Positions 1 to 55,658 of a DNA stretch of 55,658 nt are shown here, piece by piece. The position numbers were made by a program, and so were the translations under genes. The stretch lies in the IMG/VR virus record IMGVR_UViG_3300025687_000056, positions 1-55,658 of that record; one strand, given 5' to 3'. Positions within the stretch are counted from its first letter, which is position 1, and each line of letters begins with the position of its first letter. The notes beneath the pieces were generated by a model. It was not told the DNA's origin. It made no database searches and was given only the letters and a program-made list of their open reading frames with translations. This stretch comes from a virus (lineage: Duplodnaviria > Caudoviricetes).

Positions 1-103
1 CAAAAGACAGTGCTGTCACTTCATAGCCCTCGGCAAGTAGATGAAGCAACAATGTGGAGCTGTCCATACCTCCACTTAGTGACAATACTGCTTGTTTATT
101 CAT
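1..103 (-). CDS. queC: 7-cyano-7-deazaguanine (preQ0) synthase QueC, N-terminal part; runs off the left edge
   Basis: Not in the ORF track. Manual translation from the ATG at 103 gives MNKQAVLSLSGGMDSSTLLLHLLAEGYEVTALSF, matching the QueC N-terminus with the SGGxDS PP-loop. Overlaps the stop of the upstream ORF by 8 nt. Confidence 0.85.
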   Translation of the reverse strand, partial: MNKQAVLSLSGGMDSSTLLLHLLAEGYEVTALSF

Positions 104-236
104 TGTTTTTTTTATTTGCTAATTTAACTAATTCTTGATAGTCTTCCAAGCTAAGGAAGGCACAATTTTTAAGGATTTCGTCTAAAACTTCTTTAAACAT
201 TTTTTCCCATGCTGGATTTGTATCTGTGTTGTTCAT
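96..236 (-). CDS. small hypothetical protein (~46 aa)
   Basis: The ATG at 236 overlaps the TGA of the upstream gene (ATGA coupling), so it is preferred over the track start at 281. Confidence 0.55.
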   Translation of the reverse strand: MNNTDTNPAWEKMFKEVLDEILKNCAFLSLEDYQELVKLANKKNNE

Positions 237-715
237 TTTAAGTAAATTTTTTCTTTTGTTCCTGCTGTTTGGTCGTACCATTGTTTCTTATCCATATCAT
301 ACCACCTGTAAGGTAATTTAGGATTTTCATTCCAACCATGAGCACCATAATAATCAGCGTCTTTTCTTAATAGATTTGCTCTATGTGACCTATGAAAATC
401 TTCATTTCCAAACCAAAAAGGCATAGTAATTTCTTCATTGATTTCTTCTTTTTTCATAGTATTATTTTTGCCTCTTTCAACCCAAACGTCTATAGACACA
501 TTTAAATAATGTTTTAACGCAGGTATATTATCTCGAAACATCTTGCTTATAGGATGGTTTACTCTACCTTTAGAGTATGGTTTCCCAGTTAATGTTGGTC
601 TGCCTTCTAATCCTGCTATAAGTTGATAAGTTTCAACTCTTTGTTTACCTAAACGTTTATTGTCTAGGGATTCAAGTGACTTTTTAAAGTCTGGATATGG
701 GAGAAATACTTGCAT
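233..715 (-). CDS. pyrimidine-dimer DNA glycosylase-like protein (DenV/MSMEG_6728 family)
   Basis: Motifs MQxFLPYPDF, LDNKRLGKQRVE, NHP and FHRSHRANLLRKD are typical of this family. Confidence 0.8.
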   Translation of the reverse strand: MQVFLPYPDFKKSLESLDNKRLGKQRVETYQLIAGLEGRPTLTGKPYSKGRVNHPISKMFRDNIPALKHYLNVSIDVWVERGKNNTMKKEEINEEITMPFWFGNEDFHRSHRANLLRKDADYYGAHGWNENPKLPYRWYDMDKKQWYDQTAGTKEKIYLK

Positions 716-1497
716 TATTTAAGTAATTTTCTAAAGTGTTTAATGTTCCAATCTAATAATTCAAAATCCATATCTTCAGCAGCCATATAAAAATGATCAT
801 TCATATTGGCTTTTGGTTTTTCAGTTAAACCATTTGTTGTATAAGGTAAACCATCAATAGTAGCCATAATAGGATTTGATGTATCAATTGATTCAATAAA
901 TGACATATCTTTGTACCAACTAAACTCTTGTGGTACTTGACAACCTAGTAAATGTACTCTATCTACATGACTAATAATTTTAGAATTATATAAACGAGTC
1001 ACTACTTCAATTCGGCCTAATGCTTTAGCTAAATTTTTATTAGGATGTGATGAGTACTCTAAATAATAGCTACCACCATATGAAAAAGCAATCTTTTTAT
1101 ATCCTAAATCTTTATATGTTTGATAACATGTAATTGCTTCTCTAATTGTTTTTGCTTGTACAACTGCTACTTTAGTTACTTCATCAGGTAAATTAATTTG
1201 AGCCCATTTTCTAGCATTGACTATAGAAGCATTTGCTTCTTCCCAAACATCAGGAATAATAAATTCATTAGGGCGAAGCTTTTCAACCCAATAAAGCAAG
1301 CCTGAATCATTATATGCTGTTCCTAATTCATGAAGTGAGTTATCTAAAATAATATAACGTCCCTGTTGTTTTGCCTTCATAAAATAATCAGCATAATCAG
1401 AGTCTGATTCTAATAAATGAACTAACGCATAATCATAGTCATTAAATTTTTGACTATCTTCTAACAGGAATAAAGGAACTTCATGTGATATTTTCAT
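715..1497 (-). CDS. TGT-fold (TIM barrel) protein, candidate DpdA-like DNA 7-deazaguanine transglycosylase
   Basis: IILDNS..E, IPDV, HLLG and SIDTS motifs resemble tRNA-guanine transglycosylase/DpdA-like proteins. Joined to queC through a chain of overlapping genes. Confidence 0.5.
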   Translation of the reverse strand: MKISHEVPLFLLEDSQKFNDYDYALVHLLESDSDYADYFMKAKQQGRYIILDNSLHELGTAYNDSGLLYWVEKLRPNEFIIPDVWEEANASIVNARKWAQINLPDEVTKVAVVQAKTIREAITCYQTYKDLGYKKIAFSYGGSYYLEYSSHPNKNLAKALGRIEVVTRLYNSKIISHVDRVHLLGCQVPQEFSWYKDMSFIESIDTSNPIMATIDGLPYTTNGLTEKPKANMNDHFYMAAEDMDFELLDWNIKHFRKLLK

Positions 1498-1982
1498 ACA
1501 ATAATTTTTTTAGGGCGGCCACGTCTTTTAGGAGCGACTCTTCTAACAGTATATTTTTTACAAGCATGATTATAATAAGATAATATTGATTTGCCAAACA
1601 TTTTTATTTCATCTTCTACATCTTGTTTATCAACTTCAAAATAATCATAAATAGCATCAATAAAATTATCAAGACGCTCATTATCATCTACTTCAAAATC
1701 ATGCATTAGTCTCTCATATTTAGCTAAAAGTAAACCACCACGTTTTGCTCTATAGAATGGTTCAAGATCTAATTGGTCTAGATCATGTTTTTCCCAAAGT
1801 GCTTCTTGAGCCATCCAAAAATAAGGTGATGGTTCAAAATCACCATTTTGAATTCTTTTTTCAATATGGATTGATTTAGGTAAAGTAGATGGAACTTGAT
1901 ATGTTCTCCACCAACGAAATTGACTGTATTTAAGAGGTTTAAGTTTTTTAAGTTTTTTAGTAACTGTTTCTCTTGAATGCAT
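1494..1982 (-). CDS. hypothetical protein with C-terminal AT-hook-like motif
   Basis: 162-aa ORF with an ATGA overlap; ends PKRRGRPKK. Confidence 0.7.
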   Translation of the reverse strand: MHSRETVTKKLKKLKPLKYSQFRWWRTYQVPSTLPKSIHIEKRIQNGDFEPSPYFWMAQEALWEKHDLDQLDLEPFYRAKRGGLLLAKYERLMHDFEVDDNERLDNFIDAIYDYFEVDKQDVEDEIKMFGKSILSYYNHACKKYTVRRVAPKRRGRPKKIIV

Positions 1983-1992
1983 TACTTATAAT

Positions 1993-2235
1993 TTAAAAAA
2001 CATCTTTAGGAATTCCAAGCTCACGTCGAGCTTCTTCCTGTGCTTCAAACTCATTAACTTGTGACTCAAAGTCATCTGCTACTTCTTCAACAGTAGCAAA
2101 ATCATACTCTCCATCCATGTTCAACATGAACTCAACCCAATCTTCAGCTTCACTTCTAGATTCGAACTCGGCGGACATATCGAAAACTGCGTTCTCGTTG
2201 TCATCAATCTGGTATCCTACAAATGCTTTAAACAT
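1993..2235 (-). CDS. small acidic hypothetical protein
   Basis: 80-aa D/E-rich ORF preceded by the AATAAAAGTTATG start context. Confidence 0.7.
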   Translation of the reverse strand: MFKAFVGYQIDDNENAVFDMSAEFESRSEAEDWVEFMLNMDGEYDFATVEEVADDFESQVNEFEAQEEARRELGIPKDVF

Positions 2236-2246
2236 AACTTTTATTA

Positions 2247-2414
2247 TTAATATGTAAAACCTATTTTATTTATTTCTTTTTTTAATTTATTTACAGACTC
2301 AATCTTATTCCAAGCTTCTTGAGTTGCTTCTTCAATTGATTTACCTTGAGCCATCCAAAAATTGAACGTGGCGTTAAATAATACTTTTTGTGTTGATGTT
2401 AATTCTTTACTCAT
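2247..2414 (-). CDS. small hypothetical protein (MSKELTS..., 55 aa)
   Basis: The ATG at 2414 has the AATAAAGGTTATG context and lies just downstream of a promoter. The track extension to 2465 runs through that promoter. Confidence 0.7.
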   Translation of the reverse strand: MSKELTSTQKVLFNATFNFWMAQGKSIEEATQEAWNKIESVNKLKKEINKIGFTY

Positions 2415-2430
2415 AACCTTTATTATGATA

Positions 2431-2462
2431 TAAATATAACATCTTGATTTGGATGAGCCAAA
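2431..2462 (-). promoter_or_regulatory. host-type (Bacteroidota sigma70-like) promoter, class I
   Basis: Minus strand reads TTTG-N20-TATATTTA, close to the Bacteroidota -33 TTTG / -7 TAnnTTTG consensus. The same spacing occurs at six intergenic sites. Confidence 0.75.
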
Positions 2463-2492
2463 CAAGGAGGTGAATTACTTCACCCCTGTTTG
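2459..2492. terminator. imperfect stem-loop immediately upstream of the class I promoter
   Basis: caaaca-agg-aggtgaa-ttac-ttcacc-cc-tgtttg inverted repeat; U-tract is weak. Confidence 0.45.
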
Positions 2493-2536
2493 CCTTCGTA
2501 GCTCCAGTCCATTTTGAGGTTGGACAACCTTAATTT

Positions 2537-2989
2537 TTATTTTTCTTCTACTTTTGCATATATTAAAGTAGTATTAAGAGTAGATAATTCTTTTTCTAAT
2601 GAATCAATAACACTTTTACCACTATTTATTATGTATAATAAGTCCTTATATTTTCTTGAGTTGAATATAGAATCTTGATTTTTTAAAAATGGGTTTAAAG
2701 ATACTGCTTCTATTGTACCCATTCCATTATAAAATCCTGGATATTTTTTTAGGAATTTTATACCATCTTCTGTTAGGGCACCAAGTTTTATTAAACTATC
2801 AGTCCAAGCAGCTCCTTGTTTTAATGAAGTATAAATCATAGAACTCCTAATTGAATCTGCCTCAGCGACCTCTTGTTTAACTAATTCTATTTGAGATTTT
2901 TTTTCATTAATTTTAGTCTGTATTTTTTCAACCTTAGATTGACAAGAAAATAAACTAATAACTCCTAATACTAATGTTAATTTCTTCAT
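2537..2989 (-). CDS. putative lipoprotein
   Basis: MKKLTLVLGVISLFSC is a basic N-terminus, hydrophobic core and lipobox Cys; coiled-coil-like segments follow. Confidence 0.75.
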   Translation of the reverse strand: MKKLTLVLGVISLFSCQSKVEKIQTKINEKKSQIELVKQEVAEADSIRSSMIYTSLKQGAAWTDSLIKLGALTEDGIKFLKKYPGFYNGMGTIEAVSLNPFLKNQDSIFNSRKYKDLLYIINSGKSVIDSLEKELSTLNTTLIYAKVEEK

Positions 2990-3006
2990 AACTTTTATTT
3001 ATATTA

Positions 3007-3819
3007 TTAAGCTGAAATAGTGGTTCCGTAACGGATCACACTATTTGACAATTCAAAGTACATTTTATTATCAACCAAACCATTACGGTTCTTAGTAAAG
3101 TTGATAAAAGTGGCTCCACCATCACGCTCTGATTCGCGGCGCATCTCACCCATGGCGTCAACCAAGTGCTTCAATTTGTTAGAACCTGCAAATACACCAG
3201 CTTTAGTAACTTGTTGAATCAACATAAATGATGTGAATTTTTCTGACTTGTTCTCACCTTTGTTATTTTTAACACAAATATCAACCAACCAGCTCTCAGC
3301 CATTTTACGATCCCAATTATTGTCGTCACGAACACCATCAATAATTTCAGCGGCACTGTCAACCAAAACCAAATCATAACCACGGTCTAAAACCTGCTCA
3401 ATTACGTCTTTAGTGTTGTACTCAAGAAAATCTTGCATAAACAATGTTTCAATATTTCCAAATTGTGGAAAACGTTGTGTGTATTTGAACATTTGTTTTT
3501 TACCCATCTCACCTGAGATGAACAAACATTTGTTACCTTTGTTTTGGGCAGCTGAAAGAACATCCAACAAAACAGTTGTTTTACCAACACCTGGATCTCC
3601 AATCATCATAATATTAGTTGCGGCTGGAATACCACCTTCATGTGAAATCAATTTATCAACAGCCAAACCTGTTTTCATAGTGGCCATCATTTTAGGATCA
3701 ATATTCAAATTGTCCAATTTTGTAACTTTAGAAAAATCAATCAGTGATGGAACGAAAGTTGCGTTTTGAACGTTTTTGTTACTTGGACGACCTCTTTTTA
3801 CTACTTTAATGTTTTTCAT
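3007..3819 (-). CDS. RecA-fold ATPase (RadA/Sms/KaiC-like)
   Basis: Walker A GDPGVGKT, ISGEM, Walker B LVLVDS, and QVTKAGVFAGSNKLKHLVD (RadA-like), plus KNR. Confidence 0.8.
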   Translation of the reverse strand: MKNIKVVKRGRPSNKNVQNATFVPSLIDFSKVTKLDNLNIDPKMMATMKTGLAVDKLISHEGGIPAATNIMMIGDPGVGKTTVLLDVLSAAQNKGNKCLFISGEMGKKQMFKYTQRFPQFGNIETLFMQDFLEYNTKDVIEQVLDRGYDLVLVDSAAEIIDGVRDDNNWDRKMAESWLVDICVKNNKGENKSEKFTSFMLIQQVTKAGVFAGSNKLKHLVDAMGEMRRESERDGGATFINFTKNRNGLVDNKMYFELSNSVIRYGTTISA

Positions 3820-3850
3820 AACCTTTATTTCTTGTTTCTTTATTATGATA

Positions 3851-3882
3851 TAAATATAGCATCACTATTTGAATGAGCCAAA
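3851..3882 (-). promoter_or_regulatory. class I promoter, near-identical to 2431-2462
   Basis: TTTG-N20-TATATTTA; shares tttattatgatataaatata and atgagccaaac with the copy at ~2419-2463. Confidence 0.75.
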
Positions 3883-3910
3883 CCAGGAGTAACCCTCTCT
3901 AAAAGAGATT

Positions 3911-5257
3911 TTAAAATATAGTTATGGTGTCATCATCATCCTCTTTTTTCTTAGTAAAATAATCTGATATTAAGGATTTTAATTTTGATATTTCTTCTTT
4001 TACTTTATGAGGATAATATATAGTATTATCTATATTTTTAAAGATTTTATTAGCTTCATTTAATTTTTGGGCAGTGTCATCATCTAAATTGGCTACTTTA
4101 GCTTCTTTTTCATCTATAACACCATCATTATTAGTATCAGCTTGTTCAAATACTTGTTTAAGTTCTTCTTCTTCAACTACACCATCACCATCTAAATCTA
4201 AATTAAATTCTTCACCTTCTAAAATTTCATCTATAGCTTCATCTGGTAGAGGATTAATCGGGTCAGGTTCTTCATAGTACAATTTTCCTGTTTTAGGATC
4301 TACAAACACAGGAATTGGTTTTTCTTCTTCTTCCCATTTTTGAAGATCTACTAAACTTGCCTCTTCTAACTCTTCATCATTTTTAAAATTATGTTCTATA
4401 TCTGAATCTTCAGGTTTATCCTGAGGGTCAGGATATAAAACATCATCTTTTTTCTTTAGTTGGGCGAAAGCAAAGTTTGCAGCAACTACTAAAGATATTG
4501 CTAAAGGATCAAACACAAATATAATAACTAATAAGAACCAGTTAATAATTCGGTCCATTTCAACACCTGTTAAGTTTGCTAAGTATTTTAGTGGTCCTAA
4601 TTCGGCTGCTACTTCTGAATTATTTTGTGTTTTAACAATTTGGGTTTCTAAACTGATTATCGAGTCATTGTACGTTTGAATTTTTGTAGTAAGTTGTTCG
4701 TCTTTTTCGATAGCCACCTCCAGCTGTTTTTCATAAGCTTTTCGGTTTGCTCCGGAAGAATAACTAATGACATTGCCATTATTATCCACATAAGACTGAG
4801 TATTGCTTCCCAATGCATTTCTTAATGTTGTTATGTTTTGTGTTAAAGATGTTTTTTCTACCTCATATTGTCCTTTAATTTTTTCAAAGGATGTCTTTTT
4901 GGTTTCTAAAAGTTTGATTTGGTTTTCTACTATACCTGCTTTGTTAGCTGTAGCTTGATAAGCAGCAGATAAAAAACCATAAATACCAGCTGAGGTGATT
5001 AAAATAAGAATAAATGTTGCTACTGTTAAATAGGTTCTTAATATTTTATTTATTTTTTCCCAATATTGATATAATAAAGAAGCTATTACTAGTTTGGCAA
5101 ATTCTAAAGAAGAAGCCATAATAATTACGGCGAAACTGGCCCCAGCAAATAATAAGCTAAGACCAGTTACACTATAAAAAGCCGCGGATGCACTTACAGA
5201 TAATGCGGAGAGTGCGATAATTAGCGGGAAAATTCTTTCTCTTATACTATTCCACAT
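3911..5257 (-). CDS. membrane protein with coiled coil and acidic C-terminal EF-hand-like loops
   Basis: About three N-terminal hydrophobic segments, a long coiled coil, a fourth TM (WFLLVIIFVFDPLAISLVVAA), then DLDGDGVVEEEE and DTNNDGVIDEKE. Confidence 0.8.
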   Translation of the reverse strand: MWNSIRERIFPLIIALSALSVSASAAFYSVTGLSLLFAGASFAVIIMASSLEFAKLVIASLLYQYWEKINKILRTYLTVATFILILITSAGIYGFLSAAYQATANKAGIVENQIKLLETKKTSFEKIKGQYEVEKTSLTQNITTLRNALGSNTQSYVDNNGNVISYSSGANRKAYEKQLEVAIEKDEQLTTKIQTYNDSIISLETQIVKTQNNSEVAAELGPLKYLANLTGVEMDRIINWFLLVIIFVFDPLAISLVVAANFAFAQLKKKDDVLYPDPQDKPEDSDIEHNFKNDEELEEASLVDLQKWEEEEKPIPVFVDPKTGKLYYEEPDPINPLPDEAIDEILEGEEFNLDLDGDGVVEEEELKQVFEQADTNNDGVIDEKEAKVANLDDDTAQKLNEANKIFKNIDNTIYYPHKVKEEISKLKSLISDYFTKKKEDDDDTITIF

Positions 5258-5269
5258 ATCTGATAAATA

Positions 5270-7126
5270 TTAAACTATTTCACAAGCTCCACCTGCACAA
5301 GCTGCTTGATCCATTAATGCTGTGTTATCAACCATCTCAATGACTTTTGATAAATCTACAGCGTGTAATGATTCTACTGCTGCCTCAAACTCTTCCTTTG
5401 TAATTGTTTCAAAAGGAGCTTGTTTGTAAGTGCCTAAATCTTCCGGTAAGAAAGATAAAGCTGTAAAATATTCTTTATTTTCATACAACCACTCACCTAC
5501 TGTATCCCATTCATCTTGTTTAATAGTTACTGTAGCTGATACATTATGCATATTAGAACCTCTTCTATGACCTGGTTTAATCCAATTTTTATTAATTGTT
5601 TTAATACGTTCTAATAAGTCCATAGCTGATTCTTTACGTGTGATTGCATTTTCAGGAGCACGTTGTGGTACTGATACTACTGATTGGATTTCAGGTTTGA
5701 AGAAATCATCTTCTAACATTTCAGGATGGTAAACGGCAAGATATTGATACAATGCTTCATTTTTACCTAAACGAATACGACGCATGTAATAATCATCATG
5801 CCAAGCATGAATACCTGAACTTGTACCTAATACTAATGAAGTGGTACCTGATGGTTTAACTGTAGTAACACGAGCTGCTTTATTAATACCTAAAATTTCA
5901 GCTACACGGGCGTTTTCTTCAACTGCTGCTTTAGCCGCTTCTTTCATATTGAAGTTAAAAATAGCTCCTGAAGCGATACCTGTCATTCCAATACCTAACA
6001 ATGCTTCTTTTTCAGTTGTTTTTCTCCAAATATCTCTTAAATAATGGAAGTCAGTATATGAGGCTTGTAATGTGCCAATAAAAGCTGCTGCTTTAGCTCT
6101 TGCATTATATTCTTCTTGTGAGTCAATATCTGAGGCATTGATTTCACATAAGTTACAAAATTGGTTTGGTTTCAAATTAATTTCAGCACATGGATTAGTA
6201 CCCGCGTCTTTATCATTTGTAAATAAGAATCCTGGTTCTCCGCTATTAGATGCCTCAATTTTCTTCCACAAATCCAAAAATGTTTCTTTATCAATTTTAC
6301 TACGTAACAACACAGCTGAGTTATTTGATCTTCCTCGTTGAGGATTATTTTCCCACCAGTTCCCAAATTTACAAGTTAACATATCCTGGTCATCTAAATT
6401 AAATAATGAGATCAAAGCAGCTCTACGAATACCTCCAGACAATACAGCGTCAGCTAAGTGACAAATAATATCATGGGCTTCCAAAGTTGTTAATTTTTCA
6501 CCATCTTGTTTACGGTCCAAAATAGCTTGTACATGTACTAAAGCAATTTTCAATGGCTCAGGACCCGGTGCTTTACCTCCAACAGTAATAAGTGAGGCAC
6601 CTTTTGGACGAATGTCTCTAAAATCAAATAATGGACCTGTTGAAGTATAACCAAAATAAGCTTTGGTCAACATACGAACAGCATCAGCCCAACCTTCAAT
6701 TGAATCACCTACTAGATAACGTTTCCACTTAAGTGGTTTTCTTACTTCAGGTAATTTTTCTACATGGTGAGTTTGGACTGAATATCCTACTCCACATCCT
6801 GAAAGTAGCAAAAACATAATTTCAGAAAAAGCTCTGTAATCATCAATAGGTAAATAGGAACAGTTAAAAATACGGGCATTGTTTATTTCGATAGGTTTGC
6901 CAGCAAATTGCATTGATCGCATAGATGGCAATACCTTTTTATCATAAACATACTTGTAAGCGGACTCGATTTCTTCAGCTAATTGAGGAAATCTTTCAAT
7001 GTGCATCTCTTTGTTTCGGGTAACTAACTCACTCCAAGTCTCACGTCTGTTTTTTTCAGGGACGTATTTTGCATACTTAAGGTGGGTAGTGATTTCCGAC
7101 AAAATTTGTGATTCTGTTGTTAACAT
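5270..7126 (-). CDS. nrdJ: class II (adenosylcobalamin-dependent) ribonucleotide reductase, monomeric RTPR type
   Basis: NCSY, GCGVGYSV, GGIRRAA, TNPCAEI, CNLCE, VKPSGT and C-terminal CAGGAC redox cysteines; no beta subunit nearby. Confidence 0.92.
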   Translation of the reverse strand: MLTTESQILSEITTHLKYAKYVPEKNRRETWSELVTRNKEMHIERFPQLAEEIESAYKYVYDKKVLPSMRSMQFAGKPIEINNARIFNCSYLPIDDYRAFSEIMFLLLSGCGVGYSVQTHHVEKLPEVRKPLKWKRYLVGDSIEGWADAVRMLTKAYFGYTSTGPLFDFRDIRPKGASLITVGGKAPGPEPLKIALVHVQAILDRKQDGEKLTTLEAHDIICHLADAVLSGGIRRAALISLFNLDDQDMLTCKFGNWWENNPQRGRSNNSAVLLRSKIDKETFLDLWKKIEASNSGEPGFLFTNDKDAGTNPCAEINLKPNQFCNLCEINASDIDSQEEYNARAKAAAFIGTLQASYTDFHYLRDIWRKTTEKEALLGIGMTGIASGAIFNFNMKEAAKAAVEENARVAEILGINKAARVTTVKPSGTTSLVLGTSSGIHAWHDDYYMRRIRLGKNEALYQYLAVYHPEMLEDDFFKPEIQSVVSVPQRAPENAITRKESAMDLLERIKTINKNWIKPGHRRGSNMHNVSATVTIKQDEWDTVGEWLYENKEYFTALSFLPEDLGTYKQAPFETITKEEFEAAVESLHAVDLSKVIEMVDNTALMDQAACAGGACEIV

Positions 7127-7141
7127 TTTTTAATAATAAAT

Positions 7142-8506
7142 TTAGGTTGTTAGTTCGAAAAATTTGTTTCTAATAAGGGCTTTATCTACTGAATCAATTC
7201 CTCCAAAATTAGTGCTGTTGGATTGAGTTTGAGGTTCGTCTTCATCGTCTATGACATGATTTGATACTTCAAAATGACCAGTTGAAGTGTCTGCTTTCAC
7301 TGAGAACGTTAGGCCGTCCATACCGTAGCGATTTTTCATGATGTGAAATCTTCCTGTTCCATTTACTTTGTCTTGACGTTTCCTTGATAAGGATATTGCA
7401 ACATCGGTTATCATGATTTTATCATAAGAACCAGCTGCTTTATCTCCCTCAATAATATCATCCTTTGCACCAGCACGGTTAACTTGAGATACACTCCAAA
7501 CGGGGATATTTAATTCTCTAGCTAAACCCTTAGTACTAATATAAATATCATCTATTTCGTCCTTACGCTCACGATTTTTTCTTTTTGAACGAAGAAGGTC
7601 AACATAGTCAATAATTACTAGGTCTGGTTTGAAATCTAAATCAATACATTTTTTAATATGTGATTCAATTGTTGAAATAGATGCCTTACCTGTTGGGTAT
7701 TCTTTGATAATTAGCTGTCCTTCTAATGATGGTACTACTTCTTCAACTTTATTTTTATGTTGTAAAATTTTATTTACAGGAATATTAGTAAAGAAAGCGT
7801 CATATCGTCTACCAACATAATCTGCACCTAACTCAAGAGTATAATGGAGTACATTATAACCTAACTTAACAGCCCAGCCTCCTAAAGCAACCAATGACCA
7901 AGATTTACCACCACCTGGATTACCAAATATAAGGCCAAAATCTCCTCCTCCAAGACCACCCATTAAAAGATCATTAAATGGTTCCCAAGGAGTAGGAATA
8001 GTTACTCTATTATCTTCTCTATATCTAGACTCAGTATCTTTATTATACTCATGGCCAATATTTTTGTCTTGACCCGCCTTTAAAGCGTTATCAATCATAG
8101 ACCTAATAGAGTCATAATCTCCGGCATTAAGAAAATCTACGCTTGTTAATAACGCCTTTTTAAGCTGTTGATTTTTACAAAAGTTTGAAAATTCTTCTTC
8201 AACATATTTAAGATCTTCATCAGAGGCTTTATAAGCTTCACGAAGTTGTTCTTTAATAGATACTTGAAGTACTTCATTATCAATTTTCTTTAACTCTACT
8301 TTTAGTACATCCATTGAAGGTACTGTATGGTACTTCTGGAAGTAATCTAGAATTTGTTTAATGATCCATTTATGTGCTTGATTATCAAAGTATTCTTCAC
8401 TTAACACATCTTGAATATTTAGTAGAAATTCCTTATGTGTTAGTAGGGAAGATAATACTTTGATTTGAAATCCCATTCCATATTGGGATAAATTATTTAA
8501 TGTCAT
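7142..8506 (-). CDS. replicative DNA helicase (DnaB/T4 gp41-like)
   Basis: Walker A GNPGGGKS, YTLEL, IIDYVDLL, SQVNR, KNRYG. Confidence 0.9.
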   Translation of the reverse strand: MTLNNLSQYGMGFQIKVLSSLLTHKEFLLNIQDVLSEEYFDNQAHKWIIKQILDYFQKYHTVPSMDVLKVELKKIDNEVLQVSIKEQLREAYKASDEDLKYVEEEFSNFCKNQQLKKALLTSVDFLNAGDYDSIRSMIDNALKAGQDKNIGHEYNKDTESRYREDNRVTIPTPWEPFNDLLMGGLGGGDFGLIFGNPGGGKSWSLVALGGWAVKLGYNVLHYTLELGADYVGRRYDAFFTNIPVNKILQHKNKVEEVVPSLEGQLIIKEYPTGKASISTIESHIKKCIDLDFKPDLVIIDYVDLLRSKRKNRERKDEIDDIYISTKGLARELNIPVWSVSQVNRAGAKDDIIEGDKAAGSYDKIMITDVAISLSRKRQDKVNGTGRFHIMKNRYGMDGLTFSVKADTSTGHFEVSNHVIDDEDEPQTQSNSTNFGGIDSVDKALIRNKFFELTT

Positions 8507-8515
8507 ATAACTTTT

Positions 8516-9547
8516 TTATCTATAACTGTTTAATACTTTAAAAACCTCATTAATTACAAACTCAGTATTTAGAATTGTTTTACCCAAACCATCTTCATTA
8601 TATAAACGCATAAATGCTTTTAAGTTTAGTTCTGGTGATTTTTTGTCAATAAATTCTTCTAAATACATTTCATCATTTTGGCTAATGATAGGATTGCTTA
8701 GATCCATAACCTTATAGTTTTTTTCTAACCTATCAGCATCAAATACAATTTTAGAATATGTTACATTCTCTTTATACTTTGAAGCACATAAATTAATTAA
8801 ATCACTAAAAGACATAGGGCGTTCAGCTAATTCAGGGAACTTTTTTCTTAATCCTTTTTCACCTAATCCTTTTACACCCTCAATTTTATCCGAATTATCT
8901 CCCATTAGCGTTTTATATAAAATAAAATTCTCAACTAGTACTCCAAAATTTTCCTTAACAGCTTTTTTATCAAAAAATTCTTTTTCAGCTGGTCGGTAAA
9001 GAATAACTTTATCATTTACTAGTTGCATAAAGTCTCTATCATTAGAAACTATAAAGACTTGGGAGTCATGTTTTTCAGGTAATTTCTTACTTAGAAAAGC
9101 AATAATATCATCTGCTTCTGCTTTATCAATACTAACTGTTTTAACAGGCAAACACTTCAAATAATGGATCAATCTAACTAATTGGTCAACTTTAGAATCA
9201 TGTTCATCTTCTAATGAATCAAAAATATCCCAGTTAGTGACTCTAGTTAAATTTCTACCTGATTTGTATTCGGGGAGCAGATTCTTCCTGTTAGTGGAAG
9301 AACCTACTCCATCAAATACTACATATACGGATGTTGGTTGGATTTGCTTAATTAGAAAATTAAGTGAGCGAATAAAACCTCCTAAACCACCAACGTGAGC
9401 ACCTGCCTCATTAACATACTTGATAGTTGTAAAATTTCTAAAGAATAAATTTAATCCATCTATTAATAGAACCCTATCATGTCGGTTTGAGACAGGCGTC
9501 TCTTGTTCCATGGTTTCAAGAAGCTGTAAAAGTTCTTTTTTGTTCAT
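8516..9547 (-). CDS. 5'-3' exonuclease / flap endonuclease (Pol I N-terminal, T4 RNase H-like)
   Basis: LIDGLN, VVFDG, YKSGR, EADDII, SNDRDF, GDNSDKIEGVKGLG (H3TH). Start moved to the ATG at 9547 because the track start lies inside a promoter. Confidence 0.9.
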   Translation of the reverse strand: MNKKELLQLLETMEQETPVSNRHDRVLLIDGLNLFFRNFTTIKYVNEAGAHVGGLGGFIRSLNFLIKQIQPTSVYVVFDGVGSSTNRKNLLPEYKSGRNLTRVTNWDIFDSLEDEHDSKVDQLVRLIHYLKCLPVKTVSIDKAEADDIIAFLSKKLPEKHDSQVFIVSNDRDFMQLVNDKVILYRPAEKEFFDKKAVKENFGVLVENFILYKTLMGDNSDKIEGVKGLGEKGLRKKFPELAERPMSFSDLINLCASKYKENVTYSKIVFDADRLEKNYKVMDLSNPIISQNDEMYLEEFIDKKSPELNLKAFMRLYNEDGLGKTILNTEFVINEVFKVLNSYR

Positions 9548-9552
9548 TACTA

Positions 9553-9584
9553 TGAATATAACAAATATTTTGAATAAAGCCAAT
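9553..9584 (-). promoter_or_regulatory. class I promoter
   Basis: ATTG-N20-TATATTCA directly upstream of the exonuclease ATG. Confidence 0.6.
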
Positions 9585-9585
9585 A

Positions 9586-10668
9586 TTAATCTGGCTCTTG
9601 TTCAAATACATTCATAGTCTCAAATGTTTCATCTTCTTCGAAAATATCGAAGTCCATGCTGCCTAGAACTTTCATCCACTCATTGGCATGAGCATCCTTA
9701 TAGGCTTTAATTTCTTTATCAACATCATTAATAAAGCCATGAGGAGTCATGATAATTTTACCTCTGGTTGTAACACCATTAATATGATTTTTGTCAATTT
9801 GGATGTTAGTACGTTTGGCAAATTCTACTTGTTTACCATCCTTAATTGCTTTAATCTTACTAGTACCAGCGTTAGCGATATTACCAAAAGTAATTACAAA
9901 TGTGGCATCAAACCACATTGCAAAGCCTCCCTTATTCATAAGTTTTGGTTGACCCATAGGTACTTCAGCTTTAGCTGTCCAAACCTTATTTACACATAAG
10001 AGAGTATTAGTGTAAGGAGATGATTCCTTCCTGGAAAGTGTAATTTTCTGATTTACATTGTTGCCAAATTGGGTTGACATAGCACCTGCATTCCATTCAT
10101 TGTTATTTTTATTAGATTTAACAGACATTTCACATGGTACAGAACCGATTGAGTCCCACAAGAACAACAAATCATAAGGCAAATTACCTTTTTTCTGTTC
10201 ATCTACCATATCTAAAATAAATGCTGCTACATCTTCAATAGTATGCAAACTTTCTCTATCAACATAGAGGAAAAAACCACTGTAGTTAATAACTTCACCT
10301 GTTTCCTCATCTACATCAAGATCTACTTGCAAACCCATTTGCATGGCGTGCTCCCAATTCCATTTCATTTCAGTTACAATGAACACAGGCAAAACACCCA
10401 TTTTTTGAGCGCTCACAGCAGCTTCAATCAAAGCAGTTGTTTTACCTGTATCACTGTGACCTCTAAGAAGTACAATGTGTCCCTGAGGAATTCCAGGGAC
10501 AGATGTAACATCTTGAAATGCCTGGCTAAGAGGAATCCATTTTTGTTCTTTAAACTTAACATTACTGTTAAGCATTTTCTTTTCCTTGAATTTATCAAGA
10601 TTAAAATTGGCTCTAATCTCAGCAGAGACAGCAGCCGTAAGTGATTCATTTTTCTTAGGTCTAGGCAT
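9586..10668 (-). CDS. recA: RecA/UvsX-like recombinase
   Basis: GIPQG, GHSDTGKTT, FLWDSIG, KGG and KNHI motifs. First ATG is at 10668; the track start at 10674 is TTG. Confidence 0.82.
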   Translation of the reverse strand: MPRPKKNESLTAAVSAEIRANFNLDKFKEKKMLNSNVKFKEQKWIPLSQAFQDVTSVPGIPQGHIVLLRGHSDTGKTTALIEAAVSAQKMGVLPVFIVTEMKWNWEHAMQMGLQVDLDVDEETGEVINYSGFFLYVDRESLHTIEDVAAFILDMVDEQKKGNLPYDLLFLWDSIGSVPCEMSVKSNKNNNEWNAGAMSTQFGNNVNQKITLSRKESSPYTNTLLCVNKVWTAKAEVPMGQPKLMNKGGFAMWFDATFVITFGNIANAGTSKIKAIKDGKQVEFAKRTNIQIDKNHINGVTTRGKIIMTPHGFINDVDKEIKAYKDAHANEWMKVLGSMDFDIFEEDETFETMNVFEQEPD

Positions 10669-10679
10669 ATTCAATTAAA

Positions 10680-11510
10680 TTAAAATGGCAAGTCATCATC
10701 TTCCTCATCAAACAAAGAATCAAATTTTTCTGCTTTGCTTGTTTTAGGAGCAGTTGGAGTTTTAAGAGTGTAATTTTTAGTAGAAGAAACTACTTCAGCT
10801 TCTGGTTCGTTTTCATCATCAATGATGTCTCCTTCTTCTGGTTCATCAGGTGACAACCATTTCTGTAGAGCATCTTTCATTTCATCATAAGAATACTTTT
10901 TAAATACATCTACTGGTTTTGGTTGATTCTCTAACCAGCTTTGAACCTCTTCAGCATTAGCACTCAATGGAGTTTCTTTAACCTTAGGCATAATGGTTGT
11001 TTTGTTGTAGTTAGTGCCTGTAACTTCAGGTCCTACTGTAGTCAAAGCAATATCACGACCAGTTGCTACATCAGTGAAATCACCAATGTCTTCATTATCT
11101 GCCAAGTTCAAGAAATCCATATACAACTCCTTACCGAATTGCCACAATTTAACTCCTTCTGCTTCTTCACCACGAACAATAACAGGAGCGAAAATACGCA
11201 TTTTAGCATCCAACTTTTTAGCCAAACGCCAATTTTCCTTATCATTTGTTCCACGAAGTTGCTTAGCAAACTCAACAATAGGATCTTTTTCACCCCAGTT
11301 GGTTGGAGAAATCATTACTCGGTTAGTAATGTCATAATGGAAATAAACCTCTGAAAATGGGTTATTTTTGTTAAACTTAGACGGTACAATTCGTACTGTC
11401 TGCTTACCTACACTTGGTTTCCAAAAAATGTTTTTTTTGTCACCTCCACCGCTTGGAGCAGATTTGCTCTGCATAGCGTTTAATCGATTGCGAATTTCAT
11501 TCAAATCCAT
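10680..11510 (-). CDS. single-stranded DNA-binding protein (T4 gp32-like)
   Basis: FWKP..G...VRIVP, DPI, LWQFGK, GDFTD...GRDI, and acidic tail DEEDDDLPF. Confidence 0.85.
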   Translation of the reverse strand: MDLNEIRNRLNAMQSKSAPSGGGDKKNIFWKPSVGKQTVRIVPSKFNKNNPFSEVYFHYDITNRVMISPTNWGEKDPIVEFAKQLRGTNDKENWRLAKKLDAKMRIFAPVIVRGEEAEGVKLWQFGKELYMDFLNLADNEDIGDFTDVATGRDIALTTVGPEVTGTNYNKTTIMPKVKETPLSANAEEVQSWLENQPKPVDVFKKYSYDEMKDALQKWLSPDEPEEGDIIDDENEPEAEVVSSTKNYTLKTPTAPKTSKAEKFDSLFDEEDDDLPF

Positions 11511-11531
11511 AACTTATACATTGTTTATAAC

Positions 11532-11563
11532 TTAATTTAATAAAAACTGATTAATGGGCCAAA
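11532..11563 (-). promoter_or_regulatory. class I promoter
   Basis: TTTG-N20-TAAATTAA upstream of SSB. Confidence 0.65.
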
Positions 11564-12028
11564 CTATAGCTCAATAATCTTATAAATTTTTGTATTTAAT
11601 TGCTTTAACTCATTATGGTTAGTCAATAAAATACAGTTTCTATAATGTTGCCAACTCACTCTATATTGTGGATCAACAACCCCACCATTTAATTTTTTAA
11701 TTAACTCATTTAGAGCATTTATTGTATAGAGTGTATTAGTATCTTTTTTTCTATGTACTAAAATAGTATTCTCAGGAATATCACTTACATTACCTTGCTC
11801 AACATTGTATGTAACAACATATTCATCTGTACTTTTAACGTACAAGACAAACATTTTATTATACATTATAGAGTATGAGCTTGTGATTCCATTTACTAGT
11901 TCATCTAAATCTTCTAGGCTAGTAAAGGTACAAAATAACTTATTATTCACGTCACGTATATTAGTTGGATCAAAATCGTATCCTCCATACATATATTTAG
12001 GCCTCTGTAAAATCGTAGGTGTTTCCAT
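11564..12028 (-). CDS. conserved-looking hypothetical protein in the replication module
   Basis: 154-aa ORF with AAAGTTATG start context; overlaps the polymerase 3' end by 32 nt. Confidence 0.75.
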   Translation of the reverse strand: METPTILQRPKYMYGGYDFDPTNIRDVNNKLFCTFTSLEDLDELVNGITSSYSIMYNKMFVLYVKSTDEYVVTYNVEQGNVSDIPENTILVHRKKDTNTLYTINALNELIKKLNGGVVDPQYRVSWQHYRNCILLTNHNELKQLNTKIYKIIEL

Positions 12029-13280
12029 AACTTTTCTTAATTAATAACTTATATTTTTTAAATATGTTTTCTATTTCAATATCTATATCTTTTTCGTTTT
12101 CTCCAAGTTCAAATAAAAAGCTGTCATAAGTATACAACACAATCCTTGTTTTGCGCCCTCTCAGTAACCTATGTATATCCATCAGTATATATGTGTTTAC
12201 AGCACTTTCTATGTTTTGTAACATATAATTAAAAAGTTTTTGTGGATTCATTTTGTCCAACTTTTCCTTCTCAAAAATATACCCTGAGTACGGAACTTCT
12301 ACCCTTCCTTGCTCATTAAACTCTTTCCAGTTCTCTTCAATAAACTTACTTACTTTTTGAAAAAATTCCAAATGCGCGTACTCTTTAAATACGCCACCAT
12401 AAAGTTGTTTGAACGTAAGTTCTTTTGCTTCTTTGTATGAAACGCCATAGAGCGAAGCGAACGTTTGGTGGACATCCTGTCCATTAAAATCCATGGCAAC
12501 CAAACGAGAAGCAAGATTGGGATGGTATGCACTAATATCAAACTCCACGAATCCATACTTCGATATGTAGCTTCTCCTTGAGCCATTTTCTTTATTTAAA
12601 GCGGCAAAATTAATGCCATTGAAAGTATTACTTGGTCTACGAGTTGTTGTAACCAAATTGTAATTGGTATAAACTCTATTGTCTTTAACAGAATAAAATT
12701 CTTTAGTTGGTTCATAGTATTTATCAAATTCTTCTTTATCTATATTAATTCCATTCTTTTCAATTCCAAAAAAAGCTAATACCACTTTATTATTGTAAAA
12801 ATCAAAGTATGATGGTAGTTCTTTAGGTATTATACTACGAACCTGTATATAAATATGTTCGTATTTTTCGTAATGTTTACCTACTGGAATAAGTTTGTTT
12901 ACTTTTGGGTAATCTGTATTATAAAAATGCGAGTAAACAGGTAATTCGTCTTGTATATACGTAGGGTTAAGTATGGAAAGGTCGAGCAAGCTTTTGATTT
13001 GAAAGTAATATAGTGTTTGCTTTTTATCTCGAACCCATATGCGCTTTATATTTCGTAGAATACTGTCTATAACCGTTTTATTAAGCGAGAAAGTCTCACT
13101 ATGGTCAACGCTCAATATATAACCTTTGTTGTCGTTAAACGGTCTAATATAAACTAATGAAACATCATTTAGAGCAGGATGAACTTTATCATGATAAGGA
13201 ATTACTTCAACAAACGCCTCTTCTATAGGTTTTTGTTTTAAATAATCTAATTGTTCTTCTGTCTCTATTAACCAAAACAT
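11997..13280 (-). CDS. polA: small, divergent family A DNA polymerase
   Basis: TTTRRPS (cf. TxTGRLS), motif A EFDISAYHP, motif B AKELTFKQLYG, N..LQ, motif C LYTYDSFLFE; only 427 aa. Confidence 0.8.
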   Translation of the reverse strand: MFWLIETEEQLDYLKQKPIEEAFVEVIPYHDKVHPALNDVSLVYIRPFNDNKGYILSVDHSETFSLNKTVIDSILRNIKRIWVRDKKQTLYYFQIKSLLDLSILNPTYIQDELPVYSHFYNTDYPKVNKLIPVGKHYEKYEHIYIQVRSIIPKELPSYFDFYNNKVVLAFFGIEKNGINIDKEEFDKYYEPTKEFYSVKDNRVYTNYNLVTTTRRPSNTFNGINFAALNKENGSRRSYISKYGFVEFDISAYHPNLASRLVAMDFNGQDVHQTFASLYGVSYKEAKELTFKQLYGGVFKEYAHLEFFQKVSKFIEENWKEFNEQGRVEVPYSGYIFEKEKLDKMNPQKLFNYMLQNIESAVNTYILMDIHRLLRGRKTRIVLYTYDSFLFELGENEKDIDIEIENIFKKYKLLIKKSYGNTYDFTEA

Positions 13281-13295
13281 AACCTTGATTTACTA

Positions 13296-13327
13296 TTAAT
13301 ATAGTATCAAGATTTTGTAAGACCAAA
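13296..13327 (-). promoter_or_regulatory. class I promoter at the head of the replication module
   Basis: TTTG-N20-TATATTAA upstream of the polymerase. Confidence 0.7.
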
Positions 13328-13333
13328 TTATAA

Positions 13334-14335
13334 TTAAATATTAGAAAGGTAAGTATTTAATGATGTATAAAGAGTAGTTGCTTCATCTTCTGTTAAGTAA
13401 CTTCCCCAAAAATCCGCTTGAATAAAAATACCACTAGGAGTGTACCAGTTAGATCCATTTATACCACGTTGTAAAATAACAACAGAACTTGTTGGTAAAG
13501 TAGATGTTGTTACAGAAGCAGTAGCTAAAGCTCGGAAAGTATTATTAGCATTATCATAAGGTTGTAGAGTACTAGCAGTTACATTAGCTAATAAAAACCT
13601 TGGAGCTATTACTCCACGTTTGTATTCATACTGTGTAGCACCAGAAGTATTAGTATAATAACCAAAAAAAGAATTACTGTAATATGGACTATAAATGTTT
13701 ATTATATTATAAACACCGCTGCCAGATATATGTCCATGGAAACCAACATTAGCTCTAGATACTTGTATATTAGGAGTATTATAATAAACAAAACATCCAT
13801 GAGATGAAAAAGACTGAGAGAAATTAGAACCTGATGCTGGGATCCAATTTGTATTTAAGTAAGCATTTGTACCATTTCCAGTAAATCCTGTTGATGGTAT
13901 AAATGATGGAGAATTAATTCTATCAACAGCATAAGAAGAAGTATTTTTCCAATTTATAGAGGCAAAATCTTCATCACCATCTGTAGCGAACATATAAAAT
14001 AAATCTAATTTATCCCATACACCTTCTGTTTTTAAGGTAGTAACTAAAGCACTTCCAAGTTCTTGAACAGTTTGAGAAGGTAAAACATATCCTTGATCTG
14101 TAGCATATGTTAATACAGACTGATAATCAGCATCAGCTGCAGGAGGATTATAGTAATTAGCAGAAGGTGATTCAACAACAGGAACAGGAACAAATTGTCT
14201 ATCTTCTCTTCTAGAATTATTAGGTCTTAAAAATCCACTTTGTCTAATTCTATTAAGGATAGAATCTGCTGTTTGAGCTTCTGCTTTACCAAAGTTTTTA
14301 GCTTTTAATGATGAGTTTTCTTCTTGCAATGCCAT
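13334..14335 (-). CDS. putative virion protein (S/T/N-rich beta domain)
   Basis: 333 aa, last gene of the tail block, preceded by the class II motif at 14344-14351; composition typical of virion appendage proteins. Confidence 0.6.
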   Translation of the reverse strand: MALQEENSSLKAKNFGKAEAQTADSILNRIRQSGFLRPNNSRREDRQFVPVPVVESPSANYYNPPAADADYQSVLTYATDQGYVLPSQTVQELGSALVTTLKTEGVWDKLDLFYMFATDGDEDFASINWKNTSSYAVDRINSPSFIPSTGFTGNGTNAYLNTNWIPASGSNFSQSFSSHGCFVYYNTPNIQVSRANVGFHGHISGSGVYNIINIYSPYYSNSFFGYYTNTSGATQYEYKRGVIAPRFLLANVTASTLQPYDNANNTFRALATASVTTSTLPTSSVVILQRGINGSNWYTPSGIFIQADFWGSYLTEDEATTLYTSLNTYLSNI

Positions 14336-14361
14336 AATCTATTATAAATATTTATGTTTTT

Positions 14362-14967
14362 TTATTTGTATAATTTTAAATATCCTCCTGTTTTTTTAAT
14401 AAATAATCTAAACCCAAGAGCTTTATTTTGGACTTCAGCTAAGGCAACTATTTTTTTATTAATTTGTTCTACTTCTTCTTTTATACCTGAGATTTCCCAT
14501 GGTATAGAAAATGTAGTATAGTATTGCCATAGATAAGAACTATTTTCAGAAGATAAATTTTCAAAATCAGTTGAATTAATTTCAATAAAGAGATTATCAT
14601 TTATTTTTTTAGAAAAATATCTTTGTATTTCTCCTAGTTCATAATCTTGTTTTGTTGGTTTTGGATAATAAGGAGTAGGTAATTTTTTATCTTCAGGGTC
14701 TTTACCTAATAAACCAACATATCTTTGAAGAACAGGGTTAGTATCTTTACTTAAAGTAACTACAAGAGGATCATCTTCAGTAATAGTTTCTACTAAAGGA
14801 ATTAATTCTTGACTAGGACCATCATTTGGAGTTTTACCTGTAAAGAAAGTTCCATTATAAAGTTTATAATAATATCCTGTATATTCAGCTCCTGTAATAG
14901 AAATAGAAAATTCTCCTCCACGAGTATATAAATCTGTTACTATTCTATTTTTAGGATAATATGCCAT
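14362..14967 (-). CDS. hypothetical protein, probably baseplate-associated
   Basis: 201-aa ORF coupled to the 1200-aa gene by a 1-nt overlap. Confidence 0.65.
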   Translation of the reverse strand: MAYYPKNRIVTDLYTRGGEFSISITGAEYTGYYYKLYNGTFFTGKTPNDGPSQELIPLVETITEDDPLVVTLSKDTNPVLQRYVGLLGKDPEDKKLPTPYYPKPTKQDYELGEIQRYFSKKINDNLFIEINSTDFENLSSENSSYLWQYYTTFSIPWEISGIKEEVEQINKKIVALAEVQNKALGFRLFIKKTGGYLKLYK

Positions 14968-17900
14968 TATTTTTTAGGTCTTCTAATTGAACTTACTGTT
15001 AAACTTTCTAATTTTGTTTTCCATTGGTTGTTAGATACAGTATGGGAAATACCTTTGATTAAGAAATCAATAACTCCACCTTCTAATGCATCTGATGATC
15101 TATAACTATATGGTAATATTTCTTCTGTAATGGAGAATCGTTCATAATTTTTCATCCCTGAAAGGCCATCCATTGTAAGGGATAAATTAAATGGTATAAA
15201 GAAAGGAGCGGGTATTTCTTCTTTTTCAGCTTTTATTCCTACTTCAAATAAAGATACATCTCGGTTAATTGATTTTAATGATTCAATATTTTGAGGATCA
15301 TATTTATTGTTTTCATATATATCTTCAACAAAAGTATTCATTTGATTTATTTTATCACCAAATATAACATTTGGGTCAGTTGTAGTATTATTATTTGATT
15401 TTGCTTTTATACTTTGTGAGTCTAATTTACTAGGAATAATTCTATCTTTTAAACCAGTATTTAATTTAGATAAACCAGTAGCATTTTCACCTACAATATT
15501 ACCTGAGGATTGGGCAGATATAGTAGCCATAGAAGCCATATTAGGAGGTAATTGGACTTGGAAATCAATGTCATTTAAAAAACTACCTTGGGTACTTGGT
15601 TGTAAACCATAAGCTCTAAACCTTCCTATTTCAGGAATAACTGGTTCAGCCTTTTTAACTTCTACTTTATTAAAACTTAAACCAATTCCATTCTCATCAA
15701 CAATTTTTATTTGGTTTGAGTCTCCATCATAGACTGTGTTTAATTTATTTACACCCCCTAAAGTATCAGAAATATACATACAAACACTATTTAAAAAACT
15801 TAATAATGTTACTTTACCATTTGGATCAACGTTTTGGGCTAAAGTATCAGCTACAAAATCAATATTAACCATTATATTCATTAATCGGGCGGCATCTTTT
15901 TCACCTTCAATAAAATAATTTTTTAAGTTAGGTTGATTTGGGTTTGTTCCATTTAGACTAATCCAATTAAAATTTGCTTCAAAATCTTCAATTGTTGTTG
16001 TTTGTTTTTTAGTTTTAGAATCTGTAACTGTATTTGATTTTTTTCCTTTAAATTGTTTAGTATAATTTATAGGTATAATACAAATTTTAGGATCTGAGGA
16101 GATTTGAGAAGGAAAATGTTTTAAAATATTTGCTTCAACATCTGTATCTATAGTTAGATAAGGGTGTCCTTTGGATGCTGTCATTCCTGGGGTAGAACCT
16201 GATATAGGAGTAGTTATTTGGGGGATATCAAATTTTTTACTATCATCATAAATAAGTAAGTTATAAGTCATCCAATCTAACATATAACCAAATCTAACAT
16301 AATATTGAGTAATATCAAATGTTGATCTTCCAGTTGAAGCATCATGGGATACTGCTTGAAAATTTAATTTACAAAAATCAGGATTTTTTATATTGTTTAA
16401 TTGTTCACCTGTAAATTTTTTAAATTCTTCTGTTATTTGTTCTTTAGTAAATCCTTGATCTTTTAAAGTTCTTTCTATAACTTGTTTTTGAATATCATTT
16501 AATTCTATAGTTTCTTTAATTTCACCAGTTGTTTTATTAGCTGAATTTTTAATATATTCAATCCAAAGATATAATTGTCTATTAAAATTACTTTTATCTC
16601 TATATTCTGCAGCAGATTGTGGAAAATTTTCAAATTTTTCTTTTAAAAGAGCTAATTCTTGTTGAGCTTGTTTAAGACGTCTTTGTGCTGCTTGTTTTGT
16701 TGCAGTTGCTCTTGCTAAAGCACCTGCGGCATTTTTGGCTAATTCATTTTTTTGGTTTCCTTCTTCTTTTACTTTATTATATATCTTTAGTAACTCACTT
16801 TTAATTTCAGAATATGAATAATCTAATGGTTTTTTTGTTGTATCCAGGGGAGTTACCCCAGCACTTATTTTTACTCTATTTGATTCTATAGTAAGTAAAC
16901 GAGAGTATTCTGATGCAGTTACAGCTCCTGGTCCTGTTTTTTTACTAAGGGAAACTGGTTTTCCTCCATTAAAAAGATCAATTATAATTTGTGATTCTTT
17001 TGAGTAAAGTCCTGGGTTAAGTGCTTTAAAGATTATACGTCGTATACTAGTTTGAAAATCACTAGATGAAGATTCTATATCAGCAAATAGTTGATTTATT
17101 AGTTTATCTGAGTTGACAAAATCTTTTTTATCAATATATTGAAGAAGTAAAGAATCATTGATTTTAGGTAAAGGATTTTTTAATCCAGCTAAAAGAGAAA
17201 CTTGACCACTACTACCTCCCTTTGACTGAACTAATGCTGAAAGTCCTGCATTAACTGCTCCAAGAGTAATGTTTCTGAAAGCCGAACCTGCAACATTGTC
17301 ATCTATGATGGCCCCTGTTGTATCAAGTTTACCTTGAGAATATATTTTTGTTACAGTTGCTGTAGATAAGGCGGTATCTAAACTTAACTTTCCTACTCTA
17401 GTGATAAAAGTTTCAACAGTGGCTGTTAGTAAATCAGTGCTATCTGATACTTCATCTAAAGCAGCTTGGGCTGAGACAACGGCATTTTCCGCTGCAGTTA
17501 CTTGGCCTTCTATTCGTTCAATTTCAGCTTCAAGTTCTCTTGCTTTTATTTCTTCTTCATTTAATAGATCTGAAGGTTTAGCTCCTGTATTTCCTGCTAC
17601 TGAGGTATTTATTTTAAGGGCTTCAATTACATCTCCTAAACCAACTAAATTTAAAGTAATATTATAAGATCCATCATTATTATATTTCCAAGTAAAGTTT
17701 ACAACTTTACCTAACATAGCGTCATAGTTGTAATAGTCATCTTTTCTTTGTTCTTTAATAGAATCTATAATATCATTTTGGGTTGATTTGTTATCAAAAA
17801 ATTTATTAAACGGTTTGGTATAAAAAGTAGGTCTATTAACTAAATTAGGATCCCATTGGTTATCTCTTATAGTATTATCAATGTAAATATTATGTCCCCA

Positions 17901-18569
17901 TTCTAAAAGCATTGTATAACCAATTCTTAAATATAATAAATCAAATATTTGAAGTTGTTCTACAGAATATACTTTACAATTTACAGTTGCTTTAGCTAAA
18001 GCACCTCTGTTATAATAAGAAATATTGGCATCTAAAATACCAGGCATTGGTCTATAACCTTGTTCTCCTAATCCACCCCAACCATAAACTGAAGTTGATG
18101 ATAGGTCAATGTTTTCAGTTCCATATCCTTTTGGGCTGTTATCTCCTTCACCTACCCCATATTTTTGAGCAAATGTTTTATCATCGGTGTTAACAGAGAC
18201 TGTTCCACCAAATAAAACACATTCTTCTGCTAAAGATTTTCCTTGTAAAAAAGTTGGAAGATTTCTATCTTGGAGTGGTTTTGTAGATTCTTCTGTTAAA
18301 AAATCTTGTGGTGTAGATGTTTCTTGATCAAAAATACTTAGAGTTGGAGGTGTTTGAAGACCAAAAAGATTAGAAGTTTGATTAGAGAGTAAATTATTTG
18401 ATTCTATATTAATAGAAGAAGCTAATCTAACAAACGCTGTTTTGTTATTTTGATAAAGTAAATGTTTATCTAATTTTGGGTTTACACCCATAAATGTTTG
18501 TCTTGCTTCAATTTGTTTTATAACCTCAACATCAAAGGATTCACCTGTAATATTTCCTCTTTTACCCAT
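14967..18569 (-). CDS. large baseplate hub-like protein with a central coiled-coil insertion
   Basis: Position after the LysM/gp53-like gene. C-terminal LSLTMDGLSG...FLIKGISHTVSNNQWKTKLE resembles gp27/P2 gpD/VgrG hub C-termini. Confidence 0.6.
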   Translation of the reverse strand: MGKRGNITGESFDVEVIKQIEARQTFMGVNPKLDKHLLYQNNKTAFVRLASSINIESNNLLSNQTSNLFGLQTPPTLSIFDQETSTPQDFLTEESTKPLQDRNLPTFLQGKSLAEECVLFGGTVSVNTDDKTFAQKYGVGEGDNSPKGYGTENIDLSSTSVYGWGGLGEQGYRPMPGILDANISYYNRGALAKATVNCKVYSVEQLQIFDLLYLRIGYTMLLEWGHNIYIDNTIRDNQWDPNLVNRPTFYTKPFNKFFDNKSTQNDIIDSIKEQRKDDYYNYDAMLGKVVNFTWKYNNDGSYNITLNLVGLGDVIEALKINTSVAGNTGAKPSDLLNEEEIKARELEAEIERIEGQVTAAENAVVSAQAALDEVSDSTDLLTATVETFITRVGKLSLDTALSTATVTKIYSQGKLDTTGAIIDDNVAGSAFRNITLGAVNAGLSALVQSKGGSSGQVSLLAGLKNPLPKINDSLLLQYIDKKDFVNSDKLINQLFADIESSSSDFQTSIRRIIFKALNPGLYSKESQIIIDLFNGGKPVSLSKKTGPGAVTASEYSRLLTIESNRVKISAGVTPLDTTKKPLDYSYSEIKSELLKIYNKVKEEGNQKNELAKNAAGALARATATKQAAQRRLKQAQQELALLKEKFENFPQSAAEYRDKSNFNRQLYLWIEYIKNSANKTTGEIKETIELNDIQKQVIERTLKDQGFTKEQITEEFKKFTGEQLNNIKNPDFCKLNFQAVSHDASTGRSTFDITQYYVRFGYMLDWMTYNLLIYDDSKKFDIPQITTPISGSTPGMTASKGHPYLTIDTDVEANILKHFPSQISSDPKICIIPINYTKQFKGKKSNTVTDSKTKKQTTTIEDFEANFNWISLNGTNPNQPNLKNYFIEGEKDAARLMNIMVNIDFVADTLAQNVDPNGKVTLLSFLNSVCMYISDTLGGVNKLNTVYDGDSNQIKIVDENGIGLSFNKVEVKKAEPVIPEIGRFRAYGLQPSTQGSFLNDIDFQVQLPPNMASMATISAQSSGNIVGENATGLSKLNTGLKDRIIPSKLDSQSIKAKSNNNTTTDPNVIFGDKINQMNTFVEDIYENNKYDPQNIESLKSINRDVSLFEVGIKAEKEEIPAPFFIPFNLSLTMDGLSGMKNYERFSITEEILPYSYRSSDALEGGVIDFLIKGISHTVSNNQWKTKLESLTVSSIRRPKK

Positions 18570-18573
18570 TTTT

Positions 18574-18897
18574 TTAGACTGTATTTAATTGATTGTACAA
18601 AGCTTTTATTTGCGAAACGTTTGAAGGTATTCTAATTTCTGTTCCTTCATTTATAAATAACGATGAAAATCCTATTTTATCCGGATTAGCACAAGCTATT
18701 ATCCAATACAAACTTGAATCTCCATAAAATTGTTGGGCTAACAAATCTAATCTATCACCTAAAGTTGTTATAGCATATGTATCATTTACTGATAATGGTA
18801 TTTCTGGGTATTTAACTGTTTGATAAATAGCTGTAGGGAACTTATTTGGAGTTCCTTGACTAGATTTTAACGGTATTGAATTGTATCTGTTAGCCAT
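18574..18897 (-). CDS. LysM-like baseplate wedge protein (P2 gpX / T4 gp53-like)
   Basis: GDRLDLLAQQFYGDSSLYWIIACAN...G.EIRIP. Confidence 0.8.
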   Translation of the reverse strand: MANRYNSIPLKSSQGTPNKFPTAIYQTVKYPEIPLSVNDTYAITTLGDRLDLLAQQFYGDSSLYWIIACANPDKIGFSSLFINEGTEIRIPSNVSQIKALYNQLNTV

Positions 18898-18912
18898 TAG
18901 TTACATAGATTA

Positions 18913-20355
18913 TTATAGAGGAGTTGCTCCTCCAGTTAGGTCTTGATTTTGTGTAATAGGTGTTTGAGGATTAGGTTTTTCTTTTATTTTTATAACACCC
19001 CCACCGTATCCTCCACCATTGTTTGTATCACTGTTTAATTTACCATAATTTATAAAAGGAGCATCTACAAATCCACCATTTCCTGTAGTAATATAATCAG
19101 GATTAACTGTTTTAGGTATAAAAGAATGTATAGGTTTAAAGTTAAATCCTGATATTTCAATTAATTTAGGCATAACCCATCCTCCTGTATTATTGTTAGA
19201 TTTATTATCTTCAGAACCAATATCCCAACCAGCATCATTATTAATAGTATAATTTAAAGAAGTTAATACTCCAGGAACATCTTTTAAATAATCTCCAATA
19301 GTTAATTTTATTAAATTACCTCTCATAAACCCACCATTTGAATAATCAGGGGCCATTATTGATGCTAAATAATTTAATTTTGAATATACAGATCGTTGTT
19401 CAAAAGCTGATAATACAGGTACTTTAAATGTGAATGAAATATCTCTAGAAAAACCATTATAGAAGTAAAAATTTTCTCCTCTACCCATATATTTTTGAGT
19501 ACCCCAATCAGCACCAAAACTATCAGCTAAACCTTCTATATATGATCTAAAATGAATGTAAGTATTATTTCCACTACCATCATTGTTAATAACAGTTATA
19601 TAAAAAGGAACTGTATCTGCTTTTACTAAATCAGATTTTGCTGTTAAGTCTCTGTATAAAGCAGCAGTTGTTATTTTATCAACTCTATCCTTTATGTTTT
19701 GTTCATTACCAAAATCTTTTGGTTTTTGTAAATATGTTTTACCTTCACCATATTGACTTCTAGTTTCTCTAGGAATTAATAAATTAGGTTGACCATATAA
19801 ATAACCAGCACCTTGGTTTACTCCTGAAGGACCACCATTAGATAAAATAACATTTGCTAAATGAAGACCTGTTGGGGCTAAAGTTGTGTTAACTAAAGGT
19901 GAAGTTGGATTATATGTTACTTTCCATTTTGTTTGATCAGGACCATATAATTGTATTTGTTCAGCTACATATAAACCAAACTGTTTAGCTAAAAAAACTA
20001 TTCCATTTTCTGAAGAAAGAAAACGGGTCATTCTATTAATATCTCTAGGGACAGCTGTTTTAAGAGCTGTTCCTCCTCTAACAAGTTGGTCAAGACCTAA
20101 TCCAGGAATATCTTGGGCTGGAAAAGCAGGAATTGGGTTTTTAACCCAATCTTGTTTGTTAAATTTATTTAAAAAAGGACTATTACCTCCTCCAGGTGAA
20201 TCACCACTATATTTTAAGTTTTTAAAATTATTACCTGCTCCTCCAGTAGGATATCCTTTTTCAGTATATGGCTGATAAGTATCAGTTACACCTTTTCGTG
20301 AATTATAGGTGTACTTAAAATCTTGAGGATTAGTTAATAAATTTTTTAAACTCAT
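18913..20355 (-). CDS. tail tube initiator-like baseplate protein (gp48/gp54/P2 gpU-like C-terminal domain)
   Basis: FRSYIEGLADSF.A.W....MGRGE.FY.Y.GFSRDISFTF and LTIGD....VPG.LTSL..T pattern; lies between TMP and the LysM gene. Confidence 0.6.
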   Translation of the reverse strand: MSLKNLLTNPQDFKYTYNSRKGVTDTYQPYTEKGYPTGGAGNNFKNLKYSGDSPGGGNSPFLNKFNKQDWVKNPIPAFPAQDIPGLGLDQLVRGGTALKTAVPRDINRMTRFLSSENGIVFLAKQFGLYVAEQIQLYGPDQTKWKVTYNPTSPLVNTTLAPTGLHLANVILSNGGPSGVNQGAGYLYGQPNLLIPRETRSQYGEGKTYLQKPKDFGNEQNIKDRVDKITTAALYRDLTAKSDLVKADTVPFYITVINNDGSGNNTYIHFRSYIEGLADSFGADWGTQKYMGRGENFYFYNGFSRDISFTFKVPVLSAFEQRSVYSKLNYLASIMAPDYSNGGFMRGNLIKLTIGDYLKDVPGVLTSLNYTINNDAGWDIGSEDNKSNNNTGGWVMPKLIEISGFNFKPIHSFIPKTVNPDYITTGNGGFVDAPFINYGKLNSDTNNGGGYGGGVIKIKEKPNPQTPITQNQDLTGGATPL

Positions 20356-20358
20356 TTA

Positions 20359-20604
20359 TTAATCTTTAACTGTGTATTTTTGAGGTGATTTACCAGCAAT
20401 AGCATCATCTCTATTTAATTGAGAAGTTGAAGCATTTGGATTATCTAATTTTGAAACTTGACTATAAGTACTAGGTTGTCTACTATCAATATCTAATATA
20501 GAAGCACCAGCGTTTACATTATCTAATCTAGAAACCTGGCTATACTTTTGAGGGTCTTTATTAATTGTTAAGTTTGATGTTTTAAAGCTATCTAAAAGTG
20601 CCAT
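20359..20604 (-). CDS. small protein with a 26-aa internal repeat
   Basis: PQKYSQVSRLDNVNA / PSTYSQVSKLDNPNA / PQKYT; own class II motif at 20619-20626. Confidence 0.7.
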   Translation of the reverse strand: MALLDSFKTSNLTINKDPQKYSQVSRLDNVNAGASILDIDSRQPSTYSQVSKLDNPNASTSQLNRDDAIAGKSPQKYTVKD

Positions 20605-20629
20605 AATTTATTTTTATTATAAATATTGA

Positions 20630-23600
20630 TTATCCCATTTTGTATCCACCTATTACTAAGCTTTCACCTACTTTTCTACTATCCATATAAACATTTCCTC
20701 CTTGTTTAACTGCAGCTATTAATTCATCCATTTTAGCATAAAATTCTCTTAATGGAATTACAGCTTCAGGTCCTGCTTCACCTACTAATGCTTTTGTTGG
20801 TTTGTTAACAATACCTCCAGCGGCCATTTCCATATCATAACCGCCGCCCATGTCACCACCCATATCATTATCATTTCTGTCTCTAACAGCTCCTACTAAT
20901 CCTGTTGGGTCTATAGCTTCTAAAGCGCCACCTAGACCTTCTCCTGATGCTAAAGCAGTGCCTGCTGATAATGCTAATCCAGCAACCATACCTATTGGAC
21001 CTAACATACCTAACATGCCTCCCATTCCTCCTCCTCCTTTTCCAATTCTTCTAACAGCATTATTTAGATTTCTAAATAAACCACTCATTTTAGTTTTTAA
21101 ACTTCTAAACATACCTTTCATACTTCTGTTTAAGTCTCTAAACATCTTTTTAGAATCTCGTCCTAATTTTTTAACATTTCTACTTAAACCAGAAGTTATT
21201 CTTCTAAGTCTACTTGATTGTTGTCTATTTGATCTACTAATATCGCGACTAGCTTTTTGCATAGTTCGTTTAGTATCTCTAGCATTTTTATCAGTTTGTC
21301 TTTTTATATCACGAGATGCTTTTTTAGTTAAATTAGATTGTTCTTTAGAGTTTTTATTGGCTTGTTTTTTAAGACTATTAGTTTGTTCTTTAGATTCTTC
21401 TTTTTGTGCTTCTGAAGCCTCTTTAACAGCGTCTACAGCTTCTTTAGAAGGATCTTTAGCAAATCTGCCTTTTTCATCTCTAAATTGACCATTTTTATCT
21501 TGTTGTGGACCTTTTAATGAGTCAGGAATATTTTTGCTAAGACTTTCTGGTAGGTTTTCAACAATTGTATAGGAAGGGTTAGATTTATCACCAATTTGTT
21601 TCTTTTTCCATCCTAGTCCTTCAAACATTTTTCTTCCTAAAAATGTTCCTACATTTCCAAGTATAGTACCTGCTGCTCTTATAGCACCTCCAGCTACTTT
21701 ACCTCCAAATAAGTATCCTAAAGTTGAAATAATAGGATTATTCTTAACAAATTCTCCAATCTTATCTAACATACCAGTAACACGCTTAGCCAGTTTTTCA
21801 GCATTATCAGGCATGTCATTAATAAACTTTTTTACTTCAGGATCTGTTAATAATTTTTGTAATTTTTCACCAAACCAGTCTGCAAATACTTTTTTAACTC
21901 TAATGGCTGCTTCTCTAATCTTTTGAACTAAAGGATCTAAAGCTTTAAAATAACCTAAAGAAGCGGCTTGTTTAGCTCTTTCAATTTCTTCTTCTCTTTC
22001 AGCTAAACTAACTCCTGATTTCATTGCTGCTAATCCGTCTTCTTGTTCATCAACCAAATTACCATTTAATGCTAGGTTGGATTTTTGGTCAGATAACATT
22101 TTAGCTAAATCCTGTCTACTTAAACCAACAGCTTTAGCATATGCTTCCTGTTGAACAACATTCATTTTATTAAACTCTTCAATAGAGCCAGCATTTTTAG
22201 CTATTTCTTCTTGTAATGTAGCTACATCACCATTTAAAGCAGCTTCTCTAGCTTTTTCAAGGTTTAATTCTTTACCTGTTAAGAGTTCAGCTTCCATTTC
22301 AGCAGCTAAACTGTCTTCAATATTTAATAAACTATTTGCTATATCTTCAGCTTTAGCTAATTCTAAACCATATTTTTTAGCGTCTGCTACAATTTTAACT
22401 AATTCTCCTTCTTGGCCTTTAAATCTTAACTTAATTACATCTGAAGTTTTGGCTACATCTCCTAATAATACTTTTTGACTAACTGCTAATTTATTATTTT
22501 TAATAGCAGATAAAGCAGCATCAGCCATATGTTCTGCTACTACTCCTGAATCGTCTCCAGATAATTTAGCAAATTTATGAATATCAGCTAAGTTTTCTGC
22601 GGACATTCCAGCGAATGTATTTAATCCAATAAAGGTTTTTAATGTTTTTTGGCTTAACTTTTCAGTACCACCCATAGCACCATACAAAGCTTCAGCTGAT
22701 TGTACTGAGGCGGCTTGAGTTGGTCCCATTCCTCTTACAGCACCCGCTAGTTTAGAAGCAGCCCCTTGAGCTAAACCTAAACTCCTAGCTAATGAAACAT
22801 TTTCTCCAGATATTTTTTTAGCAGCTTCTAATCCTTCTTGATAACCTTTTTTAAGATGTCCAAATAATTTTTGAACACCGCTGATGAAAAAACCTATCAT
22901 TGCTAAAGGACTAAAAACAGTTGAAATTACTGATCCTAAAGATTTAAAACCAATAGCTGCTCTTTTAAGAAGGCCAGGAAATCCTTTTAATGGTTTAGTA
23001 CCACCTTCTGTCATTTCGTAACGAAATCTTTTCATTTCGGTACTTAAATCCTTAAGTTTGAGATATTTTGATATACCACCAGCACCAATTTTATTTAAGG
23101 CACTATCAATTTTATCAAAAGTTTCAGCAGTTGTAGAAGTAAGAGCTTTTTGGGTTTCAAGAGATTCATTTAAATACTCATTATTAGCTTCTAAAGTTTT
23201 GCTTGTTTGTTGTAATAAAGAATAATTTTGTTCTTCAATACTAAGACTTTCTTTTTCAGCAATTAAAGCGTTGCTTTGTTCAAAATATTGTCGGGCTAAT
23301 TCATCTGCTTTTTCTTTAGCACCTTTAACTCCTAATGTTTCTTGTTCTCTTAATTTAGATAATAATTCTTTTGATTTATCTAAACCTTTCTCTTGTTCTT
23401 TAATGTTTTTAAGTCTTTCAGTTCCTTCTTTACCTATTTCTTTTTCAAGAGTAATTTTTTGTCTAGCTATTTCATTTATTAATTTATCATTTTTAGCTAA
23501 GTCTTTTTGGATGTCATTAATAGAGTTATATTGTGATGCTAATGATTGTGTTAATTTAGTAGCTTTTTTAACTGATTCTACTGCTAAATTATTTTGGGTA

Positions 23601-23776
23601 TAGTTTTCTTTATTAGCTTTATTTAAAAAAGTTATTTTGTCCTTAATTTGACCAACAAGATTTAGCTGTTCAGCTAATAATCTATTAGACTCCTCTAAGT
23701 TTTTTTTCCTTATAGCTTCAACTTTATCATCCTTAGGAGGAGTTTGGGATTTATCTTTACCTGTTTGTTTAGCCAT
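20630..23776 (-). CDS. tape measure protein
   Basis: 1048-aa helical A/K/L/E-rich protein directly after the tail chaperones; C-terminal MAAGGIV.KPT.ALVGEAGPEAVIPL motif typical of TMPs. Confidence 0.85.
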   Translation of the reverse strand: MAKQTGKDKSQTPPKDDKVEAIRKKNLEESNRLLAEQLNLVGQIKDKITFLNKANKENYTQNNLAVESVKKATKLTQSLASQYNSINDIQKDLAKNDKLINEIARQKITLEKEIGKEGTERLKNIKEQEKGLDKSKELLSKLREQETLGVKGAKEKADELARQYFEQSNALIAEKESLSIEEQNYSLLQQTSKTLEANNEYLNESLETQKALTSTTAETFDKIDSALNKIGAGGISKYLKLKDLSTEMKRFRYEMTEGGTKPLKGFPGLLKRAAIGFKSLGSVISTVFSPLAMIGFFISGVQKLFGHLKKGYQEGLEAAKKISGENVSLARSLGLAQGAASKLAGAVRGMGPTQAASVQSAEALYGAMGGTEKLSQKTLKTFIGLNTFAGMSAENLADIHKFAKLSGDDSGVVAEHMADAALSAIKNNKLAVSQKVLLGDVAKTSDVIKLRFKGQEGELVKIVADAKKYGLELAKAEDIANSLLNIEDSLAAEMEAELLTGKELNLEKAREAALNGDVATLQEEIAKNAGSIEEFNKMNVVQQEAYAKAVGLSRQDLAKMLSDQKSNLALNGNLVDEQEDGLAAMKSGVSLAEREEEIERAKQAASLGYFKALDPLVQKIREAAIRVKKVFADWFGEKLQKLLTDPEVKKFINDMPDNAEKLAKRVTGMLDKIGEFVKNNPIISTLGYLFGGKVAGGAIRAAGTILGNVGTFLGRKMFEGLGWKKKQIGDKSNPSYTIVENLPESLSKNIPDSLKGPQQDKNGQFRDEKGRFAKDPSKEAVDAVKEASEAQKEESKEQTNSLKKQANKNSKEQSNLTKKASRDIKRQTDKNARDTKRTMQKASRDISRSNRQQSSRLRRITSGLSRNVKKLGRDSKKMFRDLNRSMKGMFRSLKTKMSGLFRNLNNAVRRIGKGGGGMGGMLGMLGPIGMVAGLALSAGTALASGEGLGGALEAIDPTGLVGAVRDRNDNDMGGDMGGGYDMEMAAGGIVNKPTKALVGEAGPEAVIPLREFYAKMDELIAAVKQGGNVYMDSRKVGESLVIGGYKMG

Positions 23777-23823
23777 CTTACAATTAAGTTATATGTTATA
23801 AATATTTAAACATATAGCTTTTA

Positions 23824-24088
23824 TTATTTTCTTACATTCTGTCTGTAAGTTTGGGCAGCTGCTAATGGATTATTAAAATCAATTTCTGTTGAAGAAGAAT
23901 CTCCCCCTGATGAATTTGATTTATTTTCTTCATCATAATGGTCAAGCATTAATTTAAAAGTAAATTTTCTTAACCAGATAGGCATGTTATAGACAGTATG
24001 CCAGTCATAACCACCTTTACCATGAAATACTATTTCATGTATTTGTTTAAATAAATAAAGTCTATAGTCCGAAGTCAGGCCAAAAAAA
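23824..24088 (-). CDS. tail assembly chaperone C-terminal extension (gp51/lambda T-like), probably expressed by frameshift
   Basis: GYDWHTVYNMPIWLRKF resembles gp51-like chaperones. No ATG precedes the conserved part (track start is TTG). Overlaps the upstream gene across a T7 run. Confidence 0.6.
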
Positions 24089-24841
24089 GTTGAGATTAAT
24101 TGGTATACGAACGTCCTCCTCAACGCCGTCCTCTGTAGTATGAGTAAAAGTCATATTAATATCTGGCTGGATACTTTTAATATATTCTCTTAAGGCTCTA
24201 GAGTCAGCAGCTAACATATAATTATCTACAAAATCACGAATTGTTTTTCTATCATCATCTCCATTAATAGATAAGATCATATGTTTTAATCTTGTAGTTG
24301 TTTCTGGAGAAGCATTTTTATTAATTTTTTGGATACCTTTAATTTCTCCTTCAATAATTTTTTCATCTTTACCATTTAATAATTTAAATGTAATTTCATT
24401 TTTAGATTTTGGTAAAGTAAATTTGAAAGAGTTAACACCTGGTTCATCGATAAGATCTTCTCTTAATTCAATATTATCTAATTCACCTAACTCAACATTA
24501 TATTCATTTCCTTCATAGGTAAAACTATAATCAGAACCATAACCTAATACACGAGCAGCTACCATTATAGCATTTTTATCACCTACTAATAACTCATCAT
24601 AATCACATTTTGTAAGAATTAATGATTGAAGTAATTTGTCAACTACAATACCTTTTGAAATGTAATTTTGGTTAGTTAAAATGTCTTCTTCTTTAGCAGT
24701 CATGTACTTCATTTCAATAGTTCCTGAATGAAGTGGGCTTGATTTAGGATACAATAATCCTTTTGAAGGTAATTCTACGTGCTCGGAAGGGAATTTAAAT
24801 TTTGATGTTTCTTGAACAACTTGAGTTTCGTTATTTTCCAT
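24062..24841 (-). CDS. tail/baseplate assembly chaperone (T4 gp26-like)
   Basis: VELPSKG..YP, MKYMTAKEEDIL, LLVGDKNAIMVAAR, ends NFFWP; lies between tube and TMP. Confidence 0.8.
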   Translation of the reverse strand: MENNETQVVQETSKFKFPSEHVELPSKGLLYPKSSPLHSGTIEMKYMTAKEEDILTNQNYISKGIVVDKLLQSLILTKCDYDELLVGDKNAIMVAARVLGYGSDYSFTYEGNEYNVELGELDNIELREDLIDEPGVNSFKFTLPKSKNEITFKLLNGKDEKIIEGEIKGIQKINKNASPETTTRLKHMILSINGDDDRKTIRDFVDNYMLAADSRALREYIKSIQPDINMTFTHTTEDGVEEDVRIPINLNFFWPDFGL

Positions 24842-24887
24842 AATCTATTTTTGTTATAACTTTTTATATCATATATAAATATGCCAG

Positions 24888-24922
24888 AAAAAAAGAAGCT
24901 CGCGATTTCTCGCGAGCTTTTT
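24888..24922 (-). terminator. intrinsic terminator after the tail tube gene
   Basis: Perfect 10-bp stem AAGCTCGCGA-GAAA-TCGCGAGCTT (24896-24919) followed by CTTTTTTT. The T-run on the other side suggests it is bidirectional. Confidence 0.9.
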
Positions 24923-24939
24923 ATGTTTTCTTTTTAAAA

Positions 24940-25428
24940 TTAGAAATTCAATACGCAATAATCCATACCAACAGTCATTGTAAGGTTCACAGCGGCATCA
25001 GCTGTATCCCAGTTATAATCACCGAAGTTGGCTTCTTTAATAAAGGCTCCTTTAATTACCCATTCTGATACAATATCACCTACTGGACCTAAGATATCAA
25101 TGGTTAAGTCTTTTTTATACATGTCTGAGTAACCATCTCTACCTGTTACTGATTCATGATGCATACGTACCCATTCCATTACAGACAAAGCTCCTGATGG
25201 TGTAATAGGATCAAACAATGTCATCTGAATATCACCCCATGTAGTTCTACCTTTAACTTTTCTATAAACGTTAATATGGTTAAGAACAATTTCAGGTTGG
25301 CTCAATGTAACAGCGTTAACACCTTTGATTAAGTATGCCGGAATACCGTCTATGTATAGAATAAATCTATTTGGAGTCTTTGGTTCAAAGGCGGTAAAGA
25401 AAATTTCGTTTGCGTTTAGTATTGCCAT
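24940..25428 (-). CDS. tail tube protein (T4 gp19-like)
   Basis: 162 aa after the sheath; FEPK..NRF, KVKGRTTW.DI.MTL.DPI, EW, YKKDL, W.IKGAF. Confidence 0.88.
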   Translation of the reverse strand: MAILNANEIFFTAFEPKTPNRFILYIDGIPAYLIKGVNAVTLSQPEIVLNHINVYRKVKGRTTWGDIQMTLFDPITPSGALSVMEWVRMHHESVTGRDGYSDMYKKDLTIDILGPVGDIVSEWVIKGAFIKEANFGDYNWDTADAAVNLTMTVGMDYCVLNF

Positions 25429-25442
25429 TTTATTATTTTATT

Positions 25443-25450
25443 ATAAATAT
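25443..25450 (-). promoter_or_regulatory. class II (putative late) promoter motif ATATTTAT; representative of 13 copies at gene boundaries
   Basis: Plus-strand ataaatat at 5263, 14344, 20619, 23798, 24875, 25443, 27275, 27342, 28122, 49202, 52349, 53146 and 54094; each upstream of a minus-strand gene and lacking the TTTG-N20 element. Confidence 0.75.
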
Positions 25451-25465
25451 TCTATCTTTAAAAAA

Positions 25466-27250
25466 TTAACCCGGGAAAGTAGCTCCTGTTGGTAAAATGT
25501 TGAAATCCAAATAAATAAATTCAGCAGTTTTAGTTGGTTGTAAATAGATCTGACCAATTAATTCATTTCTATCAATTACATCTGCTGTGTTATTTGAATC
25601 GTCCATAATTACTTTATAAGCAAACAAACCTTGTTGTTGTTGAACTGATTCTAAATATGGGTTAACTTGGTTTAAGAAACTAGTACGAGTAGCTACTGTA
25701 TTTTGTTCAAATACTAAGTTATTAGCAATATCGCTGATTCTAGTTTTTAAAGCAATTAACAATCTTCTAACATTTACTCTATCCAAAGCAGAAGCTCTAG
25801 TTTGTAATGTTTTCTGACCATATACTACAACTCCTTGTCCTGGGAAAGTAGCTACTGGGTTTACTTTGTTTTGGTAAAGTGTATTTCTATCACTATTAGT
25901 TAATTTCTTTTCAGCACTAATAGCGTTTATAATACCTCCTCTATTCAAACCAGCTGGAGCAAACCATGGAGCAGCAATTGTGTCGTTATTAACATATACC
26001 GCTGGAATCATAGTAGAAGCTGGAACCCAAGTAAATTCACCTGTTAATGGATCAACTGTTTGAACCCAAGGCCAGTAAGTAGCAGCGTATGAAGTATCTA
26101 TTGTATTAGCGTATTGAGATACCGCTGTAACTGTACTACCATATAAAGCCATATCGATCACTGCAATAGCATCTCCTCTGTTTGTAGTATTGTTTACTAA
26201 AGTATTTAATGAAGTTATACCAGTAGCATTGTCATAAGCTAAACCTGGTACTGCGATTACATTATAAGCATATTCATCTTGGTTTGACATGATATCAATA
26301 CCACCAGTAATATTAGCAGCACTTAAACCTTGAATGTTAGTAGAAGTAATATTGTTGTAGTATTTATCGGCTCCACTAGTTCCTAAATTACCTATAGCAT
26401 TTCCAAAGTAACCTTGTTGAGCTACTGGGATTGAAGCTGTAAACTCAGCTTTAGCATTTCCATTGTTATCATAGAAATAAGGAGTTTTATATGGTACTGA
26501 AGTAATAGTAATATAATTACTTCTATTTGGATAGTTTCCAGAAGTATTTACATACTCATATTTACCATTTGAGCCTGTAGCAACTGTAAATGTTTGGTTA
26601 CCAATTACTCTTTCAATGTAGTTTGGTTGAGTTGGGTCTAATGATAAGTTAGTCCAAGTTTCTAATACAACTTTACTATTTGTATTATCATCTCCTCTTC
26701 TTACTAATAATGAAAAAGTTCCTGAAGCTGTATTTGGTGATACAATTTCATAACGTAAGTTATCAATAGTACCATTTGTTAATGAACCACTAGCATCTAT
26801 ACTACCTGAACTGTTTTGGTTAGCTCCATAACTTAATGGAGCGATAGTAAATGAAGCTGATGAGTTAAGGTTTGAAGCAGCGCCTAATTCAACTGTGTTA
26901 ATAATACCTGTAACATCACCGTCATTTTGACTACCGGTAATTGAAATTGCTGATGCAGCTGTGAATGAACCACTAGCTACTCTAGTAACCCATAAACTTT
27001 CTCCTCCGTTTTGGAAGTAGTTATAAGCTGCTGTTGATGTGAAATAAGTGTATTGAGTCGAACCACTCAAAAACGTACCGCCAAAATAAGTCAAATATTC
27101 TGAGAAGCTAGTAATTCTTCTTGGAACATAAGGCTGACCTTTTACTGTTGGACCAACAATAGCTGCTCCAATAGTAGCTGCTGCTTGGCCGGTAACTGTT
27201 AAATCGTTTTCTCTTGCTAATACGCCTGGAGATAAAAGTGTTTCTGCCAT
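25466..27250 (-). CDS. tail sheath protein (T4 gp18-like)
   Basis: SPGV..RE.D, YWPW, PWFAPAG..RG, GQKTL, RVNVRRLL, FEQN, P.KTAEFI.LDF. Confidence 0.95.
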   Translation of the reverse strand: MAETLLSPGVLARENDLTVTGQAAATIGAAIVGPTVKGQPYVPRRITSFSEYLTYFGGTFLSGSTQYTYFTSTAAYNYFQNGGESLWVTRVASGSFTAASAISITGSQNDGDVTGIINTVELGAASNLNSSASFTIAPLSYGANQNSSGSIDASGSLTNGTIDNLRYEIVSPNTASGTFSLLVRRGDDNTNSKVVLETWTNLSLDPTQPNYIERVIGNQTFTVATGSNGKYEYVNTSGNYPNRSNYITITSVPYKTPYFYDNNGNAKAEFTASIPVAQQGYFGNAIGNLGTSGADKYYNNITSTNIQGLSAANITGGIDIMSNQDEYAYNVIAVPGLAYDNATGITSLNTLVNNTTNRGDAIAVIDMALYGSTVTAVSQYANTIDTSYAATYWPWVQTVDPLTGEFTWVPASTMIPAVYVNNDTIAAPWFAPAGLNRGGIINAISAEKKLTNSDRNTLYQNKVNPVATFPGQGVVVYGQKTLQTRASALDRVNVRRLLIALKTRISDIANNLVFEQNTVATRTSFLNQVNPYLESVQQQQGLFAYKVIMDDSNNTADVIDRNELIGQIYLQPTKTAEFIYLDFNILPTGATFPG

Positions 27251-27359
27251 GTTTGTGTTTTAATTTATTCTATTATAAATATGTTAAAGTTGTTCAAAAG
27301 TTCATTATTATAAAAACAATTAAGTAGAAACCCTTTCAGTGATAAATATGGTGTTTTTT

Positions 27360-28115
27360 TTAAATATACGTTATTGTATAGAAAAAGTCTGTGTCAAAAG
27401 TTTGGGTTTCAAATTCTAATATATTACCAGCCAAACCATTTACTACTATACCATTTCCAACACCTGCACTTCCAGAAACTGTGGCTGTTACAAAACAATT
27501 TAATCCTAAAGTTTTACCACTTAATTCAGTAATAGTAACAGAAGCAGTAGCTGGGTTACCTGTTTTATCAGCACCAGCAATAAATTTAAGTGAAGCTCCT
27601 GTAACTTTAACACTACCACTTGGAAAATATGTTCCTTCAACAGATGAAACTGATGGTGAGTTAACTACATTTGTTGCCCAAGAAGAAGTTCCAGTTAAGT
27701 TTCCTATAAATAAAGAAGCAGATAACGCGTTTGTAGATGGTTGATACCATAAACCAGAATAATCTGATCCTGAATCAACTAATAATGTAGAGTATTTAGG
27801 ATAACCAGAAGTACTATCTGCTACAAAAGGCACTAAAAATTGATTTGTTGAAGTTACACTACTGCTAACTACTATTTGACTTGCTTTACTAGCTGAGTCT
27901 GCTGTACCAGTCACATTACCTTTTAAACTACCTGTATATCCATCTAAAGAATTTACACTACCTGTTAAAGTTAATGATCCTGAAATTGTAATATCATAAG
28001 CAGCTGCTCCTGTTAGAGCATCAACTGATTGAGATACATGCCAAGACTCAATAGAATAGTTTTGTGAAATTTGGTCTGAGCCTGTAGCAAATATTTGTTT
28101 TAATATAAGTGCCAT
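27360..28115 (-). CDS. S/T/G-rich virion structural protein (fibre/collar-like)
   Basis: 251 aa with seven [S/T]GS motifs and G.LTGT.S.A-like fibre repeats; class II motif at 28122-28129. Confidence 0.65.
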   Translation of the reverse strand: MALILKQIFATGSDQISQNYSIESWHVSQSVDALTGAAAYDITISGSLTLTGSVNSLDGYTGSLKGNVTGTADSASKASQIVVSSSVTSTNQFLVPFVADSTSGYPKYSTLLVDSGSDYSGLWYQPSTNALSASLFIGNLTGTSSWATNVVNSPSVSSVEGTYFPSGSVKVTGASLKFIAGADKTGNPATASVTITELSGKTLGLNCFVTATVSGSAGVGNGIVVNGLAGNILEFETQTFDTDFFYTITYI

Positions 28116-28138
28116 TTAGCGATAAATATTATTATTTT

Positions 28139-29977
28139 TTAAAAAGTATTAATTAATTTAATATATTTTTTTATTTTATCAGGATCATTATGTAAAGGAA
28201 TTAAAGACAAAATTAATGATTTAGTAATTATTTTTATTTTTTCAAAGTCTTCATTTACTTGATTTTTAAAAAAAGATAATAAATTGTCTTTATATGATTT
28301 TTTAATTTTTTTATCCATTAATATTTCATCATATCCTATTAATGATTGATATATTTTAGCATAATCATAAAGAGATAAACCATAACAAGTTTTTTTAGTT
28401 CCTACTATTCCTCTAACATCAACAAATTTTATATCCTCCACAGTAGTTAATAATATATTACTAAAAACACAATCTCCATGAATCATTACACTTTTATAAC
28501 CTTCATTTTCAATATAGGTTAATTGGTCTTTAATTTGTATAATATCATCTTCATTTACACCATATAGTTTATAATCATACATGGCTATTCTTTTAGAAAA
28601 TTTATCACTTAAATTAGGGTAACTATAATATATTTCATTGTTTTCTATATTATTATGTAATAATTTTATTTTATCAAATAAAAGTTGAAGATGATCAGTT
28701 GTGAGAATATTATTTACATACATTGTACTAAAATTAATACCTTCAATTGTTTCAAGTTCTAAACTATTATTAGTATAAGAAATTAATTTAGGAAACAATT
28801 TTTGAATTTCTTCAGTTCCATTATCTTGAACCCACTTATAATATTCTATTTCACCTTGAAGTTTAGGATCTAAAGATTTTTTTATAAATGTATTTCCTAT
28901 TTCAACTTCATTAAAATGTCTAGCAGAAACATCTTCCATATAAAACCCTAATGTTTTATTTAAATCAGTTTTTGGATTTATCATCAAATCATCAACATAA
29001 TAATGAGCATAAGGTTTTCCAAAATATAACTCATCATATGGAATATTATATTTTTCTAATGTTTCAATTGTAATTTTTCCAATATCAGCTATTACTCCTC
29101 CAATATTACCACTATGGGTTCTCATTCTTCTAGCAGTATAAATAATAATAGTATGACCTTTTTCTTTTAATTTTTTTAAATAATTAATAGTGTCAAGTAT
29201 TGGTTCTACTGAAGTATAATCATCTTTAATTTTAGGGTATGTGACTAATGTATTATCTAAATCAAAACAAAATCTCTTCTTTGGAATATCATATGTTTTA
29301 GAAAACTGGATAATTTGTTGGGGGGTTCCAAGTACATGGAAATCTGTGACTTTAATAGGAATAAATTTTTCCCCTTTTTCAATCATTTTTTCTATAACTT
29401 GAGAAGTATATAATTCATGTTCATTTTTAAATCCAATTTCTAATATTTGTTTTTTTAATGTTTGAGAATCTTTAAAAACATAACAACCACTATTAGCATT
29501 ATTTGAAATTTTAATTTTCTCTTTTATATTAATAATTGAGTTATCTTTTATTTGAATATAAGAATAAATAGGGTTTGGATTTTTAGATTCAAAATAAAGA
29601 ACAGAGTTTTCTTCTACTGTTTTAATTTTTTCAAGTATATTTTCTTCATACCAAGTATCCCCATCTAAAACAATAACTTTACCTTCAATTTTAAAACAAT
29701 CTAACCCCATTAATACAGTTTCAGAAGCTCCTCTAGTATTAGGAATAGGAGCTAATTGGATATTAGGATATTTTGAATTTATAATTTCACTAAAATTATA
29801 ATATTCTAGATACTCATTATACGGAATAAAAATTTTATCATCTTTAGTTATTTTTAAAGAGTCTAAAAGCCAAAAAATAATTTCTTTACCTAAAACTTTA
29901 ATTAAAGGTTTAGGCATATGGTATCCATATTCAGAAAATCTTTTTCCTACACCACCTAAAGGAATTAATATATTCAT
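28139..29977 (-). CDS. tri-domain sugar-nucleotide enzyme: nucleotidyltransferase + HAD phosphatase + APH/choline-kinase-like kinase
   Basis: N-terminal IPLGGVGKRF...PKPL..V.GK and LGTP; middle FCFDLDNTL...YTAR...FGKP...YVDD; C-terminal HGDCVFSNIL...FVD..G...YDYAK. Confidence 0.85.
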   Translation of the reverse strand: MNILIPLGGVGKRFSEYGYHMPKPLIKVLGKEIIFWLLDSLKITKDDKIFIPYNEYLEYYNFSEIINSKYPNIQLAPIPNTRGASETVLMGLDCFKIEGKVIVLDGDTWYEENILEKIKTVEENSVLYFESKNPNPIYSYIQIKDNSIINIKEKIKISNNANSGCYVFKDSQTLKKQILEIGFKNEHELYTSQVIEKMIEKGEKFIPIKVTDFHVLGTPQQIIQFSKTYDIPKKRFCFDLDNTLVTYPKIKDDYTSVEPILDTINYLKKLKEKGHTIIIYTARRMRTHSGNIGGVIADIGKITIETLEKYNIPYDELYFGKPYAHYYVDDLMINPKTDLNKTLGFYMEDVSARHFNEVEIGNTFIKKSLDPKLQGEIEYYKWVQDNGTEEIQKLFPKLISYTNNSLELETIEGINFSTMYVNNILTTDHLQLLFDKIKLLHNNIENNEIYYSYPNLSDKFSKRIAMYDYKLYGVNEDDIIQIKDQLTYIENEGYKSVMIHGDCVFSNILLTTVEDIKFVDVRGIVGTKKTCYGLSLYDYAKIYQSLIGYDEILMDKKIKKSYKDNLLSFFKNQVNEDFEKIKIITKSLILSLIPLHNDPDKIKKYIKLINTF

Positions 29978-31056
29978 TTTGCTATAAATCTACAATTAAG
30001 TTTATCATATGTGTCATTATTCACATAAGTAGTTATTGTATGTTCTTTATTATCATACATCATTTTACTCATAAAAACCATATCTTCTTGTCTATCAATA
30101 ATATCGTAACACCAAGCTTTAGGAGATAAGGTTACTTTTTTATAATAACCTTTGTTTGAAACTATTTCAACATCAACAGAATCATAATCCATATTTAAAT
30201 AAAAAAGTACTAATCTGTTTTTATCAGGTTTGTGACCACCATCAACATCAAGTCTAGCTATCTTTGGAATGTCTTTCCATTTATCAGTCCATAAACCTGA
30301 GGATGAAATTCTATCAAATTGGGAATTTGGAAATTGAGTTCGAGTAAAATTATGGTAAAAAGTTCCTTGAATGTTTTCTTTTAAATTATAATTAAACACC
30401 ATAGCAAGAATATATTCACTCCATTTACCAACATATCCTATTTTTTTACATAAAGACCAAAATTCATTATCGTTTTTCACATAATCAAATCCCTGAAGTG
30501 TTTTGTTTGAGTATCCACAAAAATGTAAATCAATTAAAAATTGGTAATTTTGTGCCCATTTACCTTCTTGACGTTTACCATATATTAAAAATTCTTCATT
30601 TTCAAATTTATTAAGGTCATCTAATATGGTTTGAAATTCAACTTCATCAAACAACATATCATACTCAATCCTAAAAACTTTTTCATATCCAAGTTTTTTA
30701 GCTTCTTTAGATGCAAATATAAAACCGTTATAAACATTGGCCACATGGTCTGATACTCCTTCTAGAGGCATCCAATTTTCTAATGTTTTTCCTTCTACCT
30801 CAAAATACACATAAGGCATATCATATTGTTTATTTTCTAATACATCATTAGGAGGATATCCTACTAAAAAACCATCAAGATATTCACAATAATAGTCAAC
30901 ATATTGTTCAATACCCCAAGAATTATTAAATTTATTAATTAATAATATTTTTCTTTGGGGGTCTAATTTTTTAAGTTGGTTAATTAATTCAAGGGTGACT
31001 TCAAATTTATCTTTAGAAGTTAAATAACCATCTATAACATACAATATATTACTCAT
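29974..31056 (-). CDS. hypothetical protein, possible GT-A-like glycosyltransferase
   Basis: 360 aa inside the glycan operon; KVFRIEYD resembles a DxD-position motif. Confidence 0.5.
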   Translation of the reverse strand: MSNILYVIDGYLTSKDKFEVTLELINQLKKLDPQRKILLINKFNNSWGIEQYVDYYCEYLDGFLVGYPPNDVLENKQYDMPYVYFEVEGKTLENWMPLEGVSDHVANVYNGFIFASKEAKKLGYEKVFRIEYDMLFDEVEFQTILDDLNKFENEEFLIYGKRQEGKWAQNYQFLIDLHFCGYSNKTLQGFDYVKNDNEFWSLCKKIGYVGKWSEYILAMVFNYNLKENIQGTFYHNFTRTQFPNSQFDRISSSGLWTDKWKDIPKIARLDVDGGHKPDKNRLVLFYLNMDYDSVDVEIVSNKGYYKKVTLSPKAWCYDIIDRQEDMVFMSKMMYDNKEHTITTYVNNDTYDKLNCRFIAK

Positions 31057-31066
31057 GGTTTTTTAT

Positions 31067-31738
31067 TCAACGATTATCAATATGGATTATAACTTGATTA
31101 TAATATTCTATAAAATGTTCATTCCACAAATCCCATTTAATACCTTGACCATCAACTGAAAATAAATCATGGTTTGGGAATAATTTTAAATATATATCCC
31201 TAAACTCTCTAAATTGTTCTTTTTGTTTTGGAGTTTCTAAATGCCATTCACCTACTATTTTTCTAATATTTTCTTTTATCCACCAAATATTTTCTCTATT
31301 GAATATTTCATACTCACCTCCCTCACAATCTGTTTTTAAAAAATCAATGCTGGAAATGTTATATTCATCAATAAAAGTTTTAAATCTTATACTTTCAACT
31401 GTTTCAATTTTATTAACAGAACCATATACTTCAAATTCATCATACCCATCTATATTAGATATACCTTTAGGTATTATTGTATAATTTAAACCATTAAGAT
31501 TATTTTTTAAAGATGTTAATTCTTCTTTACTAGGTTCAAAACAGTAAACATGTTTTGGGTTTTTTTCTTTAATTACAAAAGGAAAAGGACCATTGCTAGC
31601 TCCAAAGTCAACAACAATATCATTTTCTTCAACTTCAAAAAGTCTAGTGTATAAATTATAGTTTGAAAATTCTTTAATAATTTGTTCTTTGTACCAATCA
31701 TTGGCGGTACCCCAATCAAAAGTTGTAAAATCTATCAT
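31067..31738 (-). CDS. FkbM family SAM-dependent methyltransferase
   Basis: VVDFGASNG, CFEP, IDFLKTDCEGGEY, GEWH. Confidence 0.9.
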   Translation of the reverse strand: MIDFTTFDWGTANDWYKEQIIKEFSNYNLYTRLFEVEENDIVVDFGASNGPFPFVIKEKNPKHVYCFEPSKEELTSLKNNLNGLNYTIIPKGISNIDGYDEFEVYGSVNKIETVESIRFKTFIDEYNISSIDFLKTDCEGGEYEIFNRENIWWIKENIRKIVGEWHLETPKQKEQFREFRDIYLKLFPNHDLFSVDGQGIKWDLWNEHFIEYYNQVIIHIDNR

Positions 31739-34017
31739 AATTTTAATTTATTAAATACTTGTAAGGGTGTTATTGATTTTTGACATATATGTTGATATTC
31801 AGTTCCTTTATAGACGGGGCACCAGTCCCAATCACCAGCATCAAAAATATGTACTGGATCATTCCAACATTTTATACATAAATCATTTGTTATTTTAGTT
31901 AAATTAGAAGTAAATTCATGCCCTTCTTTAACAAAACCATTAATCATATAAGTATGATTTCCTAATGCCCAATTGATCCAAGATAATCCTGAACCTAGTC
32001 CTATAAAGGCTTCGGCGTAATGTAAATAAGTAGCTACCTCATCCCATGATTTACCATACAGATTTAAACCATAAGATATTTTATATTCAGTTCCTGTTAT
32101 AACAACTATATCATAACCAATTTGTTTTAACATTTTAGCTAATGATTTCCAATTATTATAAGTCCATTCTTTACATCCTGAAGTTGCTTGTGGTCCAAAA
32201 ACTATATATTTTTTCTTTTTTGGTCTTAATCCTATATTAAAATTAATTCCATAGTTTAATTCTTTAAATTCTAAACCTAAAATATCTGTAGCTGTTTGTT
32301 GTAAAGGAATTAAATTTACTTGGTTAGGATACATTTCAAATTTATTCCATTTACCAGAATCTCCTTTAAACCATCCTATTTGATATTTAACATCACATTT
32401 TGTAGACTGGCCAGGTTCTAAAAATTCAATATCTTTATATGGTTCTAATTCTTTAAACCAATTATTATGGAATGTACTTAAAATAACTTTACAATTATGT
32501 TTTTTAGCAAAATCAACAGCATATGGTGCCCATGCTATTGTATCACCTATTGATTTTGAGTCTAAAGCTATTAATACCCGTTTATTATCTAAAGTAAATT
32601 CATCTATTATATCTCCATTAACTTTAATTTTCCATTTAGTATAATACACTCTAGAACATTTAGTCCACATATTATTTGTAATAGTATCTTTATGAACAAT
32701 ATTATTATTTTCATCTAAAAATTCAATATAATATTCCTGATCATTTTCTCCTGTGATTTCTACTTTAGGACCTTCTAAATAACTAATGTTTATTTTATTA
32801 TTTTGAGGGATATGGGGATGTTTTTTATGAAATTCTAATAATGTGTTATAACCTATTTTTCCTATATTTTCCCAACTAAAATTACGTCTAATTTCTTCTG
32901 ATTCTTTTAATGCTCTTTTTTTACATTCATCATGTTTTATATAAGAATACATCATCATTAATTGTAAATGATTAAAATCAGGTTCATAATAGTTACCTGG
33001 AAGATCACTCATTTTATATCTAGCATATGAGTTTATATCAGCTGGTTTTTCTCCTAAAATATTTACTGGTATTCCTTTATTTTGGGCAAATTCAAGTTGG
33101 CCTGAACAATTGGAGTAAATTGAAGGTGTTCCACAAGCCATTGCTTCAATTAAAGGTAAATTCCAACCTTCAGAACGGGAACAAGATAAAAATACATTAC
33201 ATGATTTTAATATTTTAATATAATCTTCTCTTGAAGGAAAATGAACTATTTTAATACGTGGATCTATTAAATTATAATGAGCTAGTCTTTCTTCTGTTGT
33301 TTCAAACCCATCAATTTCTTTACCAAAAACATTATCTATAGAAACAATTAAATCAACAGGTTCATTATTTGTAAATGTATTTAAAAATGTTTCAATAATT
33401 TCTTTAGTTGATTTTCTATAATCCCATCTACCTGCTAAAAAGAATTTAAATCTACCATCTGATGTTAGTTCATGGGTTGTTTCTTCAGGGTAGAAAATAT
33501 TAGTATCTACACCTTCAGGAACTACTTTAATTTTATCAGAATCATATCCTTGTTTTATTGTTACTTCTTTTTGCCATTTTGACGGAACCCATAATTCATC
33601 AAATTCTTTTAATTTTTCAAAATATTCTTCAGGTTGTAAAGTAGATTCCCAAACATTATAAGCTATTTTAGGACCAACATAACTATCATAAAAATAATGG
33701 TGATTAGTTTCACTTAATACTAAATTAATATCCGGTCTAAAATTTTTAGAGTCTGATGGGTACATTAATATATCAGTTCGATGTGGTTTTTGAGTCCATA
33801 AAGTTTGTTGATACAACATACTTTTATCAATATCAGTTAAATAACTCTCACCATTATGGGGAGTGTCAGACATACCCTCCCAAGAATTTCCTATAGAAAA
33901 ATTTCTAATTTTTAGTTGTAAATATTTATTTAATTCTCTAAAAAAATCTCTTGTATGGTGGTTATAACCTGTATTTCCTATATAAGAACAATGAGCGTAT
34001 ATTTTTAATTTATCCAT
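31735..34017 (-). CDS. GT4 glycosyltransferase fused to an AAH/TibC-like (autotransporter heptosyltransferase-type) protein O-glycosyltransferase
   Basis: N half: TGY, WVPS, GVD, RKS, SRSEGWNLPLIEAMACG (GT4 EX7E). C half: RVLI...SKSIGDTIAW, PLQQTATDILGL, FIGLGSGLSW..WA, and CIKCWND...WCP...ICQKSIT iron finger. Confidence 0.85.
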   Translation of the reverse strand: MDKLKIYAHCSYIGNTGYNHHTRDFFRELNKYLQLKIRNFSIGNSWEGMSDTPHNGESYLTDIDKSMLYQQTLWTQKPHRTDILMYPSDSKNFRPDINLVLSETNHHYFYDSYVGPKIAYNVWESTLQPEEYFEKLKEFDELWVPSKWQKEVTIKQGYDSDKIKVVPEGVDTNIFYPEETTHELTSDGRFKFFLAGRWDYRKSTKEIIETFLNTFTNNEPVDLIVSIDNVFGKEIDGFETTEERLAHYNLIDPRIKIVHFPSREDYIKILKSCNVFLSCSRSEGWNLPLIEAMACGTPSIYSNCSGQLEFAQNKGIPVNILGEKPADINSYARYKMSDLPGNYYEPDFNHLQLMMMYSYIKHDECKKRALKESEEIRRNFSWENIGKIGYNTLLEFHKKHPHIPQNNKINISYLEGPKVEITGENDQEYYIEFLDENNNIVHKDTITNNMWTKCSRVYYTKWKIKVNGDIIDEFTLDNKRVLIALDSKSIGDTIAWAPYAVDFAKKHNCKVILSTFHNNWFKELEPYKDIEFLEPGQSTKCDVKYQIGWFKGDSGKWNKFEMYPNQVNLIPLQQTATDILGLEFKELNYGINFNIGLRPKKKKYIVFGPQATSGCKEWTYNNWKSLAKMLKQIGYDIVVITGTEYKISYGLNLYGKSWDEVATYLHYAEAFIGLGSGLSWINWALGNHTYMINGFVKEGHEFTSNLTKITNDLCIKCWNDPVHIFDAGDWDWCPVYKGTEYQHICQKSITPLQVFNKLKL

Positions 34018-34558
34018 TTATAAATTTATCAATAAAACTTTCTATATTATTTGACCACATTATCATAGCATTATCTTTAATTTTTTGTTCATCCCAGTTC
34101 CACCAAGAAATTAATAATAATTTTTTAATTTGTTCTTCTGTAAATCTATATTTTACAATCTTGCCTGGGTTTCCTGCTATAATAGCATATGGGGGAACAT
34201 CTTTAGTTACTGTTGATCCAGCTGCTATAATGGAACCATTTGAAATTTTAACACCTGACATTATAGTTGATTTAGCACCAATCCAAACATCATTTTCAAT
34301 TATAATGTTTCCTTTACAAGTTGGATGTCCCATATCCATATGCATTTGAGCAATTTCAGGAGTAACAGGTCCCCATAATTGAGAAGATGTAGTTATCCAA
34401 TCAGATCTATGGTTAGCATGAAGAAAAAAGTTACAATCTCTTCCAATTGAATTATATTTACCTAAAATTATTTTATAATCATCACTCCATGATATAATAT
34501 TAACATTACGATCAAAGTACGTACCTATATCTGATATCCATAAATGTATATTTTCCAT
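34010..34558 (-). CDS. hexapeptide-repeat (LbH) O-acetyltransferase, CatB/Vat-like
   Basis: IGKY-like N part, IENDVWIG, IAAGSTVTKDVPPYAIIAGNPG..VKYRF, WWNW. Confidence 0.88.
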   Translation of the reverse strand: MENIHLWISDIGTYFDRNVNIISWSDDYKIILGKYNSIGRDCNFFLHANHRSDWITTSSQLWGPVTPEIAQMHMDMGHPTCKGNIIIENDVWIGAKSTIMSGVKISNGSIIAAGSTVTKDVPPYAIIAGNPGKIVKYRFTEEQIKKLLLISWWNWDEQKIKDNAMIMWSNNIESFIDKFING

Positions 34559-34564
34559 AATATT

Positions 34565-35353
34565 TTATGTTTTATGAAGTTTAAATTCATCATCATAAGA
34601 AATCCAATAAGTATAATTATTAGATATTAAGGATAAAATAGATCTAAATAAATATTTTTCATTCCAATCAAAAAAGATCCACACATCTTGAGGGGACTCA
34701 GTTAAAGCAAAATCAACAATATATTCATTTCTGACATCATATATATCATATCCTAAATTTACAATTTCATGAGTAAAATCAATTTGAACTTGTTCAATAT
34801 CTTTATAATTATTACTTAAAACATGAGGTAATGAACCTAACTTATTATAAACTTCATTTAATACTTTAGTTGAAGATATTCCGGTGGTGTGTCCTAAATG
34901 TTTTTTGTTATTACACCAACCATTAGCTTCTCTAACAACCATTCCAAAATAACCACAATTTGGAGAAGTTAAAAATTTATTTTTAAGATATATGTCCCAA
35001 TTATCCTCAACAAAAAAATAATCATCTTCATTAAAAATAAAATAATCATATTTACTTCTATGTTTTTCAAATAATTCTGAAAAGGCAGCAAAACTCATTC
35101 CTATATTATTTCTAAAATTTATCTCAATTTCAGTACCGTTAATAAATTTAGGTACTATTTTAAAGATTTCAGAGACATATTCATAATCTTCTTCTCTAAT
35201 ATTAAAAGTAAAAATAACTTTTGATAAAGAATTTTTTATTTTATATAAATATTCTATTTGTTTTTTAAGCAAAAAAAGTTTATCATTAGTATATTCAGGA
35301 AGTTGTTTACGTCTTTCACCTAAATAAAAGTTAATAATATAACAGGTTTTCAT
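34565..35353 (-). CDS. putative GT-A fold glycosyltransferase
   Basis: RNNIGMSF...YDYFIFNEDDY motif; first gene of the glycan operon. Confidence 0.6.
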   Translation of the reverse strand: MKTCYIINFYLGERRKQLPEYTNDKLFLLKKQIEYLYKIKNSLSKVIFTFNIREEDYEYVSEIFKIVPKFINGTEIEINFRNNIGMSFAAFSELFEKHRSKYDYFIFNEDDYFFVEDNWDIYLKNKFLTSPNCGYFGMVVREANGWCNNKKHLGHTTGISSTKVLNEVYNKLGSLPHVLSNNYKDIEQVQIDFTHEIVNLGYDIYDVRNEYIVDFALTESPQDVWIFFDWNEKYLFRSILSLISNNYTYWISYDDEFKLHKT

Positions 35354-35381
35354 TTTTAAAAATATAGGATTTATAACTATT

Positions 35382-35413
35382 CTAATATAATAAAACTATT
35401 TTAAAAAACCAAA
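35382..35413 (-). promoter_or_regulatory. class I promoter driving the glycosylation island
   Basis: TTTG-N20-TATATTAG, with the same spacing as the replication-module promoters. Confidence 0.65.
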
Positions 35414-35415
35414 TT

Positions 35416-35613
35416 TTATTGTGGGATTCCTACTTTATCTTGAAAATACTGTTGTAAGAAAGTTTGAGTGTAAAAATAATATCTTGGATTAACTCCACTT
35501 AATCTATATCGAGAACCTACTTCTTTACATTTATTTAAAATAGTTTCCTCTAAAGTAGATGAAGGTGTATAACCTAAAAATTGTCTTGTTGATATAAAAG
35601 TTTCAGTCGGCAT
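35416..35613 (-). CDS. small hypothetical protein
   Basis: 65-aa ORF tightly packed after the putative adhesin. Confidence 0.6.
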   Translation of the reverse strand: MPTETFISTRQFLGYTPSSTLEETILNKCKEVGSRYRLSGVNPRYYFYTQTFLQQYFQDKVGIPQ

Positions 35614-35614
35614 A

Positions 35615-36292
35615 TTAATAAACAGTTACTACTACACTTAATCCAGTTGCTGCTCCAAAATTAGCAACAGCCGCTGCTCCATAAGTTGTCCAGTCAAATA
35701 AATTACTACCTCCTCCAATACCAGCACCCCCAACATAATTTGTTCCATTTATATCTATATCACATGATCCTCCTCCAAATCCTGGATCCATATTAACATC
35801 TATATACCAATAACCTTGAGCTATAATAGGGGTACTATTTTGAGATATATCTGTAGGTCCATAAGAAGTACCTGTTGGTACACCTCCTGAGTTTCCAGCT
35901 AAATAAAGATAAGTTCCTGAATTATCATAAAATGATAAGGTACAGTCTTGTACATCATTATTAAGTGGAGGTGGAGGTGGAGGAGGTGGAGTTAAATTAT
36001 TTATTACAGTTAATTGTACTTGATAAGTACTTTGGTCATAAAAATAAGTTAAATTAGCGAAATCTTCTACTCTAAAAGGTCCTGAGGTACTAACTGAAAG
36101 ACCATATATTCTATTTAATCCTACATTGGCACTTTGGCCCCATCCATTATAAGAGATAGTATTATCTCCATTAGGTCCTTGAAAATAACTATAAGAGGCT
36201 AGATCTTTAAAACTAACATTTGTACCTGTACCTCCATTAGCTTCATTGTAGATATCTCCATTTATTTTAATATTTGAAGAAGGTACAGCCAC
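35615..36292 (-). CDS. putative fibre-tip adhesin (gp38-like arrangement) with a poly-proline linker
   Basis: GTG start. [15 protein letters not shown]...VSFKDL...PFRVEDF resembles small adhesins encoded after S74-containing fibres. Pro8 tract at 35966-35989; Gly/aromatic-rich C-terminus. Confidence 0.55.
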
Positions 36293-36294
36293 TG

Positions 36295-36639
36295 TTATGT
36301 AGTTATATTAGTAATAGTAAAAGTAGTTCCAGGTGATAAAGCTTCTAATTGATTTACTACTTCTGATGTTACCCAATATAAATACTTATCTGTTACATTT
36401 GTTCCAAAAGTATCAATAGGAGAAGATCCTGTTATATAAAAACCTATACTAGTTATATGTCTATCAGCTCCACCCATAGTAGGGATAGAACTAGTTACAA
36501 ATGTCATATAATCCTTATACATTCTAGTTTCAACAGGAATTTCATCTCCTGTAGAAGCTAAATAAGGAGTTATTCTAAAATAAGGAGCATCATAACTAGC
36601 GTTATTGTAAGTAAAAGTACCTGTGGCTTGTATTCCCAT
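36295..36639 (-). CDS. fibre-associated hypothetical protein
   Basis: 114-aa T/S-rich ORF starting 2 nt after the giant fibre stop. Confidence 0.65.
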
Positions 36640-36641
36640 AA

Positions 36642-39600
36642 TTATTTATTTTTTAATTTTTCAATTTCTTGTTTTAAGTTATCTATTTGGTCTTGTTGTT
36701 CTTTAATACCTTCAATTAACAGACCTACTAAGTTACCATATGCTACTGATAAATATCCTTCAGAATCAGTTGAAACTGCTTCTGGGGCTACTTTTTCAAT
36801 TTCTTGGGCAATAACACCCATTTTTCTCTTAGTTTGATCAGTATCCGTTTTTAAGAAAGTAACACCTCTAATTTCTTTAATTTTTTCTATAGCATTTTCA
36901 ATTACTTGAATTTCAGTTTTCTTTCTAATATCTGAAGATGCTATGATATCTCCTGAGGCATATATTGAATCACCTGATACATCTAGAGCTACATGTAATG
37001 GATAACTTGGAGCTGCTGTTCCAATACCTACTCTTTTGTCGTTTCTAACTATTAGAATACTAGTTCTAGAATCATCAACAAATTGAGCACAATAAGTAGC
37101 AGAAGTTGTTCCTGTACCTCTAACAGCAAATTCTGTGGATGATGGAGGAGTGTTAGTTGAAACATCATATCCTACAAATACACCTTTATCACGACTAACA
37201 GTATCAGTATCCATTAAGATTGACTTATATGCTCCTGAACCAGCTCCGTAGTTGTAGCCAGCAAATTGAGTATAAGATGTATTACTGTATGGGAAAATAA
37301 ATCCAGAAGCAGAACCGCCTGTTTGACCACATCCAAAGAAGGCATAAGTGTCGTCTCTGAAGTCCATAATTGAGGTTCCATTGCCTGTTTCTACTACAAA
37401 GTTTTTAGTTGCGGATGTAGTACCTGATCCTTTAACACTTAATGTAGCATTAGCTGAAGCTCCGCTTCCTACTTTTAAATAGGATCCATCAAATGTTAAA
37501 TTAGCTTCACCATTAATAGTTGATGTACCAGTAGCTGTTAATACATAATTGTTTGTATTGTTAGATATAGTAGCAGCACCACTTGTACCTGATGAACCTG
37601 ATGTACCTGATGAGCCGCTAGTTCCTGATGAACCACTTGTACCACTAGCTCCAGCAGCACCTGAGGTACCAGATGAACCACTTGATCCTGAGGTACCAGA
37701 TGAACCACTTGATCCTGATGTTCCTGAGCTTCCACTTGTTCCACTTGTTCCAGCAGCTCCTGTTGCACCTGTTGCTCCTGAAGTACCACTTGATCCTGAT
37801 GAACCACTAGTTCCTGAACTTCCGCTTGAACCTGATGTTCCTGAGCTTCCTGAAGTACCAGATGAACCGCTTGTTCCTGAAGTACCTGCTGCACCTGCAG
37901 CACCTGTTGCTCCTGAGGTTCCTGATGAACCTGATGAGCCACTTGTTCCGCTTGAGCCACTTGACCCAGATGTTCCTGAACTGCCTGATGTACCAGATGT
38001 ACCTGATGTTCCTGAAGCACCACTAGCTCCTGAACTTCCACTTGTACCACTTGAACCTGAAGAGCCTGAAGTTCCTGAAGAACCTGAAGAACCTGAAGTT
38101 CCGCTTGAACCTGAAGTTCCGCTTGAACCTGATGTTCCGCTTGAACCTGATGTTCCTGAAGCACCTGGAGAACCAGTAGCTCCTGATGTACCTGAAGAGC
38201 CTGAGCTTCCACTAGTTCCTGAAGAACCTGAAGAGCCACTTGTTCCGCTTGAACCAGAGGTACCTGAAGAACCAGAGGTACCTGATGCGCCTGGAGAACC
38301 AGTTGCTCCTGAAGTACCTGAACTTCCTGATGAGCCACTTGTTCCGCTTGATCCTGATGAACCTGATGTTCCTGAACTTCCGCTTGTTCCTGATGACCCT
38401 GAAGTACCACTAGTACCTGGAGTACCCGGGGAACCAGTTGCTCCAGATGTTCCGCTTGAACCTGAAGAACCGCTTGTTCCACTTGATCCTGATGAGCCGC
38501 TTGTTCCTGAAGAACCTGATGTTCCACTACTTCCGCTTGTTCCTGAAGTACCAGGTGTTCCTGGAGAACCAGTAGCGCCTGATGTTCCTGATGAACCTGA
38601 TGAACCACTAGTTCCGCTTGAACCAGATGAGCCTGATGTTCCTGAAGAGCCTGATGTTCCTGAAGAGCCTGATGTACCGCTTGTACCTGCTGCTCCTGTA
38701 GCACCTGATGTACCTGAAGTACCATTAACACCACTTATACCTGAAGTACCAGATGATCCAGATGATCCAGATGTTCCAGATGAGCCACTAGAACCTGAAG
38801 TTCCTGATGAACCTGATGTTCCTGAACTTCCGCTTGTTCCGCTTGAGCCTGAGGTACCACTTGTACCAGCAGCTCCTGTAGCACCTGATGTTCCACTTGA
38901 ACCTGACGAACCACTAGTTCCACTTGAACCTGAGCTTCCGCTTGTTCCTGATGAACCGCTAGTTCCTGAAGAACCTGATGTTCCAGATGAACCACTTGTT
39001 CCTGATGAACCTGATGAGCCTGAAGTTCCTGATGAGCCGGATGAACCTGAAGTACCTGAACTACCACTAGTTCCTGATGAACCACTAGTACCTGAGTTAC
39101 CTGATGTTCCACTTGATCCACTTGAACCTGAAGTACCTGATGAGCCTGAAGAACCTGATGTTCCAGATGAGCCGCTTGTTCCTGATGAGCCTGATGTACC
39201 TGATGATCCTGAACTACCACTAGTCCCACTTGAACCTGAAGAGCCTGAAGTTCCTGATGATCCAGATGTTCCAGATGAACCTGAACTTCCTGATGTCCCA
39301 GATGAACCTGAACTTCCTGATGTTCCACTTGAGCCTGAAGTTCCAGAAGAACCTGATGTACCGCTTGTACCTGCTGCTCCTGTAGCACCTGATGTACCTG
39401 AGGAACCAGATGAGCCGCTTGTTCCACTAGAACCTGAGCTTCCACTTGTTCCACTTGAACCTGATGTTCCTGAACTACCGCTTGTTCCTGAGCTTCCTGA
39501 ACTACCTGAAGTTCCTGATGAGCCTGATGAACCTGAAGTACCTGAACTACCACTTGTGCCTGAAGAACCGCTTGTTCCTGATGAACCACTAGTTCCATTA

Positions 39601-42600
39601 ACACCACTTATACCTGAGGTACCACTGCTTCCTGATGAGCCAGAAGTACCTGATGAGCCACTAGAACCTGAAGTTCCAGAGCTTCCGCTTGTTCCTGATG
39701 AACCGCTAGTTCCTGATGATCCTGAGCTACCTGATGTACCACTTGATCCTGAAGAGCCTGATGTACCTGATGAACCAGAAGTTCCAGATGTTCCCGATGA
39801 ACCTGAACTACCAGATGTTCCAGAAGAACCTGAAGAACCTGATGTTCCACTTGAGCCTGATGTTCCTGAAGAGCCTGATGTTCCAGATGAACCACTTGAT
39901 CCAGAAGTTCCGCTTGAACCAGATGAACCAGAAGTACCTGATGAGCCACTTGTTCCTGATGAACCTGAAGTGCCACTTGAACCGCTTGTTCCAGATGAGC
40001 CAGATGATCCTGAAGTACCTGAAGAACCTGAGCTTCCTGATGTTCCTGAAGAACCACTAGTACCTGATGAACCAGAAGTACCTGATGAACCACTTGAACC
40101 ACTTGTTCCACTTGAACCACTTGAACCTGATGTTCCTGAACTGCCGCTAGTTCCACTTGAACCTGATGTTCCTGAAGAACCTGAAGTACCACTACTTCCG
40201 GATGAACCAGAAGTACCTGAACTACCTGATGAACCTGAAGTACCAGATGAGCCTGATGTACCTGAAGAACCACTTGTTCCACTCGAACCAGATGATCCTG
40301 AAGTTCCTGAAAAACCACTTGAGCCTGATGTTCCTGAAGAACCTGAAGTGCCGCTTGAACCAGAAGTTCCGCTTGAACCACTTGTTCCATTAACACCTGA
40401 TATACCTGAGGTACCAGAGCTACCACTTGAACCACTTGTACCTGATGAACCACTTGAGCCTGATGTTCCAGAGCTTCCACTTGTGCCTGAAGAACCACTT
40501 GTTCCTGATGAACCACTAGTTCCTGATGATCCTGAACTACCGCTAGTTCCGCTTGAACCTGAAGAACCTGAGGTGCCAGACGAGCCTGAACTACCTGATG
40601 TACCAGAAGAACCGCTTGTTCCTGATGAGCCTGATGTTCCAGATGAACCACTTGAACCGCTTGTTCCAGATGAGCCAGATGATCCTGAAGTACCTGAGCT
40701 GCCTGAAGTACCAGATGAACCACTTGTTCCACTTGAACCGCTTGTTCCACTTGAACCACTAGAGCCGCTTGTACCTGATGAACCGCTTGAACCTGATGTT
40801 CCACTAGAACCTGAAGTACCAGATGAGCCTGAAGTACCACTACTTCCTGATGAACCAGAAGTGCCTGAGCTACCTGAAGAACCTGATGTTCCAGATGAAC
40901 CTGAAGTTCCACTTGAACCGCTTGTGCCGCTTGAACCAGATGATCCTGAAGTTCCTGAAGAACCACTTGATCCACTTGTTCCGCTTGAACCTGATGTACC
41001 ACTAGAACCTGATGTTCCGTTTACACCACTTATACCTGAAGTACCACTTGATCCACTTGAACCACTAGTACCTGATGAACCTGATGAGCCAGAAGTTCCT
41101 GAAGAACCTGAAGTTCCTGATGAGCCACTTGTCCCAGAGCTTCCGCTAGTTCCAGAAGAACCAGAAGAACCGCTTGTTCCACTTGAACCAGAAGATCCAG
41201 AAGTTCCGCTTGAACCACTTGTTCCGCTTGAACCAGATGTTCCTGATGAACCGCTTGAGCCTGATGTTCCACTTGAGCCTGAACTACCTGATGTACCAGA
41301 AGAACCACTTGAACCTGAAGTACCAGAACTACCTGATGTTCCACTTGAACCTGAACTTCCGCTTGTTCCGGAAGAGCCTGAGCTACCTGAAGTACCTGAG
41401 CTACCTGAGGTTCCAGATGAACCGCTTGTACCACTTGAACCTGAGCTACCTGAAGTACCACTACTTCCTGATGAACCAGAAGTACCTGATGAGCCACTTG
41501 TTCCTGATGAACCTGAAGTGCCACTTGAACCACTAGTTCCACTTGAACCGCTTGAACCTGATGTACCACTAGAACCTGAAGAACCGGATGTTCCGCTAGA
41601 TCCTGATGTTCCAGAACTACCGCTAGTTCCTGAAGAACCGCTAGTTCCATTTACACCGCTTATACCTGATGTTCCTGATGAACCTGAGCTTCCGCTTGTT
41701 CCAGAAGAACCTGAACTACCTGAAGTTCCTGAAGAACCTGAAGTGCCACTTGAACCGGATGTTCCTGATGAGCCACTTGAACCTGATGTTCCACTTGAAC
41801 CTGATGAACCTGAAGTACCTGATGAGCCACTTGTTCCTGATGAGCCTGATGAACCGGATGTTCCTGAGCTACCTGAAGAGCCACTTGTACCAGAAGAGCC
41901 TGATGTTCCACTTGAACCAGATGATCCAGAAGTTCCACTTGAACCACTTGAACCTGAAGTACCAGATGAACCACTAGTACCTGATGAACCAGAAGTTCCT
42001 GATGAGCCACTACTACCTGAAGTACCAGATGAGCCACTACTTCCTGATGTTCCTGAACTACCACTTGTTCCTGATGAACCACTAGTACCTGAACTACCGC
42101 TTGTTCCTGAAGAGCCACTTGAACCACTAGTTCCTGATGAACCGGAACTACCTGAGGTACCTGATGAGCCACTTGTTCCGCTTGAACCTGATGTTCCTGA
42201 TGAACCAGATGAACCAGATGTTCCTGAGCTTCCTGAAGAGCCGCTTGTACCTGATGATCCTGAAGTTCCGCTTGAACCACTAGTTCCATTTACACCACTT
42301 ATACCTGATGTACCAGATGATCCTGAAGAACCGCTAGTACCTGATGAACCTGAAGAACCTGATGTTCCTGATGAGCCAGATGTTCCTGATGAGCCAGATG
42401 TTCCTGAGCTACCTGATGTACCTGAACTGCCTGATGAACCGCTAGTACCACTTGATCCTGAAGAACCGGATGTTCCAGATGAGCCAGAAGTACCTGATGA
42501 GCCAGATGTTCCAGATGAACCACTAGAACCTGATGTTCCTGAAGAACCAGAGCTACCTGATGTTCCTGAAGAACCTGAACTACCGCTAGTTCCTGAAGAA

Positions 42601-45600
42601 CCGCTAGTTCCAGATGAACCTGATGAACCAGATGTTCCGCTACTTCCAGAAGAACCAGAAGTACCACTTGAACCTGAAGTTCCTGAGCTTCCTGAAGTTC
42701 CAGATGAACCGGATGAACCACTAGTTCCGCTTGAACCTGATGAACCAGATGTTCCACTAGAACCTGATGTTCCAGATGAACCACTTGTTCCGCTTGAACC
42801 ACTAGTTCCAGATGAACCACTTGATCCTGAAGTTCCTGATGAACCGCTTGAACCACTAGTTCCGCTTGAACCTGATGTACCACTAGAACCTGAAGTTCCT
42901 GAAGAACCACTTGTTCCATTAACACCACTTATACCTGAAGTACCGCTACTACCACTTGAGCCGCTTGTACCTGATGAGCCTGATGAACCACTTGTTCCTG
43001 AAGAACCACTTGAACCACTTGTGCCTGATGAACCAGAGGTTCCGCTTGAACCTGAAGTACCAGAACTACCTGAAGTACCACTTGAACCTGAGCTACCACT
43101 AGTTCCTGATGAACCAGAGCTGCCTGAAGTTCCTGAACTACCTGAAGTACCTGATGAACCACTTGTACCTGAGCTTCCTGAACTACCTGAAGTACCACTA
43201 CTTCCTGATGAACCTGAAGTACCAGATGAACCACTTGTACCACTTGAGCCTGAAGTTCCTGATGAACCAGATGAACCGCTAGTACCAGATGAACCGGATG
43301 AACCACTAGTTCCGCTTGAACCTGAAGTTCCGCTTGAACCACTAGTACCTGAACTACCTGAAGTGCCAGATGAACCAGATGAACCTGATGTTCCGCTTGA
43401 GCCTGAGCTGCCTGATGTTCCGCTTGAACCTGAAGTACCTGAAGAACCACTTGTTCCTGAGCTGCCTGAACTACCTGAAGTTCCTGATGAGCCACTTGAA
43501 CCTGATGTACCTGAACTACCACTTGTTCCTGATGAACCACTAGTTCCATTCACACCACTTATACCTGAAGTACCTGAGCTGCCTGAAGAGCCGCTTGTAC
43601 CTGATGAACCACTAGAACCTGATGTTCCAGAGCTTCCACTTGTTCCTGATGAGCCTGAGGTTCCGCTTGAACCACTTGTTCCTGAAGAACCACTTGAACC
43701 ACTTGTACCTGATGAACCACTTGATCCAGATGTTCCTGATGAACCTGAAGTGCCAGAACTACCTGATGTTCCGCTTGAACCTGATGAGCCACTTGTTCCT
43801 GAAGAACCGCTAGAGCCACTTGTTCCACTAGAACCTGATGTTCCAGAGCTTCCGCTTGTTCCTGATGAACCTGAGCTGCCTGATGTTCCAGATGAGCCTG
43901 AGCTGCCTGATGTTCCTGATGATCCAGATGTTCCACTAGATCCAGATGTTCCAGATGAACCTGATGAACCTGAAGTTCCTGAGGATCCAGATGAACCTGA
44001 TGTACCACTAGATCCGCTTGTTCCGCTTGATCCTGAAGTTCCTGATGAACCAGATGTTCCTGATGAACCGGATGAGCCTGAAGTACCTGATGAACCTGAA
44101 CTACCACTAGTTCCTGATGAACCTGAAGTACCTGAACTACCACTAGTTCCTGAAGAGCCTGATGTACCATTTACACCAGATATACCTGAAGTACCTGATG
44201 AGCCTGAAGAGCCGCTTGTACCTGATGAGCCTGATGAGCCTGAAGTTCCTGAACTACCACTTGTTCCAGATGAACCAGAGGTTCCAGATGAACCAGATGA
44301 GCCTGATGTTCCAGATGAACCTGAGCTTCCTGAAGTACCAGATGAACCAGATGAACCTGAGGTTCCAGATGATCCACTAGTACCACTAGAACCTGAAGTT
44401 CCTGATGAGCCACTTGAACCACTTGTACCTGATGAACCACTTGATCCTGATGTTCCTGAAGAACCAGATGTTCCTGAAGAACCGCTTGTTCCGCTTGAAC
44501 CTGAAGTACCACTTGAACCTGATGAGCCTGATGTTCCACTTGAACCTGATGAGCCTGATGTTCCACTAGATCCACTAGTTCCACTGGACCCGCTAGTTCC
44601 GCTAGAACCTGAAGAGCCACTTGTACCTGATGAACCTGAGCTACCTGATGTACCACTTGATCCTGAAGTGCCTGATGAACCACTAGTTCCGCTTGATCCG
44701 CTAGAACCTGAAGTACCTGAGGAGCCTGATGAGCCTGATGTACCAGATGAACCGCTTGTACCACTTGAACCAGAAGTTCCACTTGAACCACTTGTTCCAT
44801 TAACACCGCTTATACCTGAAGTACCACTTGAACCAGATGATCCACTAGTACCAGATGAGCCGGATGTACCTGAACTTCCGCTTGTACCGCTTGATCCTGA
44901 AGAACCTGATGTTCCACTTGAACCTGAAGAACCAGAAGTACCTGAACTTCCAGAAGTTCCACTTGAACCAGAAGTTCCGCTTGATCCTGATGAACCTGAT
45001 GTACCTGATGAGCCTGAGCTGCCTGAGGTACCACTAGAACCAGATGTTCCTGAAGAACCTGAAGTTCCAGAAGAACCGCTTGTTCCGCTTGATCCAGATG
45101 AACCGCTTGTTCCGCTTGATCCTGAAGAGCCACTTGTGCCTGAGCTACCTGATGTACCAGAAGAACCTGATGTTCCTGATGAACCGCTTGAGCCACTAGT
45201 TCCTGATGAACCAGAGCTTCCTGATGTACCTGATGAACCTGAAGTTCCAGAAGAACCGCTTGTTCCATTTACACCACTTATACCTGATGTACCTGATGAT
45301 CCTGATGAACCACTAGTACCTGATGAGCCTGATGAACCTGAAGTACCACTAGAACCAGATGTTCCAGATGAACCTGAAGTACCTGAAGAACCTGAAGAAC
45401 CAGATGTTCCTGATGAACCGCTTGATCCAGATGTTCCTGAAGAACCTGAAGTTCCAGAAGAACCGCTTGTTCCGCTTGAACCACTAGATCCTGAAGTACC
45501 ACTTGATCCTGAAGAACCGCTTGTGCCTGAAGAACCTGAAGTTCCAGATGAGCCTGATGTTCCTGAAGAACCTGAAGTTCCGCTTGATCCGCTTGATCCA

Positions 45601-48600
45601 GATGTTCCTGAAGAACCTGATGAACCAGATGTTCCTGAAGAACCTGATGAACCACTTGTTCCTGATTCTCCTGAACTACCTGAACTACCTGAGGTGCCTG
45701 ATGAACCAGAGGTTCCACTAGAACCACTAGTACCATTTACACCACTTATACCTGATGTACCACTGCTTCCTGATGAGCCAGAAGTACCTGATGAACCACT
45801 TGATCCGCTTGTTCCGCTTGATCCTGAAGTTCCGCTTGAGCCACTTGTACCTGAAGAGCCAGAGGTTCCACTAGAACCACTTGATCCAGAAGTTCCAGAA
45901 GAACCTGATGAACCTGAAGTACCAGATGAACCGCTTGTTCCACTTGAACCTGAAGTTCCGCTTGAGCCTGAGCTACCACTAGTTCCTGATGATCCTGATG
46001 AACCACTTGTTCCGCTTGAGCCACTTGATCCAGATGTTCCTGAAGAGCCACTTGTACCTGATGATCCAGATGTTCCACTGCTTCCTGATGAGCCTGATGT
46101 TCCTGAAGAACCTGAACTACCTGAAGTTCCTGATGAACCACTAGTCCCTGATTCTCCTGAACTTCCACTGGAGCCTGAAGTACCAGATGAACCACTTGTT
46201 CCATTAACACCACTTATACCTGAGCTTCCGCTTGTTCCTGATGAACCAGATGAACCACTTGTTCCTGATGAACCGCTTGAACCTGAAGTTCCGCTTGAGC
46301 CACTTGTACCTGATGAGCCTGAACTACCTGAGGTGCCTGAAGAACCACTTGAGCCTGATGTACCTGATGAACCTGAAGTACCGGATGAACCGCTTGTTCC
46401 GCTTGAACCAGATGAGCCACTTGTTCCTGATGAACCTGAGCTACCAGATGTTCCTGATGAACCGCTTGTTCCGCTTGAACCTGAAGTTCCAGAAGAGCCA
46501 CTTGTTCCACTTGAACCTGAGCTACCTGAAGTGCCTGATGAACCGCTTGAGCCAGATGTTCCTGAAGAACCACTTGTACCTGATGAACCTGAGCTACCAG
46601 ATGTTCCTGAAGAACCACTTGAACCGCTAGTTCCTGATGAACCGCTTGTTCCGCTTGAGCCAGATGTACCATTTACACCTGATATACCTGAAGTACCAGA
46701 GCTGCCTGAAGAGCCGCTTGTACCTGATGAGCCTGATGAGCCTGAAGTTCCTGAGCTTCCACTGGAACCTGAAGTGCCAGATGAGCCGCTTGAGCCTGAT
46801 GTACCGCTTGAACCAGATGTTCCTGAAGAGCCGCTTGAGCCAGATGTTCCTGATGAACCACTTGAGCCAGATGTTCCACTTGATCCTGAAGAACCAGAAG
46901 TACCTGATTCTCCTGAACTTCCGCTTGAACCACTAGTTCCTGATGAACCAGAACTACCTGAGGTACCAGATGAACCTGAAGTACCATTAACACCTGATAT
47001 GCCTGAGGTACCTGAACTGCCGCTTGAGCCTGATGTACCACTTGAGCCTGAAGAACCAGAAGTGCCTGATTCTCCTGATGAACCACTTGAGCCAGAGGTT
47101 CCTGATGAACCACTTGAGCCTGATGTACCACTAGAACCTGATGTTCCATTTACACCACTTATACCTGAAGTACCTGAGCTGCCTGAAGAGCCACTTGTAC
47201 CTGATGAGCCTGAAGTTCCTGATGAACCTGATGTACCACTAGATCCGCTTGAACCTGATGTACCGCTTGAACCTGATGAGCCTGATGTTCCTGATGAACC
47301 ACTAGTGCCACTAGAACCTGAAGTACCAGAGGATCCTGAAGAACCTGAAGTGCCTGATGAACCTGATGAGCCTGAAGTGCCAGAAGAACCGCTTGTTCCG
47401 CTTGAGCCTGAACTTCCTGATGTGCCACTTGAACCGGAACTGCCTGATGTTCCTGATGAACCACTTGTTCCGCTTGAGCCTGATGTACCACTTGAACCGG
47501 AACTACCTGAGGTTCCTGATGAACCGCTTGAGCCTGAAGTTCCACTAGAACCAGAAGTTCCAGATGAACCACTAGTTCCTGATGAACCAGATGAACCAGA
47601 AGTACCAGATGAGCCTGAACTACCTGATGTTCCTGATGAACCAGAAGTACCAGATGAACCAGAAGTTCCATCTATACCACTAGTTCCAGAACTACCTGAG
47701 CTTCCGCTTGTTCCTGATGAACCGCTTGAACCTGAAGTACCAGAACTACCTGAAGTGCCTGATGAACCTGAAGTGCCAGAACTACCTGAACTTCCGCTAG
47801 TTCCTGAAGAACCTGATGAACCGCTAGTACCAGAACTACCTGATGTTCCGTCTATACCTGAAGTACCAGATGAGCCTGAACTACCTGAAGTTCCAGATGA
47901 GCCGCTTGAGCCACTTGTTCCTGAACTTCCACTTGTACCAGAACTACCTGATGTTCCTGATGAGCCTGATGTTCCACTTGAACCACTTGAGCCTGATGTA
48001 CCACTTGATCCTGATGAGCCAGAAGTACCATCTATACCTGAAGTGCCAGACGATCCTGATGAACCACTAGTACCTGATGAACCTGATGAACCACTTGTTC
48101 CGCTTGAACCTGAGCTTCCGCTTGTTCCTGATGAGCCACTTGAACCAGATGTTCCTGAAGAACCGCTTGTTCCGCTTGAGCCTGAACTGCCTGAAGTACC
48201 AGATGAACCTGATGAACCACTTGTTCCGCTTGAACCAGAGGTTCCTGAAGAGCCACTTGTTCCACTAGAGCCTGAGCTTCCGCTTGTTCCTGATGAACCG
48301 CTTGAACCTGAAGTTCCTGATGAGCCTGATGTACCAGATGAGCCTGATGTACCACTTGAGCCTGATGAGCCAGAGGTACCATCTATACCTGAAGTACCAG
48401 AAGAACCACTTGAACCTGAGGTACCTGATGAACCTGAACTTCCGCTAGTTCCTGAACTACCTGAAGTGCCAGATGAGCCACTAGTTCCGCTTGATCCTGA
48501 AGAACCAGATGTACCTGAAGATCCTGATGAACCTGAAGTTCCAGATGAACCACTAGTTCCACTTGAACCAGAGGTACCACTTGAGCCTGAACTTCCACTT

Positions 48601-49190
48601 GAACCAGATGAGCCTGAGGTTCCTGATGAGCCTGAGGTTCCTGATGAACCTGAGGTTCCACTAGAGCCAGAACTACCTGAAGTTCCGCTAGAGCCGGAAC
48701 TACCTGAAGTTCCACTAGAGCCAGAACTACCTGAAGTTCCTGATGAACCACTAGTTCCACTTGAGCCTGATGAGCCAGATGTTCCTGAACTACCTGAAGT
48801 TCCTGATGTTCCAGATGAAGGCATATCAGAATATTCTACTTCTCCAGTAGCAGGTATATAAGTTACAACATATGAAGGACTAGCTTCATATGGTAAAGTT
48901 TGAATTATAATAGGTTGGGAAGAACCAGAGATTACTAATGAGCCGGTAATTACTGCTGAACCAGAAAATGGGAAACCTATACCTGAACCTGATATAAAGA
49001 CTGTTACTCCTTCTGTTGAAGAAATAATATCTGTATAAGCATCAACTGAGCCTGTAAAATTAATAAAAGGAGCACTAGATTTAACTAGTGACCCAGTATA
49101 ATATATATCAATAGTACCATTACCACTTCCTGCTGTATCCGCTTGGAAAACCCCTACTGGTACCTGATCAAGGAATCTAACTTTAGCCAT
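36642..49190 (-). CDS. giant Gly-X-Ser repeat fibre protein (4182 aa) with C-terminal peptidase S74 intramolecular chaperone
   Basis: About 126-aa N-terminal domain; Gly-X-Y repeat at aa 127-3871; beta-rich tip (TINGEANLTFDG, VGIGTAAP); SDIRKK...GVIAQE...YLSVAY...LIEGIKE plus coiled coil (36642-36935). Class II motif at 49202-49209. Confidence 0.9.
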   Translation of the reverse strand: MAKVRFLDQVPVGVFQADTAGSGNGTIDIYYTGSLVKSSAPFINFTGSVDAYTDIISSTEGVTVFISGSGIGFPFSGSAVITGSLVISGSSQPIIIQTLPYEASPSYVVTYIPATGEVEYSDMPSSGTSGTSGSSGTSGSSGSSGTSGSSGTSGSSGSSGTSGSSGSSGTSGSSGSSGTSGSSGTSGSSGTSGSSGSSGSSGSSGTSGSSGTSGSSGTSGSSGSSGTSGSSGSSGTSGSSGTSGSSGTSGSSGSSGTSGSSGSSGTSGIDGTSGSSGSSGTSGSSGTSGSSGTSGSSGSSGTSGSSGSSGTSGSSGTSGSSGTSGSSGSSGTSGSSGSSGTSGSSGTSGSSGSSGTSGSSGSSGTSGSSGSSGTSGSSGSSGTSGIDGTSGSSGSSGTSGSSGSSGTSGSSGTSGSSGTSGSSGTSGSSGSSGTSGSSGSSGTSGIDGTSGSSGTSGSSGSSGTSGSSGSSGTSGSSGTSGSSGTSGSSGSSGTSGSSGSSGTSGIDGTSGSSGTSGSSGTSGSSGSSGTSGSSGSSGTSGSSGTSGSSGTSGSSGSSGTSGSSGSSGTSGSSGTSGSSGTSGSSGSSGTSGSSGSSGTSGSSGTSGSSGSSGTSGSSGSSGTSGSSGTSGSSGTSGSSGSSGTSGSSGSSGTSGSSGTSGSSGTSGSSGSSGTSGISGVNGTSGSSGTSGSSGSSGTSGSSGSSGESGTSGSSGSSGTSGSSGSSGTSGISGVNGTSGSSGTSGSSGSSGTSGSSGSSGESGTSGSSGSSGTSGSSGSSGTSGSSGSSGTSGSSGTSGSSGSSGTSGSSGSSGTSGSSGSSGTSGSSGSSGTSGISGVNGTSGSSGTSGSSGTSGSSGSSGTSGSSGSSGTSGSSGTSGSSGSSGTSGSSGSSGTSGSSGTSGSSGTSGSSGTSGSSGSSGTSGSSGSSGTSGSSGTSGSSGTSGSSGSSGTSGSSGSSGTSGSSGTSGSSGSSGTSGSSGSSGTSGSSGISGVNGTSGSSGTSGSSGSSGESGTSGSSGTSGSSGSSGTSGSSGSSGTSGSSGTSGSSGTSGSSGSSGTSGSSGSSGTSGSSGSSGTSGSSGTSGSSGTSGSSGSSGTSGSSGSSGTSGSSGTSGSSGTSGSSGTSGSSGSSGTSGSSGSSGTSGISGVNGTSGSSGTSGSSGTSGSSGSSGESGTSGSSGSSGTSGSSGSSGTSGSSGSSGTSGSSGTSGSSGTSGSSGTSGSSGSSGTSGSSGSSGTSGSSGTSGSSGTSGSSGSSGTSGSSGSSGTSGSSGTSGSSGTSGSSGSSGTSGSSGSSGTSGISGVNGTSGSSGTSGSSGTSGSSGSSGTSGSSGSSGTSGSSGTSGSSGTSGSSGSSGTSGSSGSSGTSGSSGTSGSSGTSGSSGTSGSSGSSGTSGSSGSSGTSGSSGTSGSSGTSGSSGSSGTSGSSGSSGTSGSSGTSGSSGTSGSSGSSGTSGISGVNGTSGSSGTSGSSGTSGSSGTSGSSGSSGTSGSSGSSGTSGSSGTSGSSGTSGSSGSSGTSGSSGSSGTSGSSGTSGSSGTSGSSGSSGTSGSSGSSGTSGSSGTSGSSGTSGSSGTSGSSGSSGTSGSSGSSGTSGSSGTSGSSGTSGSSGSSGTSGSSGSSGTSGSSGSSGTSGSSGTSGSSGTSGSSGSSGTSGSSGSSGTSGISGVNGTSGSSGTSGSSGTSGSSGTSGSSGSSGTSGSSGSSGTSGSSGTSGSSGTSGSSGTSGSSGSSGTSGSSGSSGTSGSSGTSGSSGTSGSSGSSGTSGSSGSSGTSGSSGTSGSSGTSGSSGSSGTSGSSGSSGTSGSSGTSGSSGTSGSSGSSGTSGSSGSSGTSGSSGTSGSSGTSGSSGTSGSSGSSGTSGSSGSSGTSGISGVNGTSGSSGTSGSSGTSGSSGSSGTSGSSGSSGTSGSSGTSGSSGTSGSSGSSGTSGSSGSSGTSGSSGTSGSSGTSGSSGTSGSSGSSGTSGSSGSSGTSGSSGTSGSSGTSGSSGSSGTSGSSGSSGTSGSSGTSGSSGTSGSSGSSGTSGSSGSSGTSGSSGTSGSSGTSGSSGTSGSSGSSGTSGSSGSSGTSGSSGSSGTSGISGVNGTSGSSGTSGSSGTSGSSGTSGSSGSSGTSGSSGSSGTSGSSGTSGSSGTSGSSGTSGSSGSSGTSGSSGSSGTSGSSGTSGSSGTSGSSGSSGTSGSSGSSGTSGSSGTSGSSGSSGTSGSSGSSGTSGSSGSSGTSGSSGTSGSSGTSGSSGSSGTSGSSGSSGTSGSSGTSGSSGTSGSSGTSGSSGSSGTSGSSGSSGTSGISGVNGTSGSSGTSGSSGTSGSSGSSGTSGSSGSSGTSGSSGTSGSSGTSGSSGSSGTSGSSGSSGTSGSSGTSGSSGTSGSSGTSGSSGSSGTSGSSGSSGTSGSSGTSGSSGTSGSSGSSGTSGSSGSSGTSGSSGTSGSSGSSGTSGSSGSSGTSGSSGTSGSSGSSGTSGSSGSSGTSGSSGTSGSSGTSGSSGSSGTSGSSGSSGTSGISGVNGTSGSSGTSGSSGTSGSSGTSGSSGSSGTSGSSGSSGTSGSSGTSGSSGTSGSSGTSGSSGSSGTSGSSGSSGTSGSSGTSGSSGTSGSSGSSGTSGSSGSSGTSGSSGTSGSSGSSGTSGSSGSSGTSGSSGSSGTSGSSGTSGSSGTSGSSGSSGTSGSSGSSGTSGSSGTSGSSGTSGSSGTSGSSGSSGTSGSSGSSGTSGISGVNGTSGSSGTSGSSGTSGSSGSSGTSGSSGSSGTSGSSGTSGSSGTSGSSGSSGTSGSSGSSGTSGSSGTSGSSGTSGSSGSSGTSGSSGSSGTSGSSGTSGSSGTSGSSGTSGSSGSSGTSGSSGSSGTSGSSGTSGSSGTSGSSGSSGTSGSSGSSGTSGSSGSSGTSGSSGTSGSSGTSGSSGTSGSSGSSGTSGSSGSSGTSGISGVNGTSGSSGTSGSSGTSGSSGTSGSSGFSGTSGSSGSSGTSGSSGTSGSSGTSGSSGSSGTSGSSGSSGTSGSSGTSGSSGTSGSSGTSGSSGSSGTSGSSGSSGTSGSSGTSGSSGTSGSSGSSGTSGSSGSSGTSGSSGTSGSSGTSGSSGTSGSSGSSGTSGSSGSSGTSGSSGTSGSSGTSGSSGSSGTSGSSGSSGTSGTSGSSGTSGSSGSSGTSGSSGSSGTSGSSGTSGSSGTSGSSGSSGTSGSSGSSGTSGISGVNGTSGSSGTSGSSGTSGSSGTSGSSGSSGTSGSSGSSGTSGSSGTSGSSGTSGSSGSSGTSGSSGSSGTSGATGAAGTSGTSGSSGTSGSSGTSGSSGSSGTSGSSGSSGTSGSSGTSGSSGSSGTSGSSGSSGTSGSSGTSGSSGTSGSSGSSGTSGSSGSSGTSGNSGTSGSSGTSGSSGTSGSSGSSGTSGSSGSSGTSGSSGTSGSSGTSGSSGTSGSSGSSGTSGSSGSSGTSGATGAAGTSGTSGSSGTSGSSGTSGSSGTSGSSGSSGTSGSSGSSGTSGISGVNGTSGTSGATGAAGTSGTSGSSGTSGSSGTSGSSGSSGTSGSSGSSGTSGATGSPGTPGTSGTSGSSGTSGSSGTSGSSGSSGTSGSSGSSGTSGATGSPGTPGTSGTSGSSGTSGSSGTSGSSGSSGTSGSSGSSGTSGATGSPGASGTSGSSGTSGSSGTSGSSGSSGTSGSSGSSGTSGATGSPGASGTSGSSGTSGSSGTSGSSGTSGSSGSSGTSGSSGSSGTSGSSGASGASGTSGTSGTSGSSGTSGSSGSSGTSGSSGSSGTSGATGAAGAAGTSGTSGSSGTSGSSGTSGSSGSSGTSGSSGSSGTSGATGATGAAGTSGTSGSSGTSGSSGSSGTSGSSGSSGTSGAAGASGTSGSSGTSGSSGTSGSSGTSGAATISNNTNNYVLTATGTSTINGEANLTFDGSYLKVGSGASANATLSVKGSGTTSATKNFVVETGNGTSIMDFRDDTYAFFGCGQTGGSASGFIFPYSNTSYTQFAGYNYGAGSGAYKSILMDTDTVSRDKGVFVGYDVSTNTPPSSTEFAVRGTGTTSATYCAQFVDDSRTSILIVRNDKRVGIGTAAPSYPLHVALDVSGDSIYASGDIIASSDIRKKTEIQVIENAIEKIKEIRGVTFLKTDTDQTKRKMGVIAQEIEKVAPEAVSTDSEGYLSVAYGNLVGLLIEGIKEQQDQIDNLKQEIEKLKNK
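37578..48812 (-). repeat. 9-nt-period coding tandem repeat (~1248 Gly-X-Y triplets, mainly GSS/GTS)
   Basis: Gly at every third residue between aa 127 and 3871 (3744 residues apart, divisible by 3); no register break seen; synonymous codons vary widely. Confidence 0.95.
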
Positions 49191-49201
49191 TATTGTTTAC
49201 T

Positions 49202-49209
49202 ATAAATAT
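49202..49209 (-). promoter_or_regulatory. class II motif upstream of the giant fibre gene
   Basis: AATATTTATA with the 8-mer 11 nt upstream of the ATG at 49190. Confidence 0.7.
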
Positions 49210-49214
49210 TGGCC

Positions 49215-50153
49215 TTATCCGACTGAGGTTGATCTATTTGAAGCTCTTTTAGCGTTTGGATCTTCAGTTACAATTCTTCCACCTTCTGTATTTCCATCAA
49301 AAATATCTTGATTATTTGTAGCTTCAATTGAAAATATTACTTTTGCTCCTTCAGAGTATTTTTTAGTTGCGTTCATGTCTTTTTGAATTGTATCTGGTAT
49401 TATATATCCGTTTAATGTTAAATCAAATGTACTTCTAACAATTCGTTCACTACTTTCTGCTAATTCTGTTTGAAAACCAAAAGAATTTATCATAGCTTTA
49501 AATTTAAAACGTTCTGGATCTCCCCAGTATGAGTCAGAAGCATATTCTATAGCTTCAATTATTTTATTTTGTTGTTCTACATAGTATGTAAAAACTATAA
49601 ATGAGTAAGTGACAGTTAAATAATCAGGCATCACTACAGCATAATATGTTTTAGATGGTGCTCTGTTATTTAATACTTTAAAATTATCATATATTTCTTT
49701 AGGGTTGTATTTTTTAGTAAATACACCATAATTGTAAGGTGAGTTAGCATCTAATTTATTAGCAATGCTCCTATTTTTTTCAATGTTTGTTCTTTTAAAC
49801 ATAATTAAAGGAGCCATTAAAGCACCCTTTAAATCTCTTAAGTAACCATCTTTTTGATAGGATTTCCATTTTTCAGGATCTCCATATAACACAGGAACCT
49901 CTACTCTTTGGCCATTTTGAACTGTAAAAGGCTTAATAACATTTCTCATATAATAGAAAATAGCCTCATCAATGTCTTGTATGCCTATACTAAAGGGCTT
50001 TGTGTTATCACCTTTAAATGAGGTTTGTAACGCTCTATTTTTTGTATCTAACGATAAGTTAGGATTGCCTTCTTGAGGAAAAGAAGGAACATGTTGAGCT
50101 ATACTTAACTCTTTTTGGGTTGCTGGTATTGGTTTTCTTCCGTTTATTGGCAT
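49215..50153 (-). CDS. tail terminator / sheath stabilizer (T4 gp15-like)
   Basis: VPVLYGDPEKW and P.Y.TVTYSF.V.T...EQ.NKIIE pattern; follows the two neck genes. Confidence 0.7.
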   Translation of the reverse strand: MPINGRKPIPATQKELSIAQHVPSFPQEGNPNLSLDTKNRALQTSFKGDNTKPFSIGIQDIDEAIFYYMRNVIKPFTVQNGQRVEVPVLYGDPEKWKSYQKDGYLRDLKGALMAPLIMFKRTNIEKNRSIANKLDANSPYNYGVFTKKYNPKEIYDNFKVLNNRAPSKTYYAVVMPDYLTVTYSFIVFTYYVEQQNKIIEAIEYASDSYWGDPERFKFKAMINSFGFQTELAESSERIVRSTFDLTLNGYIIPDTIQKDMNATKKYSEGAKVIFSIEATNNQDIFDGNTEGGRIVTEDPNAKRASNRSTSVG

Positions 50154-50674
50154 TATAATCTTTGATTTATTATACCAACTCTATCAGCTGGTACATAGTG
50201 GGCAGAACATATAACTGATACGTTATAACCGAATTCTCCTAGGTCTGTTTCGTATGGGTTATTATCATTATCATCTAAATAAGGATATTGTGGATCTTTT
50301 CCTACAAATAATTGATTAATTTCTGTGTTATCAATTTCCCAATATCCATTACTCCACATTATGAAATCTCCTACTTCAGGAACTAAATTAGCATCTACTA
50401 AATCATCTCTTAGAAATCTAAAAGTTATAGGCCAATTAAATCCTATCTGTTCATCTAAAATTGGTGATGTTTGTCCTGATCTATCAATTAAAGAGAATAT
50501 AAGTAAAGGTTCATTAAATATTCTACCTTGTGAAGCTTCACCATACATATTAGTTACTGTTTCACCAACATTACATTTATAATATACTACTTGTTGAGAA
50601 ATAATATTATGCATCAATTCACGATTCATGAATCGAAACATACTAATATCCCTCATTTGTCCGTATAGTGCCAT
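50153..50674 (-). CDS. neck / head closure protein (T4 gp14-like)
   Basis: VVYYK...NMYGEA, PEVGDFI.W....WEI; synteny gp13-gp14-gp15. Confidence 0.7.
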   Translation of the reverse strand: MALYGQMRDISMFRFMNRELMHNIISQQVVYYKCNVGETVTNMYGEASQGRIFNEPLLIFSLIDRSGQTSPILDEQIGFNWPITFRFLRDDLVDANLVPEVGDFIMWSNGYWEIDNTEINQLFVGKDPQYPYLDDNDNNPYETDLGEFGYNVSVICSAHYVPADRVGIINQRL

Positions 50675-50675
50675 A

Positions 50676-51908
50676 TTATCCTATAAAAATTGTCATTGGT
50701 ACCTGGTTGATTTCTTGTACACGTGCTGCTGATTCCGCTGCTCTTCTTTCAAGTAATGATTGGCGAGAAGTTTGATCAAAATATTCTCTTAATCTTGTAA
50801 TTAAAGTTTCTTGTTCAGTAATACCTTGTGTAGCTAAAGAATCACCATTTAGTGTTACTTCAGCTCCTGGAATAGGAATTTGAGAGTATTTGTTACGAGT
50901 TAAGCCTAGCATTTCTTTAGCTTTAGCTAAAGTGTACTCGAATATCCAGCTTCTACCAATTGAATTAATTTTAGAATAAGTTGGATTTAAATAAGGAGCA
51001 TCTGATGTATTGGTAATTTTGTTTGTACCGTTTGCAAAAGCAGCATCAATTCTATCTTGTATTTTAATAAAGTCAAATATTAAATATTCACCATAATATA
51101 AATTAGCTCCACCATCAATTCCATCATCAGCAAATCCTGTTCCTGGAACAGGGAATACTGATAGTACATTATCTACAATGTTAAAAGTATAATTTGAAAG
51201 CATTACTTGGTTTTGCATTTCAATTGCTTGAATGTTTTGCATAGTAAAGCTTGTAGGCATCATTAAATAATTAGCATATCCATATCCAAATCCATATAAA
51301 CCAGCAGCAGGAACACCTCCTAAACCACCTTGTCCAGTTAGTAAAGAAGTAGAATATAATTGATTAACTGCGGGTGGTGGTTGATACCAAACATTTTTAA
51401 TTTCTATACCTCCGGTTATACCTTCGGCTTCTGCCCAAGCTGCTAAATCATACTTTTGTTGGCCTGGTACTAGGGTTAATCTACCTTTATACCAAGTTAC
51501 ATTACCTCCAACACCTGCTTCTTCACCATATTGTTGAGATAATCTAACAATAGAAGCCATTGTAGGAGTAAATACAGAATTATTTACATCAATTCTATCA
51601 GAAGCACCTTCTAAAGATAAGTAATTATCTCTTAATTGGAAAGCATACAATTCATTTCCATATACAGTTACTGCTTCTTCAAAAGCAGCAAAAAAGTTAA
51701 TATCTTGTAATTCGACGTTTTCAATAGGATAACCTAAGTGCAAAGCACAAAAGTTAGAAACTTTGTTAGCATCGGTTTGGAATTGGGTATCATTGTCATA
51801 AAACCCAAATGGGGTAGGAGGTGGCCACGTACCTGTTCCATAATAAGAAGCAGATACTTGAACAAAGGATGCTGAGCCGGGCCAAATTGGAATTACTGTA
51901 GATGCCAT
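50676..51908 (-). CDS. neck / head-tail adaptor protein (T4 gp13-like)
   Basis: LGYP..NVEL near the N-terminus; WIFEYTLAKAKEMLG..RNKY..IPIPGAEVTLNG.SL near the C-terminus. Confidence 0.8.
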   Translation of the reverse strand: MASTVIPIWPGSASFVQVSASYYGTGTWPPPTPFGFYDNDTQFQTDANKVSNFCALHLGYPIENVELQDINFFAAFEEAVTVYGNELYAFQLRDNYLSLEGASDRIDVNNSVFTPTMASIVRLSQQYGEEAGVGGNVTWYKGRLTLVPGQQKYDLAAWAEAEGITGGIEIKNVWYQPPPAVNQLYSTSLLTGQGGLGGVPAAGLYGFGYGYANYLMMPTSFTMQNIQAIEMQNQVMLSNYTFNIVDNVLSVFPVPGTGFADDGIDGGANLYYGEYLIFDFIKIQDRIDAAFANGTNKITNTSDAPYLNPTYSKINSIGRSWIFEYTLAKAKEMLGLTRNKYSQIPIPGAEVTLNGDSLATQGITEQETLITRLREYFDQTSRQSLLERRAAESAARVQEINQVPMTIFIG

Positions 51909-51914
51909 AATTTA

Positions 51915-52337
51915 TTAGGTTGTTACTATGTAATATTCTATACTTGCAGAACTTCCAGATGGTTCTACTTTTACAGATTTAATACTATCAAAAGATAAAC
52001 CACTTGTACTTCCAGTCATTTGGGTTGAAGACATCATATATGAACTTCCAGTAGTTATTAAATAACTCATAGCTTCTGTTGAAGAAGATATAATTAATTG
52101 AATAGGAGTTGTAGTAGAATTGTTTGTTACTCTAACATATTTTACACTACTTGTTACAAAAGTACCGGCTCCCGGTACAGAATCAAATGAAAATAAAGTT
52201 GTTACTGATCCTGATGGGACACTTAAGATTCTATTATCAACATAATTAACATTAGTAATAGTATTAACTACAGAAGATCCTACATCGTCTCCGTTTAAAC
52301 TTAAAATTTCGTATATTTGGGAAGTAAAAGTTGCCAT
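51915..52337 (-). CDS. S/T-rich small virion protein
   Basis: 140 aa, very Ser/Thr-rich with four [S/T]GS motifs; class II motif at 52349-52356. Confidence 0.65.
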   Translation of the reverse strand: MATFTSQIYEILSLNGDDVGSSVVNTITNVNYVDNRILSVPSGSVTTLFSFDSVPGAGTFVTSSVKYVRVTNNSTTTPIQLIISSSTEAMSYLITTGSSYMMSSTQMTGSTSGLSFDSIKSVKVEPSGSSASIEYYIVTT

Positions 52338-52376
52338 ACCTTTTAGTTATAAATATTAAAAGGATATGGGAACGTT

Positions 52377-53111
52377 CTATCTTTTTGAAGTTCCGTTAGT
52401 TCCTGATGTACCTAAAGTTAATCCTTTTTCTGCTGCTTCTTCATAAATATTTATCAAGTCTGATACAATCGGGTCTCTATGATTTTGTTTTAAAGTAATT
52501 GCTGCCATATTTTTAACTTTACGAGCGGCTGTGTATAAGAATCTAAAACCAGAATCACGTTTTGCTTTTAAGTCTACCTGGTGGTCATCTCCGCAAATAA
52601 TCATTTTGCTTCGTAAACCAATACGGGTAGCTATCATTTCCATTTGCTCGTGGGTAACGTTTTGAGCCTCATCTACAATAATACAAGCATCTAAGAATGT
52701 TCTACCTCTCATAAATGCTAAAGGTACAATTTCTATTTTGCCATCTTCAATTAATTTTTCTACTTTATCTTTATCATATAAAGCATACATATTTTGATAG
52801 ATAGGTTGAATCCAAGGATCCATTTTTTCTCTTAAGTCACCTGGTAAGAATCCAATTTCTTCTTTTGATACTGTTGGTCTTGTAATGATAATTTTCTCAT
52901 AATGTCTTCTTATGAGACCATCTAAAGCCACTTGAACAGCTAATAACGTTTTACCTGAACCGGCGGAACCTGCTAAAAGAGTTAATGTATTATTTAATAT
53001 TTCTTCTTTAGCTAATTTTTGTTCTTCGTTTAATTGAATTTTGAATTTAATAGGATTTTTTATCACTCGTTGTTGTCTATGCACCTCATCGGTGTGTGGT
53101 CTTGATGCCAT
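52377..53111 (-). CDS. phoH: PhoH-family ATPase
   Basis: GSAGSGKT, ITRP, GFLPGDL.EK, MRGRTF, DEAQN, TRIG..SK..ICGD..Q.DL, HR.PIV. Confidence 0.93.
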   Translation of the reverse strand: MASRPHTDEVHRQQRVIKNPIKFKIQLNEEQKLAKEEILNNTLTLLAGSAGSGKTLLAVQVALDGLIRRHYEKIIITRPTVSKEEIGFLPGDLREKMDPWIQPIYQNMYALYDKDKVEKLIEDGKIEIVPLAFMRGRTFLDACIIVDEAQNVTHEQMEMIATRIGLRSKMIICGDDHQVDLKAKRDSGFRFLYTAARKVKNMAAITLKQNHRDPIVSDLINIYEEAAEKGLTLGTSGTNGTSKR

Positions 53112-53165
53112 TGTTTAAGAACATTAGTTAAACTTATTGTTTATTATAAATATTGTGAAAACAAA

Positions 53166-53804
53166 TTAGTATGTTTTTCTTAGAGTAAAGATTCGAGAGT
53201 AAATTGAATCACTTGCGTTTGAATTGGCCCAGATTGCCTTAACTACTAATGTGTTATCTATAGTAGTGTCAAAGGTAGTATTATTGACAGAACTAAAAAT
53301 TTCAGTCACAACATCACCAGCAGAATTTGTTCTAAAAGTAAATGTACCTGCAGAAGCAATTTCAGCTACTCCAGCTGCTCCAATTGCATTAATTGAAAAA
53401 TCTATATTTAATGTCCAATCCTTATTAGTGACATTAGGCATAGTAATAACACCTGTGTCTGCAAGATTTGTACCATCTGATTCAATATGGATTTCAAGAG
53501 TGTGGTTTTGTACAGCAGTTAATTTACCATGAAAATTAGCTGTAAAAGCATCTCCTACTTTAAATCCATTAGCAGGAACTGATAAGGTACCTGCACCTCC
53601 ATCTATTAAACTACCTGTTGGGGCATTACCTAAAACAGGAGTACTATCACCTGTTTGATTAAATAAACCATAATTACTAGATAAACTAGTATAAAGTGAA
53701 TTTAAAGATGTTTGTTTTGTTACTCCATCTTGAACCATAGCAAATAGTTCAGTTCCGTCTAAAGTATTACCTGTTGGTAATCCTGATATTGGTAAATTTG
53801 GCAT
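53166..53804 (-). CDS. putative virion (head decoration-like) protein
   Basis: N-terminal PISGLP....L.GTE....VQDGVTK motif common in phage appendage proteins; beta-rich body; lies downstream of the MCP. Confidence 0.55.
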   Translation of the reverse strand: MPNLPISGLPTGNTLDGTELFAMVQDGVTKQTSLNSLYTSLSSNYGLFNQTGDSTPVLGNAPTGSLIDGGAGTLSVPANGFKVGDAFTANFHGKLTAVQNHTLEIHIESDGTNLADTGVITMPNVTNKDWTLNIDFSINAIGAAGVAEIASAGTFTFRTNSAGDVVTEIFSSVNNTTFDTTIDNTLVVKAIWANSNASDSIYSRIFTLRKTY

Positions 53805-53805
53805 G

Positions 53806-54087
53806 TTATATTAAAGCTGTTACAAAAATTCCAGATCCATCTTCTTGAAGAATTAAAAAATAATCATTATCAACAGGATCAAACTCTTCTTGAGCTAACA
53901 ATCCAATATTTTGAATTGTAGGAATACGAGGTCCTTTATTTTGATAATCTATCCAATTTAATCTCGCTATAGATAAATCTGATATATATTGGTTATAATA
54001 TGTTATTTGTTCATTAAGGGATAATTTAGCTATTTTAGGTAATTTACTAAATTGTTGCCAAGTTAACTCCTCAAATATATTAAACAT
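53806..54087 (-). CDS. small hypothetical protein, probably virion-associated
   Basis: 93 aa with C-terminal LILQEDGSGI; class II motif at 54094-54101. Confidence 0.6.
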   Translation of the reverse strand: MFNIFEELTWQQFSKLPKIAKLSLNEQITYYNQYISDLSIARLNWIDYQNKGPRIPTIQNIGLLAQEEFDPVDNDYFLILQEDGSGIFVTALI

Positions 54088-54108
54088 ATAATTATAAATA
54101 TAACAGTA

Positions 54109-54142
54109 AAAACAAAAAGCCCCGCTTTCGCGGGGCTCTTTT
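54109..54142 (-). terminator. intrinsic terminator after the major capsid gene
   Basis: AGCCCCGC-GAAA-GCGGGGCT (54118-54137) followed by TTTTGTTTTT. Confidence 0.92.
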
Positions 54143-54165
54143 AATGTTTATCCGTTTGGATTAGA

Positions 54166-55658
54166 TTACAAAGTGTTCAAGCCACTAACGTAAATCTTAC
54201 CATAGAATTCAGGACGTAACATCTTCTTGGCGTAACGAGTCAAGAGACCTTTTCTAGGAGTGAAGGTATCAGGATCGTAAACCAATGGAGTCATGATCAA
54301 TGGAATGTATGGAGCAAATACAGCACCAGTTTCCAAGAATTGTGAACCTCTATAGCCCATTAAGATTAAGTTTTCAGTCATGTATGGGTTCTTGTAAACC
54401 TTGTAACGACCGTTAACTGAACCAACTTTCTGTACACCGAATGCATACTCTTCTTGAGCAGCATCACCGTTGTTTGTAGAAGCAAATCCTGGGATTGATT
54501 CCAAGATAGTAGCGATAGTTGGAGAAGTTACTAAGAAGTTTGCACCACCACGTAAAGTTAATTGGTGAATCTTGTTAGATACTTTCTGGATCTTAGTTCC
54601 TAAAGTTTGGAACCACTGACCTTGAGTGTTGTAGAATGGAGAAGCAGCTGTAGTGAAAGCAGTTCCAGCGTTGTTAATAACTTCGTTGTTATTAGCTGAC
54701 CAGTACTCAGTAGCAGCAGCAGCATCTTCGATCAACATATCCAAGATTTCCATATCAATTTCCATTGAAATGTACTCACTCATAATGTTAGTCAATTCAG
54801 CTTCAGCATCGATGTTTTGGTAAGCTGACAAGTCTTGAGCGAACTCAGGAGTCCATACAGCTTTCAATTTCTTAGTCTTAGCAGTGATAGCTTGTGACTG
54901 CATCTTAACGTTGATCTCAGGGATAACGATTTGAGAAGCAGAAGCAGCGTTAGGTACTGAGAAAGCACCATCAGCTTCGAAATCACCACGACCAGATACT
55001 AAACCAGAACCACCGTTGTTACCTGAAGTTACATTCAATCCATCTTGGGAAGTTGACTTCTGATAGAATACAGTGAATGAACCAGAGCAAGTAGCTGTAG
55101 TAGAAGCTGTGTAGTAGAAAGAAACTGTACCAGCAGTGTAGTTGTAAGTAGTGAATTGAGATAACAAGTTAGCTGGAGCGAAAGCACCACCATCAGCTGA
55201 ACCTGAAACTACGAAACCACGAACAGCATCCTGATCGAATGAAGTTAATACAGAAGCAGTAGCTACAGTTACTTTGTAAATACCGTTAGCAACTACAGAA
55301 GCTGAATAATCTGAATCGAAATTCAAGTCAGCCCAAGAAGCGGTAACGATAGAACCAGTTCCAGCAGCGATAGTTGGTAAAGTACCACCTCCGATAGATC
55401 CTGTGAAAGGAACAGAAGCTGAGAATTGGTTAGTAGCGTAAGTGAAACGACCTTCTGGACCACCATACAAACCACCAGCAGCGGCTGGAGTTGAGAATGG
55501 GAATTGAGAAGCAGTGTCTCTAGTTCCGTACAATGATTGACCAGCAGTGAAAGGATTCTTAGTGTTACCATATTGGAAATCCAAGAAGAATACAAGACCT
55601 GAAGGCATGTTCATTGGCTGAACGCTAACAAATTCTTTAGCTACGATAGTACCGAATA
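54166..55658 (-). CDS. major capsid protein (T4 gp23-like), 5'-truncated by the window edge
   Basis: Frame stays open to the edge (FGTIVAKEFVSVQPMNMPSGLVF). Motifs AKTKKLKAVWTPEFAQDL, DAEAEL, APYIPL and FTPRKGLLTRY; C-ending codons (TTC, AAC, ATC) typical of high expression. Confidence 0.95.
   Translation of the reverse strand, partial: FGTIVAKEFVSVQPMNMPSGLVFFLDFQYGNTKNPFTAGQSLYGTRDTASQFPFSTPAAAGGLYGGPEGRFTYATNQFSASVPFTGSIGGGTLPTIAAGTGSIVTASWADLNFDSDYSASVVANGIYKVTVATASVLTSFDQDAVRGFVVSGSADGGAFAPANLLSQFTTYNYTAGTVSFYYTASTTATCSGSFTVFYQKSTSQDGLNVTSGNNGGSGLVSGRGDFEADGAFSVPNAASASQIVIPEINVKMQSQAITAKTKKLKAVWTPEFAQDLSAYQNIDAEAELTNIMSEYISMEIDMEILDMLIEDAAAATEYWSANNNEVINNAGTAFTTAASPFYNTQGQWFQTLGTKIQKVSNKIHQLTLRGGANFLVTSPTIATILESIPGFASTNNGDAAQEEYAFGVQKVGSVNGRYKVYKNPYMTENLILMGYRGSQFLETGAVFAPYIPLIMTPLVYDPDTFTPRKGLLTRYAKKMLRPEFYGKIYVSGLNTL

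Follow-up and report, generated by a model that had tools for sequence, protein, structure and literature searches.

Our analysis of the window, a stretch of 55,658 nucleotides that makes up positions 1 to 55,658 of IMG/VR record IMGVR_UViG_3300025687_000056, points to an accessory cassette in which an aquatic myovirus combines a virion fibre with protein O-glycosylation enzymes of its own, which probably act on that fibre; we assign this reading a probability of roughly 0.55. The window covers ~34% of the genome of an immuto-like myovirus (CheckV), and the cassette lies in the late structural block, with head-completion genes on one side and the tail sheath on the other (Table 1). As the original prediction had it, a giant fibre gene is followed by three small genes and a six-gene enzyme block, a layout confirmed by ORF coordinates, strand and spacing; all six enzyme assignments, including the AAH/TibC-like domain, also hold when examined with Pfam, PDB, NCBIfam and AF2/Foldseek, that of the second possible glycosyltransferase more tentatively. 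Nucleotide searches of GenBank phages, both with the structural region and with the enzyme island, gave no match, and literature searches, judged by title and abstract, yielded no paper that deals with a TibC-like enzyme from phages or with glycosylation of a collagen-like phage fibre.

Table 1. Features of the fibre cassette and its surroundings (positions refer to the window).
Feature	Position	Strand	Evidence or remark
Tail sheath	25466..27250	-	phrog_23 E 1.2e-74; conserved neighbour downstream of GT4::TibC gene
251-aa protein, 28% Ser/Thr, in gap between island and sheath	27360..28115	-	homologue in 14/80 TibC loci
Trifunctional protein, 612 aa	28139..29977	-	NTP_transferase + HAD + APH-like kinase
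APH/protein-kinase-like small-molecule kinase domain, residues 345-612	28142..28945	-	Brenner motif
HAD phosphatase domain, residues 234-343	28949..29278	-	PDB 1xpj E 1.2e-16
Sugar-1-phosphate nucleotidyltransferase domain, residues 1-233	29279..29977	-	PF00483 E 6.4e-12
360-aa protein, GT-A-like N-terminal domain + C-terminal beta-sandwich	29974..31056	-	AF2 pLDDT 92.2
FkbM-family methyltransferase, 223 aa	31067..31738	-	PF05050 E 2.4e-13
GT4 + TibC-like fusion, 760 aa	31735..34017	-	Pfam, PDB, NCBIfam
TibC/AAH-like (BAHT-like) domain, residues 408-758	31744..32796	-	PDB 4rap E 1.2e-28; TIGR04414
GT4 (GT-B) domain, residues ~99-387	32857..33723	-	PF00534 E 1.2e-13; phrog_2170 E 7e-32
Hexapeptide-repeat acetyltransferase, 182 aa, Vat/CatB-like class	34010..34558	-	PF00132 E 1.3e-8
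GT-A fold glycosyltransferase, 262 aa	34565..35353	-	AF2, Foldseek, invariant acidic motif
Small gene, 65 aa	35416..35613	-	accompanies 225-aa gene in relatives
Small gene, 225 aa, poly-Pro run	35615..36292	-	travels with S74 fibres
Small gene, 114 aa, 26% Ser/Thr, no family	36295..36639	-	homologue after fibre in L018
Giant fibre gene, 4182 aa	36642..49190	-	ORF; C-terminal 352 aa match PHROG tail-fibre families
Peptidase_S74 intramolecular chaperone domain, residues 4086-4139	36774..36935	-	PF13884 E 9.8e-15; C-terminal helical tail after
Distal non-repeat domain, residues 3874-4085	36936..37571	-	within PHROG tail-fibre profile coverage
Collagen-like region, residues 127-3873	37572..48812	-	1249 uninterrupted G-X-Y triplets
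Fibre N-terminal non-repeat domain, residues 1-126	48813..49190	-	presumed virion attachment

The giant collagen-like fibre

Glycine occupies the first position in 1249 of the 1249 triplets of the fibre repeat, which consists mostly of GSS (682) and GTS (496), and the whole protein contains 1942 Ser and 553 Thr, i.e., 2495 Ser/Thr where more than 2000 had been announced. Stabilising imino acids and charge pairs are nearly absent, with 6 Pro and 8 charged residues in the 3747 of the repeat, which would measure ~1.07 µm if a triple helix forms. A fragment from the end of the fibre scores 27.2 bits against the Pfam Collagen family (PF01391), exactly the cut-off, and the S74 domain 55 bits against a PF13884 cut-off of 22. 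The protein matches 35 PHROG families, the majority of those shown being tail-fibre families, and BLASTP found no homologue of its N-terminal domain when the ORFs encoded by the compared loci and by the complete genomes G002 and G003 were searched.

A gene of this kind invites the suspicion that the fibre, or at least its length, arose in the assembly or by an expansion of repeats that has no function, and that there is no system at all. No independent Logan contig spans the gene and its exact length consequently rests on a single assembly; moreover, depth over the repeat is 20-100 times that of the flanks, and a joint that omits 5895 bp occurs in three runs, with only 24 letters on one of its sides (the parts without a spanning contig and the numerous X11 joints carry no information). 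Nevertheless, perfect repeats did not create the gene during assembly, as the longest exact repeat within the coding sequence is only 62 bp; no frame break occurs across 12.5 kb, and the higher-order units compared differ by 2305 synonymous versus 448 amino-acid changes in 4347 codon pairs. The triplet periodicity has been strictly kept despite saturated synonymous divergence, which points to selection. Both fibre ends are confirmed in three other runs and relatives carry fibres of a similar kind, 2645 aa and 1589+ aa long, all of which makes an artefact highly improbable.

The enzyme island

The six enzyme genes share one strand and either overlap or lie at most 10 bp apart; a promoter/terminator scan of positions 27000-37000 remained at chance level (68 versus 74.3 and 3 versus 2.7), and none of the public runs listed as containing the sequence is an RNA run. 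In the 760-aa fusion, the GT4 domain scores 51.3 bits against a PF00534 cut-off of 26.4, and the TibC-like domain covers profile positions 11-371 of the 374 of TIGR04414 (E 3.3e-57) with 194.1 bits, just under the cut-off of 200. The relevant passages of PMC4358343 describe Asp110 as the catalytic base of TibC, Thr226, Lys230, Arg286 and Trp305 as sugar-binding residues, and Cys339, Cys342, Cys358 and Cys370 as an iron finger. Asp110 aligns with D492 of the fusion, an Asp in 56 of 56 distinct phage homologues, and the same 56 all keep T612, K616 and W680 (Thr226, Lys230 and Trp305 in TibC) as well as each of the iron-finger cysteines C714, C717, C733 and C745. By contrast, the position of Arg286 is taken by V661 (V in 42, S in 7, T in 4 and I in 3 homologues), and the beta-hairpin thumb of TibC (~262-268, including Phe265 and Val266), which is needed for its dodecamer (PMC4358343), falls in an alignment gap; because of these two losses, both the dodecamer and heptose specificity are doubtful for the phage protein. 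GT4 and TibC are fused in 67 of 80 loci, the ORF running off the contig start in the other 13, and a fused FkbM domain is inserted between them in L056, L058 and the cultured Microcystis phage Mel-JY01. These fusions argue for functional linkage within the island.

Among the remaining enzymes, the 262-aa protein has no match in Pfam, and its confident AF2 model (pLDDT 93.7) retrieves SpsA (E 1e-6), mannosylglycerate synthase and hyaluronan synthase with Foldseek (E 1e-6 to 1e-5) and RgpF/GT2 as structural neighbours in Atlas; its E109-D110-D111, invariant in 37 sequences, corresponds to a DxD-type acidic motif. The 360-aa protein is a less well supported candidate for a second GT-A-like protein, with Foldseek matches of low TM (0.3-0.5) to glycogenin (E 4.5e-5) and PBCV-1 A64R (E 1.9e-4), invariant E131 and D133 in its family, and a domain that occurs in Atlas fused to Aah/TibC-type viral proteins. 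The FkbM methyltransferase exceeds the cut-offs of PF05050 (51 versus 22.7 bits) and TIGR01444 (58 versus 37.7). Judging from its sequence, the acetyltransferase belongs to the hexapeptide class only and a resistance function is not implied, its Vat/CatB-like similarity (E 1e-36) reaching 125 bits against the NCBIfam Vat cut-off of 300 and 124 against that of CatB, 350.

The 612-aa protein combines three activities. Profile comparison of its nucleotidyltransferase domain with PDB yields 4evw (4.6e-13) and HddC 6jq8 (4.8e-6); the HAD domain, with invariant motif I DxDxT residues D239, D241 and T243, matches 1xpj (2e-20 with the profile) and also 9iqw, and scores 78 bits against TIGR01689, below the cut-off of 162. 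In the kinase domain, H500-G501-D502...N507 and D520, invariant in 28 sequences, make up the Brenner motif HxDxxxxN with its downstream Asp. Pfam matches of this domain to EcKL/APH are weak, PF01636 being present in the homologues P0200, P0203 and P0206 and reaching only E 0.38 for the window protein, and PDB profile searches retrieve protein-kinase cores at E 0.005-0.03. Loci of the trifunctional enzyme include giant-virus MAGs and jumbo-phage contigs, and only 2 of 46 have TibC within 10 kb and 1 of 46 an ORF with Gly-X-Y repeats (GXY ORF). This distribution marks it as a module for sugar activation that is general among viruses.

The three activities of the 612-aa protein also characterise a phage sugar-activating cluster in which a HAD-APH enzyme and a cytidylyltransferase are required for heptose transfer in E. 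coli, and which, with a GT-B enzyme, heptosylates 5hmC; clusters of this type also occur near structural genes (10.1101/2023.12.21.572611, compared here by description). By analogy, the glycosyltransferases and the sugar-activating enzyme of the island might hypermodify phage DNA, and base-modification genes could be located elsewhere, since the window is only ~34% of the genome. However, the window carries no 5-methylpyrimidine dioxygenase, cytosine methyltransferase or thymidylate-synthase-like gene. The GT-B of the heptose cluster resembles T4 beta-GT and other DNA glycosyltransferases have a GT-A fold (10.1101/2023.12.21.572611), whereas the island has a GT4 and a BAHT-like domain as its GT-B enzymes and has conserved the iron finger, which binds protein. 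We consider DNA a very unlikely target, which does not detract from the value of that cluster as an example of how a heptose donor can be supplied.

Fibres and TibC-like genes across phages

The TibC-like gene occurs in at least 182 IMG/VR contigs. In 78 of 80 loci it is directly followed by the tail sheath gene, and beside the sheath only GT4::TibC (80/80) and FkbM (19/80) are recurrent, the acetyltransferase and the 360-aa protein appearing in one locus each and the trifunctional enzyme and first GT-A in none. The six-gene operon of the original prediction is, accordingly, a tight same-strand block in this phage but not a conserved unit across TibC loci. The companion idea, that such fibres and AAH-like glycosyltransferases should co-occur across phages, receives an answer that is positive in direction. 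A GXY ORF lies upstream of the TibC-like gene in 12 of the 17 loci with at least 8 kb of upstream sequence and downstream in only 1 of the 37 with at least 8 kb on that side. De-replication leaves 12 TibC-plus groups, 7 with a GXY ORF upstream (the upstream flank of the other 5 has none) and 9 with one anywhere in the locus, compared with 1 of 9 TibC-less groups of sheath relatives (p 0.037 for upstream, 0.0058 for anywhere). A sheath-based two-by-two table gives 4,1/2,13 (p 0.014), and 2,1/1,8 groups once de-replicated (p about 0.13, by hand arithmetic). Complete genomes agree: G002 (TibC-plus) has six GXY ORFs, including a GTS/GSS fibre of 2645 aa at the equivalent position, whereas G003 (TibC-less) has none and keeps the sheath. 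As far as gene content tells, these comparisons show that the fibre and the BAHT-like gene are inherited together, and much of their co-occurrence comes from synteny that members of one phage lineage share. In a megaphage, 3.6 kb separate GT4::TibC from a GXY ORF, and in Mel-JY01 the GT4-FkbM-TibC fusion adjoins a 1016-aa GTS/GSS ORF. Loci L144 and L146 possess a GXY ORF with no TibC within 10 kb, and megaphage LR756504 a TibC-like gene with no GXY ORF within 20 kb.

These neighbourhoods leave room for another virion target, be it the sheath, the Ser/Thr-rich 251-aa protein or the non-repeat ends of the fibre, the fibre being a mere neighbour in a variable structural slot. The near-constant position of GT4::TibC upstream of the sheath, with a homologue of the 251-aa protein in between in 14 loci, fits this alternative, as do the Ser/Thr-rich structural proteins that the window encodes besides the fibre, among them those at 27360-28115 (28%) and 51915-52337 (35%). 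Furthermore, the natural TibC substrates described in PMC4358343 are folded beta-helical autotransporters and not collagen repeats. Still, the sheath of Mel-JY01 is 23 kb away from the fusion, and sheath relatives without the fibre cassette lack TibC while keeping the sheath (G003 and, where the sheath has at least 8 kb of upstream sequence, 13 of 20 loci), so that we regard a different virion target as unlikely.

Many GXY fibres next to TibC-like genes are Pro/Gln-rich and poor in Ser/Thr. As an argument against Ser/Thr targeting, which would favour another virion protein, this was rejected for L049-L052 only, because G002, which includes L050, has its 2645-aa GTS/GSS fibre just past the flank. 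At the other Pro-rich loci the argument may still hold.

The island could also be an auxiliary or host-takeover module that modifies the host surface (LPS, capsule, adhesins), for instance to block superinfection, leaving the virion untouched. PHROGs places the glycosyltransferase families in the class 'moron, auxiliary metabolic gene and host takeover', the family that the HAD domain matches best comprises capsule-biosynthesis phosphatases (PDB 9iqw points the same way), unrelated viruses that have no fibres also carry the trifunctional enzyme, and the island, at 22-29% GC, is AT-richer than the flanking genes (30-41%), like acquired DNA. Yet its genes are embedded in the structural block, whose strand they share, and overlap at their ends, the TibC-like gene is gained and lost jointly with the fibre cassette, and BAHT enzymes are cytoplasmic protein O-glycosyltransferases (PMC4358343). 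A host-surface target is, in our opinion, quite unlikely.

In bacterial and archaeal genomes, a first pattern-limited scan for the TibC-like branch had no match and a second one found 24 loci in Pandoraea plus two MAG contigs with an archaeal label, none with a collagen-like fibre, although the patterns limit these scans and make them uninformative on bacteria generally. In one Pandoraea locus, an opposite-strand ORF that is poor in Ser/Thr contains one Gly-X-Y run of 30 aa. Among the small genes, the 225-aa one also accompanies the non-collagen S74 fibre of G003.

A possible route to a glycosylated fibre

Under the preferred reading, glycosylation of the fibre by the phage's own enzymes, we infer from sequence the fibre as substrate, the donor sugar and the triple helix. 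Late in infection, the trifunctional enzyme would start from a sugar phosphate of the host, phosphorylate its anomeric position, remove the distal phosphate and add the nucleotide, so as to yield an NDP-sugar. A heptose is one possibility; a search for phosphoheptose isomerase (SIS_2) in G000-G003 found none. While the fibre chains are still unfolded, the BAHT-like domain would then prime their Ser/Thr hydroxyls with a first sugar. Extension of the glycan would fall to the GT4 and GT-A enzymes and its capping to FkbM and the acetyltransferase, after which trimerisation of the C-terminus by the S74 domain would let the chains zip together. In a repeat nearly devoid of proline and charge, it would be the glycans that provide the stability or stiffness of a fibre of up to ~1 µm, presumably used for host contact. 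More tentatively, we propose that the phage TibC/AAH branch densely O-glycosylates Gly-Ser/Thr-Ser repeats, that glycans instead of imino acids hold the triple helix of such proline-free micrometre 'glyco-collagen' fibres, that viral fibres are the main substrates of the branch, and that these fibres are a common means of long-range host capture in natural waters. If so, an enzyme family so far known only from the maturation of bacterial adhesins would serve phages on a Ser/Thr collagen repeat that lacks proline and would otherwise be difficult to imagine folding, with consequences for phage host finding in dilute water, for collagen biophysics (glycan-stabilised helices) and for tools to make glycosylated collagen-like materials. 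Since Mel-JY01 is cultured and carries the pairing of fibre and fusion, the question is directly testable.

Among the closest known systems are TibC-TibA and Aah-AIDA-I of E. coli (BAHT, PDB 4RAP/4RB4), whose catalytic domain is homologous over ~350 residues and shares the catalytic Asp, all four cysteines of the iron finger and three of the four residues that bind the sugar, and whose enzyme gene likewise neighbours that of a long, repetitive, Ser-rich surface protein. The phage enzyme differs in its viral origin and GT4 fusion, and it has no substrate autotransporter gene alongside, its neighbour being the collagen-like S74 fibre. BclA of the Bacillus anthracis exosporium and the serine-rich-repeat adhesins with GtfA/GtfB are also Thr/Ser-rich surface fibres heavily O-glycosylated by dedicated enzymes; they are bacterial and secreted, the BclA repeats are Pro-rich (GPT), and we know of no BAHT enzyme involved. 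GtfA is a GT4 enzyme, and the NCBIfam GtfA model has a faint match in the island (E 0.0015). PBCV-1, whose A64R (PDB 2p72) is weakly matched by the 360-aa model, and Mimivirus with its fibrils encode their own glycosyltransferases for structural proteins, but these are eukaryotic viruses with other substrates.

The original prediction knew of no characterised phage system with this architecture. Virion O-glycosylation by phage-encoded glycosyltransferases is already characterised in mycobacteriophages (Freeman et al. 2023, cited in PMC12619734), although with other enzymes and targets: the glycans are on the C-termini of capsid and tail-tube subunits, and the passage of PMC12619734 concerned mentions neither a BAHT-like enzyme nor a collagen-like fibre. 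If the preferred reading is right, the cassette would represent a second phage route to virion glycosylation, and a widespread one given the number of IMG/VR contigs with the enzyme. For the 612-aa protein, the same activity logic is found in MupP-AmgK-MurU recycling, where a HAD phosphatase, an APH-like anomeric kinase and a nucleotidyltransferase turn a distally phosphorylated sugar into an NDP-sugar. That pathway consists of three separate bacterial proteins and is MurNAc-specific; the island itself has a faint NCBIfam match to MurU (E 0.0036).

The fibre gene and its repeat

Gene calls, domain searches and structure models bear out in full the arrangement set out in the original prediction, that of a giant Ser/Thr-rich Gly-X-Y fibre followed by three small genes and then by a six-gene operon of sugar enzymes. 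The best explanation, to which we give a probability of roughly 0.55, is a putative phage-encoded O-glycosylation of this collagen-like fibre. What is new with respect to known systems is a phage enzyme of the BAHT type (TibC/AAH family) that is fused to a GT4 glycosyltransferase and paired with a collagen-like fibre; a literature search of main texts, with few subscription journals, found no published account of such a pairing.

Features discussed in the text, in window coordinates unless another record is named
Feature	Coordinates	Strand	Length	Assignment
Giant fibre gene	36642-49190	-	4182 aa	Gly-X-Y fibre
Small genes after fibre		-	114, 225, 65 aa	none with a family
Island gene 1		-	262 aa	no Pfam match; GT-A fold by AlphaFold model
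Island gene 2		-	182 aa	hexapeptide acetyltransferase, nearest Vat/CatB class
Island gene 3	31735-34017	-	760 aa	GT4 (PF00534, E 1.2e-13) + TibC-like domain
Island gene 4		-	223 aa	FkbM methyltransferase
Island gene 5		-	360 aa	GT-A-like N-terminal domain, then beta-sandwich (model)
Island gene 6	28139-29977	-	612 aa	NTP_transferase + HAD phosphatase + kinase
Six island genes	28139-35353	-
251-aa protein	27360-28115	-	251 aa
Depth over repeat	37288-48718
Joint in fibre gene	40035-45931		5895 bp
Antisense frame	37549-48861	+	3770 aa	rejected as gene
EF-hand protein	3911-5257		448 aa	PF13202, E 1e-7
Pyrimidine-dimer DNA glycosylase	233-715			PF03013, E 1.3e-16
Shorter TibC-like paralogue (example)	L018:11047-11934		294-304 aa
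S74-ended fibre of TibC-less genome	G003:C1:152367-160388		2674 aa
Mel-JY01 (L082) open frame	2-3049	+	1016 aa	GTS/GSS-type Gly-X-Y
ORF in L144 / L146	272-2407		712 aa	Gly-X-Y

Fibre residues 127-3873 form 1249 uninterrupted consecutive Gly-X-Y triplets, in which X is Ser 686 times and Thr 498 times and Y is Ser 1205 times, with only 6 Pro and 8 charged residues. They include 16 GISGVNG punctuations, spaced mainly by 156 and then by about 210 residues. If a triple helix forms, its predicted length would be ~1.07 µm (our own arithmetic, at 0.286 nm per residue). The C-terminal 309 residues, which match many tail-fibre PHROGs, comprise a domain free of the repeat and an intramolecular chaperone of the Peptidase_S74 family (E 9.8e-15).

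That the fibre is an artefact is very improbable. Its repeats are 65-80% alike at the DNA level, the longest exact repeat measures 62 bp, and the 4347 codon pairs of seven 207-codon units comprise 1594 identical, 2305 synonymous and 448 residue-changing pairs. Because of this divergence and synonymous excess, the gene is no perfect repeat, whether collapsed or inflated, and its protein sequence is under strong selection. Independent Logan contigs from three other runs confirm both gene ends; none of them spans the gene, so that the exact fibre length depends on one assembly. A joint skipping 5895 bp of the gene, with only 24 matching letters on one side, occurs in three runs from different studies; it could reflect a shorter version of the fibre gene or an artefact of the repeat. 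Short contigs from four metagenome runs, with their depths added up, cover the repeat 20-100x as deeply as the flanks, since similar repeats of other organisms also map there; such GSS/GTS-coding repeats must be abundant in those waters. The long antisense frame and many ORFs of 150-460 aa in the other frames of the fibre strand were rejected as genes, since they mirror the codon composition of the repeat.

Homologues of the 225-aa and 65-aa genes come after S74 fibres in relatives, including the complete TibC-less genome G003, in which the 225-aa gene homologue follows an S74-ended fibre devoid of any Gly-X-Y repeat. Since they accompany even this non-collagen fibre, both genes form part of the fibre module.

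The island enzymes and the sugar donor

The six island genes overlap or are separated by gaps of at most 10 bp. Their GC content of 22-29%, versus 30-41% for neighbouring structural genes, suggests a separate origin or different constraints.

The TibC-like domain matches TibC structures with E 1.2e-28 and scores 194.1 bits against the TIGR04414 cut-off of 200. In TibC, according to an excerpt of PMC4358343, Asp110 is the catalytic base, Cys residues bind iron and a beta-hairpin thumb builds the dodecamer. With positions counted along the structure alignment, TibC Asp110, Thr226, Lys230, Trp305 and the four iron-binding Cys align to identical residues in the fusion, all retained in 56 of 56 distinct phage homologues. 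Because the catalytic Asp, three sugar-binding residues and the four Cys are kept, the phage domain appears to be a true TibC relative with intact active site and iron finger. Whereas TibC forms a dodecamer via its thumb and carries Arg286, the alignment has a gap in the fusion where the thumb would be, and Arg286 is replaced by V, S, T or I in all 56 homologues. Oligomeric state and donor sugar may therefore differ from those of TibC, and for this reason we do not assign the domain as a TibC equivalog. Directly after the fusion gene, 7 of 80 TibC loci (L014, L016-L019, L021 and L041) encode a second, shorter TibC-like paralogue, 28-33% identical, which is devoid of the N-terminal beta-barrel, has the catalytic Asp and four Cys, and bears an insertion at the thumb position.

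The model of the 262-aa protein (pLDDT 93.7, from 37 homologues) matches GT-A enzymes (SpsA, E 1e-6), and its E109-D110-D111 motif is invariant among these homologues. The acetyltransferase lies far below the Vat/CatB cut-offs and therefore implies no resistance role. In the 360-aa protein (pLDDT 92.2), the N-terminal domain resembles glycogenin and the PBCV-1 capsid glycosyltransferase (E about 1e-4, low TM); in the ESM Atlas, this domain matches segments of viral proteins with several domains, Aah/TibC, GT1 or GT2 among them. That the target is another virion protein, and not the collagen-like fibre, seems unlikely to us.

The kinase domain of the 612-aa trifunctional enzyme has an invariant HGDxxxxN...D motif; some homologues carry Pfam APH, and the profile touches protein-kinase cores. 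Homologues of the 360-aa, 262-aa and trifunctional proteins often share one longest-contig figure (e.g. 15947, 25304, 6794, 11240, 11687, 14748, 14311, 8444), which hints that they lie on the same metagenome contigs. The trifunctional architecture occurs in 723 proteins at E ≤0.001, and its IMG/VR carriers include jumbo-phage contigs and giant-virus MAGs, four contigs labelled as the latter (L206, L221, L225, L227) encoding a nucleotidyltransferase-HAD-kinase fusion of 34-43% identity. Because the architecture is common and, among 46 trifunctional loci, two have TibC nearby (both from a single phage, which carries five of the island's six genes) and one has a GXY ORF (an ORF with Gly-X-Y triplet repeats), the enzyme is a general viral sugar-activation module recruited by this phage.

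Heptose on 5hmC in E. coli required a phage HAD-APH enzyme together with a cytidylyltransferase and a GT-B enzyme, according to part of the preprint 10.1101/2023.12.21.572611. This precedent and the heptosyltransferase relatives of the TibC-like domain make it plausible that the trifunctional enzyme would yield an NDP-heptose donor. DNA glycosylation by the island enzymes themselves is distinctly improbable. A heptose as the sugar is itself doubtful, a one-in-three prospect or so: the nucleotidyltransferase domain matches HddC weakly (4.8e-6 with the profile), Arg286 is lost, and genomes G000-G003 hold no phosphoheptose isomerase.

Co-occurrence of fibre and TibC-like gene

The TibC-like domain is encoded on 182 IMG/VR contigs (55-72% identity), of which 80 fetched loci underlie the following counts. 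Downstream of the gene come sheath (78/80), tube (73/80) and hub (65/80). GT4 is fused to the domain in 67 loci, the remaining 13 ORFs running off the contig start; FkbM occurs in 19, and in L056 and L058 it is fused within the protein. The acetyltransferase and the 360-aa protein were each found in 1 of the 80, the trifunctional enzyme and 262-aa GT-A in 0. GXY ORFs are present in 24/80 loci, upstream in 12 of the 17 with at least 8 kb of upstream flank versus downstream in 1 of the 37 with at least 8 kb on that side.

Among 79 further loci fetched by sheath protein, either the sheath directly follows head-completion/p173/p312, or fibre, small genes, TibC-like gene and 251-aa protein are inserted between them. 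The 20 loci whose upstream flank measures at least 8 kb comprise 4 with TibC and GXY, 1 with TibC only, 2 with GXY only and 13 with neither (p 0.014); the fibre of the lone TibC-only locus is cut off, since its flank begins at the 225-aa gene. De-replicated at 95% sheath identity, this table (2,1/1,8) is not significant (p about 0.13, own arithmetic). Counted as de-replicated groups, GXY ORFs accompany 7/12 TibC-bearing groups upstream and 9/12 anywhere, versus 1/9 TibC-less groups (p 0.037 and 0.0058). Much of the co-occurrence signal is shared synteny within one lineage. L144 and L146, whose retrieved 10 kb contain no TibC-like gene, carry an ORF with 360 Gly-X-Y residues (32% Ser/Thr) upstream of a sheath relative and are either a counter-example to the pairing or a more distant arrangement.

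The whole genomes agree with the association. The TibC-plus G002 (170,105 bp) encodes six GXY ORFs; one of them, a 2645-aa fibre with 331 GTS and 287 GSS triplets, comes immediately after p312 and is followed by two Pro-rich collagen fibres, GT4::TibC and sheath. The TibC-less G003 (166,276 bp, terminal repeats) has no GXY ORF in its whole genome. Since G002 is the complete genome containing L050, it explains why the L049-52 group shows only Pro-rich fibres in its flanks, the GTS/GSS fibre lying further out.

Only four GenBank phage records contain the TibC-like domain; the cultured Microcystis phage Mel-JY01 (PP395634) and megaphages are more independent cases than the sheath lineage. Mel-JY01 encodes a 1226-aa GT4-FkbM-TibC fusion 23 kb from its sheath and 1.7 kb downstream of an open frame with 606 residues in triplets. 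This frame runs from the record's first base and is unannotated, two minus-strand hypothetical proteins being given instead; the fibre gene probably wraps round the record ends. In a 735-kb megaphage, GT4::TibC lies 3.6 kb from a GXY ORF; a further megaphage carries a TibC-like gene on its own, within 20 kb of which no GXY ORF lies. Compared with O-glycosylation of the collagen-like fibre, host-surface modification by the island enzymes is quite unlikely.

The phage and its habitat

The window is the entire record of 55,658 bases (CheckV completeness 34%), and all 44 substantial ORFs lie on its minus strand. PHROG and Pfam searches identified PhoH, structural genes (Gp23-type major capsid protein, head-completion protein, tail sheath, tube, baseplate hub, tape measure) and a replication block (DnaB-like helicase, RecA/UvsX-like proteins, gp32-like SSB, class II ribonucleotide reductase, pyrimidine-dimer glycosylase). 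By tail sheath the nearest isolate is Flavobacterium phage immuto (48% identity), whose genes between capsid and tape measure stand in the same order; capsid identity is 62-64% with complete uncultured relatives of 166-170 kb. DNA nearly identical to the island turns up in metagenomes from fresh water, estuaries, lagoons and the sea, in 20 public runs belonging to 13 studies. The replication block also contains a protein with an EF-hand calcium-binding motif, and the glycosylase, a UV-repair gene, fits a phage of surface waters.

Follow-up and report, generated by a model that had tools for sequence, protein, structure and literature searches.

Stepped marker motifs along the collagen-like stalk of a very long phage fibre as possible fixed-distance landmarks

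An uncultured T4-like phage from water encodes a very long fibre whose Gly-X-Y stalk carries a seven-residue motif, GISGVNG, at stepped distances, which raises the question of whether these units are working landmarks or leftovers of copying. The gene lies in a 55,658-nt stretch of DNA (hereafter the window) from a metagenomic virus record (IMGVR_UViG_3300025687_000056) that is about 34% complete. Minus-strand translation of its positions gives one open frame that holds all 16 GISGVNG and four GIDG units (Table 1). The stalk contains only six prolines in 3747 residues, and at the collagen helix rise of 0.286 nm per residue it would measure about 1.07 µm. A triple helix built of GSS and GTS nearly without proline is itself putative, which speaks against the collagen-helix reading. 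A search of 1.84 billion representatives gave the N-terminal domain 43 relatives at E<=0.001, many of them at the start of other fibres; tblastn found no match in 50,697 GenBank phage records. At the other end, the tip domain shares 55–56% identity with the ends of P0002 and P0003, two fibres that are not collagen-like, and the chaperone part matches a long tail fiber distal subunit (PDB 6f45, E 2.2e-6). The C-terminal Peptidase_S74 domain would act, after the tip domain, as a self-cleaving, trimerising chaperone.

Table 1. Positions in the window of the fibre gene, its parts, its markers and the neighbouring sugar genes; all lie on the minus strand.
Feature	Positions	Basis or remark
Fibre gene	36642..49190	Single ORF, 4182 aa + stop; Pfam Collagen and Peptidase_S74
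N-terminal domain, aa 1-126 (presumed virion adaptor)	48813..49190	Relatives at start of other fibres
Stalk, aa 127-3873	37572..48812	1249 unbroken Gly-X-Y triplets: 682 GSS, 496 GTS
Distal stalk zone	37572..39389	Contains all Ala/Pro-bearing triplets
C-terminal 309 aa: tip domain and intramolecular chaperone	36645..37571	Fibre-end similarity; PDB 6f45 match
Peptidase_S74 domain, aa 4086-4139	36774..36935	PF13884, E 1.4e-13, 51.3 bits (cut-off 22)
GIDG unit 1, aa 268	48378..48389	ORF translation
GIDG unit 2, aa 385	48027..48038	ORF translation
GIDG unit 3, aa 445	47847..47858	ORF translation
GIDG unit 4, aa 505	47667..47678	ORF translation
GISGVNG marker 1, aa 676	47145..47165	
GISGVNG marker 2, aa 730	46983..47003	Without +1-frame stop
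GISGVNG marker 3, aa 835	46668..46688	
GISGVNG marker 4, aa 991	46200..46220	
GISGVNG marker 5, aa 1147	45732..45752	
GISGVNG marker 6, aa 1303	45264..45284	
GISGVNG marker 7, aa 1459	44796..44816	
GISGVNG marker 8, aa 1669	44166..44186	
GISGVNG marker 9, aa 1876	43545..43565	
GISGVNG marker 10, aa 2086	42915..42935	Opens 210-aa block
GISGVNG marker 11, aa 2296	42285..42305	
GISGVNG marker 12, aa 2509	41646..41666	
GISGVNG marker 13, aa 2719	41016..41036	
GISGVNG marker 14, aa 2929	40386..40406	Without +1-frame stop
GISGVNG marker 15, aa 3193	39594..39614	
GISGVNG marker 16, aa 3484	38721..38741	
Fusion of GT4 glycosyltransferase and TibC/Aah-like protein O-heptosyltransferase, 760 aa	31735..34017	Probable stalk modifier
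Sugar cassette	28139..35353	Family searches of its genes

Within the stalk, all 16 Val, 16 of the 17 Asn and 16 of the 20 Ile fall in the 16 markers, the other four Ile being in GID; this near-confinement excludes a chance origin. Successive markers are 54, 105, 156 (four times), 210, 207, 210, 210, 213, 210, 210, 264 and 291 residues apart, equal to the spacings of the initial annotation (162, 315, 468 four times, 630, 621, 630, 630, 639, 630, 630, 792 and 873 nt), whose 16 units are all present, with the low coordinates each 1 nt off its figures. Its four GIDG units at 351, 180 and 180 nt were recovered too, as was the growth of spacing toward the tip (Spearman rho 0.94, N to C). Ala/Pro triplets, said to occur only near the tip, number 29 and begin at triplet 1048 of 1249 (aa 3268, window 39389), in the distal sixth.

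Neither recent identical duplication nor random spacing in homologues, which the initial annotation had set against a functional reading, was found. Blocks of equal length are 78–100% identical in protein and only 58–71% in DNA (the block opened by marker 10 and block 12 are 100% identical in protein, 71% in DNA), and codon identity at identical residues is 0.34–0.47, against 0.38 expected. The 16 marker copies comprise 15 distinct 29-nt sequences, the best self-alignments of the gene are all about 70% identical, and its longest exact DNA repeat is 62 nt. The marker peptide itself does not vary, whereas the codons around it are randomised.

Block length is kept as well. The internal layouts of the 52-triplet class differ (for example [10,8,12,10,8,2] and [17,12,10,10,1]), yet every sum is 52, and the 70-triplet class measures 70, 69, 70, 70, 71, 70 and 70 triplets. 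When pieces were shuffled among blocks (20,000 trials), equally small ranges arose at frequencies of about 1e-4 and 2e-4. Indels arise fast: two contigs with five synonymous and no amino-acid differences are separated by indels of 19 and 10 triplets.

Homologous fibres were sought with a degenerate DNA pattern for the motif, which matched 96 stretches of viral contigs; merging covered 58 loci from 27 contigs, of which 18 remained once nine near-duplicates had been removed. The flanks are nearly fixed, with Thr at −2 in 137 and Ser at −5 in 134 of 138 markers, and in loose variants the Y of the second triplet is Asn or Asp (GISGIN, GISGVD); conservation of the motif is partly ascertainment, as the search demanded the motif itself. 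When the window is pooled with these loci, spacing modes fall at about 17, 34, 51, 69 and 88 triplets, with a periodicity of 17.8–18.2 triplets (Rayleigh R 0.62, n=140 strict and 207 loose; 0.60 without the window). Classes are looser in homologues, by about ±2–3 triplets, and off-class values of 41, 43, 56, 60 and 77 are seen. Spacing grows from N to C in all 11 fibres, with p < 0.05 for eight of them, although blocks and fibres share descent, which makes these counts non-independent and means that the order and the classes may have been inherited. Arrays also occur where the N-terminal domain is unrelated to that of the window (23–27% identity in the 34418 and 32233 types, against 50–98% in relatives), so that the motif and its stepped, growing spacing recur across fibres with unrelated end domains. 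A long-range lattice holds in the window only: its unit is 17.45 triplets and none of 2000 random sets fits as well, whereas for seven homologues between 7 and 256 random sets out of 300 do equally well, which is not significant, and the GIDG units fall off the window's lattice. The invariant peptide, the family-wide stepped spacing and the kept block length support the earlier view of the units as functional landmarks rather than copying debris.

The neighbouring genes suggest what the stalk carries. The GT fusion matches TIGR04414 (NCBIfam; E 3.3e-57; 194.1 bits, just below the equivalog cut-off of 200) and aligns with TibC (4rap) over residues 40–380 (E 3.7e-29), including the four Cys of the iron finger. 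Its cassette, 2.6 kb downstream of the fibre gene, also encodes a nucleotidyltransferase–HAD phosphatase fusion, an FkbM methyltransferase, a hexapeptide acyltransferase and proteins of 360 and 262 aa of unknown function. Copies of the GT fusion that are 67–70% identical lie 5–10 kb downstream of all three searchable homologous fibres, and of the 22 TibC-like loci in viral DNA that have 7 kb or more of upstream sequence, 13 contain a Gly-X-Y run of at least 30 triplets. TibC is described as adding heptose to adhesin serines (PMC4358343), and the window enzyme, which resembles TibC/Aah in alignment and likewise adjoins a serine-saturated repetitive protein, probably modifies the stalk. The substrate described for the TibC/Aah autotransporter heptosyltransferases (BAHT) is a beta-helical Ser-rich-repeat adhesin (PMC4358343), whereas the presumed substrate here is a collagen-like phage fibre; unlike TibC/Aah, the window enzyme is fused to a GT4 domain.

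We tentatively propose that the markers are kept by selection as collars free of sugar, set at fixed distances along a trimeric stalk with a glycan coat. GISGVNG would be the conserved punctuation of this stalk type, each unit opening a block, and the step in block length of about 17–18 triplets would amount to about 15 nm, provided that the stalk forms a collagen triple helix. Short blocks would lie at the virion end and long blocks toward the tip, with motif and block length both under selection. The Ser/Thr stalk would be O-glycosylated by the TibC-like heptosyltransferase cassette, and in a trimer each marker would present three Asn alongside six aliphatic side chains. Because marker residues are the stalk's only hydroxyl-free positions, they would stand out from the sugar coat as a bare collar of distinct chemistry. 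Such a collar may serve as a fixed-distance landmark, whether as a joint, as a docking point or as a point of nucleation or register. A homotrimer aligns its markers at any spacing, so registration alone does not account for the exact, quantised distances.

The markers might instead act mainly at the RNA level by catching frameshifted ribosomes, with the peptide motif as the price of the stops, which we consider unlikely. Their nucleotide signature, GGT-ATA-AGY, which the initial annotation does not mention, gives stop codons in the +1 frame, the sole sense frame that the stalk leaves nearly open, and a purely protein-level role leaves this bias unaccounted for. The G-S/T-S code cannot make a +1 stop and by itself would leave this frame without one for about 3700 codons; a stop arises only where the last two letters of an aliphatic codon are TA or TG and the next codon begins with A or G, and GIS (ATA-AGY), GVN (GTA-AAY) and GID (ATA-GAY) each yield one. 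Over the whole stalk only 25 stops fall in the +1 frame, every one at an Ile/Val marker, compared with 176 in the +2 frame. Of 161 markers, 151 have one or more +1 stops (in the window, 14 of 16), where codon usage predicts 53%, counts in which the markers of one lineage are non-independent samples. The two possible stops of a marker are negatively associated (odds ratio 0.15, p 5e-7). Ile is ATA in 16/16 window and 122/145 homologue markers, whereas the remaining genes of the phage use ATA for 32% of their Ile. ATA-AGY is found in 12 of 16 window markers but in a single Ile-Ser pair out of 57 in 28 other genes, and six of seven stalks have more +1 stops than their synonymous shuffles. The signature thus supports a rival or an additional role. 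However, catching frameshifts predicts neither quantised or graded spacing nor length-keeping, and it leaves the fixed GGT before Ile (132/138) and TCA before that GGT (123/138) unaccounted for. One Ile-Ser(AGY) would suffice as a catcher, yet the retained motif spans two triplets and includes Val and Asn/Asp, and two of the 16 window markers have no +1 stop. Stops in the +2 frame are below every shuffle in 7/7 stalks, which argues against general selection for hidden stops.

The array may also reflect history rather than function, which again seems rather improbable to us. An ancestral unit of about 17–18 triplets with one marker would have given blocks of two to five units through duplications and marker losses, with tandem amplification of whole blocks producing the plateaus and the order of classes being inherited. 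Some fibres do carry markers every 15–18 (21963_001161) or 33–38 triplets (27736_000027), and DNA identity of at least 85% is found in homologues at whole-block offsets of 35 (32233), 68–69 (07541_005699, 42294) and 50 and 100 triplets (21961). One of these, 42294, has an alternating 52/69 super-repeat; in the near-identical contig pair the 19-triplet indel converted a 50-block to a 69-block, and the non-significant lattice in seven homologues also fits. A neutral relic should decay, however, and synonymous sites in the filler are near saturation while the seven-residue peptide and its flanks are unchanged. The filler contains no visible ghost markers or period of 17–18 triplets; its Thr/Ser autocorrelation peaks at lag 10, 8 or 3 by fibre and never at 17–18 or 35. 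History also does not predict identical block totals despite differing layouts, and the proximal stalk is laid out differently in a relative whose N-terminal domain is 98% identical, so layouts change fast while the classes persist.

Sites for a second modification (N-glycosylation of the N-G-T Asn) or for docking of an accessory protein along the fibre, as initially suggested, are a doubtful alternative. The sequon does follow all 16 markers, but it is trivial, being automatic where Asn at Y precedes G-T-S. The second-triplet Y stays Asn or Asp in loose variants, yet the Asp forms are incapable of N-glycosylation, and a Pfam scan of 31 proteins (about 34% of the genome) found no match to an N-glycosyltransferase or oligosaccharyltransferase. 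Small proteins without assigned function or family match flank the gene (36295-36639, 35615-36292, 34565-35353, 29974-31056), although no candidate docking partner emerged. That the array or its exact spacing is an assembly artefact is very improbable: the window is a metagenome-assembled fragment, and identical pieces appear in public runs only as 93–188 nt unitigs with many spurious joints, none bridging the array, but the DNA is non-repetitive at assembly scale (exact repeats end at the 62 nt given above), the frame is open across 4182 codons, identical pieces span all 30 bins in 4/4 public runs from four studies, and a homologue's 17-marker pattern is identical in three contigs from different metagenomes (34418_011550, 25671_000670, 07344_000078).

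We found no published description of a stepped marker motif, and known fibres share parts of this design. EPclA and EPclB, side-tail proteins of E. coli O157:H7 prophages, are likewise described as trimeric phage fibres (a state that would apply here) with globular ends, a Gly-X-Y stalk, separate trimerisation modules and length changes in multiples of three residues (PMC3368898). They are given there as molecules of about 55–62 nm with an unglycosylated stalk rich in Pro and charge (GPK, GPQ, GPA). The window stalk differs in its 1249 triplets of mainly GSS/GTS nearly without Pro, its stepped marker and its nearby O-heptosyltransferase gene. With Peptidase_S74 tail fibres and spikes (e.g. PDB 6f45) it shares the PF13884 C-terminus, and its tip domain is common to other long fibres; the best tip-domain relatives (P0002–P0004) have repeat stalks that are not Gly-X-Y and carry neither collagen nor markers. 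Fibrillar animal collagens, with their D-periodicity, and BclA-type glycosylated bacterial collagens likewise form long Gly-X-Y helices, for whose assembly or stability a higher-order period or Thr glycosylation is important. The window stalk is nearly devoid of Pro and charge, and its period is about 17–18 triplets with graded multiples, not the 78 triplets of D-periodic animal collagen. Related phages also carry the motif at stepped distances, and it appears to be a working landmark of the fibre rather than a leftover of copying.

All 16 copies of the GISGVNG unit (the marker) and the four related GIDG units nearer the N-terminus lie within a single long fibre gene, whose parts and surroundings are listed in the table. 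Translation of its open reading frame (ORF) bore out the marker counts, coordinates (to 1 nt) and spacings of the initial annotation. The stalk consists mainly of 682 GSS and 496 GTS triplets, the filler between markers, together with 16 GIS, 16 GVN, 4 GID, 4 GES, 1 GFS and 1 GNS; the remaining 29 triplets bear Ala or Pro and all fall within the last sixth. Because every stalk valine, 16 of 17 asparagines and 16 of 20 isoleucines sit in the 16 GISGVNG copies, chance is excluded as an origin of the markers.

With six prolines and eight charged residues (four Asp, four Glu) among 3747, the stalk lacks the share of imino acids or charged residues that stable collagens of bacteria and viruses usually have; viral collagens have been tabulated at about 22% Pro at the X position (PMC3368898). 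The chaperone part aligns with 6f45, a solved structure from the trimeric end of a long phage tail fibre (E 2.2e-6). Glycine at every third residue and an adjoining trimerisation domain, both features of collagen repeat proteins, are found in the fibre; the triple helix of the stalk is putative. At the collagen rise of 0.286 nm per residue, the stalk would be about 1.07 µm long. At the start of the Peptidase_S74 domain, S-S-D-I-R-K-K of the window aligns with S-S-D-R-R-I-K-K of 6f45; we take these residues to be the place of self-cleavage, which in this fibre is predicted. An AlphaFold2 monomer of the N-terminal domain (20-row alignment; mean pLDDT 56.8, pTM 0.25) was too poor for a fold search.

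The fibre gene is surrounded by T4-like myovirus genes, including those for a gp23-type capsid protein (52.6% identical to its counterpart in Flavobacterium phage immuto), sheath, gp32, a UvsX-like protein, PhoH and ribonucleotide reductase. The window is the entire IMG/VR virus record, with an estimated completeness of 34%; the stalk has 48% GC and its flanks about 30%. A protein with an EF-hand calcium-binding motif is encoded amid phage replication genes, where it is unusual. In addition, an AT-only octamer occurs at 21 sites in the window versus 9.25 expected. Of these, 20 are on the plus strand, so that the coding strand carries the reverse complement, and many lie 8–40 nt upstream of minus-strand gene starts; the octamer may be a late-gene signal of the phage.

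Coordinates of the fibre gene, its parts and other features of the window
Feature	Window position (nt)	Strand	Extent	Remarks
Fibre ORF	36642-49190	minus	4182 aa	contains all markers
N-terminal domain		minus	aa 1-126	
Stalk	37572-48812	minus	aa 127-3873	1249 Gly-X-Y triplets, zero interruptions; Pfam Collagen match (PF01391)
Globular end (tip domain and chaperone)	36645-37571	minus	aa 3874-4182	includes Peptidase_S74 intramolecular chaperone domain
Peptidase_S74 domain (PF13884)			aa 4086-4139	E 1.4e-13, 51.3 bits vs cut-off 22
ORF on opposite strand of stalk	37549-48861	plus	3770 aa	stop-free across stalk
Row of +1-frame ORFs	38735-47671	minus	150-460 aa	bounded by markers
Stalk part matched by public runs	38500-47500			
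Sugar genes	28139-35353	minus		2.6 kb downstream of fibre gene
Glycosyltransferase (GT) fusion	31735-34017	minus	760 aa	GT4 domain and predicted C-terminal TibC/Aah-type protein O-heptosyltransferase
EF-hand protein	3911-5257	minus	448 aa	motif at aa 365-386
AT-only octamer, examples	49201-49208, 27274-27281, 25442-25449, 52348-52355			

Marker spacing was compared in homologous fibres, as the initial annotation had proposed. A degenerate DNA pattern for G-I-S-G-V-N-G-T-S-G matched 96 stretches of a viral contig collection; 58 merged loci came from the 27 contigs that were matched more than once, the remaining 38 stretches, most of them lone matches, being left out, and removal of nine near-duplicates from the 27 contigs gave 18 fibres besides the window's. 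In the window, spacings from N to C are 18, 35, 52 (four times), 70, 69, 70, 70, 71, 70, 70, 88 and 97 triplets. Similarly, the fibre of contig 07541_005699 has spacings of 33, 34, 36, 35, 52, 68, 68, 68, 69, 70, 71, 88, 89 and 89 triplets, and that of 42294_002487 (1406 triplets) begins with 34, 31, 33, 69, 67, 69, 69, 70, 50 and 52 and continues with 69, 52, 69, 53, 69, 52, 69, 87, 77 and 51. In 21961_000257 six spacings of 30–33 triplets are followed mainly by 48–53 and then 70, and in 34418_011550 they are 30–34, 46–50, 62–67 and 81–83. Pooled spacings, from which three non-integer values were omitted, have modes near 17, 34, 51, 69 and 88 triplets and a period of 17.8–18.2 triplets (Rayleigh R 0.62; n = 140 for the strict marker, 207 including GISGIN and GISGVD; R 0.60 without the window). 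Further, in each of the 11 fibres that have five or more spacings, these lengthen from N to C (p < 0.05 in eight). Because this stepped, growing spacing recurs across homologues, it is not random in them.

The step does not come from the filler, in which the main Thr/Ser period is 10 triplets in the window and 07541_005699, 8 and 3 in 42294_002487, and 3 in 21961_000257 and 34418_011550; none of these five fibres has a filler period at 17–18 or 35 triplets, and autocorrelation and inspection of the Thr/Ser filler detected no ghost markers. Arrays of markers are found behind N-terminal domains 98, 84, 80, 70 and 50% identical to the window's, behind unrelated ones (23–27% identity over short stretches) and before different tips; in the contig with the 98% identical domain, the proximal stalk is arranged differently from the window's. 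A search with the tip domain returned 16 giant homologues (2300–4027 aa), and the four of these that were inspected (proteins P0002, P0003, P0004 and P0011) are non-collagen fibres. The window's tip is 55–56% identical to the ends of P0002 and P0003, which are 2674–2854 aa long, and tips have evidently been exchanged between very different stalks. Among GenBank phage records, the N-terminal domain had no match, and the DNA of one block (a marker and the stalk up to the next) had its only matches in the GTS-rich fibres, lacking marker arrays, of an uncultured 735-kb phage. That phage (LR756501.1, 84349–125665) has three large fibre ORFs of 1665, 2373 and 2816 aa, in which GTS-rich Gly-X-Y segments are interleaved with globular domains, without GISGVN arrays. 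In 34418_011550 (from 38907) and 25889_000138, a second Gly-X-Y run of 121 triplets without GSS or GTS directly follows the marker-bearing fibre gene, possibly a different, second collagen-like fibre.

Recent duplication is not the source of the blocks. The 16 markers are encoded by 15 different 29-nt sequences, and blocks of equal length share 78–100% of their protein sequence versus 58–71% of their DNA. At identical residues of such blocks, codons agree in 34–47% of cases versus the 38% that codon usage predicts; blocks 10 and 12, for example, have the same 210-aa sequence at a DNA identity of 71%. Strong self-alignments of the stalk are all about 70% identical, a global offset scan found no DNA-level period in it (codon identity 0.37–0.41 at each offset), and the longest exact repeat in its 11.2 kb is 62 nt versus 39 ± 4 with synonymous codons shuffled. 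Just a trace of DNA homology remains. No local duplication size of 17–18 triplets was preferred, high-identity offsets being block-sized or scattered. With four main residue types in 3747 residues, the stalk has its synonymous codons nearly fully scrambled, which may reflect age or selection against recombination; the fibre is a natural case of a highly repetitive protein made from non-repetitive DNA. The long plus-strand ORF and the row of +1-frame ORFs are mirror artefacts or by-products of the repeat. For annotation, long other-frame ORFs in such fibre genes are artefacts by which gene callers could be misled.

Block length is kept in the window while internal layout varies. The four 52-triplet blocks are laid out as [10,8,12,10,8,2], [6,8,13,10,12,1], [17,12,10,10,1] and [10,10,12,10,7,1], each totalling 52, and the seven blocks of the 70 class (70, 69, 70, 70, 71, 70 and 70) have five layouts. 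Random dealing of pieces among blocks, which share descent, is a rough null and gave ranges this narrow in about 1e-4 and 2e-4 of 20,000 trials. Stalk indels arise fast, and length polymorphism exists in natural populations: 34418_011550 and 34374_012237 differ at five synonymous and no amino-acid positions and by in-frame indels, 19 and 10 triplets long, which lie within blocks and change them from 50 to 69 and from 66 to 56 triplets. In this pair, stretches at distances of 180 and 90 nt are 88–92% identical to the segments with the indels. Markers 1 to 15 of the window fit an evenly stepped lattice of 17.45 triplets with a maximum deviation of 0.08 unit, equalled by none of 2000 random sets; the last marker and the GIDG units fall off it. 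In seven homologues no significant long-range lattice was found (7 to 256 of 300 random sets fit equally), which speaks against a physical lattice, and their spacing classes are looser than the window's. The general feature is a stepped class of single spacings, not a long-range phase.

The markers are under selection, because the peptide and its flanks do not vary although the codons are randomised, because stepped spacing recurs across fibres with differing ends and filler grammar, and because the window's blocks hold their length although indels arise fast. They do not look like leftovers of copying; both recent identical duplication and random spacing in homologues, which the initial annotation had named as the findings that would overturn its view, are contradicted. 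Because the markers are selected, the spacing stepped and the block length kept, we rank a protein-level landmark role first, as a tentative reading. All other X and Y residues of the stalk bear a hydroxyl. In a trimer, each marker would set six aliphatic side chains and three Asn in a ring, leaving a bare collar at a fixed distance on a probably O-glycosylated stalk. Such a collar could serve as a joint, as a point of nucleation or register, or for docking. In a homotrimer, registration alone, one of the roles initially suggested, could do without exact distances.

The markers might instead be stop punctuation of the +1 frame, a reading with positive evidence of its own, which may coexist with a landmark role. 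Marker-region DNA is more conserved than the protein demands: among 138 markers, the Ser ahead is TCA in 123, the first Gly GGT in 132, the Ile ATA in 130, the Ser following it AGY in 97 and the next Gly GGT in 104. In the phage's other genes, ATA makes up 32% of Ile codons, and ATA-AGY occurs in one of 57 Ile-Ser pairs. ATA-AGY, GTA-AAY and ATA-GAY each form TAA or TAG in the +1 frame, and that frame of the window stalk has only 25 stops, all at Ile/Val markers (versus 176 in the +2 frame). Of 161 markers, 151 carry one or more +1 stops versus 53% expected, and the two possible stops per marker substitute for one another (odds ratio 0.15, p 5e-7). Compared with synonymous shuffles, +1 stops are in excess in six of seven stalks, and +2 stops fall below every shuffle in all seven. 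These results support frameshift catching, at least as a second constraint on the markers. However, stop punctuation explains neither the fixed GGT and TCA, nor the two-triplet motif, nor the spacing, and is unlikely to be the main reading. The T4 late-promoter octamer had no match in the markers; internal promoter, splice-like and recombination-site readings of the nucleotide core were weighed by inspection only and set aside. A repeat history inherited without function would accord with the shared descent of the blocks; selection on the markers speaks against it, and we hold it doubtful.

Besides the GT fusion, the sugar genes encode an FkbM methyltransferase, a hexapeptide acyltransferase and a nucleotidyltransferase-phosphatase fusion. 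The fusion's C-terminal half aligns with TIGR04414 just below the equivalog cut-off (194.1 bits versus 200, model positions 11–371 of 374, E 3.3e-57). It also aligns with TibC (4rap, E 3.7e-29), including the four Cys of the iron finger (C-x2-C ... C ... C). TibC is described as a ring-shaped dodecamer, requiring these four cysteines, that heptosylates adhesin serines (PMC4358343). Enzyme copies 67–70% identical lie 5–10 kb downstream of the fibre in all three searchable homologous records. A TibC-like relative was present in 181 viral contigs; 80 loci were retrieved and 22 had at least 7 kb of upstream DNA, of which 13 have a Gly-X-Y run of at least 30 triplets and nine do not. From these gene neighbourhoods, the stalk is probably O-glycosylated. 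That the markers are instead N-glycan or accessory-protein sites is improbable: the N-G-T sequon is present at all 16 markers, but trivially, because their Asn precedes G-T-S, and the 31 proteins scanned, from a window that covers about 34% of the genome, gave no Pfam match to an N-glycosyltransferase or oligosaccharyltransferase family.

An assembly artefact is very improbable, and the near-identical matches to stalk parts in 20 public runs from 12 studies, being unitigs of 93–188 nt whose listed joints have untrusted sides of 20–34 nt, neither confirm nor contradict the long-range structure. These runs come from freshwater, lagoon, estuary and marine samples (2016–2025), and the phage or its fibre appears widespread.

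A bolder form of the landmark role, which we regard as a long shot, is a length-coded rod of more than 1 µm, in which inter-marker distances would be selected lengths rising by about 15 nm per step, the short ones near the virion and the long ones nearer the tip, and a heptose-glycan coat would cover all except the markers, leaving bare collars to be read by a partner. The partner could be other fibre copies, giving bundling or ordered folding of the micrometre fibre, a ring-shaped TibC-like enzyme stepping along the rod, or the host envelope layers. If so, the gene would encode a true molecular ruler, and the same 21 nucleotides would also encode the stalk's only possible +1-frame stop signals.

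Collagen-like phage fibres, including those that end in S74 chaperones, are already known and, to our knowledge, have been treated as featureless spacers. In the literature searched, which covered few subscription journals, neither the GISGVNG motif nor stepped spacing was found described for collagen fibres of phages. The punctuated, stepped, graded and codon-scrambled Ser/Thr stalk is a new form of such fibres. The very long, proline-free Ser/Thr stalks make up a family in which three properties are linked: a punctuation motif that is conserved, stepped and graded block lengths kept constant while the intervening DNA is scrambled, and an enzyme, encoded next to the fibre, of the type by which bacterial adhesins are coated with sugar. 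The codons of the markers suggest that a protein motif can be shaped by reading-frame hygiene, and if the spacing is functional, the fibre would be a rare protein whose higher-order repeat encodes distance.

Follow-up and report, generated by a model that had tools for sequence, protein, structure and literature searches.

Collagen-like fibers are already known from bacteriophages. In the available text of PMC1079782 (citing Smith et al. 1998), they are described as runs of Gly-X-Y triplets in which X and Y are often Pro, Ser, or Thr and are thought to be trimeric; examples of such "bacteriophage collagen" are orf028 of cyanophage P-SSM2 and the EPclA-type proteins of E. coli O157 prophages (PMC1079782, PMC3368898). 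The stabilizers reported for collagens of bacteria and viruses are KGE/KGD salt bridges and Pro, and such stabilizers have been put forward as a "folding code" valid for all collagens (PMC11923368). The same text gives up to about 330 triplets for a fibrillar collagen chain and reports that Ac-(Gly-Pro-Thr)10 is a random coil unless each Thr bears beta-galactose.

Endosialidases and the long tail fibers of T5 and S16 (PDB 6f45) share a C-terminal S74 domain, and in the members with solved structures the shaft so chaperoned is a triple beta-helix or otherwise beta-structured. Domains of this family trimerize and then release themselves, using a catalytic Ser...Lys pair in an S-D-x-R-x-K segment. 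Collagen-like proteins may also carry glycans, as in Bacillus BclA, with GPT repeats and O-glycosylated Thr, and in the cuticle collagen of the vent worm Riftia, with galactosyl-Thr at Y. Among protein glycosyltransferases, TibC hyper-glycosylates Ser, not Thr, using Asp-110 as catalytic base, a Thr and a Lys for phosphate binding, a Trp for heptose binding, and four Cys residues for Fe binding (PMC4358343, available part).

We analyzed a 55,658-nucleotide virus record (IMG/VR IMGVR_UViG_3300025687_000056; Caudoviricetes), hereafter called the window. It shares with the described phage collagens the presence of Gly-X-Y triplets in a fiber gene. However, the described runs are some tens to a few hundred triplets long and include Pro and charged residues, whereas the present run extends without interruption over 1,249 triplets, or about 3.7 times the length of a chain of fibrillar collagen; its X and Y are essentially confined to Ser and Thr, with Pro at 6 positions and Lys and Arg lacking. 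It also adjoins a protein-serine glycosyltransferase island, which is absent from the descriptions of those runs in the available texts (PMC1079782, PMC3368898). The S74 domain is shared with the fibers named above, but the shaft that it follows here is collagen-like. Like BclA and vent-worm collagen, where the glycan confers stability on the helix, the shaft has a hydroxy amino acid where Hyp would stand at Y. Those collagens combine Pro at X with Thr at Y; in the present shaft, X is Ser or Thr, Y is Ser, and imino acids are almost lacking, and its candidate transferase is of a different family. The TibC/Aah enzymes and their substrates TibA/AIDA-I resemble the locus in the catalytic and Fe-binding residues and in the position of the enzyme gene near a gene for a Ser-rich repetitive surface protein. 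They differ in that the present enzyme is phage encoded, fused to a GT4 domain (plus FkbM in Microcystis phage Mel-JY01), and altered at Arg-286 (V/S/T/I/L) and at the thumb tip, which is deleted, and its presumed substrate is a Gly-X-Ser fiber instead of a beta-helical autotransporter. We also propose a likeness to mycobacteriophages, whose own glycosyltransferases decorate their structural proteins; the targets there are the C-termini of capsid and tail-tube subunits, and neither a collagen-like substrate nor a BAHT-type enzyme is described in the available text (PMC12619734, citing Freeman et al. 2023).

Organization of the fiber gene

The fiber gene (36642..49190) was identified from the list of open reading frames and their translations. 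It lies on the minus strand, as do all remaining genes of the window, begins with ATG, and encodes 4,182 aa (342.8 kDa unmodified). The repeat is read from the minus strand within this single frame, and a plus-strand mirror frame of 3,770 aa (37549..48861) is a by-product of the repeat composition. From the N-terminus, and all on the minus strand, the protein consists of a 126-aa module (48813..49190); a collagen-like shaft of 1,249 uninterrupted Gly-X-Ser/Thr triplets (aa 127 to 3873; 37572..48812); a tail-fiber-like distal tip region (aa 3874 to 4085; 36936..37571); and a Peptidase_S74 intramolecular chaperone (aa 4086 to 4182; 36645..36935). A chance origin of the triplet array is excluded because no Gly is missed in 1,249 codons and no stop occurs in the intact 12.5-kb frame, which lies in a genome of about 31% GC.

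The tip region matches PHROG families of tail fibers and long-tail-fiber distal subunits (best E 1e-34) and, by tblastn, distal tail fibers of Vibrio and Thermus phages. The C-terminal 97 aa, at the extreme end of the fiber, match PF13884 (Peptidase_S74) with 55.2 bits against a cut-off of 22 over profile positions 1 to 57 of 58, which bears out the S74 chaperone recognized in an earlier sequence-only reading. This region also aligns with the long tail fiber distal subunit of PDB 6f45 (E 2.2e-6), with SDIRKK at its start (aa 4086 to 4091) placed on SSDRRIKK, so that the Ser...Lys pair is present.

No match to the N-terminal module was found in Pfam and PHROG searches. It is conserved (59 to 99%) in 19 IMG/VR loci and matches 23 IMG/VR loci, 19 of which run from it into GXS arrays, and in the protein database it heads very different kinds of shafts, including non-collagen Ser/Gly-rich ones (P0010, P0015). 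Database proteins of 2,300 to 7,319 aa gave no match, a limit of the database or of gene calling given that IMG/VR holds orthologs of 3,889 and 3,937 aa; a tblastn search of 50,697 phage records gave none either, and the phage group that carries this fiber is uncultured. A homotrimer model of the module, built from a custom alignment with three copies so that the calibration holds only roughly, gave an ipSAE of 0.49 against 0.00 for the best control; in the calibration, 20 of 30 solved pairs attained this mark, as did 1 of 23 single chains. Contact agreement between the runs was at least 39% and partner pLDDT at least 43. Confident contacts are confined to residues 25 to 126; GXS residues 127 to 306 are absent from them, which by the method's own rule has no bearing on a helix. 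The AlphaFold2 monomer, from a 12-row alignment, had a mean pLDDT of 36.2, too low for use. The module is probably the virion-attachment domain and is modeled as an intertwined trimer.

Glycosylation island and its TibC/Aah-type enzyme

About 2.6 kb downstream of the fiber gene lies a glycosylation island with a GC content of 23 to 27%, compared with about 31% elsewhere. The two are separated by three small genes (114, 225, and 262 aa; 34565..36639, minus strand) with no match in PHROGs, Pfam, or NCBIfam. The island, likewise on the minus strand, encodes (i) a hexapeptide-repeat acyl/acetyltransferase (34010..34558; PF00132, PF14602), which stays below the cut-offs of all NCBIfam sugar/xenobiotic O-acetyltransferase models; (ii) a 760-aa fusion (31735..34017; PF00534, PF01075, TIGR04414, PDB 4rap) of a GT4 domain (about aa 100 to 390) with a TibC/Aah-type protein-serine O-heptosyltransferase, or BAHT, domain (aa 408 to 758); (iii) an FkbM-family methyltransferase (31067..31738; PF05050, 51 bits; TIGR01444, 58 bits against a cut-off of 37.7); (iv) a 360-aa protein of no assigned family (29974..31056); and (v) a 612-aa protein (28139..29977) that joins a sugar-1-phosphate nucleotidyltransferase, an EcbF/BcbF-type HAD phosphatase, and an unassigned C-terminal domain. 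The last protein matches PF00483, PDB 1xpj, and TIGR01689 (78 bits, below the cut-off), and more weakly the heptose-pathway HddC-type structures 6jq8 and 5xhw (E about 1e-3). As a lead only, the Atlas model of the 360-aa protein resembles parts of viral multidomain glycosyltransferases (TM 0.50 to 0.65), including clusters auto-named "Aah/TibC family."

The BAHT domain scores 194.1 bits with TIGR04414 (E 3.3e-57; profile positions 11 to 371 of 374), narrowly below the NCBIfam equivalog cut-off of 200 bits, whereas the heptosyltransferase I model gives the same half of the fusion 23.5 bits. The alignment with TibC (PDB 4rap; E 1.2e-28) spans the full GT-B core. We compared 80 phage sequences, i.e., those of the window, Mel-JY01, and 78 of 80 loci, the two truncated loci having been dropped. 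The catalytic residues Asp-110, Thr-226, Lys-230, and Trp-305 of TibC are invariant in all 80, as are Cys-339, 342, 358, and 370 of the iron finger. The phage clade lacks Arg at the position of Arg-286, which in TibC reads the adenine of ADP-heptose (V 47, S 14, T 9, I 8, L 2; n = 80), and the tip of the beta-hairpin thumb (Phe-265/Val-266), on which the dodecamer depends, is missing by a 7-residue gap in the HMMER alignment, which may be imprecise in such loops. Thus, the sugar donor and the oligomeric state need not be TibC-like; the Val that replaces Arg-286 predicts a donor other than an ADP-sugar. No autotransporter substrate gene was found near the phage enzyme; a collagen-like fiber gene lies upstream instead. 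The fusion is predicted to transfer sugar to protein Ser.

Pairing of collagen-like genes with the island

Same-strand collagen-like runs of at least 20 triplets were sought on both sides of BAHT-like genes. Upstream, such a run is present in 13 of 19 loci with a flank of at least 8 kb, in 15 of 24 with at least 6 kb, and in 20 of 34 with at least 4 kb; the corresponding downstream counts are 0/38, 1/42, and 1/57. Because the loci are related, these counts are not independent events. Ser or Thr occupies at least 50% of the Y positions in 6 of the 15 upstream-run loci (flank of at least 6 kb), the other 9 being of the GP(I/T/Q) type; the link is therefore with collagen-like fibers generally and not with Ser-rich ones specifically. 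In the cultured Microcystis phage Mel-JY01, a 1,771-aa protein with 202 GXY triplets (134 with Ser at Y) is encoded next to a GT4-BAHT-FkbM fusion, at a genome position different from that in the window.

The strongest alternative to our reading, which we consider possible but unlikely, is that the island is unrelated to the fiber and acts on the LPS, O-antigen, or capsule of the host or on some other virion protein, while the fiber stays unglycosylated. Glycosyltransferases in the host-recognition region of aquatic myoviruses have been read as modifiers of the host O-chain or O-antigen (PMC7029224, available part), and in mycobacteriophages the glycans are carried by capsid and tail-tube proteins (PMC12619734, citing Freeman 2023, available part). 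The low GC content of the island suggests separate acquisition, and the 9 of 15 loci with few Ser/Thr at Y are readily accommodated. Against this, the closest characterized relatives of the enzyme are protein-serine glycosyltransferases and not LPS heptosyltransferases (194 versus 23.5 bits), the collagen-like gene is conserved and strongly asymmetric in its upstream position, and the pairing is retained in Mel-JY01 elsewhere in the genome.

A search of the literature, with subscription journals and supplements outside its scope, yielded no paper that links a phage collagen-like tail fiber to a glycosyltransferase, none on Mel-JY01, and, judged by title and start of abstract, none on a phage-encoded TibC-type heptosyltransferase. 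An unbroken shaft of 1,249 triplets, its lack of the "folding code" stabilizers, and its conserved partnership with a TibC/Aah-type glycosyltransferase go beyond the literature searched.

Composition of the shaft and the proposed fiber

A regular-expression search for G-X-Y on the translated frame placed Gly in register in 1,249 of 1,249 triplets. The commonest triplets are GSS (682) and GTS (496), followed by GIS (16), GVN (16), GAT (10), and GAA (8); the rarer ones are GAS (5), GID (4), GES (4), GSP (4), GTP (2), GFS (1), and GNS (1). Y is Ser in 1,205 triplets (96.5%), and X is Ser in 686 (55%) or Thr in 498 (40%). Gly, Ser, and Thr account for 97% of the 3,747 residues, which include 6 Pro, 4 Asp, and 4 Glu but no K, R, H, Q, C, W, Y, or M. 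The sequence-only reading had placed about 1,248 triplets at 37578-48812, with Gly kept in every variant, Y nearly always Ser, and almost no Pro. All of this holds, with one triplet more, a boundary moved to 37572, the other boundary exact, all listed variants present, and GAS as an additional variant.

Each of three 300-aa pieces of the shaft passes the Pfam Collagen model (PF01391) with 152 to 155 bits against a cut-off of 27.2. The shaft thus combines Gly at every third residue over a long run with a match to the family model, and domains suited to trimerization or nucleation lie nearby, namely the C-terminal S74 domain and the N-terminal module with its homotrimer model (0.49 versus 0.00 for the control). 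Of the known collagen stabilizers, imino acids at X/Y are nearly lacking from the 3,747 residues (6 Pro), and Lys-Gly-Glu/Asp salt-bridge triplets are lacking altogether. The only landmarks in the array are GISGVN elements, spaced 54 to 291 residues (18 to 97 triplets) apart, and no turn-like element or interruption was found within the 1,249 triplets. Thr at X shows a super-period of 10 triplets. A 10/3 collagen helix likewise repeats every 30 residues, but a duplication unit of 90 nt would account for the super-period just as well, and we give it no weight.

Higher-order units of the shaft are 85 to 91% identical in protein and 64 to 67% identical in DNA. Between units, identical residues use the same codon at a rate of 0.39 to 0.42, within the random expectation of 0.35 to 0.45, and Ser codons are drawn from both the TCN and AGY families. 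Synonymous sites are saturated while every Gly is kept, and selection therefore acts on the protein. The different usage of X and Y, together with the in-register Gly, is beyond what a featureless linker needs.

Taken as a whole, these data are best explained by a homotrimeric, collagen-like fiber of about 1 µm that is O-glycosylated on Ser, a reading to which we give roughly even chances. The gene product would be a fiber on the virion of a T4-like aquatic myovirus, with a tail fiber or a host-recognition fiber as its most likely identity. The C-terminal S74 chaperone would keep three chains in register and then cleave itself off, and the intertwined N-terminal attachment module would likewise hold the chains in register. 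Between them, the 1,249 Gly-X-Ser triplets may form one continuous collagen-type triple helix, for which arithmetic alone gives 3,747 x 0.286 nm = 1.07 µm, with a tail-fiber-type tip at its far end. Glycan stabilization is proposed because the shaft is without the usual stabilizers (Pro/Hyp, Lys-Glu/Asp pairs): O-glycosylation of the near-invariant Ser at Y would provide both stability and solubility. The proposed enzyme is the phage's own fusion of a TibC/Aah-type serine glycosyltransferase with GT4, whose product may then receive methyl and acyl decorations, and the neighboring nucleotidyltransferase/phosphatase would supply an NDP-sugar donor. Such a fiber might serve as a long "fishing line" that widens the host capture radius in dilute water. 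A bolder version, in which a triple helix of about 1 µm forms without Pro, hydroxyproline, or salt bridges because a viral TibC/Aah-family enzyme places an O-glycan on the Y-position Ser of each triplet from a phage-made, non-ADP donor, appears doubtful to us.

The next alternative, also unlikely in our view, accepts trimerization of the two ends only and regards the Gly-X-Ser region as a flexible, heavily O-glycosylated, mucin-like or bottle-brush tether and not as a triple helix. In a variant of it, each chain may adopt a PPII-like, single-stranded form like that of fish antifreeze glycoproteins, the 3-residue period providing one glycan per turn. A composition of 97% Gly/Ser/Thr with 6 Pro and no charge pairs is that of a flexible linker, and Ser at X and Y has a low triple-helix propensity in host-guest peptide work. 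The proximity of the glycosylation island and the free exchange of the shaft for non-collagen Ser/Gly-rich shafts in the N-domain family (P0010, P0015) fit a tether as well. So does a feature of the distant orthologs: Gln or Arg occurs at about 10 to 12% of their Gly positions, in the context G[AL]S-Q-TS-G and spaced 8 or 10 triplets, which in a homotrimer would disrupt the core repeatedly and is awkward for a strict collagen reading. However, disorder needs neither 1,249 unbroken in-register Gly residues nor an X/Y asymmetry, both of which are kept despite saturated synonymous sites. Orthologs with 59 to 66% identical N-domains preserve the period of 3 even across the Gln substitutions, and the tether accounts neither for the passed Collagen model nor for the C-terminal nucleating trimerizer. 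The glycosylation-dependent triple helix of the sequence-only reading has thus gained the Collagen match, the trimerizing ends, and the adjacent island, while the Gln/Arg substitutions of the distant orthologs speak against it.

If the collagen-like fiber is indeed a Pro-free helix stabilized by glycans, its collagen would owe its stability to a chemistry not seen before, and a BAHT-type enzyme would for the first time have been shown to modify a structural protein of a virus. (GTS/GSS)n with one enzyme island would then be a testable minimal system for the requirements of the triple helix and could lead to recombinant collagen-like rods that are very long and free of Pro. In dilute waters, a micrometer-long receptor-tipped fiber would enlarge the radius of diffusive capture several-fold. 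As regards annotation, glycosyltransferases labeled "LPS-type" in the host-recognition regions of phages may decorate the virion instead.

Length of the array

The window is a metagenome-derived virus record, and its repeat could be an assembly artifact, either inflated or a chimera of co-occurring strains, with a true gene several-fold shorter. We consider this very improbable. Within the 11,241-nt array, no exact DNA repeat exceeds 62 nt, which is the length of the longest, and each 77-mer occurs only once; the 12.5-kb frame is unbroken, and the array reflects neither recent DNA expansion nor assembly stutter. Complete orthologs are present in two other metagenome records (3,889 aa with 1,103 triplets and 3,937 aa with 1,119 triplets), and four more loci (L007, L010, L011/L012, and L015) reach at least 1,051 triplets up to the edge of the fetched flank, so that the great length claimed in the sequence-only reading is reproduced independently. 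DNA of the fiber region occurs in 20 public sequencing runs from 12 studies (all as Logan contigs, with no long-read run among them), labeled freshwater, estuary, lagoon, or marine. The unique flanks of the repeat were found in runs X1, X2, and X7 with 0 to 2 differences. In favor of an artifact, many related GXS-coding sequences share the same samples: the summed contig depth in the repeat is 20 to 100 times that of the flanks, owing to related sequences, and about half of the placed pieces fit two places. The contigs of X1, X2, X7, and X10 give only short pieces within the repeat, with hundreds of spurious joints, and speak neither for nor against the length.

The sequence-only reading had also offered a PGII bundle like that of the snow-flea antifreeze protein, with ice binding, an idea that found no support and that we regard as barely credible: although the 3-residue period and the Gly plus small residues fit PGII/PPII geometry, the bundles of that protein are made of short, antiparallel Gly-X-X helices joined by turns, whereas the present array has no turn-like elements, its trimerizing ends are of the fiber type, it occupies a tail-fiber slot, and none of the run labels is ice-specific.

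Genomic setting

In Flavobacterium phage immuto, a cultured relative whose major capsid protein (MCP) is 52.6% identical, tail-fiber genes are found in the slot that the collagen-like fiber gene occupies in the window, flanked by the genes for head completion and for the sheath. The upstream neighbor of the fiber gene in the window encodes 312 aa (49215..50153, minus strand) and has no Pfam or PHROG match. Its Atlas feature score of 0.97 to viral clusters in which 16 to 19% of the members carry PF16724 provides a lead, and it is possibly a T4 gp15-like tail terminator or neck protein. In GTDB genomes, the N-domain of the fiber has two weak matches, both on 4- to 6-kb contigs of Bacteroidota MAGs, which give a faint hint of a Bacteroidota host.

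A giant Gly-X-Ser fibre in a host-recognition slot

All genes of the window lie on the minus strand, and the virus record (55,658 bp) represents the full extent of this phage's sequence in the database entry. The fibre ORF (36642..49190, minus strand; 4182 aa) contains one G-X-Y run from aa 127 to aa 3873 (37572-48812), which a script scan of the ORF divides into 1249 triplets. The sequence-only reading had claimed about 1248 uninterrupted Gly-X-Ser triplets; ORF reading and the triplet scan confirm the array but put it on the minus strand, with 1249 triplets and a start 6 nt earlier. A plus-strand ORF of 3770 aa mirrors the minus-strand repeat.

GSS (682) and GTS (496) are the commonest triplets, followed by GIS and GVN (16 each), GAT (10), GAA (8), and GAS (5), and by the rare GID, GES, and GSP (4 each), GTP (2), GFS, and GNS (1 each). 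Ser occupies Y in 1205 of the 1249 triplets, and at X there are 686 Ser and 498 Thr; Pro occurs 6 times in the array, Asp and Glu 4 times each, and K, R, H, Q, C, W, Y, and M never. Across 37572-48812, Thr at X is spaced ...2,2,3,3..., giving a super-period of 10 triplets (30 residues; autocorrelation of 0.385 at lag 10), and GISGVN landmarks along the gene delimit units of 52, then 70, and then about 90 triplets. Descriptions of collagen-like fibres in phages go back to 1998 (available text of PMC1079782), and interrupted prokaryotic collagen-like chains reach about 2000 triplets (available text of PMC11923368); thus, neither the kind nor the sheer length of this fibre is unprecedented. In the non-subscription literature searched, neither an uninterrupted, Pro-free, charge-free Gly-X-Ser shaft this large nor a TibC/Aah-type enzyme encoded by a phage and linked to fibres of this sort was found.

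In the direction of transcription, the major capsid protein gene, PhoH, a 410-aa head-completion-like gene, and the gene of a 312-aa, possibly gp15-like protein precede the fibre; three small genes without assigned function, the glycosylation island, sheath, tube, hub, a protein with a weak tape-measure-like match, large ORFs without family, and replication genes follow. Flavobacterium phage immuto has a capsid protein with 52.6% identity to the window's, and Microcystis phage Mel-JY01 one with 48%. In immuto, annotated tail-fibre genes lie after the head-completion gene and before the sheath gene, so the window fibre stands in the host-recognition slot, the phage being a distant T4-like myovirus. 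Two structural-module ORFs (14967-18569, 1200 aa; 20630-23776, 1048 aa) are almost without family match, the 1048-aa ORF having just a weak tape-measure-like stretch, and the rest of the window encodes ribonucleotide reductase, a DnaB-like helicase, an exonuclease, and a UvsX-like recombinase.

The C-terminal 310 aa of the fibre match PHROG tail-fibre and distal long-tail-fibre families (best E 1e-34) and distal tail fibres of Vibrio and Thermus phages; the last 97 aa, starting at SDIRKK (aa 4086), are a Peptidase_S74 intramolecular chaperone matching PDB 6f45. The N-terminal module (N-domain, 126 aa) has no named family in Pfam or PHROG and is conserved among relatives. It heads database fibres with about 20 to 60 GXS triplets (P0013, P0007, and P0009) and two proteins from which collagen is wholly absent (P0010 and P0015); on such different shafts it would behave as a virion-attachment adaptor. 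A complex model of three chains, each comprising the N-domain and 60 triplets, gave an ipSAE of 0.49, versus 0.00 for the best of 3 controls. Among 30 solved pairs, 20 attain this mark, as does 1 of 23 single chains; this calibration is only rough because the trimer model used an author-built alignment and three copies. The runs had contact agreement of at least 39% and partner pLDDT of at least 43, and confident contacts in the model were confined to residues 25-126. In the fibres of two related loci, L108 and L109 (3889 and 3937 aa), a globular insert of 179 aa follows the opening 66-73 triplets. Their C-terminal domain differs, being alignable with that of the window only over the first 34 residues, the junction motif ...VLTATG...NLTFDGS... 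that all three fibres have in common; this looks like modular tip exchange.

A predicted Ser-specific glycosylation island

The GC content drops to 23-27% at 28000-36000, covering the island (28.1 to 34.6 kb) and three small genes beside it, against a backbone of about 31% and a repeat of 48-49%; this stretch may mark a separately acquired module. The five island genes, a glycosylation set as judged from their sequences, encode a hexapeptide acyltransferase, a 760-aa glycosyltransferase fusion (31735..34017, minus strand), an FkbM methyltransferase, a 360-aa protein whose Atlas structure model resembles parts of viral multidomain glycosyltransferases, and a 612-aa sugar-1-phosphate nucleotidyltransferase-HAD phosphatase fusion (28139-29977). 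The nucleotidyltransferase part of the latter bears a weak likeness to heptose-1-P guanylyltransferase-type PDB entries (E about 1e-3), and its third domain (about aa 345-602) matches only PHROGs 4098 and 24015, which carry no assigned function.

The C-terminal half of the 760-aa fusion scores 194.1 bits (E 3.3e-57), just below the 200-bit cut-off, against NCBIfam TIGR04414, named "autotransporter strand-loop-strand O-heptosyltransferase" (Aah/TibC), and matches the TibC crystal-structure sequence (E 1.2e-28). According to the available text of PMC4358343, Asp-110 of TibC is the catalytic base, Thr-226 and Lys-230 bind phosphate, Trp-305 binds heptose, Arg-286 reads the adenine, Cys-339, 342, 358, and 370 bind iron, and the target residue is Ser, not Thr. 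We aligned the window and Mel-JY01 proteins with 78 of 80 viral homologues, two that end at contig ends being dropped. The equivalents of the Asp, Thr, Lys, Trp, and four Cys residues are invariant in all 80 aligned proteins; the Arg-286 equivalent is never Arg (V in 47, S in 14, T in 9, I in 8, and L in 2). In the alignment with the TibC sequence, the thumb tip is absent from the phage protein. We read the fusion as a putatively active protein-serine glycosyltransferase whose donor may differ from ADP-heptose; another donor would suit a phage having its own nucleotidyltransferase. Viral clusters in sequence databases are already auto-named "Aah/TibC family."

Genomic linkage of the enzyme to collagen-like fibres

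Eighty viral loci were oriented on the gene resembling bacterial autotransporter heptosyltransferases (BAHT-like), and same-strand G-X-Y runs of at least 20 triplets were counted on either side. With flanks of at least 8 kb, such runs lay upstream in 13/19 loci and downstream in 0/38; the corresponding figures were 15/24 and 1/42 for at least 6 kb and 20/34 and 1/57 for at least 4 kb, the loci being mutually related and the counts therefore not independent events. S74 domains close several of the upstream collagen-like proteins, of which L046 is closely related to the window's fibre. Only 6 of the 15 upstream runs are Ser/Thr-rich at Y, the remainder being GP(I/T/Q)-type, which qualifies the linkage. 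Cultured Mel-JY01 provides independent support for the enzyme-fibre pairing: two genes downstream of a collagen-like gene of the GSS/GTS type comes a GT4-BAHT-FkbM fusion (43.8% identity across 98% of the query), in a cluster located elsewhere in the genome than that of the window, adjoining terminase and head genes. That the island modifies something other than the fibre is a less likely alternative.

On one 122-kb IMG/VR contig (L036 and L010), the giant GXS fibre is separated from the BAHT-like gene by a second collagen-like protein, of the GPT/GTT/GIQ type and with its own S74 chaperone (L036, 3-1460); hence, some of these phages have two collagen-like fibres. In the Mel-JY01 record (GenBank PP395634), CDSs 1-651 and 739-2298 ("PEVPRVPLVPELP" repeats) are annotated opposite to the strand of the collagen-like gene. 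Read in its true frame, which continues past the ends of the linear record (L001 1-3052 plus L002 17739-20002), the gene encodes a single protein of 1771 aa; Ser is at Y in 134 of its 202 G-X-Y triplets.

Selection on the protein pattern and the case for a triple helix

The protein of the array is repetitive; its DNA is not. Across the 11,241 nt, exact direct repeats reach 62 nt at most, just 5.6% of 31-mers occur more than once, and every k-mer of at least 77 nt is unique. There are four GISGVN-bounded higher-order units of 156 aa and five of 210 aa, and units of equal length share 85-91% protein identity but only 64-67% DNA identity. Identical residues use the same codon in 39-42% of cases, matching the 35-45% predicted by random draw from the repeat's own codon usage, and both the TCN and AGY families encode Ser. 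Synonymous sites are saturated and yet no Gly has been lost, indicating that selection works on the protein pattern.

Whether the shaft is a glycosylated triple-helical fibre is, in our assessment, an evenly balanced question. In its favor, Gly periodicity is perfect while synonymous change is saturated, X and Y are used differently, the Pfam Collagen model is passed by all three array pieces of 300 aa, and trimerising modules stand at both ends of the shaft, the C-terminal one being consistent with the C-to-N folding of collagen (available text of PMC11923368). The adjacent Ser-specific transferase family matters because glycosylation of the hydroxy residue at Y rescues the otherwise unfolded (Gly-Pro-Thr)10 (same source). 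Against a helix, the known collagen stabilisers are all absent from the shaft, and distant orthologues (L017-L021) carry Gln or Arg at about 12% of Gly positions. A glycosylated tether without a helix is the less likely reading.

In L017, L018, L019, and L021 (N-domain 59-66% identical), the 3-residue register is retained, and Gly is replaced chiefly by Gln and less often by Arg, Ala, or Ser. The replacements in L017-L021 stand in the fixed context G[AL]S-Q-TS-G every 8 or 10 triplets, an interruption whose pattern is evidently regular and selected.

Length and abundance of the arrays

The N-terminal 126 aa matched 23 IMG/VR loci, in 19 of which the ORF leads into a GXS array; in the remaining 4, the match is limited to residues 66-90 and the array is absent. 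Five N-domain loci have at least 1051 triplets, up to the edge of the flank examined; two of these records could be followed to the end, and their complete ORFs, L108 and L109 (G001 and G002), hold 1103 and 1119. Array length, as read from these sequences, agrees across independent records, and a short-read assembler could traverse the array because its DNA lacks long exact repeats. The 20 public runs with this DNA consist of short k-mer contigs that break up inside the repeat, and they add nothing to the evidence on length. An artefactual length is very improbable. A helical shaft would measure about 1.07 µm (3747 x 0.286 nm), and the polyglycine-II bundle with ice binding that had been proposed as an alternative is extremely unlikely.

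In the same runs (X1-X20; freshwater, lagoon, and marine), repeat 31-mers occur at 20-100x the depth of the phage's unique flanks, and GSS/GTS-coding arrays of many related phages therefore seem abundant in the freshwater, lagoon, and marine waters sampled.
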